Part shown: piece by piece, positions 1 to 64,000 of the stretch
Layout: each line of letters starts with the position of its first letter
How positions within the stretch are numbered: position 1 is the stretch's first letter
Assembly (NCBI GenBank): GCA_973895155.1
Contig: OZ316891.1
Location: forward strand, 1-64,000
DNA from: Marsupella aquatica
Taxonomy: Eukaryota > Plantae > Marchantiophyta
DNA length: 64,000 bases
Direction: 5' to 3'
Notes under the pieces: model-generated
The model's database searches: none
The model's input: the letters and a program-made list of their open reading frames with translations, nothing else
What the model was told of the DNA's origin: nothing
Made by a program: the position numbers and the translations under genes

Positions 1-365
1 CCAAAGGGTCGCCGCTATAGCTTCTCCAAGAGAACGAATGCCACTGCAGCTTCCCCAGCAGAGGGTGGTCAAAAATCTGGATCACGTCCCATAGCCTGTC
101 CACCTTGCTCCAAGCACTCATAGAGTCTTGAGTTTACGTTGTGTGCACATTGTGCTCCCCGTAAAATTTTGTCATTTCGCGCGCGCGGCAACTTGGACTT
201 GGTTCCTCACAATCGCGCATGCGTGGAACTTGTGATTGCTCTGTTATAAAGACTTTCAACAAAGTTTAACTACAAAATCAATTACGTGTCCAAGTTCGTC
301 TGTAACTGCGGGGCTATTGCCTTTACTTCCCACAATACCGTGATCTCCTTGTTAATCTTAACAAG

Positions 366-437
366 AGCATCTACACATCTCTTAGCATGTACCCAACTCT
401 TAGCATCTACATAACTCTTAGCATCTACGCAAGTCTT
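366..437. repeat. Short 18-bp tandem repeat (TCTTAGCATCTACATAAC-like, ~4 copies)
   Basis: AGCAT(C/G)TAC recurs every 18 nt; translates as (VDAKSY)n in the 282..599 ORF. Confidence 0.8.
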
Positions 438-1669
438 CGTTTCCATTGGCAACCATTTCCACTGTGCAACGACCTGCCGAGCAGTACCTCCAGGAATTTG
501 GTATAACAATTGTAAGAGAAGGCCAGACATCATAGCCCCTTGAGTGTGCACCTCGGGATCTCCTGGGGGGACATCCATAGAAGGAGATCCTTCTTTCAAT
601 TGGAGAAGAGGGCGTTGAGTGCGGTTCTCGTTGATCCCTTCCCTTCACTGGGGCGAACGGATGAGGGTCTCTACGACAACTCAATGCAGTTCTAAAGATT
701 GTCGACAACCCAACAATTGAAAGAGGAATAGAATCTTGATCTGTGGGAATGAGCCCGTCCTTCCAACTTCTTGACATGCCTGGCCAAAGAGCTTGATCGA
801 TTAACAGAGTCACTGGCCTGCTATATATCAAAACCTTTCATGGTAGTGATTGTCATTCAATCCAGGCATTCATCCAGAGCTAGAGACCTTGCAGTGGGCA
901 CTACTAGTACATAGTTGGACAGCTACAAGATACGGATGTTACATGCTGTTGCTTGAGCATTTAGACAGTGTTTGGTCACTTTAGTCTCTAGAAGATATGA
1001 ATGGTCTTGTTGCTCGCAGAAAATCTAGTCTCTACTTTAGATAGTGATAATACCTAGGTTAGCATGTTCTAAGTTCTTTGTAGTTATTGGCGGCTTGATC
1101 AGGAATTTTCGATAGTGATAATACCTAGGTTAGCATAATTTCTGAATCTTTGTAGTTATTCGGAACTCAGGAATGTTGGCTCAGTCTTTGGTCTTCAAAT
1201 GGTATTTCTCTGGTTTTCTCCCCTTTTGTGTGTCTCATTTAGTTGAGATCCTCTGTCTCTTCTCCCCTCTTGTGTGTCTCATTTAGTTGAGATCCTGTAT
1301 CAGCTTCTCCCCGTTTTGGGGGGTCATGTAATTGGGATCCTGTCCCTTCTCCCCTTTATTGGGTCTCATCCACAGATTTGGCTCATTTTGTTCTTTGGTA
1401 GAGTGATTCATTTCCATTTGGACCCTCATTAGATGTATGTAAGCTAACGGAACATATTAAACAAATGGGACCTGCCTGTGGGCAAAAACCTATTGGGACC
1501 ACATGTGAACCTTGTCCTCTATCTAGTACCCATTGTTGCTTCTTTCTTGCAGTTATTTTTCATCATTTTGTTACTGATAACAATTAATAAATTGAGCTCA
1601 AAATAATTGATTTAATTAACCTTTGCTGTGTTTGCATTTCCTTTCTAAATCACTTAAGCTGAGGGTAAA

Positions 1670-1689
1670 GTTTAGGGTTTAGGGTTTAG
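1670..1689 (+). repeat. Interstitial plant telomere motif (TTTAGGG)~3
   Basis: GTTTAGGGTTTAGGGTTTAG read directly. Confidence 0.85.
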
Positions 1690-2058
1690 TTTATCTCTAT
1701 AATTTGCTTTACTCCATTGTACTTTGTTTGGCCTTTTTCAGGAAATTGGTCCTTAGTTTTCTTAAATGTACTTCTTCCTCGTTTTCTATTTTAGTAAGGT
1801 CTCAATGTGGGGAGAGTTTTGTAGATCAATGAACTTAGAAAGTTTGTCTCTGCTTTGGAGCAATGTCGGCTTAATTTACAGCAGGGGAGTGTGAGTTCTT
1901 TGACAGTACTGGTCTAAGTATCCTAAATGTTAGATTCCCCTCAACAGACCCTACATGTGATCACACATTGAGACTTCACCCCTGGCTGCCTCTCACCAAT
2001 ATGTGCAACGTGCACTATATATATAAATTAACACACTTAGAATCAACTACTGTAGAAA

Positions 2059-2077
2059 GTTTAGGGTTTAGGGTTTA
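2059..2077 (+). repeat. Interstitial plant telomere motif (TTTAGGG)~3
   Basis: GTTTAGGGTTTAGGGTTTA read directly. Confidence 0.85.
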
Positions 2078-2737
2078 CTAATGATTTCTTATTAATTTCT
2101 TCTAGTGATGCCCATCTTGCAGTCTTATGTAAACTGTCAGTGAAATAAGTGTCACTCCCCCTATAAAAGAGGGGAGTAAGCCCATTCCCTTCAATTATCT
2201 GAGCTTTGCCTAAATACACACATTGCACTCACCCATGGTGGAATGTAAGTTTATGGCATTCAAAGTCCAAACTCCAGTTTGACTGCAACCAGCTAAATTG
2301 TAGGGTGGACTCCCTTGCCAATTAACTGCTGAACTTATTGTTGTTAGTTTAGCAAATGAGTAGCTAAACTATTCACTTAGTTTTCTCACTTTGATATCTT
2401 TTCCTCACTTTTACTCTTTCTCTCTCCTTGGTATGTTTTCTCATGTCAACATCTTTTGTTCAACGCACGGGCATTGGTCTAGTTATAGATATGAATACTC
2501 CCTCAAATGCATAGCACAACAGAGTGCCCCAAAAGTGCAGAGATTTTGGTACTCTGGAGCTAGTCTGGATCTAGATATATCCTAATAACAAGGAACTGGC
2601 ACTCCAGCTTGCTTTGATGAAAAAAGTCACAATGCCATTACCTTCTTATAAATTTACCCTTGTACATTTTATGGTTCAGATTGTTGAACGATTCAAAGTG
2701 TAAGCTCATATGGGATCCCATCCGGGTCCCATGCATC

Positions 2738-5700
2738 TAATCATTAAACTGTTAAACCCTTTCAAGGTATTATAAACACTTAATGAACACTCAACTATTA
2801 TTTGATTCCTAACCATAACAATCTTTATGGTGCAACCTCTCGCCAAGTAATGAGTATCCACTGATTCCACCAGGCTACAAGTAGTCAATTCAGATTGGCG
2901 GCAGAAGAATAATCATTTTGCCTTGAGTAACTCTGAAGTGTGATTCATTTATGCCTGGTTTGGCCTTGATTTGTCATCCGTCACACCTGGTCATCCCGCC
3001 CCTATCCTGACACCGTCCCAACCTCATCCCAACCCTATCCCAACCCCACCCGGTCCCAACCACACCCCGTAGGGCAACACGTAAACTTGCCCGTTAACTC
3101 AAACCGGGCATTTATCCCACACAAAGATCATCCAACCCCAGGGGCAGGTGAATAATCATTATGCATGGAGTAACTCTGGAATGTGACTCATTTCTGCCAA
3201 GGGAAGATCATCCAAACCCAAGGGAATGCAGCACATTGAACATGGTCAGAACATTGAACTACACAAACAAGGAGGGAGCTCGACCTGTACTTGCTCTAGG
3301 TTGGTCTCCTAGTGGTGTTGGCTATGCTGATGAGGAAGAAGCCTGAAGCACTTGTTGCTGCAAGCTGCCTCTCTCCGGCCACAATTCCAGGATCCTGAAA
3401 ATTAAGCTTCACACCCTGACTTGGGCGTATGCCCAGGTTGACATTTTCCCTCCCTATCATTCTTATTGTTCGGAGAACATGATTGACAGTGAGTTTTGAA
3501 GTAAATTCTGGTGTATTATCCTTTTCCTTTTAATTAGTAGATATTTAAAAAGCAGAAGGGTTTGCAGAATTTATCACAAAGGACATGGTTACATTTCATT
3601 ATATTGAGTTTATGATGGTTTTATTACATTTTGCTTTGAACTTTTTATTGAATACTCCACGTTTCTCAGATTGCACAAGGGGATCTGGTTGTTGGGATGA
3701 CTTTGTGAGTGCAAAATCTACTTCCTTTAGTAGTTGGGAAGCTATCGGCCCTCTTTCACAAGATATTGCCTTACACGTCATTCAAAAGTAAGTTGGCTTC
3801 AAGCACTATTGTTGCCAATGATATGAAGCTCTACATGCACTTGGACAAATGAGTTTCAGTTTCAGGTTTCTTGTCATTGTTTTTGGTCATCCTCAAGACA
3901 CTAAATCCTTTTAGTGTTCTGTGCAGTGTCATTCATGCCAACATTGTACAAATATTGAGGCGAGACCAAGGAAAGAACTGTACACTCCTTGGGACAAATC
4001 AATAGTAGATTTATGAAGGTGAGTACCTCAACATCAAAATTCCCCCTTTCTCCCCACCTACATGTTGAATTATTCATAAATCTAATGATAAAAATTACAA
4101 CTTACGGCATTTCGGTACTCAGATCTGAAATGGTTCGTGTACTATTTGACCGGAATTGTAATATTTACTGAATTGGAATTAGAATAAACAAATTCAGTGG
4201 ATTTGTTTGCTATAGTGTGGGAAAATCTAAAAAAATTGAACACCATAAAATTAAAGTTTACACTTTATTGGATTCTTTGTTATAAAAACATTCTTGAACT
4301 GTTTGTTAGAAAAGTTCTTAAACTAAAGTCCTCAAGGTTTTGAAGGACAGTATTTTTGAATGGCTATGATCACAGATCTCACCTTTTGGACGTGGTTACA
4401 ATTATCCCTATTTTCATTGCTCCCCATGTGAATGAGGGTACTTTTATCTCCTGAGGGTACCCTTGTGCATGAGGGTACTCTTATCAGTGAGGGTACTCTT
4501 ATCAATGTGGTACATTTATCAACGATGGTACTTAATTAGATCAATGAGGGTACCCTTATCAATGAGGGTACTCTTATCTCCTGAGGGTACCCTTGTGCTT
4601 GAGGGTACTCTTATCAACGAGGGTACTCTTATCAGCGAGGGACTCTTATCAGCGAGGGTACTCTTATCAATGGGTACGCTTATCAACAATGGTACTTTGA
4701 TCAGTGAGGGTACCCTTATCAATGAGGGTACTCTTATCTCCTGAGGGTACCCTTGCGTATGAGGGTACTCTTAAGTATCAATGAGGGTACACTTATCAAC
4801 AATGGTACTTTGATAATGAGGGTACCCTTATCAGTGAGGGTACTCTTATCTCCTAAGGGTATCCTTGTGTTGGGCCTTGTCCATGAGGGTACTCTTATTA
4901 ATGAGGGTACTTTTATTAGTCATAGCAAGCAACAAAGCGGGCAGGGACCCCATGAAGGCGCCCTGCGCCGGTAGAAGGACTCCAAACGTACTGAAAAGAC
5001 CCTAAACCTCACCGGACCAGCATTTTGGGTATTGCAGGGACAAATACCAGCCAAAGTACATGCCTGAATTTACCTGCTCTATATTGGTTCCCTAAACCAG
5101 AGGTGATTTTTTTCATCAAATCCATACATTGTATCCTAGTTTTTTTCGCACATGATGTACAAACCTACATAATGTGAAAGTGGGGGAGAAGAAAAACAGC
5201 AAAAACCAAAGCAAGCAAAAAAAAATTCAGCTTTTTCCAGGAAGAAAAAAAAACTTCACCGTCAGGGGGGAAGGAAAAAAAAACTCCAGCTTCAGGCGCT
5301 AGGGAAAAAAACTTGAGGAAGGGCAGGGAAGGAAAAACAATTTGAGCTTCAGGAAAGGGAAACTTTAAGATTTTAGACGATAGGAAAACTTCAGGTAAGA
5401 GTCAAATGTTTTTTTGTAGTATTTGTAAATTAGAGTCAGGAGTTTTGAACTATCTATTCTCTTCGGTGAATTTGTTTTGGCTACCTTGTTCTCTAGAAAG
5501 GCAAGCATTGTGCATCGGTTGAAGTGCAAAGAAGATAGGACGGTATTTTCTTTCCTGGGTATCGATCAATAGACACGTTATTTAAATATGGGGTACCATT
5601 TATTCTAGTAAACAATTCTCTCATTACATTCAATATAAATGGACCCTAAACTCCCCCTGCCCCATTCTGGTCTGGTCTAGTTTTACTCCTCGACACCTCC

Positions 5701-6873
5701 GTATCTATTTCATACTCAGATTATACATTTTCATTTTTACCATCAACCCTAGATTTTCAGAACCTAGAAGCGACGTGTGAGCCGCACTTCACACAAATCA
5801 AAATTTATTTTCCCCAGTCCCACATGACCTGCCAATTTTCCCTCACACTGGACACTTACATCTAGATAAAAAAACACTACTCAAATGGATGGCTGTATGA
5901 CATAACAAATGTGTTGTACAACACCTCATTTGTGGCCGAAAACTCATTTGTGGCCGAAGACTGTTGGTGTAACAAACAATCTTCCTACTTTACCTGACCT
6001 GCATGATTACATCATTTCGTCACGTTTATAGTCTTGTGTCCATGTATGTAAAACCCCACATTTTTACAGCCCAGCTTAGTACATTCCTTAATACATTCAT
6101 TTGTACTTTAATTATGATTATTAGATTACCCCGGCATTTGCTTCGTATCTATGTGTAGGATTACCCCAGCTTTGTATCCATGGGTGTGGCCAATTTCCAA
6201 ACATTAACCTTACTAGTACTTTATTGATTATAAGATTACCCCGGCTTTTGTATTCATGTGTATGGCACAAATCCTAAACATTAATTAATGTATATTTATT
6301 GATGGATAAGATTACCCCAACTTTCGTATCCGTGTGTATGGCACAATATCCTAAGATTAACTTGTCTAGTACATTGCTTTGTGATTGGATTACCCCGAGG
6401 TTCGGATGTATTCCTAACATTAACCTTAGTTGTACATTACTCGATTATTAGATTACCCTAGCTTGTGCATGATATCCACGTATATGGCCCAATTTCCTAA
6501 ATAATATGAACCATAATACCGCATTACATGACCTCAACTTTTGTATCTCTTACTGACAATGGCCATTTATCATGTAAACAGTGTCAACAGTGTGTGGTTT
6601 TCTCAGAATACTCTAAACCCTAAACCTTGTTCCTTTTCTTTCAATAGTGTTGTGTGGGTTTATCAGAATACTTGGCCTTTACAGATGAACACCTTTTAAG
6701 ATTAAGAGTGTACCAAGGGTTAGCGCGAGGTGCAATACAATGCCCACAACAAGATAGATTAGGCAATTCAACCATACTACCCTGCTGTGCCTGTTTGTTC
6801 CCGAAAAAACCTTCACCCATACTGGAAGGTTGCCCATTCAACCTCCTTATAGTAGCAGACTGAACAGAAATCA
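2738..6873. repeat. Long direct repeat block A, copy 1 (non-coding; contains 18-bp array)
   Basis: Begins TAATCATTAAACTGTTAAACCC and ends CTGAACAGAAATCA; colinear with 37744-48537 (e.g. short ORFs 3161..3346 and 38159..38344 are near-identical). Confidence 0.93.
4432..4915. repeat. ~18-bp tandem array (GAGGGTACTCTTATCAAT-like) with quasi-palindromic GGGTACCC/GGGTACTC core
   Basis: Direct reading; homologous arrays at ~31195-31605 and at 39430-39468 + 46072-46570 (split by Copia). Confidence 0.9.
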
Positions 6874-7577
6874 TCACAACTAATCCAAAAACGCAGACTA
6901 CTGGACAGTACAGTGAGTACTTCTGATTATTATACAGTAAGAGTGTGTGTGGTCAGTGATGATGTGGTTTGTCAATAGCTTCTCATCCCACTTTATAAAA
7001 ACAACAGTGAGGACAGTCTGACCAGCACCGCATTTCTTCATTAATGAACATGTCTGTTTACGGTAGTCCACAAAACAAGACATTCCACTCGTAAACAAAA
7101 TAAGACATTCCACTTAGAGCAGCATTGCTCTCCTATTGTTCAACTGAGTAATCACTTATCAAAGTGGCTTCAACTGTGGCTGTGCGTTATAGAATACCCC
7201 CATCCCACGTACCCCCCTTCACCTTCAATACTGTAATTTTGATACGTAAAGACTTTCGTGGCTTTTCTCTTTGTATATTTGAGTGCATTAATTCTCCATA
7301 ATGCACCCCTTTTTTTGAGGAGGGGATTATACAAAACACCTACCTGATACTAACACAATATCTATGAATAGAATCTAATATAACTAAAGAAGGTATATTT
7401 TTGGCCAATTCCATAGCAACCACTTCTTGGATGACCCTTTAATTTGAATTTTCTATTTCAGGGATTCACTTTTTCTTGTTTGTTACCAAAAAGTCACTCA
7501 AGTTTTTACGTACATTAAATGTCCTAGTTACGGGCATTATATCCCACAATGCCCTCTAACCAGGACATTATCCTATT

Positions 7578-7842
7578 AATACCCTTCAGAGCACATGGGC
7601 ATTAATTTGCATTACCCCAGCCCATGGTGGCTGTGCATTTTAGAATACCCCATCCCTCATACCCCCAACCTTCAAAATACTGTAATTTGATACATACATA
7701 CCCTTCGGAGCACATTGGCACTTGCATTACCCCAACACATGGTGGCTGTGCGTTTTGGAATACCCCATCCCTCGTAACCCCCAACCTTCAAAATACTGTA
7801 ATTTGAAACATACATACCCATCTGAGCACATGGGCATTTCCC
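7578..7842. repeat. About two orphan units of the 116-bp satellite
   Basis: CATGGTGGCTGTGC..GAATACCCCATCCCTCGTA..AACCTTCAAAATACTGTAATTTGA, as in 14385-15545; a further fragment at ~7175-7245. Confidence 0.85.
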
Positions 7843-7853
7843 ACGTCCAAAAT

Positions 7854-8973
7854 TTTGTATCTCATTTCCCACGTCCAAAATTGAATGGTGACACATTTGA
7901 TGCTAACGGAGTTTAAAGGTTTCAACATGAAAGCTATGGGAGTCTACGGTTTAACCGGAAATGTTATGGGAGCCTCCACTTTAACCGGAAATGTTGTGGG
8001 AGTCCATATGCTGAAACTTGGAGACATACCATGTATCGCATGTGAGACACAGCCTTTACATAAGAGTGTTGTATGGTGGGTTGGACAGTGAAGGCGATTT
8101 GGGTCCTAGGAGTGTCTGAATGGAGTTGCAACACAGATGGAGGTGAGTAGCAAGGCATGGATACCGCAACCATGGATGTTGTACAGAAGAGAAGCTCCAT
8201 CACTGCACACTCAGCCTGAAACCATGCCACGCCACTGCCACCAGTAAGCATAAAAAATGCAACCATTCGGAAATGCCTTCGCTCGAAGACTGCATCCGAC
8301 AGTGAATGACTCTAATCCATCACTTGCTGCAATTATTGACGATGTCAGTACGCCATCCAAGCGATGCAAGATTCAAGATGCAGATTGAAGGGAATTTGGA
8401 GGTGGCGAGCACAGTCAGGACCAGATTGAAGGCCAGCGACAGGAATTCTCGAAGGCCAATGCTTCCCGACCAAAATACCGACCCAACAATAATGCAGAAG
8501 GGAATTTGAAGGTGACGAGCACATTAAGGAACCAGATTGAAGGCTGGTACAAGAATTCTAGAAGCATTGACCAAGCTTTGTTTCCTTTGTATTTCTCACG
8601 AACCCAAATTGAATGGTGACACTTTTGATGCTAACGGAGTCCAATGGTTTCAACATGAATGTTATAGCTGCAAAAGACATTTATTGGAAATGTTATGGGA
8701 GTGCGGGACTACAAGTGAGTCACAATGAATGCTAGTGGTGTATGAACACTTAAAAAATAATGTTATGGGAGCCTACGGCAACCACCCGTAAGTCACCCTA
8801 ATCAATACTAGTGGAGTTTAAAGGTTTTGATAATAATGTTGTGGGAGTCCAAATAATGAAATGTTGAGACCGTGCACTGCATGTAGGAGACCATGCACCG
8901 CGGTCCCTAAATACCCTGAAATGGCCTGAAGACCGGCCTCATTGCACGCGCTGTGCAGAGAAGATATATACAG
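7854..8973. repeat. Duplicate (block C) of 19722-20969, including the 3' end of the 20823 coiled-coil ORF
   Basis: Short ORFs 7885..8091 and 19753..19959 are near-identical; both blocks end at GCAGAGAAGATATATACAG. Confidence 0.9.
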
Positions 8974-9790
8974 GGGATTGAGGGGTGTTGGGGATTGTTG
9001 GGTGTTGGGGGTTGAGGGATTGGAAGTTGTGTCTTGGGTTGGGTAGATAGATAGTTGTATGTTGGGGGTTAAGGGAGTTGGGGAGTTATGTGTTTACCGG
9101 TTGAAGGAGTTTGGAGTTTGGTTGTGGGTGGGGGTTGACATTGTGGGTTGGGGGAGTCGTGGGTTGGGGATTGAGGGGTTGTGGGTTCAAGGGGAAGTTG
9201 TGTCTTGGGTTGGGTAGGTTGAGAGTTGTGTGTTGGGAGTTGAGTGAGTTGGGGAGTTTGGTTGTGGGTTGTGGCATGGGTTGGGGGAGATGTGTTGGGG
9301 GTTGAGAAAGTCTGGAGTTAGGGATTTAATTTGTTGTAGAGTTGGGTGTTGGGGGTTGAGGGATTCATTTGGGGAGTTGTGTCTTGGGTTGGGTAGGTTG
9401 AGAGATTTATGTTGGGAGTTGAGAAAGTTTGGAGTTACAAAATTTGGTGTAGTGTTGGGGGGCTGAGGGGGTTGGGAGTTGTGTGTTGGGGATTAAGGGG
9501 TTGTGGGTTCAAGGGGAAGTTGTGTCTTGGGTTGGGTAGGTTGAGAGTTGTGTGTTGGGGGTTGAGTGAGTTGGGGATTTAATTTGTTGTAGAGTTGGGT
9601 GTTGGGGGTTCAGGAATTGGAAGTTGTGTCTTGGGTTGGGTAGGTAGACAGTTGTATGTTGGGGGTTGAGGGAGTTGGGGAGTTATGTGTTGGAGGTTGA
9701 AGGAGTTTGGAGTTTGGTTGTGGGTGGGGGTTGACATTGTGGGTTGGGGGAGTTGTGGGTTGGGAGTTGCCGGGGAAGTTGTTTGTTGGG
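8974..9790 (+). repeat. G/T-rich low-complexity tract of degenerate TTGGG/TTGGGGG/TTGAG units with internal duplications
   Basis: Strongly C-poor plus strand; repeated AAGTTGTGTCTTGGGTTGGGTAG; ~9001-9190 recurs at ~9595-9780. Confidence 0.85.
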
Positions 9791-10326
9791 ATAGAGACAA
9801 CCATGTTGTAAAAGATGGACAAGAAAGATGATAAAGAAAATCCAACACAAAAGGGAAAATCAACACTAAACCTTTGAACCTTTGATCCCTGAGTATAGAC
9901 AGCCACAACAAGGGCAGACTGACACATTGGGCAGTCAGTTGTAAAAGATGGACAAGGAAGATGATAAAGAAAAGCCAACACTTAGTCTAGAAAGAGGGGA
10001 AATTCAGAGAAAATCTGGACTGTCAATAAGAAGAGATAGATGGGCAAGATCATGTGCAAGGACTTCAATTCAATCCAATCTTCAATGGAAAATCCCAGTT
10101 CTTACAATATACGGTTAACATAATTATGTATACAAATCATCATTCCTGCTTATATGTCACAAGTATCTCCTCGACAAGACAAGTCAACAATAAATATCAA
10201 CCTGCTTATCCGCCACAAGTATCTCCTCGATAGGACAAGCCAACAATAAATATCAATCGTGAAAAGTCAAAAATAAATGTTAGCCGTGGAAAGTACCTCC
10301 TTGACACGACAAGTCAACAATAAATA

Positions 10327-13300
10327 TCAGCCATCGAAACAATAAATATTAGCATGGAAAGTCAACAATGAATGTTGGCCGTGGATTTTAAATGAACGGG
10401 CCAGATGCTTGTATACACACGACCACACCATCTTCTTCACGACCGCCACTACACTTGTTACAGGCCTCCAAAACAGCCACACAGCCGCTGCACTACGGCC
10501 GTAATGCGCCGATAATATATATAGGTCTTCCAACTTGCTCTGTGACTCTAATCTGAACAACTGAAGTTGTGTGCTCACATCATCTCGTTGTTTAGTGCAC
10601 CCTGCAAGTTCACTTTCCAATTCTTCCATGCGCATTTGGATATCCTTCAAAGCACATTCAGCACCTAAACATGATTCCATGCGCACTGCCTGCTCTACAA
10701 CCTTCCGTTGAACATCTTCAAACTTGCAGTCTGACGACAATTTCAACAACTCAAGTTCATTGATCGCGGCATCTCGTCCTGCAACACACCTTTCAAGGTC
10801 AGCACTCAATTCTGCCATGCGCGATTGGTCCTCCTTCCAACCTTGTTCAGCAGCTTGGTAATTGTCATTGCGCTTTGTCACCTGCACAAGCTTTTCTTCA
10901 AGGTCTTTCAACTTCCATTGTGACTGCAATTTGAACTCTTCAAATTCGCTGGTGGCCGCATCTCGTTCTGCAGTGCCCATTTGAAGTTCAGCACTCAATT
11001 CTGCCAAGCGTGATTGGTCCTCCTTCCAACCTTGTTCAACAGCTTGGTATTCGTCATTGCGCTTTGTCACCTGCACAAGCTTTTCTTCAAGGTCTTTCAA
11101 CTTGCATTGTGACTGCAATTTGAACTCTTCAAATTTGCTGGCGATAGCATCTCGTCCTACAGTGCCCATTTGAAGTTCAACACTCAATTCTGCCATGCGC
11201 GATTGGTCCTTCTTCCAACCTTGTTCAGCAGCTTGGTATTCATCATTGCGCATTGTCACCTGCATAAGCTTTTCTTCAAGGTCTTTCAACCTGGACTGTG
11301 ACTGCAATTTGAACTCTTCAAATTCGCTGGTGACCGCATCTCGTTCTGCAGTGCCCATTTGAAGTTCAGCACTCAATTCTGCCATGCGTGATTGGTCCTC
11401 CTTCCAACCTTGTTCAGCAGCTTGGTATTCGTCATTGCGCTTTGTCACCTGCACAAGATTTTCTTCAAGGTCTTTCAACCTGCATTGTGACTGCAATTTG
11501 AACTCTTCAAATTTGTTGGTGATCGCATCTCGTCCTGTAGTGCCCATTTGAAGTTCAACACTCAATTCTGCCATGCGTGATTGGTCCTCCTTCCAACCTT
11601 GTTCAACAGCTTGGTATTCGTCATTGCGCTTTGTCACCTGCACAAGCTTTTCTTCAAGGTCTTTCAACTTGCATTGTGACTGCAATTTGAACTCTTCAAA
11701 TTTGCTGGCGATAGCATCTCGTCCTACAGTGCCCATTTGAAGTTCAACACTCAATTCTGCCATGCGCGATTGGTCCTTCTTCCAACCTTGTTCAGCAGCT
11801 TGGTATTCATCATTGCGCATTGTCACCTGCATAAGCTTTTCTTCAAGGTCTTTCAACCTGGACTGTGACTGCAATTTGAACTCTTCAAATTCGCTGGTGA
11901 CCGCATCTCGTTCTGCAGTGCCCATTTGAAGTTCAGCACTCAATTCTGCCATGCGTGATTGGTCCTCCTTCCAACCTTGTTCAGCAGCTTGGTATTCGTC
12001 ATTGCGCTTTGTCACCTGCACAAGATTTTCTTCAAGGTCTTTCAACCTGCATTGTGACTGCAATTTGAACTCTTCAAATTTGTTGGTGATCGCATCTCGT
12101 CCTGTAGTGCCCATTTGAAGTTCAACACTCAATTCTGCCATGCGTGATTGGTCCTCCTTCCAACCTTGTTCAACAGCTTGGTATTCGTCATTGCGCTTTG
12201 TCACCTGCACAAGCTTTTCTTCAAGGTCTTTCAACTTGCATTGTGACTGCAATTTGAACTCTTCAAATTTGCTGGCGATAGCATCTCGTCCTACAGTGCC
12301 CATTTGAAGTTCAACACTCAATTCTGCCATGCGCGATTGGTCCTTCTTCCAACCTTGTTCAGCAGCTTGGTATTCATCATTGCGCATTGTCACCTGCATA
12401 AGCTTTTCTTCAAGGTCTTTCAACCTGGACTGTGACTGCAATTTGAACTCTTCAAATTCGCTGGTGACCGCATCTCGTTCTGCAGTGCCCATTTGAAGTT
12501 CAGCACTCAATTCTGCCATGCGTGATTGGTCCTCCTTCCAACCTTGTTCAGCAGCTTGGTATTCGTCATTGCGCTTTGTCACCTGCACAAGATTTTCTTC
12601 AAGGTCTTTCAACCTGCATTGTGACTGCAATTTGAACTCTTCAAATTTGTTGGTGATCGCATCTCGTCCTGTAGTGCCCATTTGAAGTTCAACACTCAAT
12701 TCTGCCATGCGTGATTGGTCCTCCTTCCAACCTTGTTCAGCAGCTTGGTATTCGTCATTGCGCATTGTCACCTGCACAAGCTTTTCTTGAAGGTCTTTCA
12801 ACCTGCATTGTGACTGCAATTTGAACACCTCAAATTCTCTGGTGACCGCATCTCGTCCTGCATTGCACATTTCTTGTTCAACACTCAAATTTGCCATGCA
12901 CGATTGGTTCTCATTCCAACCTTCTCCAGCATCTTCATATTCGTCATTTCGCATTGTCTGTGCCGTCAACTCCCCTTCAAGGTCATCAATCCTGCCTTCT
13001 AACTTTGATTCCGATGACTGAAGTTTACATTGAATAGGTTGAGGTTGGGTTTCCCTTCTTGTAGTACCCTCGTTGCCAACATTTGGCCCCGATATAAGGC
13101 TTTCCCATGAAAATCCCCAATGTAGCAGCAACTGTGTAATAGCAGTCCCACAATAAGCGGGGAACGCCTTTGACTCACGAACATTCCTCATACCCTGAAG
13201 GTGTTTCTTGAATTTACTTATTTCCAAAGCCAATTCATCGTAAACTAAATCACTCCAATCTGGTAGCAATTTTGGCACAGGGCCTGCTAGTCTTTTTCCC

Positions 13301-13833
13301 TTCGGCAAAGTACCACACAAATACCAGTAGAAATAACTCAATTGTTTTGCTGATAACTGTGAAGGCTTCTCCTTACCCAGCAGAATTTCCTGCACCACTC
13401 TAATTGCCCCAGACCATCTATCATACGGAGCTCTCAAAAGCTTTAAACTATAGGGATTCCCTCTTATTCGTGGACGAACAAACAAATCATTGAATTCAGG
13501 ACAATGCATTCTCTGCCTATACTTGGCAAATGTACCAGATGGCAGCTTGAATGCCGCACGTAACACATCTTGTGTGATTTTCAATGAACATCCTCGGAAT
13601 TCACTGGATTTTGATGCATAATCAAATCCCAACACAAACTCCTTCACCCCACATACGGCTGTTATGTTGTAATCAATCCCAAAAGTTTGTTGCAGACCAA
13701 GGTTGAAAATCATTGACGATCGAGTTGGATCACCTCCCACCAAACTGCGAATTCGTTCCGGTGTGCAGGAATGCCACAACGTTCCAGTGCCGCCTGTTTC
13801 AATTCCAACCCACGGATTGTCAAAATGTTCCAC
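10327..13833 (-). CDS. 1168-aa ORF: plant-transposon-protein-like N-terminal domain + eleven near-perfect 63-aa coiled-coil repeats; native C-terminus replaced at 10523
   Basis: Open frame. Motif EFVLGFD..RGCSLKITQDVLRAAFKLP..DWSDLVYDEL..YCGTAITQLL is shared with three other ORFs in the window. The paralog at 57886+ continues into SNF2 instead of YILSAHYG. Start is GTG, so the true 5' end is uncertain. Confidence 0.75.
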   Translation of the reverse strand: MEHFDNPWVGIETGGTGTLWHSCTPERIRSLVGGDPTRSSMIFNLGLQQTFGIDYNITAVCGVKEFVLGFDYASKSSEFRGCSLKITQDVLRAAFKLPSGTFAKYRQRMHCPEFNDLFVRPRIRGNPYSLKLLRAPYDRWSGAIRVVQEILLGKEKPSQLSAKQLSYFYWYLCGTLPKGKRLAGPVPKLLPDWSDLVYDELALEISKFKKHLQGMRNVRESKAFPAYCGTAITQLLLHWGFSWESLISGPNVGNEGTTRRETQPQPIQCKLQSSESKLEGRIDDLEGELTAQTMRNDEYEDAGEGWNENQSCMANLSVEQEMCNAGRDAVTREFEVFKLQSQCRLKDLQEKLVQVTMRNDEYQAAEQGWKEDQSRMAELSVELQMGTTGRDAITNKFEEFKLQSQCRLKDLEENLVQVTKRNDEYQAAEQGWKEDQSRMAELSAELQMGTAERDAVTSEFEEFKLQSQSRLKDLEEKLMQVTMRNDEYQAAEQGWKKDQSRMAELSVELQMGTVGRDAIASKFEEFKLQSQCKLKDLEEKLVQVTKRNDEYQAVEQGWKEDQSRMAELSVELQMGTTGRDAITNKFEEFKLQSQCRLKDLEENLVQVTKRNDEYQAAEQGWKEDQSRMAELSAELQMGTAERDAVTSEFEEFKLQSQSRLKDLEEKLMQVTMRNDEYQAAEQGWKKDQSRMAELSVELQMGTVGRDAIASKFEEFKLQSQCKLKDLEEKLVQVTKRNDEYQAVEQGWKEDQSRMAELSVELQMGTTGRDAITNKFEEFKLQSQCRLKDLEENLVQVTKRNDEYQAAEQGWKEDQSRMAELSAELQMGTAERDAVTSEFEEFKLQSQSRLKDLEEKLMQVTMRNDEYQAAEQGWKKDQSRMAELSVELQMGTVGRDAIASKFEEFKLQSQCKLKDLEEKLVQVTKRNDEYQAVEQGWKEDQSRLAELSAELQMGTAERDAATSEFEEFKLQSQWKLKDLEEKLVQVTKRNDNYQAAEQGWKEDQSRMAELSADLERCVAGRDAAINELELLKLSSDCKFEDVQRKVVEQAVRMESCLGAECALKDIQMRMEELESELAGCTKQRDDVSTQLQLFRLESQSKLEDLYILSAHYGRSAAAVWLFWRPVTSVVAVVKKMVWSCVYKHLARSFKIHGQHSLLTFHANIYCFDG
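10530..13030 (-). repeat. Coding tandem repeat, 189-bp unit (63 aa = 9 heptads) with 567-bp higher-order trimer repeated three times
   Basis: GACTGCAAT at 10922, 11111, 11300 ... 12812 (period 189); variants TTGRDAITNK / TAERDAVTSE / TVGRDAIASK cycle in threes. Confidence 0.95.
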
Positions 13834-14384
13834 ATATCATCACTAAACCGCAATGCAAAATTCAACTATATGCAATGACGACCAACTATTAAGTATTGTA
13901 ATCCAAACCTTCCTTTTCCACCTCCTTGTAGGGCTGGACCTCGTCGTAAGGTGACTCTGCCTTGTCCTCCATGTTTTGGATCTACTGTCCTTGAAATTCA
14001 CTTCTGTCGTATGAAAGGTAGTCCAATTAAGTAAACCCTAATCCTATCACCAACACATTGCCGTGAGCAACTCATGAGGCTTACTCGACGGAAGGAGGGT
14101 ATTGACACGCAAGGAGCCTCTCAAAACATGACAGATTCCATTTCTGCAAAGCTGCTTGTTGCTCTATTGGATGTTGTCAATCCATGTACTTAAACTTAAA
14201 CTCCCTGTTGTGAAGAAACATTCCCTTTGTTATGAAGCGTCTTGTCCAAGTCACTGCCAACCTTTCTGGAATCCGGAAGATGCGAACTAAAATGCTCCTA
14301 TATTGTCAGCACCCCATAAGCACCAAAGTTGTGCATAGTTGGTGCTCGGGTAAAGGGCGTTGTACAGTCCTTCTGTATTACCCG

Positions 14385-15545
14385 AGCACACTGTGGCTGT
14401 GCGTTATAGAATACCCCATCCCTCGTACCCCCAACCTTCAAAATACTGTAATTTGATACATACATACCCTTCGGTGCACATTGACATTGTTTTGCATTAC
14501 CCCAGAACATGGTGGCTGTGGGTTTTGGAAAACCCCATCCCTCGTACCCCCCAACCTTTAAAATACTGTAATTTGATAATACATGTACCCTTTGGAACAC
14601 ATTGGCACTTGTATTACCTCATGGTGGTTGTGCGTTTTGGAATACCCCATCCCTCGTACCTCAACCTTCAAAATACTGTAATTTGATACATACATACCCT
14701 TCAAAGCACATTGGCACTTGCATTACCCGAGCACTTGGTGACTATGCGTTTTGGAATACCCCATCCCTCGTACCCCCCAACCTTCAAAATACTGTAATTT
14801 GATATATACATACCCTTCGGAGCACATTGGCACTTGCATTACCCCAGCACATGGTGGCTGTGCATTTTGGAATACCCCATCCCTCGTACCCCCCAACCTT
14901 CAATACTGTAATTTGATACATACGTACCCTTCGGTGCACATTTACATTTGCATTACCCCAGCACATGGTGGCTGTGCATTTTGGAATACCCCATCCCTCA
15001 TACCCCTCAACCTTCAAAATACTGTAATCTGATATATACATACCCTTTGGAGCACATTGGCACTTGCATTACCCCAGCACATGGTGGCTGTGAGTTTTGG
15101 AATACCCCATCCGTCGTACCCCCCAACCTTCAAAATACTGTAATTTGATATATAGATACCCTTTGGAGCACATTGGCACTTGCATTACCCCAGCACATGG
15201 TGGCTGTGCATTTTGGAATACCCCATCCGTCGTACCACCCAACCTTCAAAATACTGTAATTTGAAACATACATACCCATCCGAGCACATGGACATTTGCA
15301 TTACCCCAGCACATGGTGGCTGTGCATTTGGAATACCCCATCCCTCATACCCCTCAACCTTCAAAATACTGTAATTTGATATATACATACCCTTCGGAGC
15401 ACATTGGCACTTGTATTACCCCAGCACATGGTGGCTGTGAGTTTTGGAATACCCCATCCCTCGTACCCCCCAACCTTCAAAATATTGTAATTTGATACAA
15501 ACATACCCTTTGGAGCACATTGACATTTGCATTACCCCAGCACAT
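14385..15545. repeat. 116-bp tandem satellite (~10 units)
   Basis: Unit CATTACCCCAGCACATGGTGGCTGTGCATTTTGGAATACCCCATCCCTCGTACCCCCCAACCTTCAAAATACTGTAATTTGATA.. Confidence 0.93.
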
Positions 15546-16316
15546 AATTATATACAAGCCATCCGGATAGTGCACTTGTGATGCCCGTTGAACTCAAATT
15601 GCCATCGGAAGCTATATATATGGACAGATTGCTTGACAGAATTCCACAATTACTTGTTATACTGTATAGTTGATATATTCTTGTGTTCATTTTTCCTGTC
15701 CATTTGGAAATTGCACAAATTAACAAAAGTATCCATAAAGGTCTGTCATCGTAGAAAGTGATGACATCAAGTCAATTTTGAGCACTCCCTCGAAGGTGTA
15801 ATTGTTCAGCATTTGTAAATACCTCGCACTATATATCACGACTGTACACATTGAATTAGTTCTACTCAGCCATTTCCCATGTCCAAATTTGAATGGTGAC
15901 ACTTTTGATACTAACGGAGTTTAAAGGTTTCAACATGAATGCTATTGCTGCAAAAATGTTTAACCGGAAATGTTATGGGAGCCTACGAGCAACGAGCACA
16001 TTAAGGAACCAGATTGAAGACGGGCAATAGGAATTCTAGAAGCCCAATACTTCCCGACCATAATACCATCCCAACCATGGCGCAGAAGGGAATTTGAAGG
16101 CGGCAAGCACATTAAGGAACCAAATTGAAGGCGGACAGGAATTCTAGAAGGCCAATGCTTCCCAACTATAATACCAGCCCAACCATGGCGTTGAAAGGAA
16201 TTTGAAGAAAGTGATGACGTCAAGTCAATTTTAAGCACTCCCTCGGAGGTGTAATTGTTCACCATTTGTAAATACCTCGCACTATATATCACGACTGTAC
16301 ACATTGAATTAGTTCT

Positions 16317-17237
16317 AATCAGCCATTTCCCACATCCAAATTTGAATGGTAACACTTTTGATACTAACGTAGTTTAAAGGTTTCGACATGAATGCTATTG
16401 CTGCAAAAATGTTTAACCGGAAATGTTATGGGAGTCGACTATGGTTTAACCAGAAATGTTATGGGAGCTAATCAGCCATTTCCCACGTCCAAAATTGAAT
16501 GGTGACAGTGCTTTTGATACTAACAGAGATTAAAGGTTTCAACATGAATGCTATTGCTGCAAAAATGTTTAACCGGATATGTTATGGGAGTCGACTACGG
16601 TTTAACCAGAAATGTTATGGGAGCTAATCAGCCATTTCCCACGTCCAAAATTGAATGGTGACACTTTTGATACTAACGGAGATTAAAGGTTTTGACATGA
16701 ATGCTATTGCTGCAAAAATGTTTAACTGGAAATGTTATGGGAGTCGACTACGGTTTAACCGAAAATGTTATGGGAGCTAATCAGCCATTTCCCACATCCA
16801 AAATTGAATGGTGACACTTTTGATACTAATGTAGTTTAAAGGTTTCGACATGAATGCTATTGCTGAAAAAATGTTTAACCAGAAATGTTATGGGAGTCGA
16901 CTACGGTTTAATCGGAAATGTTATGGGAGCTAATCAGCCATTTCCCACGTCCAAATTGAATGGTGACACTTTTGATACTAACGGAGATTAAAGGTTTCGA
17001 CATGAATGCTATTGCTGCAAAAATGTTTAACCGGAAATGTTATGGGAGTCGACTACGGTTTAACCGGAAATGTTATGGGAGCTAATCAGCCATTTCCCAC
17101 GTCCAAAATTGAATGGTGACACTTTTGATACTAACGGAGATTAAAGGTTTCAACATGAATGCTATTGCTGCAAAAATGTTTAACCGGAAATGTTATGGGA
17201 GTCTACGGTTTAACCGGAAAATTATGTTATGGGAGCC
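16317..17237. repeat. ~153-bp tandem satellite (~6 units)
   Basis: AATCAGCCATTTCCCAC at 16317, 16470, 16626, 16779, 16932, 17084; single related units at ~15865, 7860, 8600, 19730, 20600. Confidence 0.93.
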
Positions 17238-17489
17238 TACGAGCGACGAGCACATTAAAGAACCAGATTGCAGACGGGCAATAGGAATTCTAGAAGACCA
17301 AATGAATACTTCCCGACCATAATACCAGCCCAACCATGGCACAGAAGGGAATTTGAAGGTGAAGAGCACATTAAGGAACCAGGTTGAAGGTGGGCGGCAG
17401 GAATTCTAGAAAGCCAATCTTTTCCGACTAAAATACCACCCCAACCATAGTGCATAAGGGAAGGGTCTGTCGGCAATTTGAATTACTTG

Positions 17490-18630
17490 TTCCCAGGCTG
17501 CTGCCAAGTGCAAGCAAGCGTGGACGTGGGTTCCCACTTTAGTTAGACAAACCATATGGAAGAAATTCATTGAACGTGGGACGAACGAAAGTATTGTGCT
17601 TGCAAAAAGAATAGAGACAGTTTGTGTCTATCCCAACTTCATATTCTCGTTGCTATTGGCAACAGAGAAGAAGATTTAATTGCACAATGAATTGGTAATA
17701 CAGAGCGTACAATGGTTTTGGTGGGGACAGTTGCCAACTCAATAACTTTGAGCTTTTAACTATGTTATTACCTAATTATCGCTGAAAGTGCTCAGACAAT
17801 AAATGTTCACCTATTGCCGTAAAGTATAAACATTGTGCACGTTCAGTTCCGCTACTTGAATTTACCAAATCAAATTGGCAAGTGTTGGATTACACATCAC
17901 TTCCCAAGTTAAAGCAACTTAAATTAGCTGGAGTGAGGGTCGCCACCTATTGGAATTTGGAAATGGAGTGCTTCTTGTGCACCACCATCAGCTTTGCCTC
18001 GGCTGACTTTTGGTGTAGTCCTCCCATCAAGCGTGCGCAGCCCCTGAGACACGAATTGCAGCTCATGAGCTTCAAACGCTCTACAAGCATTACAAGCATT
18101 TGTGTGGCAATTCTAATGGTTGTCGTGAGCAATTGAGGGATAGACTTATACTGTAGATAATAATGCCGGCAGCCCCATCCCAATTTCCTCATTCCAATCA
18201 GTAGTGTGCTCTGGTTTATTCCACAGCTCTTGTGGGGCCTGATAGAAACTTCCAACCATGGTAACTCAAATGAGCAAGAAGCAAAAGAGGTATTCATCAA
18301 TTTGACTAACCGGTGTTGCGACAACGCTCGCTTGAAAGGACTCAAACAATTCCAATGCCAATTTTCAGAACAAATTTGTCTTTAATCAATGCAAATGATC
18401 AGAACAGCCACACATTCAAGCACATAATTATATACAAGCCATCTGGATAGTGCACTTGTGATGCTCGTTGAACTCAAACTGCCATCGGAAGCTATGGACA
18501 AAATGCTTGATAGAATTACACAATCACTTGTTATACATAGTTGATATATTCCTGAATTCATTTTTCCTATCCACTTGGAAATTGCACAGATTAATAGAAG
18601 TATCCATGAAGGTCTGTCATCGTAGAAAGA
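17490..18630 (+). pseudogene. Degraded F-box/LRR-like gene remnant (tentative)
   Basis: Fragments AAKCKQAWTWVPTL (F-box C-terminal-like), TSLPKLKQLKLAGVRV and HLEIAQI (LRR-like), with many stops; part duplicated at ~15540-15755. Confidence 0.35.
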
Positions 18631-18965
18631 GATTTCCAGCAAAAACTTGTAAGAAAATTGCAAGACGTGAGGTGCTCAACAGTTTTTTGTGTCTTGGCCA
18701 GTCTTGGGAGGCCATAGGCATTCGTCTATTTGCAGGACGTTTGTTAGCTTTTTTGGGTTTGCATAGATTACGGTACGGTGGCTATAGAGAGAAAATTGCC
18801 CGCCATTGCTTGCGGATATGAAGGAAATGCTAAGTCGAGCAGCAATTCCAACCAGAAGAGAGAAGAGACGGGTACAAAGGAAGATAGCAGGAGAGCTAGA
18901 ACTATAATGCGACAGAAGTGGCAGTAAGTTAATTTGAAGGCTGCTTTCACGCTCTGTCAAAAAAT

Positions 18966-19660
18966 ATGAAAAAGTTTTGTCTTGGTATGGACATCCAACG
19001 ACAACTGCTCCAAAGATCTCCTCTCAAGGCACTTGACAAACATGCCGTAGTGAATGACTACAAAGCAAACTTTGACCCGTGTAACCAACCAGACTTCAAG
19101 CAGTTGGAATCTATCTACATCAAATGGGGCGACCCGGTGATCTATGAATTTATCAAGTTCATTGAGGCGCCGGTGGGTAAATTTACTCGGGCTAAGCTAG
19201 CCTCCGGTATTGAGCATCATCACATTTCAGCTCTGGTGGAATCCACACTCAAGATTTTCCCAACGGCTTAGTGACTCCGAGGTGTCTACTATCCTCTTCG
19301 ACTACGTGGGCAGGAATCTGCGGTCAGTGTTGTTTTTGCTTCTCCTACAGGCACTTACCGACCGCGTGTTCTGCATCACGGCCCCATTATTTTGACAACC
19401 TGGTAACACAATTCAACATTCGTGAAGCAGGAACTCGACATCCCACACATCAAAAGGAACGGCCGGATCGCGAGGTCCTACAAGTGTGCCAAGGGGTGGA
19501 GTATAAGGCAAGGCAGAAGGCAGCTTTTTGGCAGGCGTAGGCTGAGGAGCAGCAACAACGGGAGGAAGTTGAATTACAACACCTGGCATTACGGGCCCAA
19601 GAGTTTGAGGCGGATCGGGCATAGACCCGGGTGTGGATTAGCATTGAGTCTAGAGAGTAA
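18966..19660 (+). pseudogene. Frameshifted ORF remnant of unknown function
   Basis: Overlapping protein-like fragments 18966..19271, 19210..19395 and 19422..19664 join across frameshifts; no family recognised. Confidence 0.3.
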
Positions 19661-20822
19661 ATAATATATCACAACTGTATAGAGTGAATTAGTTCTAATC
19701 AGGAAGCCTGGTCTTCTTTAATTTGTATCTCATTTCCCACGTCCAAAATTGAATGGTGACACATTTGATGCTAACGGAGTTTAAAGGTTTCAACATGAAA
19801 GCTATGGGAGTCTACGGTTTAACCGGAAATGTTATGGGAGCCTCCACTTTAACCAGAAATGTTGTGGGAGTCCATATGCTGAAACTTGGAGACATACCAT
19901 GCATCGCATGTGAGACACAGCCTTTACATAAGAGTCTTGTATGGTGGGTTGGACAGTGAAGGCAATTTGGGTCCTAGGAGTGTCTGAATGGAGTTGCAAC
20001 ACAGATGGAGGTGAGTAGCAAGGCATGAATACCGCAACCATGGATGTTGTACAGAAGAGAAGCTCCATCACTGCACACTCGGCCTGAAACCACGCCACGC
20101 CACTGCCACCAGTAAGCATAAAAAACGCAACCATTCGGAAACGCCTTCGCTCGAAGACTGCATCCAACAACGACTCGAATCCATCACTTGCTGCAATTAT
20201 TGACAACGTTAGTACGCCATCCAAGCGACACAAGATTCACGATGCACTGCCACCAGTAAGCATAAAAACCGTAACCATTCGGAAACGCCTTCGCTCAAAG
20301 ACTGCATCCAACAACGACTCTAATCCATCACTTGCTGCAATTATTGACGACGTCAGTACGCCATCCAAGCAACGCAAGATTCAAGATGCAGATTGAAGGG
20401 AATTTGGAGGTGGCGAGCACAGTCAAGGACCAGATTGAAGGCCAGCAACAGGAATTCTCGAAGGCCAATGCTTCCCGACCAAAATACCGACCCAACAATA
20501 ATGCAGAAGGGAATTTGAAGGTGACGAGCACATTTGAAGGCTGGTACAGGAATTCTAGAAGCATTGACCAAGCTTTGTTTCCTTTGTATTTCTCACGAAC
20601 CTAATTGAATGGTGACACTTTTGATGCTAACGGAGTCCAATGGTTTCAACATGAATGTTATAGCTGCAAAAGACTTTTATTGGAAATGTTATGGGAGTGC
20701 GGGACTACAAGTGAGTCACAATGAATGCTAGTGGTGTATGAACACTTAAAAAATAATGTTATGGGAGCCTACGGCAACCACCCGTAAGTCACCCTAATCA
20801 ATACTAGCGGAGTTTAAAGGTT

Positions 20823-22474
20823 TTAATAATAATGTTGTGGGAGTCCAAATGTTGAAACGTCGAGACCGTGCACTGCATGTAGGAGACCATGCACCGCGCT
20901 CCCTAAATACCCTGAAATGGCCTGAAGACCGGCCTCATTGCACGCGCTGTGCAGAGAAGATATATACAGACTCAATTCTTCTGCCTTTGTGGTATTCTGA
21001 GCGTGTTGCTTCTCTGCTTCCTTCCGGACAGTTGTCACTTCCTCTATCAGCAAAGTAATCCTTGCCTCTTTTTCTTGGGACTTCATCTCCTGCTCATGCA
21101 ACATTTGTTCTCGTATCTCCACCTTCTCATTGAGGAGTCTCACCATCTCCTTGTTTTCCTTCAGCAAACTCTCCAACTTCTCAATCCTCTCTTGGAGCTT
21201 AAGGTTGGTGTTGGCGCTTCTGAACAGATCTTCTTCCTGCTGCTTTGCCTTTTCTCTCTCTCTTACCCCAGTTTCTGCTTCGAGTGCACAAATGTGGGCC
21301 AACCCACACACTTCCTTGGCTTGATGTAACCACAAACGCTTGTCACTTCCTACAGGGAAGGGTCGATTAATAAACTTCATCCTCTGCTCAAAGGAGGTGA
21401 GCTCAGACAGAACAACATTTGATAACAACTCTGTCAACACTGGTTGATGGTATACATAATCAGATTGGGCAGTGGATGTCACAACTTCTTCTTCCTCTTC
21501 GACCGGGATTATCACTCTCCTTTTCTTTCTTTTCAAGGACTTAACACACGCATTCCCCTTTATCCTCAATGTACGTAATCCTTGTGCGCCTTCTTCATCA
21601 GAATTGTCCACTTCATCTGCACTGCTTGAGACCAGGCCTAAGACCAGGGATCCTTTGGGGCATAGAGTCTCGGATTATCTTCTTCCCCATCCTCGCTCTC
21701 CGACTCCTCCTTTTCTTCTTCCTCCTGGTTTGCCTCCTCTCGCTCCTCTGAATCGCTGTCCTGCAAGGAGATTATTGTGACCGCGGTTGTGATCCTATCG
21801 GCAGTGAGGGCGTGGTCCATCACTACGCTTAATACATATGCACAAATTGACGGAAACAATGGTAGCCCCTTCCTGGTTATAACACTTGCAAGGTTGCGCT
21901 TCCATATCAGCAATGGGTGAAGAGTTCCATCTAATACTCTCTTGGCAACTGATAGTTGCTCTGGCGTTACATAATGGTACCCACTCTTGAGGATTACCCA
22001 TTTAGTAAAGAACTCCACATACTTGCGGACCTCTTGGTTTGTCATAACGCCATATTGGACCTTCTTCTCATGCTGGAGCTCTCCTCCTTGTTTTAGGAAG
22101 GCACTCATCTCTCTTCCCGTAAGTGCCTCAATTGGATAGTCAGCTGGTAGGCTGTCTGGGGCAAAAATCCCAAACAAAGTCGCTAATTCCTTGTTGGGGA
22201 TGTGGTAGGCTTGTGCTCTGTATGTGATAAACACTCCAGTATCTGCAAAATTGACATCCACAATATCTTTGTAAAGCTGACAAGCACGATCAATTGATAC
22301 AAACCTATCAATTCGGACAAGCCCATAGCATCGAGCCCTTTCAAATATCTCTCTGTATTCTTCAATGAAGGCCACCTCAGAGATTGAGTTCCTCAATCTT
22401 TCTTCTGGAGTTGATCGAGGTTGTTTATTTTTGGCTGGAGGGACCTCTACTCGGGTTTGATTTGGAGATGTCAT
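20823..22474 (-). pseudogene. Plant-transposon-protein-like domain + acidic linker + coiled coil; single ~545-aa gene split by an ~11-bp duplication-type insertion near 21630-21640
   Basis: ORFs 21638..22474 and 20823..21611 join (DPWS|SSSADEVDNSDEE) if TAGGCCTGGTC, which duplicates CCTGGTCT, is removed. The N-domain has the QLYKDI..YRAQAYHI..LATLFGI..YVTPEQL..LFPSICAYVL pattern. Confidence 0.65.
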
Positions 22475-25400
22475 TGTGAAATCTTTACAAATGAAGGTAG
22501 TTCAGTCAACTTATCCACTTCGCAAACATTCGGAACATCCTTCCTTCCTAAAGATTTCAATGGGGCGCTCGCACTGTGAAAACTCTAATATACTTGGCAA
22601 ACATGTTGGTCTCATAGATTGAAGTGGTTTCAACGATGGCATGGTCAATTGAATAGCGGACGGTGGTCTTAGTGTCTTAGTGCCTTTCCTTTTATGGTGT
22701 TTGAATCCTCGTCCTCCTACGACTTGGAGCAATAGCTTCCCTCGTTCCACTTCCTTCTGTATCCAAACAATGATGACTCTTCTTCTCTTGAATGGAGACT
22801 GAGGGTACAATCCCTCTTGTGATGATATTCGCTTGAATGGAGAGGGTACAATCCTGACACTGTTCATTTTCTTGTCGGCCACCCTTTTGTCCTATATCTC
22901 ATGAAGTTGGGTACACCCCACACAACATACAAACCGTTAAAAGTTTCTGACAATTAACTTAGTTGTACTTAGACAATACTTTAATATATAAATCATGACT
23001 TGTTAATCATTAATTATGCTTTATTATCTCTCTTTGCAACACTATTAGGGGGTCACACATTACACACAACTTATAAAAAAGGAGATTGAACTAAAAAAGA
23101 ACAAACTATATGACCAAAGGATAGACTCTCAATCTAGGGGATCTTTCCGCAAGCCACCTAATCTAGAATAGTTTTCATTACTTAGATAGTTTGCACTACT
23201 ATATATTATTCACAACTATATTATATCTCAAATATATGTTTCTTGAAGAAGTGTGTTATAATTCCACTCCTCTCAATTAGTTGTTTATTTTAATATATGT
23301 ACTAGAAAGCTTAATTTCTACTCAATTAGTAGTTTAATGTATGCTAGTAGAACATTATGGACCATATTAGACTCTCAAAACTCAAGCTAAAAGCCCTTAT
23401 TTTCCTGGTCATATATTATGCAGAAGATTGCAAAAATCACATCACTTTGGATGAGGTAATTAATTTCTCCTATATTTTCACTAAAATTTGTAAAATTATC
23501 TTATCATAACAATCTACGATACCATCAAAATTTTGACCATAAATAATAGCCTTTGATAACTTGAGTTAGAGTTAATATTACATACATTAATTATACTCAA
23601 ACAAGGCCTAAAAAATGTAACTAGGGGGCCCACGAACTAATTCCAAATACTCTTTTAGCTCCAATGCACTATCTTTAAAATTTGAAATATTATGGTATCT
23701 CCTCAAAACAACAAGCTGTAAGACTCTAATGCATATACTGAAATCTCTTGTTAGACTCTATTAGGGCATCAAAGCCCAGCCGTAACTCAGTTATAGCTTA
23801 GGACATAAATCACTTTTATGGCCTGGAAGTAACTTCTTATGGGGTACCTACAAAGGTGCCCCGCAAGTCTCATACATCATAAAGTTTTATGTCCGTAGGG
23901 TGAAGACCATATGTTTTAAGAGAAGTCGCCCCAACACTAGTCACTAGTGCAAAGCCTGCCCGGCACAAGTGGCCCCTACGATGATCCCAGTGATGGAATG
24001 AGGGGTGAACTGAGTGTATTTTCCCCACTCACGAATTTGGGCAGCTCCTCTGAAATTCTTGATGAAATCCATCTGGGCATCACACTTAGGTCCACATTCA
24101 TCAATATCGTTGTTGTTTGTCCTGAATTCGTAGTCAATGCACTATTGGGGTGAGGAAGAGATTCCCTCCAATCTTATTTAATGATGAGAGCCGCATAGGT
24201 GACGGTGAGCAAGCTCACTGACATGGCTGCTACGTCGAGCTGTGAATTGTGGTGATGGATGGTTGTCTCCCAAAATTGTTCTACAGGCACTCTCGAGCAA
24301 GGAATTCTTCTAATTGTTTGCTACTTGTTATGCCATATTACATGAATTTAGTTTTGACAAAGAACAAACAGTTCTGAAACCGAGATTCTACGGGGAATAG
24401 AAATTGTTTGCTCTTGGATGTCCTTTGCTCATTTTAACAGACTTTCAAACAATGGATTTGATTTTAGAAGTATGTTGGTGACAAATCCCCACATGTAACA
24501 ATCTATTGCACATCACATGAAACTAAAATGCTAATCTCTGTGCAAGCGCAATTGAACAACTACTGTTTTTTACTCATCTCTACTTCAATGTTGGTGTCTC
24601 TATTAGCTTTGAGTGCTTAATTTCAGAGTCTCTCTTAGCTTTGAGTGCAGAATTGTGACTACGCCTGTCGAAATAGTTTCGAGGCGCTCAATTGTCTCAG
24701 AAGTTATTAAATTCCTAGGTTCAACACAGTGGCAAAAGTTACGACGATGCGCCGTCCAAATTTCTGCTGTTCTGATTCTGGCCAACGCTTTCTATTCTGG
24801 ATTTGATTGCCACTACATTTACTTTGTTGCTAAGACCAAAAATCTCTCTTGAAGACTCATTGACAGCCTACGATGGTGATGACACCTGCAACTTTGTCAC
24901 CATCCTTAAGATTCTTTTCTACCCCATAACTAGTTCTTACAGGACGTGTCAAAGTACCTGATCAACTTCTGCCCTTAAAATTCCCGTAACTTTGTTTTAC
25001 GGCTATTTGAAAGAGGGACTGACAGTGGACAGGGCTTATGGCTGTGTTTTGACACGCCCTATTGGCACTCTTGTTTGGTACTCTCATCCGAAGAGATCTA
25101 GTACAAAAGTTTATGGCTTTCTATGTCACTTCCCGATCAAATTTGTTCATTGCTCTGACTTGCATCGTTCAATTTAAACTGTGTATTCAACTTAACTGAA
25201 CATCAGGACATGGAACACATTATTTACAATAATTATGCACAAGCACACAACCAAGAATGTGTGTCCAGACCAACTTATAACACTAAGTTCTCTCAAAGAT
25301 CAGCCAAAAATCTTCAAATGAATGTAATTAATCTCCAAAATGTAGTTCAATAGCTCTCCTCTAGACTAACAAGCCCTTTCTTAATCTTGGCCAGTTGGAC

Positions 25401-25720
25401 CTCTCTCTCTCAGTCTCTCTCTCTCTCTTGGACGAAGCCATTGTCGACAACTTAACTAGAAGGAAGAGATTTTTGTCCACTTATCAGTCATTTGCAAGCC
25501 AATCTCTTCATCACTAACGATGAAGGTAGGGATTTTCTGATTGCTCAATGAATGAATGAGGGGGTCTCAACCTTCCTTTGACCCTAAATGCATGCTCCCT
25601 TCCTCCTCTTCCACAAACTTTGCTTTCATCTCCCTCATCCATCCGTACTTGCACGACCATGAGAAATTTCACTCCTTGGTGGCATTCACTCATTCGAGGC
25701 TTGACACAGGGTATGGTCCT

Positions 25721-28700
25721 TTAATCCTTTAAATCTTTTGTTTGAAGGTTTTGCCACTTGTCTTTCAGATCAATCTGTGTCAAAGTCAATAAAACATGAT
25801 AGATGAGCATGCAATTTGTCTTGTGTGCAAGGGTAAATACAGTAATACAAAAAGCAGGATATAACCATAGAAGACTTACTTCAGACCGGTCAATGAAGTG
25901 TGCACCCTCGGCAGCAAGAATTCGACTCCACTTGCCTGGTCCAAACCTGAAATTAACCTTGGCTTAGAAAACCTCTTGTTCTTAGAGAAAAACACCAATT
26001 AATACCAGCTAGGTAAGATATTACGTCAATGCATTTTGATTGATAAGTCATAGGTTCACTACTTGCCTGCGGACTGCCTGTTTGAGACAATTTGTTTCCT
26101 CTTTAGACCACCTTTTAGTTGCCCTACGAACACATATTAGACCATTGGGGCCTTCTTTCATGACTGCCCGGGTGATCAATTTGGAATTTTGTATTCCAAT
26201 ACAATCTTGATGCAGCCTCAACCTCTTAGATGACGGGCTGGACGTATCCTCCTTCCCTGTGCCCTGCAAAGACATCCAATTTGTAATACTCCAGCAAGGA
26301 TTGCAAACATTACAAAATACAGTACATCTTCCATACTGTACAAGATAGATGTTGTTGTCACCAATGATTAAAAACAAGAAGTTTCCTGCTGACCACCTCA
26401 CCTTGGCACTCGAAGTTGCTAGATTGCCCTCCTCTGCTTTGTCTTTGGATTGGAACGGGGTGATTAGGGACCGAGAAGGAGGATTTAGCAAATCTATAAT
26501 TCGTTTTCTCCCTAAGTTCTTCCCCATATCACAAATGCCTTTGTAATTCTCACTCTGTGGGGCTGGAAGCTCAACTAATCTCTGTTCTTCCGGATGAATT
26601 AGGTGTTGGACTTCATTTGATGATTGTTGCATTTTGCTAGTAGTAATTCCTCTGTTGAGCATATTAACCTATGTGCTCACCTCTGTCACAAAAAAAACAC
26701 CACATTAGAGACTTCAATTCTCCATCAACAGCACATACAAAGACCTAGGAGTCTGAAACTACTCTATACACTATCAATCTGAACTAATCAATGCTAGTTC
26801 TAGTGCAATTTTGGTCAAACTGTAAGACTACATATGAGTTGAACTATGACATTGGTGAGCACTACATACCATACACTGGTTGGGAGGATGCCTGCTTTGG
26901 CAACAATATAGGCGCCATGATCTGCTGGTTGGCCACCTCCAAAGGAGCTCCTTCATTCTCATCTATCAAATTCTCTTTACCTGTTCCAATCTCCACCCGC
27001 CTTTTTCTATAGTGATTCAATTTAGACTGCAAATACAACCATCCAATTAACGGAAATGATATTTCTCCACCACAATATGTATATTCACAATGACTTGCAG
27101 CAAACAACAAATCAGTCCCACCTTTTACCAAATCTGATAGCTAGTGAGAGAAGACAAGGCCCAAACATTGTTAAAACAATGCATCTGTCTCCTAGCCTGT
27201 GAGTGCGGGACAAAACCAATGGAAAAATCCCAAAATTTTTGTGCACCACTCCATCGAGCGGTGCAAATTAAACCAACTATTTAATAAGACATTTAAGAAA
27301 ACAATCCTTTGGAGGAGGAGGGGAAGGGAGAGAATCATGAGCTAAGTTACCCAAGGTTGATCCAAATAAATACTTGAAGCTCAACTCGGACTTCCTCGGC
27401 AACACTTTCATACTTGTCTTTCAAAGTATCCACATCCCTACGAACTGAGGCCAAGGTGGTCACCATCATTTCATTCCTCTGTAGGAGTAGCTCCAACTTG
27501 ACACCTATTGTGTTGTTTGCCTCTACTTGCATCCTCAAGTTGGTCAGTATTGTTTCGTTCCTCTCTGTCTGTAACTCCAAGGTGGTTGTCATCTTCTCAT
27601 TCCAGTCTCTCTGGCGCTCTTTCTCTATTTTCAACTCACCTACAACCTCCATCAAGCACAGGCATGATGTACAACAAGATCTGACTGTTTTTGAAGCTTC
27701 TGAAATGCTCAAGGGGAATACATTCTTTAGTGTGAATATGTCAGAGTGCTCCAGCAACTCCGTACCAGTTGTTGTCAACTCGATACCAAATTTTGTCTTC
27801 AATTTTCCCTGTTCTCTATCCTCTGTTCCAGGCGTTGCTTCCGCTTCGCCCAATGTCTTCCCTGATATTTCATGTTCTTTACCCCCCGACAGAGGTTTTG
27901 TCTCTTGAAGACTCAATGTCTTCATGGACGTTGCATGATCTTCATGGATTATCCCAACCTTTGTCACCATCTCATTGTCACAAGCTCGATTGAACAAAGA
28001 ACCATCTTGGTGTCCGTTCACAAAAGAACCATCTTGCTGACCTTGCGGCTCTGCTCCACTAGTTGAGAATAGCCCGAGAAGTCCTCCACTGCTACATGGA
28101 TCACCCTCATGCACACTAGAAACAACAGTTCCTTTGGCATGTCCTGACATTGCATCATCGTCGTTCACAATTTGCAGATGCATTGTGAGATGTTTTTGTC
28201 CTGTGCAGTTCTCCTCCATCCCGTGGTTTTCCACTCCATGATGCTCCACACCCACTTGAGTAGATGTTTTCCAATGGAATACTTGTGGCCTTGGCAAAGA
28301 CACAATTGAAGGGGACTTCTCACTCAACAGAATTTGCAGATGGGATCCAAAATTGTAAGTGCAAGTCATGTTACCTTTGGAGATTTGTTTCCGGGCTCTG
28401 CAGAGGAGGTCGATCAGTCTCCCGCCAAGATATTCTCCCCAATTCTTCCTACTACTTGTTTCTTCAACTTGCTTTATCTGGCACAAAGACACATCGGCCC
28501 TGCTCCCCTTAAAGTGAAGAGCCCCCAATTGAAACTCTAGCCTCTCTCTGATTAGGGAATCTTTGCAATATTGCAATGAGTAAGAACCATTGCTGTTCCT
28601 TTTAATCCCTGCGAATGACCTTGGATTATATCGAACTGCTTTTTGCTCAAATGGCTCCCCTGACCCTTGCAACTTGAATGTCTTCTTGATAGAATCCAAA

Positions 28701-28936
28701 CTCAAGTCTATTCTTCCCCCACAAACCCATGTTTCAGATTGTTCACTGTCAAAGTTCCGGATGAAATCTATCATGTCAGACTTAGAATGACTCTTAGTGT
28801 CCCAACGAACTCCCAAAACAAAATCTGCAAGCCCATTGTGTTGAAGATATTCTGAATGTCGCGCTTGACACAATGTCGTCACCACAAGTGGTGGGATAAA
28901 ATAGAATGTTGGCATCGCCATAGGCTTGGAAGACAT
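25721..28936 (-). pseudogene. Six-exon gene: plant-transposon-protein-like domain + coiled coil + C-terminal telobox (TRF-like) Myb domain; one in-frame TAG at 26669-26671
   Basis: Exons 28936-27374, 27026-26870, 26682-26402, 26263-26067, 25946-25880, 25774-25721 have consistent phases (one GC-AG intron, AG|GCAAGT at 26066). Spliced C-terminus: KRWSKEETNCLKQAVRRFGPGKWSRILAAEGAHFIDRSEIDLKDKWQNL. Confidence 0.8.
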
Positions 28937-29104
28937 CGTTGTCCCTTCTTCCCACTAGTAGGCATGTACACCAAACCTCTGGTGGCACACTATCTTGGTT
29001 TGATATCAGTTTGATATGTAGACAAATGTCATGCTAGACTGTGGTGACAATGAGAATGGTCGTGCTCCCCAGGTTCTTACAATAGTCTACGAGCCCATTA
29101 CAAT

Positions 29105-29590
29105 AGTGTCAATAACACCAAGTAATTAACATTCATCACCAAGAATGCTAAAAATGCATTTGAGTCAGGATATTCGGGTGCTATGGTGATTGGCGCGAAT
29201 GAAATCCGCCACTTCCCCGGGAAAATTCACAATGTCTATGCACACATGAACCCACTGTCCCTACTTGTCAACCTTGGGTTCAACTAGAAAGAATTGTAGG
29301 GAACTAGATCCAGAGGCACATAGACATGTACAGTAATAAATCTGGTGTACAGTGTCAATAACACCAAGTAATTAACATCCATTGCTCAAAATGCTAAAAT
29401 GCATTTGAGTCCAGATATCCGGTTACTATGGTGATAGGCACAAATGAAATCCACCACTTCGAGGAAGATCCACAAAGTATGCACGCAGGAACCCATGTAC
29501 TGTCCCTACCCATCAACCTTGGTTCAACTGAAAACATTGTAGGGGAACTAGATCTAGAGACACGTAGCTATGTTTTGCAATAAATCTAGT
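29105..29590. repeat. Diverged tandem duplication, ~246-bp unit, upstream of the Myb-fusion gene
   Basis: AGTGTCAATAACACCAAGTAATTAACAT at 29105 and 29351. Confidence 0.8.
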
Positions 29591-30702
29591 GTGATTCAAT
29601 CCGCACAATTATGTTTAACTATTCAATCTGTACAATTATGTTTAACTACAGTACAATATTCACGCTTATTCTATGATCCAAGCCGTCACCAAAGATTTGC
29701 TCTAGAGGGATAATAATGTGGATTCCTATGAATCACCTAACAAGAAGCGGGCACTAACTAAGTACAAGTGTCCCTAATTAAGGCTTCCATGCTTGAATTG
29801 GTCTTAGCCAATAGGAAGCAAGACCAAATTAACAATACTTTTTGTGTCCTCATGAATACATATATTCGAAGCTCTTAATCTACCACCAATGCTCTCTCCC
29901 CTTGCACCAGCCTAGGTACTTACATTCTTGAGGAGACCCATCTAGTGTGTCTAGAATGTTATACACAAGCCAAGGGAGAAGGAATTTTTTGCCCATTCCC
30001 TTTCTTTCAGTACACCTCTGTATGACATAAATTCCCATTGCGACATTTTCCTTTCTAGCATAGAGTGGGAGCCACACAAGGAGCCACGGCTCCACCCTTT
30101 CCCATTCTTTCAGTGTGCCTTTGGTGTAGAGCAGGAGCCAAATATTGGAACTGTGTAATCCTGCACACCTCTAAGCTTGAACTCAGGCAGGCTAATTTCA
30201 TAGTGTGTCGGATTGGGATATGACAAAAAGCTAAAATCTCAGCCCACAAGATGCAGGTAATTAAGATTCCTAGTTAGAGAACCCCTCCCTAACCCTAGTA
30301 CTTCCGGAATGACATACAAACGGGCATACAAAGGCCCAAAGGAAAATGAATTTTTTGCCTTTCCCAATCTTTCAGTTCTTTTAGTGCACCTTTAGCGTAG
30401 AGCAATCCAAAAGGATGAATAGGGCATGTCAAAGTGTTACAGTCCAAAAAAATAAATCAAAGTGTTGTGGGATTTGTATTTTGGTAGCCCATAGTGATTT
30501 TGTCTTGACTGTAATAGTGTTTTATGACCTGAGCAATAATTGAGTTACATCTATGCAGCTTTAACACTCCCTAATGGAATCTTGGAACTATGTAATCATG
30601 CACCTCAGAGCTTGAACTTAGGTGGGCTAACTTCATGGTATGTACCTTTAGTATAAGGCAAACAAATAAAATTCCAGCAGACAGGATCATCCTAATTCAC
30701 CA

Positions 30703-31880
30703 TGTACAAATATTGAGGCGAGACCAAGGAAAGAACTGTACACTCCTTGGGACAAATCAATAGTAGATTTATGAAGGTGAGTACCTTAACATCAAAATCC
30801 CCCCTTTCTTCCCACCTAGTACATGTAAAATATTCATAAATCTAATGATAAAAATTACAACTTACAACTGCATTTCGGTACTCAGATCTGAAATGGTTCG
30901 TGTACTATTTGACCGGAATTATAATTTTTACTGAATTAGAATTAAAATCTTGAAAAACTTTATGTGGATTTGTTTGCTACAGTGTGGGAAGATCTAAAAA
31001 AATTGACACCATAAAATTGAAGTTTACACTTTATTGGATTCTTTATTATGAAATATTCTTGAACTTTTAGTTAGAAAAGTTCTTAAACTAAAGTCCTCAA
31101 GGTTTTGAAGGACACTGTTTTTGAATGGCTATCAAAGATGTCACCTTTTGGATGTGGTTACAATTATCCCTATTTTCATTGCTCCCCGTGTGAATGAGGG
31201 TACTCTTATCTCCTGAGGGTACCCTTGTGCTTGAGGGTACTCTTATCAGTGAGGGTACTCTTATCAGCGAGGGTACTCTTATCAATGGGTACGCTTATCA
31301 ATAATGGTACTTTGATCAATAAGGGTACCCTTATCAATGAGGATACTCTTATCTCCTGAGGGTACCCTTGCGTATGAGGGTACTCTTATCAATGAGGGTA
31401 CTCTTATATCAGCAAGAGTACTCTTATCAATGAGGATACTCTTATATCAGCAAGAGTACTCTTATCAATTAATGGGTACACTTATCAACAATGGTACTTT
31501 GATAATGAGGGTACCCTTATCAGTGAGGGTATTCTTATCTCCTAAGGGTACCCTTGTGTTGGGCCTTGTGCATGAGGGTACTCTTATTAATGAGGGTAAT
31601 TTTATTAGTCATAGCAAGCAACAAAGCAGGCAGGGAACCCCATGAAGGCGCCCCGCACCGGCAAAAGGACTCCGAACATACTGAAAAGACCCTAAACCTC
31701 ACTAGACCAACATTTTGGGTATTGCATGGACAAATACTAGCCGAAGTACATGCCTAAATTTACCTGCTCTGTATTAGTTCCCTAAACCAGGGGTGATTTT
31801 TTTCATCAAATCCATACATTGTATCCTAGTTTTTTTCACACATGATGTAAACCTACATAATGTGAAAGTGGGAGAGAAGA
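30703..31880. repeat. Internal partial third copy of block A (matches 3945-5192), including the 18-bp array
   Basis: Starts TGTACAAATATTGAGGCGAGACC and ends GTGAAAGTGGGAGAGAAGA. Confidence 0.9.
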
Positions 31881-32055
31881 CTTATGATTTGATACAATCT
31901 TCATTTAACTATAGTACAATATTCACTAATCATCAGTATATATGGTAAGCTCCAATTCCTCCATATAGTATGTAGACAAAAATTGAAGCAATTGATGAAA
32001 TAATTAACAATTTCATTACACTTGATATTAATTACAGTGCTTCCTTACTTCTTCC

Positions 32056-35000
32056 TCACCAGTACTCAGGATATTTTGTTTTCACAATAGCAACAGCAAA
32101 CAAAACAAAGTTATTCACTACTTTCCCTGTACCTATCTGCATGAACCAAGTAGCAAGTTCTTCATCACTTTTCTCTCGAATTTCCGGAAATTCCTTGAAC
32201 AATTCTGTTTGTATCCGAGAAACCCTCCAGCCTTGCCACACAAAATGTCGAAGACGCTCGCCTGTTCTATCATTGCACTGATCACCATATGGTCCTTTAT
32301 GAATACACATTCCAGTGACAACTACAGTATGTTGAAAGTGACACTTAAAACAAGTCCATGCATTTTGAGGGAATGTGTTCTTGCAGGTCCGGGCCTGGTG
32401 AGATCCTAGACATCTAAAACACAATGACCGCAATATAGGACAGTTGACAGCATTGTGTACTTCTTGCTCCCTTGATTCAGGACACTGACAAATTAAGCAT
32501 TGACTTCCATCACCCGCAAAAGTTCTGATGATACGAAGATCCCTTTTATCACTCTCAAAAGATCGGCTGTGTGCCATAGCCCTTAGCCTTGCAACCACAG
32601 GCTCTGCTTCATGTACCCCTTGTATAATTGGGGTCATCGGCAAGGTGTTTCCTTGTCGTCTTGGCATGGGAGTGGCTGGGGGTTGCGTAGGAGTTTCATA
32701 TGTTGACTCATCCGAACCCCCTCTTCCTGGAATTCCCATTGAAGATGATGCTACCTCATGTGGTGGAATTGAGGCTGTTCTACAAGGAATGTCTTGTGTG
32801 AACACCTCAAAGTCAACTATGTCCACACCTGGGCTGCACATCACAGATGCTTGGGAACACAAGTCACACAAACTAGAGAATGGAATAAGATGACATACTT
32901 GAGGTTTTCCATCGACCTGGTCATGGAGCCCAAACCGACGACATGATGTCTTGTTCTCTATCCATTTGTGTGAAGCCGCTGTGGTTGAATCAATGCGTTC
33001 GGCCATCTTGCGATAAGCAAGGTTGGTCACCACATAACTCATCGCCGGGAGCCCATCACGTCCACCTCGTCCAGATTCTTGGTGGAAGTGTTCCAGAGAC
33101 CTGAAACTACCACGATGAATGACAAGCTTAACCCATTTATAATTGTATCCACTACTAATCACTCCGGTGGCCACCATGATCTTACAAGCACCTGACGTCC
33201 AAGAACTCAATGAAGCCCTCTTCACCGCTATGTCCAGATGCGCATGCACATACACACATGACATTTCTTTCCCTTGGAGGATTCTTGTAGTTGATTCCAC
33301 CTCCTCGCGGGTTAGACAAAATACTAGGGCCCTCTCTTCTGGCAAAGAATATGCTCTCCAATCACGCAGAAGACTCACTATTTCTTGATCCATCATGTTA
33401 TGGCCAACCTCAACAACGGCATACCTGATGTTGGGTCTCACAGTAGGACAACGAATCCACACCATCTCTGTAGCTAACATCCGCTCAATATCAACTTGAT
33501 TCTTGGGTGCTAGGGATGCAGTTAACCCTATGATTTGGCAATTAATTTCCATGAGGCCAACCAACTTTTTCATTGACGGTCGAAAGTCAGATAACATGAG
33601 GTGCACCTCGTCGTAGACAATGGAATGCAAGGAACCACTGCATTTCAACTGCTTTGCCAAGATAATGAATAGTTTGGATTCTGCAGCAATCTCCACAGCC
33701 ACAAAAATGATCGAAGGAGGTCTTGCCACTTCGACTGCACCATCCTTATACACAACACAACTAATATTTGCTTGTTTGCATTCCTCTACGTGGCCCTCTA
33801 CTAGGATAGTGAGTGGAACGATCACAATCACCGTCCTATTCTGTCCCATGGTGGAAGGTGCCATGAACACCAATGATTTTCCAGACCCAGTGGGTAGTAT
33901 GGCAACAAAGTCCACCACATTATCTATGGATAGAGCAACTGCTGTTGCTTGTTCCGACGATTTCCACTGTTGATGACCAAGCCTTCTTAAGGCTTGACAA
34001 GCTCCAGCAGTCCTATTGAGACAAACTTGTAGCAGGGGATCACTTTCTCCACTTGCCAATAATGTCTGATGGATGTTTGAGTGGAAAACTGTAAACCGCC
34101 TCCTTTTGGGAATTTGCCTCACCTCATATTCAACACCTCCAACGGGTCCCAAAAAGTCAAAAGGTGCAGTTGACATTACCTCGGGCCTCTGTGACCCACC
34201 GAGGCCAACCAACTTGTGCCACAATCGTGACACCAATACACACCCTCTTAAACTATGTCCATCCATGCCTCTAGGATCCTTTGTACTATGAGCATAGTGA
34301 TGGCCGACCGTAGCTGTTTCATGACCACCTGCTACATCCACAAGGTCTTCTTGTAAATGGGCCTTACAAGCTCCTATATTCTCACTCCAATGTGCTGCCA
34401 CATGCCGGTACTTTGCAATCCCAAATGGAATGCCACAGTGCTTTTGGAAAGCATCTAATACACTGGCAGAAAGGTCTGCTCCCGTCAGCCTCTTGTCCAT
34501 GGCCACAAACCAACAATCCAGGTACATTGCTGCAACTTCCGGACCCCACAAAATATTCGCCACGAAAGATTGTACTGGGCGAACTAGACATAACAATTTC
34601 ACAAATAGGTGGCTTTGATTGTCAGGAATGAACCGAGCAGTGAGGTTTATAGGTTTCCCAGCATTTGCACATTTTTGGTAGGATTGATAAACCATCAGCG
34701 TATCAGATAACCAAATGAATGCTCTATCCCCAGTGGCAGTGTTGCGAATCAATAGGCTCGAGTATTCTTCCCCTCTTGCAGGTAATCCAGAACAGAAATG
34801 CAGAAGTAGGTTCAATAGCCTCTGTAGCTTGGAACATGCAACCATCCACCTGTGGAGTGCAGGCATGTTCCAAATAACTCCATTTACATTGTCCACTCGT
34901 AGGATGAAATGTGCCATCATCATAGTATTACTGAACATGTGGTTCAATAGATCCTTTCCATGTTGTTGGAACTCTGGATTTTGGGCGTCTATGAGAAAAG

Positions 35001-37014
35001 AATAATTCACTTCGTCTGTCTGGACAGCATCATGAATGCAGCCCTTGGTACTCACCAAATTGAGTATCCATTCAGATTTGAGACCGAGAAGAACATCATG
35101 GTTGAGTGTTGTTGTCGCTTCTTCAACAATGGCACGGATCATATCCCTGAACGCATTCAATGTGATAATATCACCGTCAATTGAGCATGCTGTTTGTGTA
35201 TCGTCCATGTGTATGAGATTTGGTCGAGCATGGGTGCCTCGATTAATTGTTTTTGCCAGTCGCATGTACTGCCGAACTTGAGTAATCGGCGTGTCCAATG
35301 CCACATCGCTCACGTATTTCTCCAGGATGTTTACTTCATTCCCAGGTAGGCCATGTGGGTTTGGATGCCAAAGAGCTTGTGAGAGTTCCATCAGGATTGT
35401 ACATCTTGCCCAGTAGTGAAGTATTGCCAATATTTTGGTGATTTTCCCAATTTTGCAAAATGCATACCCTGTGGATTGGGAACCCAGCCCGTCACTCTTT
35501 AGAGAGTGGAGGATAAAGAACCGAGTGAGCAAACAATCCGCCGGTGAACGAGCATACAACAGCTCCGGAATTTTTGGAGTCCAGAGAAGAAGTAGTACTC
35601 GATGGATATTTGTGAGATCAATATCACCTTCTTCTGCAGGCCGCGCCTCACTTGGTTGGCCTAATTGTGCCAATAATTGTTGCAGGGCACCTTTTAGATC
35701 TGGCCTATCTGTGTATATAACACAATGTTGAGGCCGAGAATCATAAGTACAAGAACGAATGAGGCAAAGAAGAAGGGAAACCATTCCAGCACAGTATTGT
35801 GGAACAGTGTTTTTCTCTTGTAGTCCACCCAATCCCCTTGTGACATCGGCATTTGGAGTCGGCTTCATCACCATTCTTTGCACCCTATAATCTAAATTTC
35901 CACTAAGAATATTTCTTGTGCATGTCATGTACGCATGGACCACAGTGCCCAAGTACGATAGTGAAGACCCAGGGTCGGCGGGCCTTGGGGGTTCCATCTC
36001 AGATTGCACTTCAACAAATGGCACACCTTCCGGCATGAACTGGGATGCAATCTCATGCCATCTTGATACCCTTAGCCACGGCGACAATTCCCTCACTGGA
36101 GGTGCAAGATCTGTCTTTAATGACTGTAGATGAGCTTGAAAAACTTTTGCGTCTGCACCTCTCGTACTCTGAGCTACTGCATTGTCCGCAAGGTACACAT
36201 TGCCATGGTCCACTCCATAGAATTTGCGGCCGACTCCCTTGAAGAGGGCTTGCACTTGACATGGAGTAGCAATGTCCTTGAAACCAAGGTGGTTGTGTTT
36301 CATACATTGGTGATTTGCCATCGTCCGCTGTGATCTACAAAAGAAGATACATCTTGAGCAAGAGAAGCCCCAATGAATGAGGACGCCCGGAACTGGAGAC
36401 AACAATTCTGCAGTTGGATTGATTGTGTATGGTAGTAGGGACGCATCATTTGTACGTGTGAACAACACACCCTGCAACAAAACCGACAATTGCTCTGGTG
36501 TTGGATTCGTGATTGAATTTTGTGTTGCAACTCTCACCCTGTCCATGTTCCTTCGATGACTTCCAACATGACGGATAATGCTACTTCCTTCCGTGTGCTG
36601 AAGGGCTGTATGGCATTGCAAGCATACTAGAAGAACAAGGTTGTTGTGGTGAACAATGCAAAGCTTTGCATTTCTCAACATGTCTGGTGTTGCTAACAGG
36701 TCATGATCTAGGATAGTGGTGGGGACTTGGTTGACAATTGGATCGTCTACATCCATGAACGGGTCAACTCCTACTGCTTCATTGTGTTTCCTTTTGTAGT
36801 GAAGACGTAAACTATCACTACGGGGATAGGACGAGGAACATGTGGCCACAGGGCAATGGAATCGACCATCCTCTTCTTTCTCAATGATCTGGGTTGTGCC
36901 ATTGTTGAGCTGCAATTGGTAAGTAGAACGGTGAACTGAGCGGGAATGGGAACTGCGAGAGTTTGCTGACTGAAATTCTTCCCCACACTGACTACATCCA
37001 AATACTGTCACCAT
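32056..37014 (-). CDS. 1652-aa zinc finger / DUF3505-like + tyrosine-recombinase-like + RecQ (SF2 DEAH-type) helicase fusion, telomere-linked-helicase-like
   Basis: Uninterrupted ORF. C2H2 fingers (CSQC..HSRSVH, CPVATC..HYKRKH). YR-like motifs PARGEE, KYRH, GGH-x8-Y. Helicase motifs LPTGSGKS, DEVH, TAS, QESGRGGRDG; RecQ Zn module CRR..C..CDLC; C-terminal CCHC-like knuckles. Splice-acceptor-like TTTTTCATGCAG just upstream of the ATG. Confidence 0.9.
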   Translation of the reverse strand: MVTVFGCSQCGEEFQSANSRSSHSRSVHRSTYQLQLNNGTTQIIEKEEDGRFHCPVATCSSSYPRSDSLRLHYKRKHNEAVGVDPFMDVDDPIVNQVPTTILDHDLLATPDMLRNAKLCIVHHNNLVLLVCLQCHTALQHTEGSSIIRHVGSHRRNMDRVRVATQNSITNPTPEQLSVLLQGVLFTRTNDASLLPYTINPTAELLSPVPGVLIHWGFSCSRCIFFCRSQRTMANHQCMKHNHLGFKDIATPCQVQALFKGVGRKFYGVDHGNVYLADNAVAQSTRGADAKVFQAHLQSLKTDLAPPVRELSPWLRVSRWHEIASQFMPEGVPFVEVQSEMEPPRPADPGSSLSYLGTVVHAYMTCTRNILSGNLDYRVQRMVMKPTPNADVTRGLGGLQEKNTVPQYCAGMVSLLLCLIRSCTYDSRPQHCVIYTDRPDLKGALQQLLAQLGQPSEARPAEEGDIDLTNIHRVLLLLWTPKIPELLYARSPADCLLTRFFILHSLKSDGLGSQSTGYAFCKIGKITKILAILHYWARCTILMELSQALWHPNPHGLPGNEVNILEKYVSDVALDTPITQVRQYMRLAKTINRGTHARPNLIHMDDTQTACSIDGDIITLNAFRDMIRAIVEEATTTLNHDVLLGLKSEWILNLVSTKGCIHDAVQTDEVNYSFLIDAQNPEFQQHGKDLLNHMFSNTMMMAHFILRVDNVNGVIWNMPALHRWMVACSKLQRLLNLLLHFCSGLPARGEEYSSLLIRNTATGDRAFIWLSDTLMVYQSYQKCANAGKPINLTARFIPDNQSHLFVKLLCLVRPVQSFVANILWGPEVAAMYLDCWFVAMDKRLTGADLSASVLDAFQKHCGIPFGIAKYRHVAAHWSENIGACKAHLQEDLVDVAGGHETATVGHHYAHSTKDPRGMDGHSLRGCVLVSRLWHKLVGLGGSQRPEVMSTAPFDFLGPVGGVEYEVRQIPKRRRFTVFHSNIHQTLLASGESDPLLQVCLNRTAGACQALRRLGHQQWKSSEQATAVALSIDNVVDFVAILPTGSGKSLVFMAPSTMGQNRTVIVIVPLTILVEGHVEECKQANISCVVYKDGAVEVARPPSIIFVAVEIAAESKLFIILAKQLKCSGSLHSIVYDEVHLMLSDFRPSMKKLVGLMEINCQIIGLTASLAPKNQVDIERMLATEMVWIRCPTVRPNIRYAVVEVGHNMMDQEIVSLLRDWRAYSLPEERALVFCLTREEVESTTRILQGKEMSCVYVHAHLDIAVKRASLSSWTSGACKIMVATGVISSGYNYKWVKLVIHRGSFRSLEHFHQESGRGGRDGLPAMSYVVTNLAYRKMAERIDSTTAASHKWIENKTSCRRFGLHDQVDGKPQVCHLIPFSSLCDLCSQASVMCSPGVDIVDFEVFTQDIPCRTASIPPHEVASSSMGIPGRGGSDESTYETPTQPPATPMPRRQGNTLPMTPIIQGVHEAEPVVARLRAMAHSRSFESDKRDLRIIRTFAGDGSQCLICQCPESREQEVHNAVNCPILRSLCFRCLGSHQARTCKNTFPQNAWTCFKCHFQHTVVVTGMCIHKGPYGDQCNDRTGERLRHFVWQGWRVSRIQTELFKEFPEIREKSDEELATWFMQIGTGKVVNNFVLFAVAIVKTKYPEYW

Positions 37015-39468
37015 CCTGCATGAAAAACAACAAAATTAGCTGATGCCATATTTTGCTCTGAAATTATATAGAGCTCTTCACATCAGATTTTCCCGTGGAG
37101 CTCCACAATGGACTCTGAAGTCAATCTCAATTGGCCAACTATCCTAGTATTTTTCATTTTCCATTACCTATGTCCCAAGCTTGATCTGCACCATGAATGT
37201 GCAATCTAACCCAAAGCTTCACTGACATAGAAGTTGGTTGAGCATGTTCACACATTCAACGTACTTTGTGAGCACAGACACAAATTAAACGAATTCAATC
37301 CGAATCTTCTCCAAAACCTGGTCAGTTGGATCATATTTTCACTATCTTGGGAAGTGAACTTGTACCATGCACTCTCTCGATGCCCTTGGGGCTAATAATT
37401 ACTCCAATGCCTCTAAAGCCACCAAACTAATTAATAAAGCCCAAGAACTTATGCCATGGTAATTAGTGACACTATACGGTGTATATTGTCATTCCATACG
37501 ATAATAAATCACATACTATTATTCATTGTACAGTCTATGTTCTTATATTTTGATGTGCTATTACTAGGACACTGAGAACTTATACATACCACGTACATAC
37601 CCTAAAAAATTAAACTTAGAATGATAGAGCCTTGTGTATACATACTGCATCTAATGCCTAGTTGCAATGAAATAAATAATTCTACTTCAGGATATATTAT
37701 TTATGTGTGTAGGACCCCCTAAATGTTTTCACTGGTAGTAAAGTAATCATTAAACTGTTAAACCCTTTCAAGGTATTATAAACACTTAATGAACACTCAA
37801 CTATTATTTGATTCCTAACCAGAACAATCTTTATGGTACAACCTCTCGCCAAGTTATTGAGTATCCACCAGGCTACAAGTAGTCAATTCAGATCGGCGGC
37901 AGAAGAATAATCATTTTGCCTTGAGTAACTCTGAAGTGTGATTCATTTATGCCTGGTTTGGCCTTGATTTGTCATCCGTCACATCTGGTCATCCCGCCCC
38001 TATCCTGACACCGTCCCAACCTCATCCCAACCCTATCCCAACCCCACCCGGTCCCAACCACACCCCGTAGGGCAACATGTAAACTTGCCCGTTAACTCAA
38101 ACCGGGCATTTATCCCACACAAAGATCATCCAACCCCAGGGGCAAGTGAATAATCATTATGCATGGAGTAACTGTGGAGTGTGACTCATTTCTGCCAAGG
38201 GAAGATCATCCAAACCCAAGGGAACACAGTACATTGAAAATGGTCAGAACATTGAACTACACAAACAAAGAGGGAGCTCGACCTGTACTTGCTCTAGGTT
38301 GGTCTCCTAGTGGTGTTGGCTATGCTGACGAGGAAGAAGCCTGAAGCAAGCTGCCTCTCTCCGGCCACAATTCCAGGATCCTGAAAATTAAGCTTAGTTC
38401 ACACCCTGACTTGGGCGTATGGCCAGGTTGACATTTTCCCTCCCTATCATTCTTATTGTTAGGAGAACAGGATTGACAGTTTTGAAGTAAATTCTGGTGT
38501 ATTATCCTTTCCTTTTAATTAGTAGATATTTAAAAAACAGAAGGGTTTGCAGAATTGATCACAAAGGACATGGTTACATTTCATTATATTGAGTTTATGA
38601 TGGTTTTATTACATAAACCCTAATTTTGCTTTGAACTTTTTATTGAATACTCCACGTTTCTCAGATTGCACAAGGGGATCTGGTTGACATTGGGATGACT
38701 TTGTGAGTGCAAAATCTACTTCCTTTAGTAGTTGGGAAGCTATCCGCCCTCTTTCACAAGATATTGCCTTACAGTTCATTCAAAAGTAAGTTGGCTTCAA
38801 GCACTATTGTTGCCAATGATATGAAGCTCTATATGCACTTGGAGAAATGAGTTTCAGTTTCAGGTTTCTTGTCATTGTTTTTGGTCATCCTCAAGACACT
38901 AAATCCTTTTAGTGTTCTGTGCAGTGTCATTCATGCCAACATTGTACAAATATTGAGGCGAGACCAAGGAAAAAACTGTACACTCCTTGGGACAAATCAA
39001 TAGTAGATTTATGAAGGTGAGTACCTTAACATCAAAATTCCCCCTTTCTTCCCACCTACATGTTGAATTATTCATAAATCTAATGATAAAAATTACAACT
39101 TACGGCATTTCGGTACTCAGATCTAAAATGGTTCGCGTACTATTTGACCGGAATTGTAATTTTTACTGAATTGGAATTAAAAGAAAAAAAATTCAGTGGA
39201 TTTGTTTGCTACATTGTGGGAAGATCTAAAAAAATTGACATCATAAAATTGAAGTTTACACTTTATTGGATTCTTTGTTATGAAAACATTCAAGTTGAAC
39301 TTTTAGTTAGAAAAGTTCTTAAACTAAAGTCCTCAAGGTTTTGAAGGACAGTGTTTTCGAATGGCTATCAAAGATGTCACCTTTTGGACGTGGTTACAAT
39401 TATCCCTATTTTCATTGCTCCCCGTGTGAATGGGGGTACTCTTATCTCCTGAGGGTACCCTTGTGCTT

Positions 39469-39943
39469 TGTTGAGCATAGACGATGATCGCAACGGCAAG
39501 CCCATGAACCATCCAACGCACAATAGTCGACACAAGAGATACGTGGTTCACCTCCTTGAGGCTACGTCCACGGGAACACACAAGAGAGCTTTACTGAACT
39601 CTAAGCCCGTCGGCTATACCGAGTCTCCACAGTGTAAGCTCTCCCTATCTCTCAAGTGGCTCCATAACAATGAGCCTTGGTTCTACCTCTCCAAGCACAC
39701 ATGCCTCTTATGATATAGTGTGCAACTTAGTTGTACCTAACCACATAGTTATACCTAACCACATAGTTGTACCTAATCACGTAGTTGTACCTAACCACAT
39801 AGTTGTACCTAATCACGTAGTTGTACCTAACCACATAGTTGTACCTAATCACGTAGTTGTACCTAACCACGTAGTTGTACCAACCCACGTTGTTGTACCA
39901 ACCACGTCATACCTAACCTAGACGTAAGAGTAAATACCCAACA
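39469..39943 (-). repeat. Copia 3' LTR (contains 18-bp GTTGTACCTAACCAC(A/G)TA array)
   Basis: TGTTGAGCATAG...ATACCCAACA; only one difference seen against the other LTR (39751 A vs 45879 G). Confidence 0.97.
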
Positions 39944-39960
39944 ATCTTCCCCTTGACTCT
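39944..39960 (-). other. Polypurine tract
   Basis: Minus strand AGAGTCAAGGGGAAGAT directly abuts the 3' LTR. Confidence 0.85.
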
Positions 39961-40134
39961 GGTCTAGGGGAGAGTAATACTGCCAATGTATATGATCCCT
40001 CAGCGGGAAGTTCTGGACAGAAACCAAACCGGTTTCCCTCTCTAACTAGAGCAAACCAGAACTAAGCCGTAGCCTAATACATAGGAATGAGGAAGAGCAT
40101 ATATCAGTAATTACAATGAATGTTTAAGAAAACT

Positions 40135-43100
40135 CTACTTGTGATGCAATTGCAAAACCTGCAATACGTCACGGTGTCTAGAGAAACTCTCCAAAGGAAT
40201 CACTTTGGTAAATGCGTCAGCCGGGTTGAGTTTACCATCAATCTTGACTAGCTCAAACAAATTATCAGACACAGCCTGCCTGATAAAATGGTACCTGACG
40301 TCAATGTGCTTCACTCTGCTGTCCATCACCTGGTTCACAGCAAGGTGGAGCGCACTTTGACTATCACAATGGAGCTTCACATTCCCCTGTGGCAATCCCA
40401 TTTCAGTGATAAGTCTATCCAACCAAATCGCTTCCTTTGCTGCTTCCGCAGCTGCAACATACTCCGCTTCTGTAGTAGACTGAGCAATACACTTCTGCAA
40501 AGTAGACCTCCAACTTATGCATCCACCGCCAAGTGTGAACACGTATCCTGTTGTTGATCTCCTTCGGTCCAAATCTTGTCCATAGTCAGAATCTACATAG
40601 CCAATCAATGATCTAGCATTCTTTGCATTCGCATCAAATAAAAGACCATGATCCACGGTACCCTTCAAGTACCTGATAATCCACTTCACTGCTTCCCAGT
40701 GTACCTTCCCTGGATTCGACATGTACCTGCTCACCTTGCCCATAGCCATGGCAAGATCAGGTCTAGTGCAAGTCATCAAATACATGAGACTCCCCACTGC
40801 CTTGTCATATGGAACCTTTGACATCAACCCCTTCTCTGTGTCATCCGTAGGACAGAACACTGATGATAACTTGAAGTGTGGAGCCAACGGGGTACTTACT
40901 GGCTTGCTATTCTCCATGTTGAACCTTGCAATTACCTTCCTCGCATAACTGCTCTGCGTCAACCATAGCTTGCCAGCCTCCAAGTCCCTAGTGATCTCCA
41001 TACCCAAAATCCTCTTAGCTGGCCCTAAGTCCTTCATCTTAAACTCTGCACTAAGCAATGCCTTGAGCTTAACAATCTCAGACCTATCCTTGGCTGCAAT
41101 TAGCATGTCATCCACATAAAGTACTAAAACAATGAACCCAAAGACAACATTCTTCACCGGTTTCAAATACACACAAGGGTCAAATACACTTCTGTGAAAA
41201 CCTTGTGACCGAATCCAATCGTCAAACCGCTTGTTCCACTGTCTTGGTGACTGCTTCAACCCATACAAGGATTTCAGCAATCTGCAAACCAATTCCTCCT
41301 GTCCTCTCTTCACAAAACCTAGCGGTTGTCTCATGAAGATCACCTCTTCCAATGTGCCATAGAGGAAAGCTGTGACAACATCCATCTGATCTAGGAGCAG
41401 ACCAAACATTACAACAAGTACACACAATAGTCGTATTGTAGAGTACTTAGCAACTGGTGAGAAGACCTCATTGTAATCCACACCTTTCTCTTGTGTGAAT
41501 CCCTTTGCTACCAATCTAGCCTTGTAGACCTTCGATCCACCTCCTATGGAATTATCCTTCAGCTTGTAAATCCACTTGTTGTCCACCACTTGCTGACCCT
41601 TAGGCAGCTTAACAAGCTCCCAAGTTTTGTTGTCCTTTAGTGACTGCATCTCCGTTTGCATTGCTGCAGTCCACTTCTGCTTCTCCTTTGAAGCACTTGC
41701 CTCATGAAATGAAGAAGGTTCTCCTTCTTCCAAAATTAACGCATCACCCTCATCATCAGCTGTAAAATCATCCTCTTGCAGTTGAGATGAATCAACCCAC
41801 TGTCCATACCTTGATGGAGCGCGTACAGTGCGACCAGATGTTCTTCTAGCCGATGACTCCGGTTGATCTGCGTGTGCTGGTACAATTTGAAGCTCAACAG
41901 CATCCACTTGCTGCTCACCAGCATCAACAAACTCCTCTGGTTCCTCTGGCACAGGAACCAGCTCCATAATTGGAGCAACTCCTTCTCTCCGGTCATGCAC
42001 CTCATAACCAATCTCCCCCTCAACGAGATCCGGGATAGGAGATTTTCCTTTGTCAGTACGGGAGACCTGAGTATTCTCCCCCTCCTTCAATAATCTGGAT
42101 TCATTGAAGGAAACATCCCTACTGACAACGAGCTTACAGGCAATAGGATCCCATAGCCTATAGGCTTTCACACCACTCTGGTACCCAAGAAAAACACATT
42201 TCCTGGAGGTAGGATCCAACTTGGTCCTATTCTGCTTTGGTGTGAGAGCATATGCATCACTTCCAAAAATTACCAAGCCATGATAGTCTGCTTGCCGCTT
42301 ATAGCGCATCTCAAACGGCGTTTTGAAATTGATAGCACTAGAAGGAGAAAGATTTACCAAATAAGCTGCGGTATTGACAGCTTCTGCCCAAAATTCTTGT
42401 GGTAAACCTGATTGGCTCAACATACTCCGTGACCGCTCCAACAGTGTCCGATTGAGCCTCTCAGCGACACCATTCTGCTGCGGAGTATAAACTGTGGTGA
42501 GATGGCGAGTTATCCCCTGTTCTGAATAGTACTCTTCAAATTCCATTGAAGTGTACTCCCCGCCGTTGTCTGACCTTAGACTCTTCACCCTTGTATCCAA
42601 ACACTTGATCGTGTTTCCAGTCTGATTCTCCACCTGGGCCTTCCACTTCTTAAAAATGGACAAGACATCAGACTTATGCGTCATGAAATAAATCCACACA
42701 AATCTTGAGTAATCATCAATAAATGATACATAGTACAACTTTCCAGAGTGTGAGGGAGTCGGGGATGGACCCCACACGTCACTATGTATGTACTCAAGAA
42801 CCGCTTTGGAACGATGAGTTCCAACACCAAAAGCACGACGATGCTGCTTTCCAAGAATGCAATGCTCATAAAACTCTAATTTACAAGATTGCAAATCAGA
42901 AATGAGTCCATTCTTCCGTAAGATAGCCAAACCCTTCTCACTCATGTGGCCTAGCCGTGAATGCCACAGTTGAGTCATCTCCTCGTGAGACTTGATTACA
43001 TTGGCCTCTCCACATACAGTATTGCCCTGTAACACATACAAATTCTTTTGTCTACTCCCCTTCAAAATCACTGTCTCTCCCGACCTGACTTGAAGTTCAC

Positions 43101-43407
43101 CATCAATAACGCTCCATTGATGACCATTTGAATCCAACACACCGAGTGAAATCAGATTCTTACGCATGCCAGGTACATACCTGACTCCGGACACTGTGCG
43201 CACAGCGCCATCAAACATTTGAATCTTCACAGACCCAATTCCCTCAATTTGACAGGAGTGATCATTTCCCATCAGAACTGAACCGTTTGAAATAGAGTAA
43301 GAACTGAAAAACTCACGAATGTAACAAATATGAAAAGAGCAAGCACAATCAAGAATCCACACATCATCTGCTCTCCTAGATGACGTGCACAGGGCATACC
43401 CCCGGCT
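40135..43407 (-). CDS. pol: Copia pol (protease, GAG-pre-integrase, integrase, RT, RNase H)
   Basis: WILDCACSFH, WHSRLGH, HSDVWGP, LRSDNGGEY, QQNGVAERLNRT, KARLVAKG, LYGLKQSPRQW, LYVDDML, KHIDVRYHF; frame is open from the gag stop. Confidence 0.95.
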   Translation of the reverse strand, partial: SRGYALCTSSRRADDVWILDCACSFHICYIREFFSSYSISNGSVLMGNDHSCQIEGIGSVKIQMFDGAVRTVSGVRYVPGMRKNLISLGVLDSNGHQWSVIDGELQVRSGETVILKGSRQKNLYVLQGNTVCGEANVIKSHEEMTQLWHSRLGHMSEKGLAILRKNGLISDLQSCKLEFYEHCILGKQHRRAFGVGTHRSKAVLEYIHSDVWGPSPTPSHSGKLYYVSFIDDYSRFVWIYFMTHKSDVLSIFKKWKAQVENQTGNTIKCLDTRVKSLRSDNGGEYTSMEFEEYYSEQGITRHLTTVYTPQQNGVAERLNRTLLERSRSMLSQSGLPQEFWAEAVNTAAYLVNLSPSSAINFKTPFEMRYKRQADYHGLVIFGSDAYALTPKQNRTKLDPTSRKCVFLGYQSGVKAYRLWDPIACKLVVSRDVSFNESRLLKEGENTQVSRTDKGKSPIPDLVEGEIGYEVHDRREGVAPIMELVPVPEEPEEFVDAGEQQVDAVELQIVPAHADQPESSARRTSGRTVRAPSRYGQWVDSSQLQEDDFTADDEGDALILEEGEPSSFHEASASKEKQKWTAAMQTEMQSLKDNKTWELVKLPKGQQVVDNKWIYKLKDNSIGGGSKVYKARLVAKGFTQEKGVDYNEVFSPVAKYSTIRLLCVLVVMFGLLLDQMDVVTAFLYGTLEEVIFMRQPLGFVKRGQEELVCRLLKSLYGLKQSPRQWNKRFDDWIRSQGFHRSVFDPCVYLKPVKNVVFGFIVLVLYVDDMLIAAKDRSEIVKLKALLSAEFKMKDLGPAKRILGMEITRDLEAGKLWLTQSSYARKVIARFNMENSKPVSTPLAPHFKLSSVFCPTDDTEKGLMSKVPYDKAVGSLMYLMTCTRPDLAMAMGKVSRYMSNPGKVHWEAVKWIIRYLKGTVDHGLLFDANAKNARSLIGYVDSDYGQDLDRRRSTTGYVFTLGGGCISWRSTLQKCIAQSTTEAEYVAAAEAAKEAIWLDRLITEMGLPQGNVKLHCDSQSALHLAVNQVMDSRVKHIDVRYHFIRQAVSDNLFELVKIDGKLNPADAFTKVIPLESFSRHRDVLQVLQLHHK

Positions 43408-44442
43408 TCATAAAACATACTCATCATTGAGTAAATCAGCTTCTCCATCAGCCCTAGCCACATTTGCCGATGAAGTTTCCGCTGCCTTTCCCTTACAGTC
43501 TCGCTTGAAGTGTCCAACTTGGTTGCACTTCCAACATGTCACCTGCCTCCTCTGAGGGGATTTACCCTTGGACTTAGATCTGGATTTAGATCTAAACTGG
43601 GTTCTACGGTCCCCAGTTGGTCGCTGCATACTCCTCCCACGGTTAACATTGAGGGCAGCACCAGATGATGAAGGCTGTGACGTGATGTGCATCTTCTGCT
43701 GAAGATCATCACTAAGCAGAGAACTTACCACGTCATTGTATGAAATGGTATCCCTATCACGATGCAACAACACTCGTGATAGGGACTGGTAAGATGGAGG
43801 CAATGAACTAAGAAGCTGCAGAGCCTTCGTCTCATCATTCAAAGTCTCCCCAAGGTTTTCCAAGTCAACGACCATGTCGTTGAAAGCATCCACATGGTCT
43901 TGCAACTTCGTACCAGATTCCTTCATCCTGAAACTCATCAGTTTGTAGGAAGTGTAGAGCCGGTTCGACAACTCCTTGCGGTGATACTTGCTCTGCAATT
44001 CCGCAAATAAGGACATGCAATCCTTATGTGCACCCAACTGCTTGATGATGGGAGGCATGAGATAGAGTGTAACACACCACACTCCCTGCTCCTGCATGCG
44101 GTCCCATTGTTTCTCATCAACATCGTCTTCACGAGGGCTCAGCAGTTGGCCCATCCCTGACGCATAAAGCACTCCCTTCACCTGCTTCTCCCATAGCAAG
44201 TAGTCAGAGCGCCCATCATACTTTGTCACTTCATACTTGGGTCCCCCAAGCTTGAAAGTCCCCATCTTCTTCTTTACCGTGAGCTCCGGTAGTAGTACTG
44301 CTTCCTCCACCACACGCCGCACCGGTGATGGTATTGGTGTCACGTGCTCTTCCTCCTGCTCCTCTCTCTGCCCCTGAAACCTCCGCGGTGACCCTCGTGC
44401 TTCAAGTTCCACGTCTTCGAAAAACTCCTCCGAATCACTCAT
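43408..44442 (-). CDS. gag: Copia gag (UBN2-type, CCHC knuckle)
   Basis: KYDGRSDYLLWEKQV, LLSSLPPSY, CWKCNQVGHFKRDC. Confidence 0.93.
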   Translation of the reverse strand: MSDSEEFFEDVELEARGSPRRFQGQREEQEEEHVTPIPSPVRRVVEEAVLLPELTVKKKMGTFKLGGPKYEVTKYDGRSDYLLWEKQVKGVLYASGMGQLLSPREDDVDEKQWDRMQEQGVWCVTLYLMPPIIKQLGAHKDCMSLFAELQSKYHRKELSNRLYTSYKLMSFRMKESGTKLQDHVDAFNDMVVDLENLGETLNDETKALQLLSSLPPSYQSLSRVLLHRDRDTISYNDVVSSLLSDDLQQKMHITSQPSSSGAALNVNRGRSMQRPTGDRRTQFRSKSRSKSKGKSPQRRQVTCWKCNQVGHFKRDCKGKAAETSSANVARADGEADLLNDEYVL

Positions 44443-45582
44443 ATGAGAAAGTCACAAAAAATGTTGTTTTTCACAACTTCTCAAAAAACTCGAAACTCAA
44501 CACCGCCGCGTAGCCCACAAAGCTAGGAGTCCAATACTGAAAACCGAAATCAAAATCGAAATTTGACGGAAAAGTTATTCAAATTTCGGTCGAGGTGGGT
44601 AAAACCTTGGGAAACTCCCCCGTTTTGACCACCTCAGGGAATAACCGAAATACCAAGTACAACCCGTTGTCGGAATTGCGATGTGATTGGTGCGCTGCAT
44701 TGCCAACTTCAATGGCTACGACCTCGCCGAAAAATAACCAAAAAAGTTACCGTTCGGCGGATGAAATCTTTGTCGGACGGTCAAAAAATAGCTCTCTGGT
44801 TTTTTGGAATATTCTATGACCCTTGTACAGGCCCTGTGGGAATTTTGGAAGAACAATCGAGGGGCTGACATGTGTCCTCGAACCCCCAAAACCCCCTACC
44901 ACCCTTCGTCGTCGAAATCTGGTCGCGCGCGCAGAAAATACACACGGCAGAATGTACCCCTCGACACCAAACGCAAGATATCTCACTCGGGTTTTGACTA
45001 AATCAAGATCCGATTTCAGATTTGGAAACTAGACTCCGAGGCGATGAAGATCGATATAAGAAGCACCCAAAACAAGGAAAGAACGAGGGAGAAAAAAATT
45101 GGTAAAGATGACAGATTTCTCTCAATTGCCATAGCCAATTTCGAATCAGTTTTTCAAAGAGAAAAAAATGGTACCTTGTCAACAACGAATGTTGATCAAT
45201 TGCACTTGGTGCCGTCACCAAGTCCAACAAGGTAATTGATTTTGCTTAGCCTTCCTCTTTGCATCAAAGAGCCAATCCCGGACTCAAAAACAATCGTCTT
45301 GCCTCAATCTCTCCGTTGAGTCAAAACACTTGACGCTTCTCCCTCCGAGTCGATTGCCAACTTTCTTCACAAAATCCAGAACGACGAAAACTTAGATCTC
45401 TCTGCACCACGAGCTCCGTTCAACGATTTCTTCACACCGTTAGAAAGCTCTTGCCCTGATCTATCCGTTGAGCCCATAAACTCCAAGTTCCATGCGATGG
45501 AACTCTGGAAAATCCACCAACACTCAACGCTGGAAAAACCGTCATGAAATCCCGTCACGAACACACGTCACCTCCCAAGCAT

Positions 45583-45594
45583 GCTCTGATACCA
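45583..45594 (-). other. Primer binding site, initiator tRNA-Met
   Basis: Minus strand TGGTATCAGAGC, 2 nt inside the 5' LTR boundary. Confidence 0.95.
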
Positions 45595-45596
45595 AT

Positions 45597-46071
45597 TGTT
45601 GAGCATAGACGATGATCGCAACGGCAAGCCCATGAACCATCCAACGCACAATAGTCGACACAAGAGATACGTGGTTCACCTCCTTGAGGCTACGTCCACG
45701 GGAACACACAAGAGAGCTTTACTGAACTCTAAGCCCGTCGGCTATACCGAGTCTCCACAGTGTAAGCTCTCCCTATCTCTCAAGTGGCTCCATAACAATG
45801 AGCCTTGGTTCTACCTCTCCAAGCACACATGCCTCTTATGATATAGTGTGCAACTTAGTTGTACCTAACCACATAGTTGTACCTAACCACATAGTTGTAC
45901 CTAATCACGTAGTTGTACCTAACCACATAGTTGTACCTAATCACGTAGTTGTACCTAACCACATAGTTGTACCTAATCACGTAGTTGTACCTAACCACGT
46001 AGTTGTACCAACCCACGTTGTTGTACCAACCACGTCATACCTAACCTAGACGTAAGAGTAAATACCCAACA
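45597..46071 (-). repeat. Copia 5' LTR
   Basis: 475-bp direct repeat of 39469-39943. Confidence 0.97.
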
Positions 46072-49000
46072 TGCTTGAGGGTACTCTTATCAGTGAGGGT
46101 ACTCTTATCAGCGAGGGTACTCTTATCAGCGAGGGTACTCTTATCAATGGGTACGCTTATCAATAATGGTACTTTGATCAACGAGGGTACCCTTATCAAT
46201 GAGGATACTCTTATTTCCTGAGGGTACCCTTGCGTATGAGGGTACTCTTATCAATGAGGGTACTCTTATATCAGCAAGAGTACTCTTATCAATGGGTACG
46301 CTTATCAATAATGGTACTTTGATCAACGAGGGTACCCTTATCAATGAGGATACTCTTATTTCCTGAGGGTACCCTTGCGTATGAGGGTACTCTTATCAAT
46401 GAGGGTACTCTTATATCAACAAGAGTACTCTTATCAATGGGTACGCTTATCAACAATGGTACTTTGATAATGAGGGTACCCTTATTAGTGAGGGTATTCT
46501 TATCTCGTAAGGGTACCCTTGTGTTGGGCCTTGTGCACGAGGGTACTCTTATTAATGAGGGTACTTTTATTACTCATAGCAAGCAACAAAGCGGGCAGGG
46601 AACCCCATGAAGGCGCCCCGCGCCGGCAGAAGGACTCCGAACGTACTGAAAAGACCCTAAACCTCACGAGACCAACATTTTGGGTATTGCATGGACAAAT
46701 ACTGGCCAAAGTACATGCCTAAATTTACCTGCTCTGTTTTAGTTCCCTAAACCAGGGGTGATTTTTTTTATCAAATCCATACGTTGTATCCTAGTTTTTT
46801 TCACACATGATGTAAACCTACATCATGTGAAAGTGGGAGAGAAGAAAAATAGCAAAAACCAAAGCAAGCCAAAAAAATTCAGCTTTTTCCAGGAAGAAAA
46901 AAAAACTTCACCTCCAGGAGGGAAGGAAAAAAACTCCAACTTCAGGCGCTAGGGAAAAAATTAAACCTGAGGGAGGGCAGGGAAGGAAAAACAATTTGAG
47001 CTTCAAGAAAGGGAAACTTTAAGATTTTAGACAATAGGAAAACTTCAGGTAAGGTAAGAGTCAAATATTTTTTTGTAGTATTTGTAAATTAAAGTCGGGA
47101 GTTTTGAACGTATCTATTCTCTTCAGTGAATTTATTTTGGCTACCTTGTTCCCCAGAAAGGCAAGCATTACAGTGCGTCGCTTGAAGTGCAAAGAAGATA
47201 GGACTGTATTTTCTTTCCTGGGTATTGACCAATAGACACATTATTAAAATATGGGGTACCATTTATTCTAGTAAACAATTCTCTCATTACATTCAATATA
47301 AATGGACCCTAAACTCCCCCTACCCCATTCTGGTGTAGTCGTTTATTTTTACCGTCAACCCTAGATTTTTGGAACCTAGAAGCGACATGTGAGGCACACT
47401 TCACATAAATCAAAATTTATTTTTCCCCGGTCCCACATGACCTGCCAATTTTCCCTTGCATTGGACATTGGCATTTAGATAAAAAAACACTACTCAAATA
47501 GATGATTGTACAACATAACAAATGTGTTGTACGACACCTCATTTGTGGCCAAAAACTCATTTGTGGCCGAAGACTGTTTGTTACATTCCTACTTTACCTA
47601 ACCTGCATGATTACATCATGTCGTCGCGCACGTTTATAGTCTTTGTGTCCATGTATGTAAAACCCCACATTTTTACAGCCCAGCTTAGTACATTTCTTAA
47701 TATATTCATTCATACTTTAATTAATTATTGGATTACCCCGGCATTTGCTTCGTATCTATGCGTAGGATACCCCGGCATTTGCTTTGTATCTATGCGTAGG
47801 ATTACCCCAGCTTTTGTATCCATGGGTGTGGCCAATTTCCGAACATTAACCTTACTAGTACTTTATTAATTATAAGATTACCCCGGCTTGCGTTTCGTAT
47901 CCTTGTGTAGGATTACCCCAGATTTTGTATCCATGTGTATGGCACAAATCTTGAACATTAATTAATGTACATTTATTGATAGATAAGATTACCCCAACTT
48001 TCGTATCCGTGTGTATGGCACAATATCCTAAGATTAACCTGTCTAGTACATTGCTTCGTGATTGGATTACCCCGAGGTTCGGACGTATTCCTAACATTAA
48101 CCTTAGTTGTACATTACTCGATTATTAGATTACCCTAAATTGTACACGTATATGGCCCAATTTCCTAATATGAACCATAATACTGCATTACATGACCTCA
48201 ACTTTTGTATCTCTTATTGACAATGGCCGCTTATCATGTAAACAGAGTCAAGAGTGTGTGGTTTTCTCAAAATACCCAGCCTTGTTCTTTTTCTTTAAAC
48301 AGTGTTGTGTGGGTTTATCAGAATACTTGGCCTTGTTCCTTTACAGATGAACACCTATTAAGATTAAGAGTGTACCAAGGGTTAGCACGAGGTGCAATAC
48401 AATGCCCACAACAAGATAGATTAGGCAACCATACTACCCTGTTGTGCCTGTTTGTTCCCAAACAAACCTTCACCCCTAACCCCTACTAGAAGGTTGCCCA
48501 TTCAACCTCCTTACAGTAGCAGGCTGAACAGAAATCAACATTGATTCTATATCAATCAACATCCGCCACAATGTTAATTCACTTTTTGAAGAGGGGAAAA
48601 AAAGTTCAGTTGAATTCAAAATGGTGAATTCTTGCTCAAGCCAAAAACGTCATCCATTACACAAAAGTTTCTATTCATGTAAGGAAATAGTTCTTCAATG
48701 TTGAACGAAGACTTCTCTGAGCAACATCACATCATGTGCTCAGCATGAAGAGTCCTGGTGATAAACTTGCTGCTGGTTTCTACTCCCCAAGGGATCCAAC
48801 GTTCAGCTCCCGTGCACCTGCAGTCAGAGGTAGGTTTTAATTGAACTCATGTATCCTCATCCGATCACTACAAGCAAGGGCAATGTCAAGGTAGCAACCA
48901 TTTCAGCTACATCTTAAATGGCCATATGTTGCATCACCTACAATCATCTATACAAAAGTTCAGCTTAGTTACGCTTCAATTTTGTGTACGAGGATGTGTA

Positions 49001-52000
49001 AAATCTGCCAATGAACTATAACAGTAATAAGAGCACCAGACTTTGAGCTGCTCACCATCTACAGGGGATATTTGTGGACCACATTATACCCAAAGCGCAA
49101 GTTTTTAGTGTTGCACCCACAAAACTCACCACCTACACCATGAATTGATGACAAATCCAATTAATTTCACCATACACACAAGAGAAGACAACAGTTCCAG
49201 CTTATTGTGGGAATACCACACATCCCGAGTGGTACTGAATATGCAATCAATGAGGTCACACTTTTGCATCCATCCACAGCAATTCACCTTGCAATCATGA
49301 AATGGCGAGACCGTACTCTGCCTGTCATTGTGCTTTTGGTAAATTTTGCCAAATGCACCTCAGCTTCCTCCTCTTTGACTGTTGTTTTCGGGTTCAACAG
49401 TTGTATCCCCTTCACCAGTTCATACAGGATGTTCACTCCAGTCCACCGTCTCATTGGAGGAGTCCAAAACAACAGCTGACTCTTGTTCCGGCTCAAGTTG
49501 GGGTTCTGGGAAAAGCTCAACTTCAAGGTTGGGTGCTATACCCTTGACCTCATGCCAAGTCACCTCCCATAAACTATACCCACTTATACTACTCCGTTGC
49601 ACAATGACTCCTTCTTTGTGCATGATAACAACTTGTTCTTATACTACTCCGTTGCACAAGGACTCCTTCTTTGTGCATGATAGCAACTTGTTCTTCAACA
49701 ACTCAGGAATGACATCTTCCAACTTTTCACTGCTTTTTCCCCTCAGTCGGGGCTGAATCTCCATATCCAATCGGCCCACCACAGCCAGCCATATTGCTCA
49801 AAAACTAGGCAGCTAGCCCAAAGAGTTTACTGTTCACTTGCAGCACAATCTTGGACAATAACCGGGAAATCAATTGCAAGGGCGCATCCATACCACGATA
49901 CTCTATGGGTAGATGTCTGACACCAACATCCAACACATCATGAAGCATGACAAACATAACCTGGTGAAAGAAAAGGCCACATATTGTTAGAGGAAGCTGG
50001 ACATTATATGTAGAGGAGGATATACACCGCTGCAATCACAATATGGTCAATTTCCGAACTTCCTTTCTCTCTTCTGCCCACATACTCGTGTCAGAACTTG
50101 TGCTATGCAAAGCCATATCTCACCCACTTGTTATGTGCCCATAGATGCATCCTTTTTTAGGCCCTGTGTGGTGCATACACTATCAGCATTCTCGTCACCT
50201 GCATCTCATATCCAATGGGAGTAAACCTTAGCCTACTTCAAATACAATTTTACAGAGTGACCCGCTAAAACATGTACGGCACATACGCACCTCTTTGCAC
50301 ACCACCAACTGGAGGTTTTGCAAATGCTTGGGCAACATGGTGGCAGAGGATTCATTAGCTCAGCTCAAGTGGCCTCCAATCACTCGTCATAACTGTAAGA
50401 GTCTCAAAGCCTGCCTCAAAAGCCTCTAGATGGCGAGCAATGTGCCTTAATTTGTGAATGCTCTATCGTCTCGGCCTTCCTACTGCCTGTTGCCTAGACA
50501 ACCTGAGTCGCTCCTCTTTCAGTACTTCCTGCAATATTGCGTTATCCTTTTTTCCGCTACTCAAACTTCCGTGTACGCATTCATCAATCAGTGTCCTCTT
50601 TCTCTATTGTACATGCCACAATGTCTCCTCAATAGTATTCCTCATTAGGAAATGTGTAACAAACACTTCTTTTGTCTGCCCTAGACGATGAGTTCTGTCC
50701 ACTGCTTGATCTTCTGCTGTTGGATTCCACCATATATCTGTAAAGAGTACATGATTGGCAGCCGTGATATTTAATCCCGTATTGGCAGCCTTTAATGACA
50801 GTAGGGCGACTTGTATCTGAATCAATCCAGTGTAGTGAAATGCTTAGTGAGTGACCGATGTACAATTTCTCAAAAACATGCACCAAAACAACCTGTATGG
50901 GGTGCTTTATGCATACCTGGCGAGATTCGGCAAAGTCTCTCAGATTTTGGTCACGCTTCTCCAAACTCATGCTCCCGTCCACCCTTGTGAACTGGATGTT
51001 TGCACTTTCAAGAGTTCCTTGTAACAAGTCAATTAAGCCGGTCCATTGAGAAAACACAATGGTCTTATCGTCACTTCCAGACTCTCGCAGCTCGTTCAAG
51101 TAAGACATGACACCATCAATTTTGGGTGATGGCCCAGAAGTACGAAAACCGAGAATTTCCAAGTCCTCCTCTGCCAATTCAGTGCCAGACGACGTACATA
51201 TATCACATACTCTGTACACCGTACTCCATGAAATTTGCTGCTTACAGTGTGGTGCTCCGCATATTATGTCCTCTTCCAGCGGATCAAAATAACAAGCTGA
51301 ACTGGAACAGTAATAGTGACCACAGATGGAAATCATGGGGTCATCAAAAAGCTCACCCTGCAAATATTACAAAAATGGACTTCAAAGTTAGTGTGCAATG
51401 TCAAATGTTTCACCAATCGCCACCGGTTGAACAACACTCCCACGGGGTACTGGATTTACAAATAGGATTTACTATGTGCAAAAAATCACCTGGCACTTGT
51501 TACAAGTCACCCCTTCTGGAGCATCCAACAACTTGTTTACCAATTCGCCTGAACGGACTCCATCGGGTTGGATCTTGGGAGTATTCACGCTATCTTCTTT
51601 TTCATTGTGAAAGATGTCACGTCGTAGGCTTCGGCCTTAACTCAGACTTCAGCTTAGACGGGCACATCCCTCGTAAATCTGAGGGTTCGGGCAGGAAGGG
51701 AAGCACGTAATGCACCTTATTCTCGTAAACTAGCGCTAAGTGCGCATACTGCTAAATACGGACACCTCCTAGGTATGGTTTGTGTTCCGCCGCCGGAACG
51801 TACCTTAGTCGATAGCAGGATCGACCCCGGCTTAAGGGCTTCTAAGCCTTCGTGCTGTCCGCCTTCGATCCGGATTCGATGATACAGGTCCTCAACCCGT
51901 GCTCGCAACCACTTACCCGCAGGCTGCACCCTGTGCACGTCTCGGGTAGTGCGTTCGGCCTGGCGCTGCCACCCATATACGAGAAACCCACACACATATG

Positions 52001-52489
52001 CGCACACATGCATACAATCTCGATTTACACGAAGGAAAATGATGGGAAAGGATTTTACTACAAAGGGAACATATGCGTACACTTAGTTGACACGACAGCC
52101 CTGGAATGCACAGGTTCAAGGCCGAGGGTGCACACTACAACGGAGCCCGGCTCCGCACTCGCCCGGCGAGCTTAGTCCTACCCCCTCCCCTTGGTACTCT
52201 GTCATTCCCAGAGGTCGGGACTCCCCGCATGTCCCGCGGATGTCCGACTCTGAAACTAAAAACCCCCCCTGCCTCTACCGAGGGGTGCTCTAAATACTAA
52301 GAGCCGAGGAACAGGGTGTCCTCCCGCCGAAGATTCGCTGACTAAGGTCCTAACTAAGCTGACAATCAGGCCAGAAAACGGCTGTGTCTTATTAGAAGAT
52401 CCTAATCTACGCAGGCTGGACAGCAGGGCAGCGCTGCTGTACCTAAGGCAGGTGCCTGTCCCAAGAGCCTGACTAAGCCAATCCTAATC

Positions 52490-55193
52490 CTAATCTATTC
52501 CTACTCTGCCGCTAATGCCTGGCACGCTTGCCAGAGCCGCCGAATGGGAACGGCCATCCCGCTGCCTTCGAAGCCTGTCATTGTCCGCTTTGAGGAGCTG
52601 GACCTGGTCCAGCAGAGATTTGTTCTCTCGCCTTGCCGCGTCCGTCTCCTCTGCTGCCTCCTGACATGCCTCCTCCAGCTGCTGGGCGTCGCTCGTCAGT
52701 TTACTCGCCAGCTGGTCCTGCTTCTCGGCCTCGGTTTGGAGCCGCGCCATCTCGGCCTGCAGCGTGGCTATCTCCGTCGCGTCCCGCTGGGCTCGCTCCT
52801 CGGCCTCCTCCAGGTCTTTCTGCCAGGTGATAGCTTGTTTCTTCAAACTGTCAATCTGGTTCCGGAGTCGTGTAATCTCGGCCTCGTTCCCAGCTTTGGC
52901 CTGTTCGGCTAGGGCGGTAAGAGCGTACGCCTTTGCTAACAACTCATCGGCGGCTGCAACCTTGGGTCGTAGTTGCAGAAGCTCAGCCTCTTGAGCCGCC
53001 ACTTCGTTCTTTAGGTACACGGACTCCACCCGGTACCGCTCTATCCTCTGAAGGGCCTCCGACTGGGCCCGACCTGCCTTTACGGCGGCAACCAACTCCT
53101 GATTGAAGAAACAGGCTACCTTCCGGGCCATGAACTCCCCGGTATCCCGGGAAATTTGATGAGAGAAATCTCCCAGAAGCCCGTTCAGAAACGTACCCTG
53201 TACGAAGAGTTCCGGGTGGTCCAAGTTGTGCCTGTCCGGATTTGGGCACGGGCAGACATCAACACGCGCAGGGGCCGGGGCAGTGACGTCCAGCCCTGGG
53301 GACATAACGTTGGAAGGGGCTGGAGTGTCCTCCTGCAACGATGTCCAGTTCTCTGGAATTGCCACCGGCGGGTCCTTGGGAGACCCGGGTTCGGGTAAGA
53401 CCTCTGCCGTACCAACTTCTGTACTTAGCCCGGCTAGTTGGGTTGCATCAACGGTTGCGACGACCGACCCCTCCGGCGCCTCCTCGGTTACGATTACAGC
53501 TATTTGTGGAGGTGGGGTGGGTGAAGCTGGCGTGTCCACTGGACTTCGGGCCTCGGGTTGGGGCCGTCTCTCCAATGCCGGAAAAACCCACCTAGCTGGG
53601 ACCAGCCTTGTAACGTTGATGCGGGGAAGGGTTCGTCGATCAAACCGGGCGTACCACTCAAGAATGATTTCGATATGGCTAGCGAAATACGCCTTCCCGC
53701 CAATGTACAGCGTCTTCCTTCGCCGCTCCATCTCTTCATGGAATTTCTTAGCGAAGTACGATGCCCATTTCCTAGGTCGATAGTTCTCGACCTGGATAAC
53801 CTGGGCGGCGTAGATCTCCCCCCGGGGTTCCATCATGTGGAGAGCGTACCCTAAACCCTAAACCCTAAACCCTAAATCCTCTGGAACTCCAGCCGCTCAG
53901 CTATCTCGGGCATGAGGCAGGTCCTCATCACGAACCCGTTGTCTACTGATCCCTCTGAGGGAAAACTTGAAGATTGGTACTTGGCCCCCTTGGCCCCGGG
54001 AGCCCGTGATTCGACTCGATGGTCACCTTCGGGTAACCCGAAGATCATCTTGAGCCGTTCTTCTGTGAGGGACATATTCCTTCCCCGCAGCCGAGTCTAT
54101 TGATGTACGTCGTCATAATTCTTGACGAATTCTGTCATGTCCTCCCCGTAGTACCTGCAAGTGTTCCAGGGGAGAGAGGTGAGGTGCTCAAATCCCTGAG
54201 TCTTCAGGTACACCGCATGCTTGGGATGGAGGATGTTGCTATGAACGTTTTCCCCCATGCGATGCATCGTCACCTTGGCTACGGCTACCGTGGCCAACGG
54301 TAACCCGGATGCAGTGGCGGATTCCTTCCTCTTCTTTCCCCGTGACTGACTCGGGGAAGGTGATACTTCCCCATCCTCCCGATCGGGCCTGGGGAGTGCC
54401 ACTGCGGTTGGTAACGGGCCCGGGGCGGCCACGGTCACTATGTTGTCTGCTGGGGCCGCTCTTGGGGTCAGAGGGGGGGTGGGGACGATATAGTGTCGGC
54501 CCCCCGAGCGCTTGTTCCTCTGGGCCGCCTGGTCAAGGGTGGGGTAGCCTCGTCGTCATCGCTAAGATCCACAGCGTTGATGACGGAGCGTACCTGTGCT
54601 GGCTGGGTGATAGGTGGTGGGGTTTGGCTAGGCTGCGGCTGAGGCTGAAGCTGAAGCTGAGGTTGAGGCTGAAGCTGAGGTTGCATGGGCACGGGTACGG
54701 GTACGGGCCCGGCTGAGTTGGTCATGTTGGTTGATGGCCGAGTTCCCATGAAGCTCTGCAGGTGCTGGTAGAAGTTCTCCGAAGCGAGTGCGGACGCCCT
54801 TGTCAAACGGTTGGTACTGGACTCGCCGTTAATGACAGCCCGAACCTGGGCAGGGATGTGGTCGAAGTGATGTCGCTGCAGGTCGATTGTACCCGGGATA
54901 TTGAAGACCTCGTCCGGAAGCCGAAGCAATGCTTCCCAGAACCCGATATATTTGTCTCCGTTGAAGAAGTACCCAGATACCTCAGCTGGTCGGTAAAGCT
55001 CGCTCTGAGACGGGTAGTCAAAGTTAAGGACGTAGTGGTGTCGTCTTGCTAGGCGGATGGCTCTCTCGTATTCGCGTTCGATCTCGTATCGGCGCGGGTT
55101 GGCGTGTTTCAATGAATCGGCCAAGTGCCTTCCGGTAGATAGGAACTGCGTCCAGAATCGAATGGCCCAGCTGGAGAGGATCGTGTGCGACAT
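52490..55193 (-). pseudogene. ~890-aa gene inside the insertion: N-terminal domain, PQ-rich linker, plant-transposon-protein-like domain, Pro-rich linker, coiled coil; three lesions
   Basis: Four ORFs join through a frameshift in the C-run at ~54473-54479, an in-frame TAG at 54097-54099 and a 29-nt telomere insertion at 53849-53877. The domain aligns with 27347..28936 (H..YL...G, DM..F..N.D, ERLEFQ..ALH, W..Y, F.SH..I.L). Confidence 0.8.
53849..53876 (-). repeat. (TTTAGGG)4 inserted within coding sequence
   Basis: CCCTAAA x4 on the plus strand. Confidence 0.95.
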
Positions 55194-55293
55194 TCAGAGG
55201 AGATAGTAGTGGCGACCTAGAGAGAACGAGAGAGCTGGGGTCGAAGCTGGCGCGTGGATTGATGGACTGGTGCACTACAAAGGGTTGGCTCCC

Positions 55294-55301
55294 CTTTTAT
55301 A
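55294..55301 (-). promoter_or_regulatory. Candidate TATA box of the 4-kb insertion
   Basis: TATAAAAG on the minus strand ~100 nt upstream of ATG 55193, followed by a CT-rich leader; ~360 nt from the element end. Confidence 0.55.
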
Positions 55302-58300
55302 CTTTGAGGGCTTGTCGATCCCCGACGTCTCCTCGACGCCCATAGGTTGAACCGCTCACGCTTGTGGTGTACCGGCCACTCCGCCGGTCTGAGTCAACGT
55401 GCGTCAGTGGCCGCTTCCTTAAGTTCGTTATACGGACCCGAGGGAGGGGCCCCTCCACGCTCGTAACCCGGGTGTGCGAATAGCGACCCGCCGCCAGCCC
55501 GAACCTGAAGTCCCCCTTATTGCCTAATGATGTCCTACCCCTAATGATTACCTAAATACTGTCGTTATGCTAATAATAGCGGCCTAAGACCCACCTAACG
55601 CGCGTGCCGAGCGCAGTTAGACTGAATCACTCATTAACCGCCATACCGGCGGCGTCACAAAAGACAAGGTCACGATGCCCACAGTGGCGTCTCATTCTCA
55701 GCATCAATGACAGCAATTTAGCTTTCTCTTTCTTATTTCCCTTCTGTGAAGCCCACAAATCGACCCGGTTGAGTAATTGTACAAAACAACAGGGCAACCA
55801 CGGTATCTGTGCACAATTGAAGAATGACAAAGTACACCCACATAGGGTGGGCCAAACTTTGGACATACCGAGTCTTCCGCTGCACTCCTTGCCTCTAATT
55901 TCTTATACACTATGGCATCGCCTTCAACTAAAAAGTCGAGATGAGCTACTCTTACATGCTTCTTAGGTAGATTCAGGATACCTGCAAACAAAATATGTCC
56001 AGCTATAAGATTGCATACAAACATACAACACATCTAAATCCATATGAAATTCAACCAATTCCAAATAATGGAAAAGTCCAATTCCAACACATGTGAACAT
56101 TGTAGTTGTAGTTGTCTTACTCTTATCTCTTCTCAATGTAATGGCCCTCAGCTCCTTGTGTAGTATTGCGTGTCCAGCTTTCCTACTTTTTGCAATATGC
56201 TACCTCAAAATCTTGAACCGGTCTATGTCACAGTAAGGGGGGTATCCAAGAAATTTGAAATAATTGTATGCCTCCCAAGTAGAATTTGACACAGGAGTTC
56301 CACTTACACACCATCTGCTTCTTGCATGTAGGTTGCAAGCAGCTAATGCTCTGCCACTCCTATGGTTTGAGATTGCCTGACACTCGTCTAGAATCACCCT
56401 GTACCATTGTACCTGCTCCAGGCAAGGAGGCAATGGATCCTTCGTTTTCTTGGGTGTTGGCTCCACAGGAATTTTTTGACTTAATTTCCCTTTCCTTCTC
56501 AGTGTAGGTGGGTCCGCAGTGGAATGTTGGGCGAGAGTGCCATAAGTGGTAATTATAACATCGTATAAGGCCAACTGCTTTGGATCCATACATCTGTCCG
56601 ACCCGTGAAATATTAACACCTTTACATTTGCCCTTGCAGTAGTTTAGTGGTAATCTCACGTTTCCATTGAGTCATAACACTTCCAGGACAAACGATAAGG
56701 GTCTTGCTTCTGGGTGGTCGATTGGTGACTAAGAGTGTAATCAGTTGAATTGTCTTCCCCATTCCCTACCAACAAATACAGTTAGTTCATTTCATGCAAT
56801 GGGGAAGAAAATTCCAAGTTCACACCACAAAACACATGATGACCCTGAAGTCAATGCGCAGCCCACTCAACATTAGGAAATGATGTGAGCTTTAGGGTTT
56901 TACCTGGTCATCTGCCAAAATACCCCCAAAACATTGGGAATCACCACTCTCCCTTGACAACATCCAGAATAGACCTTTCCGTTGATGTTGATAAACTGTC
57001 ACATTTTGCATAAGCCCATCTGGTGGGCTTGCTTCTCCTGTGAAGTCCCTATCATCGATGTATTCCTGCAATGGTCACGGAATAACAGTCAGCCTTCTTA
57101 ACCGGCTCTACTCATCCAAACTGAGTATTTGGACAAGACGCTGCGACATGGTTAGTTTACTCACTCGTTCCTCTGCTTGCAAAAAAGGTTGGACTCGGAC
57201 TCGGGGAAAGTCCATCTCTGAATCTGAATCTGAACAGGAATCTGCGATTGTACGACGCACGGAGGTAGCGTCAATGTCAATATGATCCAAGCTATCCCCT
57301 TCATTATCAAAAGACCACAACAGTCGTCGCCTTTTTGGGGGGTCCTCCAAATTAATACGAGTCAATTGCGAGACCACAGATGGAGAACAACTTGCAATCT
57401 CATCCCTCTGTACGCGATTTTTACATGGCACTGGCACTGTTGTCATTTCATTGTTGGAGGTTGAACCAAGTAATGGACGTCCATGAGCTTGCCTCTTTGG
57501 TTCCGCGATGAACGGTATAACTGGTTCAGCGTTCGACACTTGCTTTCTCTTCAAATTCCTCACTGTACATTCCAACTCTTCAACCTTTGCAAGAGCTATG
57601 TGCAATTGGTCATCCTTGAATTTTAATTCTACTTTCTGAGTCGAAATTATTTGTTGCAAGTCTACATTCTCGCCCAATCTACAATGCACCTGTTCAAGCT
57701 CTGCCATTGTACGCTCTAAGTCCAATTTCAAAGACTCCACGTTAGTGCGCTGAGTATTGCGTTCGGCAGTGCACTTTGCTACCTCATTTCTCAGTTCCCC
57801 CATGCACATTTCGTTCTCCTTCAAAGCTTTGTGAGCAATTGCGTATTCCGCCTTCAGCCTTGTCTGTTCTACAAGTGCTCGTTGAAGGTCTTCCAACTTG
57901 CTCTATGACTCTAATCTGAACAACTGAAGTTGTGTGCTCACATCATCTCGTTGTTTAGTGCACCCTGCAAGTTCACTTTCCAATTCTTCCATGCGCATTT
58001 GGATATCCTTCAAAGCACATTCAGCACCTAAACATGATTCCATGCGCACTGCCTGCTCTACAACCTTCCGTTGAACATCTTCAAACTTGCAGTCTGACGA
58101 CAATTTCAACAACTCAAGTTCATTGATCGCGGCATCTCGTCCTGCAACACACCTTTCAAGGTCAGCACTCAATTCTGCCATGCGCGATTGGTCCTCCTTC
58201 CAACCTTGTTCAGCAGCTTGGTAATTGTCATTGCGCTTTGTCACCTGCACAAGCTTTTCTTCAAGGTCTTTCAACTTCCATTGTGACTGCAATTTGAACT

Positions 58301-60201
58301 CTTCAAATTCGCTGGTGACCGCATCTCGTTCTGCAATGCCCATTTGAAGTTCAGCACTCAATTCTGCCATGCGTGATTGGTCCTCCTTCCAACCTTGTTC
58401 AGCAGCTTGGTATTCGTCATTGCGCTTTGTCACCTGCACAAGCTTTTCTTCAAGGTCTTTCAACTTGCATTGTGACTAAATTTGAACTCTTCAAATTTGC
58501 TGGTGATAGCATCTCGTCCTACAGTGCCCATTTGAAGTTCAACACTCAATTCTGCCATGCGCGATTGGTCCTTCTTCCAACCTTGTTCAGCAGCTTGGTA
58601 TTCATCATTGCGCATTGTCACCTGCATAAGCTTTTCTTCAAGGTCTTTCAACCTGGACTGTGACTGCAATTTGAACTCTTCAAATTCGCTAGTGACCGCA
58701 TCTCGTTCCGCAGTGCCCATTTGAAGTTCAGCACTCAATTCTGTCATGCGTGATTGGTCCTCCTTCCAACCTTGTTCAGCAGCTTGGTATTCGTCATTGC
58801 GCTTTGTCACCTGCACAAGATTTTCTTCAAGGTCTTTCAACCTGCATTGTGACTGCAATTTGAACTCTTCAAATTTGTTGGTGATCGCATCTCGTCCTGT
58901 AGTGCCCATTTGAAGTTCAACACTCAATTCTGCCATACGTGATTGGTCCTCCTTCCAACCTTGTTCAGCAGCTTGGTATTCGTCACTGCGCATTGTCACC
59001 TGCACAAGCTTTTCTTCAAGGTCTTTCAACCTGCATTGTGACTGCAATTTGAACACCTCAAATTCTCTGGTGACCGCATCTCGTCCTGCATTGCACATTT
59101 CTTGTTCAACACTCAAATTTGCCAGCACGATTGGTTCTCATTCCAACCTTCTCCAGCATCTTCATATTCGTCATTTCGCATTGTCTGTGCCATCAACTCC
59201 CCTTCAAGGTCATCAATCCTGCCTTCTAACTTTGATTCCGATGACTGAAGTTTACATTGATACCGTTGTGGCATTCCCTCTTATTTGTGGACGAACAAAC
59301 AAATCATTGAATTCAGGACAGTGCATTCTCTGCCTATACTTGGCAAATGTACCAGATGGCAGCTTGAATGCCGCACGTAACACATCTTGTGTGATTTTCA
59401 ATGAACATCCTCAGAATTCATTGGATTTTGATGCATAATCAAATCCCAACACAAACTCCTTCACCCCACATACGGCTGTTATGTTGTAATCAATCCCAAA
59501 AGTTTGTTGCAGACCAAGGTTGAAAATCATTGACGATCGAGTTGGATCACCTCCCACCAAACTACGAATTCGTTCTGGTGTGCAGGAATGCCACAACGTT
59601 CCAGTGCCGCCTGTTTCAATTCCAACCCACGGATTGTCAAAATGTTCCACATATCATCACTAAACCGCAATGAAAAATTCAACTATATGCAATGACGACC
59701 AACTATTAAGTATTGTAATCCAAACCTTCCTTTTCCACCTCCTTGTAGGGCTGGACCTCGTCGTAAGGTGACTCTGCCTTGTCCTCCATGTTTTGGATCT
59801 ACTGTGCTTGAAATTCACTTCTGTCATATGAAAGGTAGTCCAATTAAGTAAACCCTAATCCTATCACCAACACATTGCCGTGAGCAACTCATGAGGCTTA
59901 CTCGACGGAAGGAGGGTATTGACACGCAAGGAGCCTCTCAAAACATGACAGATTCCATTTCTGCAAAGCTACTTGTTGCTCTATTGGATGCTGTCAATCC
60001 ATGTACTTAAACTTAAACTCCTTGTTGTGAAGAAACATTCCCTTTGTTATGAAGCGTCTTGTCCAAGTCACTGCCAACCTTTCTGGAATCCGGAAGATGC
60101 GAACTAAAATGCTCCTATATTGTCAGCACCCCATAAGCACCAAAGTTGTGCACAGTTGGTGCTCGGGTAAAGGGCGTTGTACAGTCCTTCTGTATTACCC
60201 G

Positions 60202-61710
60202 AGCACACTGTGGTTGTGCGTTATAGAATACCCCATCCCTCGTACCCCCAACCTTCAAAATACTGTAATTTGATACATACATACCCTTCGGTGCACATTG
60301 ACATTGTTTTGCATTACCCCAGAACATGGTGGCTGTGGGTTTTGGAAAACCCCATCCCTCGTACCCCCCAACCTTTAAAATACTGTAATTTGATAATACA
60401 TGTACCCTTTGGAACACATTGGCACTTGTATTACCTCATGGTGGTTGTGCGTTTTGGAATACCCCATCCCTCGTACCTCAACCTTCAAAATACTGTAATT
60501 TGATACATACATACCCTTCAAAGCACATTGGCACTTGCATTACCCGAGCACTTGGTGACTATGCGTTTTGGAATACCCCATCCCTCGTACCCCCCAACCT
60601 TCAAAATACTGTAATTTGATATATACATACCCTTCGGAGCACATTGGCACTTGCATTACCCCAGCACATGGTGGCTGTGCATTTTGGAATACCCCATCCC
60701 TCGTACCCCCCAACCTTCAATACTGTAATTTGATACATACGTACCCTTCGGTGCACATTTACATTTGCATTACCCCAGCACATGGTGGCTGTGCATTTTG
60801 GAATACCCCATCCCTCATACCCCTCAACCTTCAAAATACTGTAATCTGATATATACATACCCTTTGGAGCACATTGGCACTTGCATTACCCCAGCACATG
60901 GTGGCTGTGAGTTTTGGAATACCCCATCCGTCGTACCCCCCAACCTTCAAAATACTGTAATTTGATATATAGATACCCTTTGGAGCACATTGGCACTTGC
61001 ATTACCCCAGCACATGGTGGCTGTGCATTTTGGAATACCCCATCCGTCATACCACCCAACCTTCAAAATACTGTAATTTGAAACATACATACCCATCCGA
61101 GCACATGGACATTTGCATTACCCCAGCACATGGTGGCTGTGCATTTTGGAATACCCCATCCCTCATACCCCTCAACCTTCAAAATACTGTAATCTGATAT
61201 ATACATACCCTTTGGAGCACATTGGCACTTGCATTACCCCAGCACATGGTGGCTGTGAGTTTTGGAATACCCCATCCGTCGTACCCCCCAACCTTCAAAA
61301 TACTGTAATTTGATATATAGATACCCTTTGGAGCACATTGGCACTTGCATTACCCCAGCACATGGTGGCTGTGCATTTTGGAATACCCCATCCGTTGTAC
61401 CACCCAACCTTCAAAATACTGTAATTTGAAACATACATACCCATCCGAGCACATGGACATTTGCATTACCCCAGCACATGGTGGCTGTGCATTTGGAATA
61501 CCCCATCCCTCATACCCCTCAACCTTCAAAATACTATAATCTGATATATACATACCCTTCGGAGCACATTGGCACTTGTATTACCCCAGCACATGGTGGC
61601 TGTGAGTTTTGGAATACCCCATCCCTCGTACCCCCCAACCTTCAAAATATTGTAATTTGATACAAACATACCCTTTGGAGCACATTGACATTTGCATTAC
61701 CCCAGCACAT
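60202..61710. repeat. 116-bp tandem satellite (~13 units)
   Basis: Offset to copy 1 grows from 45817 to 46165 (3 x 116) across the array. Confidence 0.93.
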
Positions 61711-62511
61711 AATTATATACAAGCCATCCGGATAGTGCACTTGTGATGCCCGTTGAACTCAAATTGCCATCGGAAGCTATATATATGGACAGATTGCTTG
61801 ACAGAATTCCACAATTACTTGTTATACTGTATAGTTGATATATTCTTGTGTTCATTTTTCCTGTCCATTTGGAAATTGCACAAATTAACAAAAGTATCCA
61901 TAAAGGTCTGTCATCGTAGAAAGTGATGACATCAAGTCAATTTTGAGCACTCCCTCGAAGGTGTAATTGTTCAGCATTTGTAAATACCTCGCACTATATA
62001 TCACGACTGTACACATTGAATTAGTTCTACTCAGCCATTTCCCACGTCCAAATTTGAATGGTGACACTTTTGATACTAACGGAGTTTAAAGGTTTCAACA
62101 TGAATGCTATTGCTGCAAAAATGTTTAACCGGAAATGTTATGGGAGTTTACGGTTTAACCGGAAATGTTATGGGAGCCTACGAGCAACGAGCACATTAAG
62201 GAACCAGATTGAAGACGGGCAATAGGAATTCTAGAAGCCCAATACTTCCCGACCATAATACCATCCCAACCATGGCGCAGAAGGGAATTTGAAGGCGGCA
62301 AGCACATTAAGGAACCAAATTGAAGGCGGACAGGAATTCTAGAAGGCCAATGCTTCCCAACTATAATACCAGCCCAACCATGGCGTTGAAGGGAATTTGA
62401 AGAAAGTGATGACGTCAAGTCAATTTTAAGCACTCCCTCGGAGGTGTAATTGTTCAGCATTTGTAAATACCTCGCACTATATATCACGACTGTACACATT
62501 GAATTAGTTCT

Positions 62512-63586
62512 AATTAGCCATTTCCCACATCCAAATTTGAATGGTAACACTTTTGATACTAACGTAGTTTAAAGGTTTCGACATGAATGCTATTGCTGCA
62601 AAAATGTTTAACCGGAAATGTTATGGGAGTCGACTACGGTTTAACCAGAAATGTTATGGGAGCTAATCAGCCATTTCCCACGTCCAAAATTGAATGGTGA
62701 CAGTGCTTTTGATACTAACGGAGATTAAAGGTTTCGACATGAATGCTATTGCTGCAAAAATGTTTAACCGGATATGTTATGGGAGTCGACTACGGTTTAA
62801 CCAGAAATGTTATGGGAGCTAATCAGCCATTTCCCACGTCCAAAATTGAATGGTGACACTTTTGATACTAACGGAGATTAAAGGTTTTGACATGAATGCT
62901 ATTGCTGCAAAAATGTTTAACTGGAAATGTTATGGGAGTCGACTACGGTTTAACCGGAAATGTTATGGGAGCTAATCAGCCATTTCCCACATCCAAAATT
63001 GAATGGTGACACTTTTGATACTAACGTAGTTTAAAGATTTTGACATGAATGCTATTGCTGCAAAAATGTTTAACCAGAAATGTTATGGGAGTCGACTATG
63101 GTTTAATCGGAAATGTTATGGGAGCTAATCAGCCATTTCCCACGTCCAAAATTGAATGGTGACACTTTTGATACTAACGGAGATTAAAGGTTTTGACATG
63201 AATGCTATTGCTGCAAAAATGTTTAACTGGAAATGTTATGGGAGTCGACTACGGTTTAACCGGAAATGTTATGGGAGCTAATCAGCCATTTCCCACATCC
63301 AAAATTGAATGGTGACACTTTTGATACTAACGTAGTTTAAAGGTTTTGACATGAATGCTATTGCTGCAAAAATGTTTAACCAGAAATGTTATGGGAGTCG
63401 ACTACGGTTTAACCGGAAATGTTATGGGAGCTAATCAGCCATTTCCCACGTCCAAAATTGAATGGTGACACTTTTGATACTAACGGAGATTAAAGGTTTC
63501 AACATGAATGCTATTGCTGCAAAAATGTTTAACCGGAAATGTTATGGGAGTCTACGGTTTAACCGGAAAATTATGTTATGGGAGCC
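62512..63586. repeat. ~153-bp tandem satellite (~7 units)
   Basis: Offset to copy 1 grows by 154 across the array. Confidence 0.92.
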
Positions 63587-64000
63587 TACGAGCGACGAGC
63601 ACATTAAAGAACCAGATTGCAGACGGGCAATAGGAATTCTAGAAGACCAAATGAATACTTCCCGACCATAATACCAGCCCAACCATGGCACGGAAGGGAA
63701 TTTGAAGGTGAAGAGCACATTAAGGAACCAGATTGAAGGTGGGCGGCAGGAATTCTAGAAAGCCAATCTTTTCCGACTAAAATACCACCCCAACCATAGT
63801 GCAGAAGGGAAGGGTCTGTCGGCAATTTGAATTACTTGTTCCCAAGCTGCTGCCAAGTGCAAGCAAGCGTGGACGTGGGTTCCCACTTTAGTTAGACAAA
63901 CCATATCGAAGAAATTCATTGAACGTGGGACGAACGAAAGTATTGTGCTTGCAAAAAGAATAGAGATAGTTTGTGTCTATCCCAACTTCATATTCTCGTT

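Follow-up and report, generated by a model that had tools for sequence, protein, structure and literature searches.

A TLH-type gene with an intact predicted recombinase-helicase frame among repeated sequence blocks of a land plant

The window, by which we mean the whole stretch of 64,000 nucleotides analysed here, carries a TLH-type gene at 32056..37014 on the minus strand, consisting of a single, unbroken open frame of 1652 aa. At its N-terminus the protein bears two C2H2 fingers (residues 7-28 and 54-77) followed by OrsD/DUF3505, its middle holds a predicted tyrosine-recombinase domain with R747, K781, R870, H898 and Y907, and its C-terminal part comprises a RecQ helicase (about residues 1020-1330) and then a Cys/His motif. 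Pfam matches to DEAD and Helicase_C were found in the protein, and BLM, RECQ5 and RecQ were the best solved-structure matches of the family profile among the 100 matches listed, all of which fell in the helicase part. An earlier note on this DNA had placed the ATG about 730 bp inside position 37743 and had described the genes as co-oriented; the distance is exactly 730 bp, and every long ORF lies on the minus strand. The TLH-type frame is intact while neighbouring genes are broken.

The proposal that a recombinase is fused to RecQ is borne out by the modelled tyrosine-recombinase fold, an intact catalytic set and the RecQ part of the same frame. All five residues are present in the window protein, and each is kept in at least 97% of the aligned relatives (R747 in 129 of 131, K781 in 130 of 131, R870 in 120 of 123, H898 in 116 of 119 and Y907 in 116 of 118). 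The usual tyrosine-recombinase motif, R-K-(H)-R-H/W-Y, includes a second histidine position, and this residue, the H of HxxR, is A867 in the window protein. We take the catalytic roles of R747-K781-R870-H898-Y907 from order and spacing rather than from residue-level superposition. A structure model of the recombinase core reached a pLDDT of 86.9. When Foldseek's own candidates (50 rows) were rescored with VIA-align, the best match of the core was XerH (Z 10.0, rmsd 2.8, 152 residues aligned), and rows 1-31 of the 50 were tyrosine recombinases, topoisomerase IB or Ndc10, the next row having a Z of 4.0. On this model, the core has the tyrosine-recombinase catalytic-domain fold. Foldseek alone gave nothing significant with the core model (best E 0.59), a sequence search of the core against solved structures gave no matches, and no match at E<=0.001 was found in a viral fold library. 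A single-sequence fold of the core (pLDDT 35) was discarded.

To the left of the TLH-type gene lies a Myb-fusion gene (25721..28936, minus strand), which encodes a transposon-type N-terminal domain, a coiled coil and, at the C-terminus, a Myb domain spread over three exons. The Myb domain ends in the telobox motif LKDKW, which has been described previously (PMC4924339). Its first helix alone matched Myb with an E of 0.018, none of the three Myb exons searched singly matched a solved structure, and a homologue search with the first exon of the gene retrieved none among 7993 candidates. The 5' half of a coiled-coil/SNF2 fusion gene is found at 10327..13836 (minus strand) and encodes a transposon-type N-terminal domain together with 11.6 copies of a 63-aa repeat; its frame is open and is truncated at 10523, just past the coiled-coil repeats, with no SNF2 domain beyond. 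The second copy of this gene (50500..59500, outer ends approximate, minus strand) carries SNF2-N, RING and helicase-C exons, a layout that we take to be Rad5/16-like, and is broken by stops, frameshifts and a 4.26-kb insert. The earlier note had assigned an SNF2-fusion gene to the unit at 2738-37743, which contains no SNF2 domain; the SNF2, RING and helicase-C exons occur in copy 2 only. The transposon-type N-terminal domain presumably resembles retrotransposon accessory ORFs, and a domain of another transposon-like insert recurs in two genes of the window (E 1e-11 and 3e-5). Two overlapping ORFs of 287 and 283 aa at 20823..22471 (minus strand), the second coiled-coil-like by eye, matched no Pfam family. 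Part of a vacuolar sorting receptor gene of the host (PF25011, E 2e-13) lies at 23947..24141 on the minus strand, and a weaker piece of such a receptor (E 0.03) at 25159-25350 on the opposite strand.

These genes are set among repeated blocks. Block A1 (2738..6876) is non-coding and contains an 18-mer array at 4432-4916. Its counterpart A2 (37744..48540) is split by a copia element and is 96.9% identical to A1 in its left part and 93.7% in its right part. Block B1 (10523..17651), made up of a 189-mer coding array together with 116-mer, 108-mer and 153-mer arrays, is matched by B2 (57886..64000), which runs past the window end and, arrays excepted, shows 98.5-99.6% identity to B1. Several claims of the earlier note stand: block A begins at 2738 and 37744 next to unrelated DNA, as identity is continuous from both positions and the left flanks are unalignable (best local score 23); B follows A in both copies (10523-17651 and 57886-64000); and divergence is greater in A than in B (identities of 96.9% and 93.7% against 98.5-99.6%). 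We also detected repeats that are absent from that note, namely a third, incomplete copy of block A (A3, 30703..31880) and the duplication of a block C. A3 consists of the 18-mer array and its flanks, lies directly downstream of the TLH-type gene and is 93-96% identical to A1 and A2. Block C (19722..20969) has a 97.6% copy, C' (7854..8973), which fills the A-to-B spacer of copy 1 and is adjoined by 116-mer remnants at 7579-7839. No inverted repeats were found at E<=0.001, and Rfam gave no matches.

The two copies of the A-B arrangement are not faithful to each other. Their A-to-B spacers differ in length, with 3646 bp in copy 1 against 9345 bp in copy 2, and show no match better than E 0.003, and the SNF2 half is confined to copy 2, so that the claim of two faithful head-to-tail units of about 35 kb does not hold. 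The offset between B1 and B2 starts at 47.4 kb on their left edge and falls to 45.8 kb across the 189-bp array, which is of unequal length. The earlier attribution of a 46-kb offset to two insertions is right in that both insertions are in copy 2, but the sum of 35.0, 6.6 and 4.3 kb matches 45.8 kb partly by accident. The repeats are real, but a clean 35-kb unit is not what lies in the window, and since the copies are non-collinear and the blocks differ in age, no single copying event explains it.

Both insertions are passengers. A young Ty1/copia LTR retrotransposon of 6.6 kb (39469..46071, minus strand) interrupts the 18-mer array of A2; its two LTRs are the same at all but 1 of 476 nt, and it is flanked by a 5-nt target duplication. 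The other, a GC-rich TG...CA insert of 4.26 kb (about 51606..55865, minus strand), sits inside the SNF2 gene and has two ORFs and a mid-part of 57% GC. A 33-bp stretch of telomere repeats lies within this GC-rich insert (53848-53880), and two 14-bp telomere-repeat doublets are located left of block A1; no terminal telomere array is present within the 64-kb window.

A 10-nt direct repeat, TGCATCTAAT, occurs at 37646..37655, 632 bp upstream of the ATG, and at 2732..2741, where it overlaps the start of block A1. We consider it a candidate element end or crossover core. Because the 10-mer at 2732-2741 recurs only at 37646-37655, the shared sequence probably starts slightly left of 2738 and 37744. 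These are its two occurrences in the window, and a match this long arose in 17 of 3000 shuffles, a p of about 0.006 on its own for a repeat that was found post hoc and whose copies line up only with an extra 92-bp indel. At the other block ends there was no further copy of the 10-mer or of its 16-nt contexts. With these candidate boundaries, the TLH-type gene would be the first gene inside a direct repeat.

Contigs from further runs bear on this position. In runs X3 and X6, from two other, related organisms, the contig departs from the window sequence at 37644|37645 and rejoins block A at 38567; each joint is seen in one contig flagged as weak, with short sides of 41 and 25 letters, 85% likeness and 12 other letters between. 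Such joints suggest that the link from gene start to block A is common to several organisms and has been rearranged at exactly that point. In run X1, a 5814-nt contig spanning the gene ends 30 nt into block A, with a single gene version over 5.8 kb, and summed depth climbs from about 110 to 290-450 at block A, a rise that we do not read as copy number since a minor low-depth variant gave differing ratios in X1 and X2. The stop of the contig together with the rise in depth shows other left neighbours of block A. A gene start joined to foreign flank was in no contig listed, and X1 passes straight through 37645-37743.

The named relatives closest to the TLH-type protein were from Calypogeia and Sphagnum. 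The conserved core upstream of the helicase retrieved 1319 relatives at E<=0.001, some of them named fungal, and a helicase stood behind the core in 52 of the 53 relatives long enough to tell. Fifteen related metagenome loci, mostly 70-93% alike in DNA with flanks included, indicate a many-copy family; at 1.2-8.6 kb each they are too short to fix its ends. Over these lengths none of the 15 resembled the window's Myb, SNF2 or repeat genes, the helicase DNA alone being common with the window, and none contained a telomere array. The 39 pattern matches in viral contigs included no relatives.

TLH systems are reported from Magnaporthe oryzae, Fusarium oxysporum, S. pombe, Ustilago, Metarhizium and Monosiga. 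The window protein shares with them a pair of C2H2 fingers at the N-terminus, a conserved domain ahead of the RecQ helicase, a size of about 1550-1650 aa and the combination of DUF3505/OrsD, DEAD and helicase C; tandem-repeat blocks around the gene and arrays of units are further likenesses. Its core appears to be placed like the TLH domain, upstream of the helicase, a likeness of position and layout rather than of direct alignment to a named TLH protein. In the literature searched we did not find the TLH domain termed a recombinase. Unlike the reported hosts, which are fungi and one choanoflagellate, the host here is a land plant, and at 35-47 kb the window unit, which has several extra genes, is larger than the reported 6-13 kb, with no telomere array within the window. 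The earlier note's alternative of a Y'-like subtelomeric repeat was close to the mark, because the protein has the TLH layout. The Saccharomyces Y' element is likewise a helicase-bearing repeat with short tandem repeats and tandem occurrence, but the available part of the literature on it describes no recombinase domain. Cryptons are also eukaryotic DNA transposons with a tyrosine recombinase; they measure a few kb and are not known to carry a helicase, and the TLH-type protein had no Pfam match to their recombinase markers, DUF3504 and GCR1_C. DNA transposons that carry a RecQ helicase with their transposase are known in KolobokH and Academ (PMC9587614), and an SNF2 accessory gene is mentioned for Inton and Enton (PMC3627910). 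In KolobokH the cutting domain is a DDD/E transposase, whereas here it would be a tyrosine recombinase.

The explanation we put forward, tentatively and at slightly less than an even chance, is that a TLH-type element with cargo has been amplified in head-to-tail fashion, its own recombinase being the likely agent. The recombinase domain would nick at or beside the 10-nt core and remain attached via Y907, the fused 3'-5' helicase would unwind starting at the nick, and a displaced or circular copy would be joined again to a matching core, which would often lie within or next to a copy already present. Such a process would be expected to leave gene start, core and block A in succession at an internal junction (37646) and foreign flank, core and block A at the outer end (2732). 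Later unequal exchange and conversion between neighbours may then have cut the left SNF2 gene, dispersed A3 and C' and left B with a younger age than A. As cargo, the remaining genes would consist of transposon-type domains fused to captured host domains (the telobox Myb, SNF2 and the sorting-receptor piece). That the window holds a single TLH-type gene counts against an amplified element.

Block ages that differ (A 93.7-96.9%, C 97.6%, B 98.5-99.6%), breakpoints within a gene (10523) and within arrays, and unrelated A-B spacers would be expected of an ordinary patchwork, in which the TLH-type gene, whether a small element or a resident, lies in an unstable region, the blocks are several independent segmental duplications made by host repair and not copied by the recombinase, and the 10-mer is microhomology or chance. 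The many-copy gene in related loci that bear no trace of the window's neighbours, and the one gene version over 5.8 kb in X1, point the same way. Against this, contigs of two other organisms have the gene-to-A link, rearranged at the 10-mer position, and genes that are all co-oriented, two of them sharing a domain with a transposon-like insert, are unlike ordinary host gene blocks; we regard a patchwork as possible but rather doubtful.

It is less likely still, in our judgement, that the locus is a plant counterpart of the fungal TLH subtelomere, a chromosome-end repeat spread and homogenised by host recombination, whose protein would serve telomere upkeep rather than act as a transposase. The domain layout equals that of TLH (bioRxiv 10.1101/2024.02.27.582403), TLH regions come in arrays flanked by tandem-repeat blocks as here, a telobox Myb is encoded by the neighbouring gene, and the patchy identity is compatible with ectopic exchange. 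But there is no terminal telomere array in 64 kb, where the 33-bp run belongs to an unrelated insert and is joined only by the two 14-bp doublets, the array is missing from all 15 related loci, and Fusarium units are 6-13 kb with telomere repeats at both sides. We consider it very improbable that this is a plant Starship in the strict sense or a gene-capturing element of the Helitron type. A leading tyrosine recombinase gene that is followed by cargo, with a candidate short direct repeat at either end, does fit the plan of Starships (PMC11162782), which are elements of Pezizomycotina; this plan of a recombinase at the 5' end and then cargo holds for the window only if 37646-37655 is the element end. 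However, Starship captains are defined by DUF3435 (PMC11162782), and the protein has no DUF3435 match at E<=0.01, so membership of the Starships is not supported; its recombinase is, moreover, fused to RecQ, and the copies stand head to tail. The captured gene fragments and tandem copies are reminiscent of Helitrons, but no Helitron HUH Rep or Pif1 family was found in 126 scanned frames (23 + 103).

The amplified TLH-type element can be extended to a bolder proposal, which we offer as speculative and rather unlikely: a land plant would harbour a live, giant, cargo-carrying DNA element that represents a new class, with a unit of 35-47 kb, ends formed by the 10-nt core, a single predicted recombinase-RecQ protein that would move it by nicking and unwinding, and a telomere-repeat-binding Myb and an SNF2 motor of its own. 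The TLH repeats of fungi would then belong to that class in a reduced form, which would account for their spread among chromosome ends.

A 2006 study reported no TLH genes outside fungi (PMC1635262); a choanoflagellate has since joined the list, and the literature describes TLH genes as being of unknown function. An unbroken plant copy with a full predicted recombinase active site and a candidate target (37646-37655) would allow an in vitro test of TLH repeats as self-propagating elements. If the large blocks do not travel with it, the gene still represents a rare intact member of its family in plants; if they do, plants would have a recombinase-driven cargo element of an origin independent of Starships.

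The lead gene, an open frame of 1652 aa at 32056-37014 (minus strand), encodes by Pfam N-terminal C2H2 fingers, OrsD/DUF3505, DEAD and Helicase_C domains, and matched neither DUF3435 nor DUF3504. Searches with the region N-terminal to the helicase recovered 1319 relatives at E ≤ 0.001, the best 150 of which were listed. In an alignment of 131 of 172 proteins (rows over 250 aa), R747, K781, R870, H898 and Y907 were each conserved in 97% or more of the rows with a residue at that position, and the window protein has all of them. The structure model of this core, built from a 100-row alignment, had a pLDDT of 86.9. Foldseek ranked Cre, XerA and lambda integrase on top, none significantly (best E 0.59), and VIA-align, run on 833 of Foldseek's own candidates, matched XerH with a Z of 10.0 (rmsd 2.8, 152 residues); its rows 1-31 contained nothing but recombinases, topoisomerase IB and Ndc10, and the first unrelated row after them had a Z of 4.0. 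Among 137 of the 151 core-matching proteins, a helicase was present in 52 of the 53 long enough to tell, and the best solved-structure matches of the family profile were BLM, RECQ5 and RecQ. Taken together, fold, catalytic residues and helicase linkage bear out, as a structural prediction, the YR-RecQ identity proposed in the earlier note, so that the protein is predicted to be a tyrosine recombinase-RecQ fusion. The best viral fold match to a model of 34135-35400 was the uncharacterised Feldmannia species virus protein B5LWN9 (E 0.005, TM 0.40), above phage integrases.

On its domain layout, the protein is assigned to the telomere-linked helicase (TLH) type. The TLH motif was reportedly defined by Rehmeyer in 2009. 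Fungal TLHs are defined by a pair of C2H2 fingers, a conserved domain in the middle and RecQ, and form units of 6-13 kb, single or arrayed, with telomere repeats on both sides (bioRxiv 10.1101/2024.02.27.582403); DUF3505/OrsD, DEAD and helicase C are carried by Fusarium subtelomere genes (10.1101/2023.02.05.527183). Work on Magnaporthe describes tandem-repeat blocks flanking a TLH gene whose function was then unknown and which had then not been found outside fungi (PMC1635262), and that on 13 subtelomeric RecQ copies in a fungus makes no recombinase link (PMC4522978). Atlas matches fell in Ascomycota clusters (0.97), and three of the ten long relatives looked up were named, all basidiomycete helicases. 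Calypogeia fissa supplied the closest relatives, P0001 (48-51%) and P0005, together with P0002 of Sphagnum jensenii. A tree of 64 of 144 rows (the loci and the best hits, weaker hits being excluded) placed the window protein as sister to P0001 with a support of 1.0, both within a weaker group (0.75) with P0002 and the metagenome loci; these relationships suggest a bryophyte host. Fifteen such loci form a many-copy family, their similarity extending past the gene by at least 400 bp on the upstream side and ~800 bp on the downstream side; within their 1.2-8.6 kb, none of the 15 had a telomere array or resembled any other gene of the window. A repeat of ~800 bp was inserted at differing places in or beside several related TLH-type copies (L005:3093-3926, L007, L009, L013, L014 and L015).

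Self-comparison of the window agreed with the earlier note that block A recurs from 2738 and 37744 (A1, 2738-6876; A2, 37744-48540, interrupted by a copia element) and that block B is present behind it in both copies (B1, 10523-17651; B2, 57886-64000). With arrays excluded, the halves of A were 96.9% and 93.7% identical and four pieces of B 98.5-99.6%, A being the more diverged, as had been claimed. A third piece of A (A3, 30703-31880, 93-96% identity) lies immediately behind the helicase gene, and blocks C (19722-20969) and C' (7854-8973) form a pair of 97.6% identity. The A-to-B spacers of copy 1 (3646 bp) and copy 2 (9345 bp) did not align with each other; the former contains C', 116-mer remnants and low-complexity DNA, and the latter SNF2 exons and a GC-rich insert. 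Because of these unalignable, differently filled spacers, the arithmetic by which insertions were thought to account largely for the 46-kb offset fits partly by accident, and the picture of two ~35-kb units proved wrong in detail: the window is a nested patchwork rather than two faithful units.

The young copia element (39469-46071) lies in the 18-mer array of A2, with LTRs differing at 1 of 476 nt and a 5-nt target duplication; it has one in-frame stop (43408-43410) between gag and pol, and its summed depth in run X1 was more than 100 times that of the TLH-type gene. The GC-rich TG...CA insert (51606-55865, 4.26 kb) carries two minus-strand ORFs and high CpG (o/e 0.87), with neither a target duplication nor an LTR pair. 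A 33-bp (CCCTAAA)n stretch interrupts its second ORF, as from telomerase-type repair. The plus strand of the window has 19 CCCTAAA versus 5 TTTAGGG, and GC skew is steadily negative throughout.

The Myb domain at the end of the Myb-fusion gene (25721-28936) is spread over three exons, whose CAG acceptors and GT/GC donors keep the frame. Pfam support was weak (E 0.018, first helix only); the terminal LKDKW is the core of the telobox motif, which is found in telomere-repeat-binding proteins, some telobox proteins serving instead as transcription factors (PMC4924339). This telobox-type Myb (25721-26263), with a GC donor in one intron, adjoins the TLH-type gene. In the coiled-coil gene, a unit of 63 aa is repeated 11.6 times, and the coding array (10769-12958) shows a three-unit (567 bp) higher-order pattern, the array of copy 2 being shorter and frameshifted. 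The proposed SNF2 fusion is real, since a phase-0 donor at 57164 in copy 2 joins the gene to SNF2 motif I, with RING and helicase C after it. The fusion gene is disrupted in copy 2, and copy 1 lacks the 3' half. Both the Myb gene and the repeat gene have an N-terminal domain similar to an ORF of the GC-rich insert (E 1e-11 and 3e-5 in pairwise comparison), suggesting that these domains came from a transposon. A piece of a host vacuolar sorting receptor gene was detected at 23947-24141 (E 2e-13), and a second, in opposite orientation, at 25159-25350.

The left flanks of A1 and A2 showed no alignment. A 10-mer at 2732-2741 was found again at 37646-37655, 632 bp upstream of the lead-gene ATG, and not elsewhere in the window; the pair encloses 34.9 kb, and an equally long match arose in 17 of 3000 shuffles. 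At this boundary, copy 1 looks like copy 2 minus 92 bp between two TAAT words. A small hairpin-forming sequence (2710-2731) abuts the left 10-mer and may be the terminus of a different element that cut into copy 1. One contig each of runs X3 (organism B) and X6 (organism C) departs from the window sequence at 37644 and rejoins block A at 38567, bridged by 12 other letters similar to the 10-mer. Both joints count as weak, with short sides of 41 and 25 letters at 85% likeness. If accepted as they stand, there would be three arrangements pivoting on one spot at the 10-mer, and the link from gene start to block A would be common to three organisms. In X1, which is possibly from the window's source and is thus not independent, a 5814-nt contig covers 31960-37773, its last 30 nt lying in block A; such a stop would be seen if other sequences also lay to the left of A. 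Summed depth in this run, which is not a copy number, was ~107 over the gene, 110-150 over the Myb gene and 290-450 over A. A high-depth joint running back from 30420 to 30147 in X1, X2 and X3 suggests that these genomes contain a short tandem repeat at another site.

The data weighed here comprise the 64-kb window, protein relatives, the 15 metagenome loci, contigs of four public runs compared with 26000-45500, and papers. From what was directly observed, namely the lead gene, its modelled fold and catalytic residues, the repeated blocks and the 10-nt repeat, we tentatively infer, at slightly under even chances, that the recombinase-RecQ protein copies the element. The recombinase domain would nick at the 10-nt core and the fused helicase would unwind from the nick; copies would rejoin at a matching core, often next to an existing copy, giving head-to-tail arrays that host recombination would later reshuffle. 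Separate segmental duplications around the TLH-type gene, which we consider rather unlikely, are the main other reading. No gene start joined to foreign DNA was seen among the contigs listed (a small part of tables crowded by the copia element), which counts against a dispersed transposon. A passive subtelomere-type domain seems still less probable, and is compatible with copying by the recombinase.

A true Starship or Helitron is very improbable. PMC11162782 describes the captains of Starships as DUF3435 proteins that lie at the 5' end and are accompanied by cargo and direct repeats; the region may work similarly, yet its lead protein has no Pfam match to this defining domain, and the Starship-like label of the earlier note fails as a statement of membership. 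The region may still form a giant element.

Among known elements, KolobokH and Academ carry RecQ, and Inton and Enton carry SNF2 (PMC9587614 and PMC3627910). Among the papers listed in searches of the accessible literature, none called the TLH domain a recombinase or reported TLH in plants. To this, the window adds an unbroken plant TLH-type copy, its setting among several genes, one of them with a telobox Myb, and a candidate target site.

Follow-up and report, generated by a model that had tools for sequence, protein, structure and literature searches.

What does a gene with the layout of a fungal telomere-linked helicase (TLH) do in a plant genome, and what is the long block of protein that precedes its helicase core? 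The function of TLHs has, to our knowledge, been open for two decades, and the TLH domain was reportedly named by Rehmeyer in 2009. In the accessible part of a 2024 Fusarium preprint, TLHs are defined by C2H2 zinc fingers, the TLH domain and a RecQ helicase, and their function is called undetermined (10.1101/2024.02.27.582403). A gene of this layout resides in the 64-kb stretch of DNA analysed here (hereafter the window), and a sequence-only reading had described it as a fusion of a tyrosine recombinase (YR) with a RecQ helicase that mobilises the surrounding DNA. On balance, we consider it probable that this plant carries an intact gene of the TLH family, a predicted zinc finger-YR-RecQ fusion, and that its product acts as transposase for a selfish element which bryophyte-type genomes have long harboured. 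TLH-type genes are likely to propel a self-spreading DNA element instead of serving telomere maintenance alone.

The gene forms one uninterrupted frame, where the longest stop-free frame in 50 shuffles of the 64-kb window is 250 aa. Its parts are arranged as follows.

32056-37014, minus strand: recombinase-helicase gene, a 1652-codon ORF in a 4959-nt single frame without a stop.
36784-36996, minus strand: two N-terminal C2H2 motifs (aa 7-28 and 54-77) that fit TLH patterns published in the accessible part of 10.1101/2024.02.27.582403.
36292-36651, minus strand: OrsD/DUF3505 domain (aa 122-241; PF12013, E 6.5e-8).
35224-35967, minus strand: predicted helical domain (aa ~350-597) with a weak likeness to integrase core-binding domains, from a structure model and fold comparison.
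34195-35217, minus strand: predicted YR catalytic domain (aa ~600-940) with R747, K781, R870, H898 and Y907, in which Ala replaces the first His.
32842-33981, minus strand: RecQ-type helicase core with its Zn-binding part (aa 1012-1391), motifs I, II, III and VI intact.
32245-32499, minus strand: C-terminal Cys/His-rich (zinc-knuckle-like) region, common to the Calypogeia relative P0002.

The coding part is intron-free, and a sequence resembling a 3' splice acceptor ends 1 base before the ATG, so a spliced leader is possible. Pfam matches in the 1652-aa protein comprise OrsD/DUF3505, DEAD and Helicase_C, the best NCBIfam family is RecQ, and the RecQ core matches RECQ1 with E 1.5e-25. The helicase motifs on which the sequence-only reading relied are in place (Walker A as GSGKS at 1043-1047, DEVH at 1135 and QESGRGGRDG, beginning QESGRGGR at 1312), as is an SPWL motif at 311. 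That reading also took the DNA to come from a plant, with which the TTTAGGG arrays, a fragment of a vacuolar-sorting receptor (VSR) and best matches to liverworts agree. Its claim that this is the only long non-Copia gene without a lesion is wrong, because three further non-Copia ORFs of 448-1128 aa are also open (10327-13713, 1128 aa; 27347-28936, 529 aa; 52490-53836, 448 aa). An exact-sequence search of the protein collection with 10 window proteins returned no match.

Relatives of the protein occur in plants, fungi and environmental DNA. The named matches from protein searches are two Calypogeia fissa proteins (31% and 48% identity) and proteins of Lentinula, Leucocoprinus, Suillus, Mycena and Ustilago, the last of these multi-copy; the other matches are unnamed records. 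Pattern scanning of metagenomes gave 190 matches, and 19 of them were confirmed as loci: 14 are close (33-43% identity in the YR region, with three pairs that each show one locus twice) and five are distant and represent two loci. Comparable pattern scans, which are insensitive, confirmed no relative among 91 and 49 matches in viral contigs or among 146 matches in prokaryote genomes. In-frame stops interrupt 12 of the 13 loci checked in the close metagenome family. For the YR domain, dN/dS is 0.19-0.31 in 22 distant pairs (dS above 0.35) and 0.40-0.75 in six close pairs, as estimated by a simple counting method that ignores transition bias and from pairs of metagenome relatives rather than copies in the window genome. 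The pattern that these close relatives appear to follow is the usual one for transposons, with selection while spreading and decay once inserted. In line with mobility, Botrytis strains differ in whether TLH genes are present, with 14 copies versus none (10.1101/2022.03.07.483234).

The case for a recombinase active site had been built in part on the spacing of a few residues. Each residue named by the sequence-only reading (R747, K781, R870-H871, H898, Y907 and an Ala at 867) is indeed found where it was placed. However, a loose R..K..R..H/W-8-Y pattern is also present in 464 of 1000 shuffled versions of the protein, and we therefore reject motif spacing as evidence for a YR because it occurs at chance level. 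The assignment is instead taken as real because of residue conservation and the predicted fold.

Conservation was scored in an alignment (A5) of 25 rows plus the query, several of them partial or near-duplicate; the alignments overall hold 26-27 rows. Among the rows covering each position, R747 is conserved in 23 of 24, K781 in 23 of 23 (one row is spuriously aligned, and P0002 lacks the segment), R870 in 18 of 21, H898 in 20 of 21 and Y907 in 18 of 20, counts that are inflated by the partial selection of relatives with a motif-bearing profile. An initial alignment of three sequences already showed no variation at R747, R870, H898 and Y907. Of the seven exceptions in A5, five lie in broken metagenome copies and the others are P0010 and the poorly aligned P0015. 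Thus, the conservation across homologs on which the earlier reading had staked its case extends through liverwort, basidiomycete and metagenome relatives. The His of the HxxR motif is present in none of 21 rows, and the 1652-aa protein carries Ala there. Y779, K868 and H871 are candidate residues that may take over its role. According to the accessible part of one report, this first His is not strictly needed in Cre, and its variation is tolerated in Starship captains (PMC10104507).

No recombinase was recovered in the 1652-aa protein by sequence-only searches of PDB, Pfam and NCBIfam. When profiles are compared, the similarity to XerC/XerD/Int/Cre is weak (probability 2-3%, E 0.012-0.017); the resulting alignment puts R747, H898 and Y907 on XerD R148, H270 and Y279, with the Lys and the second Arg misplaced. 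An AlphaFold2 model of aa 600-960, built on A5, has a mean pLDDT of 83 (43-65 around H898-Y907) and a pTM of 0.85. When this model was compared by VIA with 48,161 chains, ranks 1-29 were all YRs, topoisomerase IB, protelomerases or YR-derived proteins, including Flp, Ndc10, and SroF and MrpR, which we take to be YR-fold proteins. The best match is XerA (Z 12.2, rmsd 3.1, 171 residues aligned), and the first unrelated row has Z 4.7. Foldseek gave no match with E <= 0.001 in PDB or BFVD, and Tre, Cre, lambda Int and Xer occupy most of its top rows.

In the model, R747 opens a short helix, K781 comes just after a beta hairpin, R870 is part of a helix, H898 sits in the loop after the next helix and Y907 ends a short helix, a placement like that in YRs. 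We therefore predict that aa 600-960 adopt a tyrosine-recombinase catalytic fold, in agreement with the earlier assignment of this fold to aa ~700-930. Since ~170 residues align over a 340-residue span, a large insertion probably precedes the first Arg. A second model, of aa 290-615 (pLDDT 76), gave nothing clear in Foldseek (no E <= 0.001). In VIA, ranks 1-7 for the domain at aa ~350-597 are N-terminal core-binding domains of YRs (Z 4.3-5.2), with unrelated rows from Z 4.2. The modelled fold is suggestive of a core-binding domain, positioned as expected ahead of the catalytic domain. In the ESM Atlas, fungal clusters come first (0.97-0.99), the top ones from Ascomycota and Basidiomycota, and a cluster with 17% phage-integrase members at 0.86 is a lead only.

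The surroundings of the gene are repetitive. The main features are listed below, with the strand given where one was assigned.

30703-31880: copy C of direct repeat R, 1.18 kb long, whose end lies 175 bp beyond the stop codon of the gene.
31193-31607: 18-bp array in R copy C with the palindrome AGGGTACCCT, from repeat comparison.
37015-38942: upstream region of the gene, with the acceptor-like site before the ATG and segment X (37744-38942).
38943-39468 and 46077-46845: direct repeat R, copy B, split by a Copia element and 95.0% identical to copy C.
39469-46071, minus strand: young Copia LTR retrotransposon inside the 18-bp array of R copy B, with LTRs 99.8% identical and a 5-bp target duplication, TGCTT.
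3945-5192: third R copy (copy A), within an X-R-Y junction duplicate (2738-6876) that lacks the gene.

The gene is therefore bordered on either side by R copies of ~1.2 kb in direct orientation, each with a palindromic 18-bp array. These two copies are the closest of the R pairs, since those involving copy A reach 93.5% and 92.4%. Segment X has a second copy at 2738-3944 (97.5%), and in contigs from organisms B and C position 37644 is joined to 38567. The Copia element is not part of the recombinase-helicase element. On a larger scale, the window consists of a ~46-kb unit (17.65-64 kb) and a deleted second unit (2.7-17.65 kb; segments 93.8-98.5% alike), and 14 of its 15 long ATG-started ORFs lie on the minus strand. 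Neighbours include an intron-bearing SNF2-RING helicase gene, the VSR fragment, coiled-coil genes and a gene whose terminal exons presumably encode a telobox-like Myb (Pfam Myb E 0.09). The SNF2-RING helicase, the telobox Myb gene and the host fragments are candidate cargo in the 46-kb block. At the fungal-type locus L017, palindrome-bearing arrays likewise flank the gene on both sides.

Telomere repeats also occur in the window, as short TTTAGGG arrays of 2-4 repeats at 1671, 2060 and 53849. Together with the patchwork duplications and the presumed telobox-like Myb exons next door, they would suit an unlikely alternative, in which the gene maintains chromosome ends, as has been suggested for fungal TLHs, its YR is active but acts as a swivel, resolvase or hairpin-telomere-type enzyme in concert with the helicase, and its copies spread passively by subtelomeric recombination. 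However, no terminal telomere array lies within 32 kb downstream or 27 kb upstream of the gene. The TLH-like architecture is in keeping with this alternative, and parallels can be found in the accessible parts of several reports: tandem-repeat arrays lie on both sides of the Magnaporthe TLH (PMC1635262), Botrytis TLHs can reside up to 63 kb from chromosome ends (10.1101/2022.03.07.483234), and expression of S. pombe tlh helps recovery from telomere crisis (10.1101/2024.02.27.582403). Topoisomerase IB and protelomerases are among the structural matches of the catalytic model (Z 9.3-4.2), but Xer/integrase rows rank above the protelomerases (Z 12.2 versus 5.0). Moreover, close relatives are numerous, divergent and no longer intact, and tandem telomere repeats are absent from 13 of their 14 contigs, which speaks against a chromosome-end function.

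The gene is present in six sequencing runs from three organisms and four studies, and the upstream flank is linked to it in two of the organisms. Contigs from four of these runs were compared with the window. No RNA run was listed among those that contain the gene, a result that carries no information on expression. In run X1, a single 5814-nt contig spans 31960-37773 with 20 differences and no gap at a depth of 107, whereas the lowest contigs among those listed have depths of 17-17.5, with one at 35; one of the low-depth contigs is a paralog that is 83-85% identical. This suggests approximately six near-identical copies of the gene and its flank, although contig depth, which here covers 29-49 kb only, is a rough measure and not a true copy number. 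The earlier reading had held that a gene both single-copy and syntenic across related species would refute it, and the gene looks multi-copy, at about six times the depth of the lowest run X1 contigs listed. By the same rough measure, run X2 has the flank at 421 versus 64-85 and gene pieces at 578-1703, and run X3 has gene pieces at 1936-3441 versus a flank at 257. Five gene variants were found among those listed, three synonymous and two conservative.

Which unit was amplified can be judged from the outer flank. In run X1, the sequence beyond R copy C (30271-30732) has a depth of 103, compared with 107 for the gene, so the amplified block reaches past R, and we reject the idea that the latest amplification ended at the two R copies. 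Whatever last moved or was duplicated is larger (at least 29-38 kb) and may correspond to the 46-kb repeat unit, and this event could be an ordinary segmental or subtelomeric duplication. The proposal that the gene mobilises the DNA around it is plausible in that the flank is amplified with the gene and direct repeats lie on both sides; however, no empty site, target duplication or circle junction of a gene-bearing element was found in the 64-kb window. Short-repeat element ends were likewise not found around the gene within the window.

Co-amplification of the flank also accords with a domesticated or passenger gene, an alternative that we regard as improbable, in which the YR fold is idle or, as in Ndc10 or ALOG, confined to DNA binding, while the gene is amplified as cargo of another element or by segmental duplication. 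Captured-looking host fragments (SNF2-RING, VSR and Myb) reside in the window, the first His is absent and Ndc10 is a structural match (Z 6.1), yet the other five catalytic positions, the nucleophile among them, are conserved in relatives as far apart as liverwort and smut fungi. Furthermore, Pfam detects no other DNA transposase in the 14 long ORFs and 67 shorter frames scanned in the window, and the relatives decay like transposon copies.

Phylogenetic trees bear on how long the gene has been in plants. A YR tree of 26 rows pairs the window protein with Calypogeia P0004 (support 99/97) and joins the plant-type rows in one clade (100/99) that is nested in no sampled fungal group, its ties to fungi being unresolved. 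The same plant-type clade is recovered (support 99) in a helicase tree of 14 rows, which holds family members only and from which P0004, P0006 and P0012 were dropped because they offer no clean Walker A. This agreement between the two trees indicates that the recombinase-helicase fusion is old. Helicase scores are 294-304 bits against Calypogeia, 102-133 against seven TLH-like relatives and 93 against human RECQ1.

Recent horizontal acquisition from a fungus, or fungal contamination of the assembly, is very improbable and is rejected, because even though most named distant relatives are fungal and the coding region is intron-free, the protein shares 48-51% identity with a liverwort protein versus ~20-27% with fungal proteins, the plant-type clade is deep, codon and CpG composition is host-like (GC3 0.41 and CpG o/e 0.49, versus 0.47 and 0.46 in the resident Copia), and the gene recurs across organisms and studies. 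The transfer between fungi and plants suggested by the sequence-only reading is consequently not supported as a recent event. An ancient transfer into early land plants is possible.

If the gene encodes the transposase of a selfish element, as we favour, the fused domains could cooperate as follows. The palindromic 18-bp arrays of the two R repeats would be recognised by the zinc fingers together with the core-binding domain, and Y907, assisted by R747, K781, R870 and H898, would cut one strand to form a 3'-phosphotyrosine. Through paired strand exchanges, the R-bounded cassette would then leave or enter the genome, probably in circular form, while the fused 3'-5' RecQ motor might unwind or branch-migrate intermediates or else assist a copy-out mode of replication.

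A conserved recombinase active site would reduce the problem of TLH function to a test of one residue, the tyrosine, and suggests that these genes are selfish elements. What the window contributes is a copy that is still intact in a land plant and shows signs of recent amplification, together with direct repeats on its flanks and a putative core-binding domain. Since most of its relatives are dead, a plant copy that is intact, apparently amplified not long ago and flanked by candidate binding sites would suit such a test well. If mobile, the element would be a cargo-carrying YR DNA transposon of land plants, and its recombinase would be a new tool for genome engineering. A broader proposal, possible but in our view doubtful, is that TLH genes are the transposases of an unrecognised eukaryotic recombinase-helicase superfamily, whose live plant copy has of late amplified up to 46 kb of cargo as a land-plant counterpart of Starships.

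Several known systems resemble parts of this arrangement. The window protein shares its predicted fold, the R..K..R..H..Y order and the H-to-Y spacing of 9 with XerA/XerC/XerD, Cre, lambda Int and IntI. Known YRs carry a core-binding domain directly before the catalytic domain, and the window protein shows a weak match there. Unlike these enzymes, the window family lacks the HxxR His, is fused to zinc fingers and RecQ, and retains only 8-19% identity. Canonical plant RECQ proteins have RQC/HRDC domains and are encoded by intron-rich genes. They share the RecQ-type SF2 helicase core with the window protein, which has no Pfam match to RQC or HRDC and is encoded in a single 4959-nt frame. AcademH elements employ a DDE transposase with a separate helicase and TIRs.

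Starships, with their DUF3435 captain, and Cryptons, including the DUF3504 Glomhoppers, are eukaryotic DNA elements moved by a YR, and the window likewise has cargo-like neighbours. In the accessible parts of PMC10104507 and PMC13465315, the YRs of these elements are not described as RecQ fusions, whereas the RecQ helicase in the window is fused in frame. Neither the window protein nor any of the 26 rows has a Pfam match to DUF3435, DUF3504 or Phage_integrase.

The closest counterparts are the TLHs of fungi and Monosiga (M. oryzae TLH1, S. pombe tlh1/2, and those of U. maydis, F. oxysporum and Botrytis, BcTLH), which are ~1600 aa long, like the window protein. Judged by the accessible parts of PMC5576322, PMC1635262 and 10.1101/2024.02.27.582403, both have two C2H2 motifs, DUF3505/OrsD, a RecQ core, a multi-copy state and arrays on both sides, and the TLH-like layout recognised by the sequence-only reading holds on each of the C2H2, OrsD/DUF3505, RecQ and copy-number counts. 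The window gene departs from TLHs in residing in a land plant and in having no telomere array within 27-32 kb. The accessible part of a 2006 report states that TLHs were not found outside fungi, and the word 'recombinase' is absent from it (PMC1635262). Within the literature searched, which excludes most subscription papers, we found neither a report of a TLH in land plants nor a link between TLH and a tyrosine recombinase; partial texts of 10.1101/2023.02.05.527183 and 10.1101/2025.11.13.688278 also entered this comparison. Fungal relatives from the protein searches, including those of Ustilago, are homologous over the pre-helicase block of the window protein. TLHs have a conserved ~250-aa TLH domain just upstream of the helicase, and the YR block of the window protein sits in the same place. 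Whereas the literature examined, in its accessible parts, assigns the TLH domain no function, the block at this position in the window protein is predicted to form a YR catalytic domain that follows a putative core-binding domain.

The gene adjoining the telomere-linked helicase (TLH)-like gene encodes a possible telomere-repeat binder, and it lies among further genes, fragments and elements in the window, as follows.

10327-13713 and 57108-59260, minus strand: two copies of a coiled-coil gene made of 189-bp (63-aa) repeats.
23947-24141, minus strand: isolated vacuolar sorting receptor gene fragment (PF25011, E 2e-13).
25720-28936, minus strand: 529-aa ORF (27347-28936) and downstream exons, with a Myb domain at the end (motif W..EE…L…FG.GKW..IL…DLKDKW.N).
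39469-46071, minus strand: young Copia retrotransposon, with an in-frame stop separating gag from pol.
50600-57080, minus strand: SNF2-RING helicase gene (RAD5/RAD16-like) with introns and lesions, interrupted by a GC-rich insert.
About 51660-55700: the insert itself, ~4 kb, with 57% GC and slight CpG depletion.

The Myb domain that closes the gene beside the TLH-like gene is presumably of the telobox type. ORFs akin to the 529-aa ORF of this gene recur in the GC-rich insert, which also contains a (CCCTAAA)4 array at 53849. No terminal repeats were found for the insert, which is probably a young unclassified element.

Each coiled-coil gene copy is preceded by 116-bp and 153-bp satellites; the first is open over 1128 aa and the second is broken. 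The vacuolar sorting receptor fragment is probably a captured host exon. The Copia is present at very high copy, with a depth in sequencing run X1 about 1500 times that of the lowest contigs, a rough measure rather than a true copy number.

Contigs of organisms B and C skip 922 bp of the window (37645-38566), and a second copy of most of this segment resides at 2738-3570. At the truncation junction of the second unit, a degenerate repeat with strong G/T skew occupies 8973-9770.

Outside the window, the fungal-type relative at locus L017 carries 33-bp and 14-bp arrays to either side (L017 positions 1944-3493 and 8767-9018), and a repeated TAGCATACATGTATGCTA-like palindrome occurs upstream of and between its gene parts. 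Among viral structures in BFVD, the best match to the catalytic domain is B5LWN9 (E 0.009, TM 0.46), an uncharacterised protein of Feldmannia species virus. The Ustilago relative P0017 is represented by a cluster of at least 12 records of one 1622-aa tyrosine recombinase-RecQ protein from a single species, all with intact motifs, and this cluster offers a good system for mapping ends.
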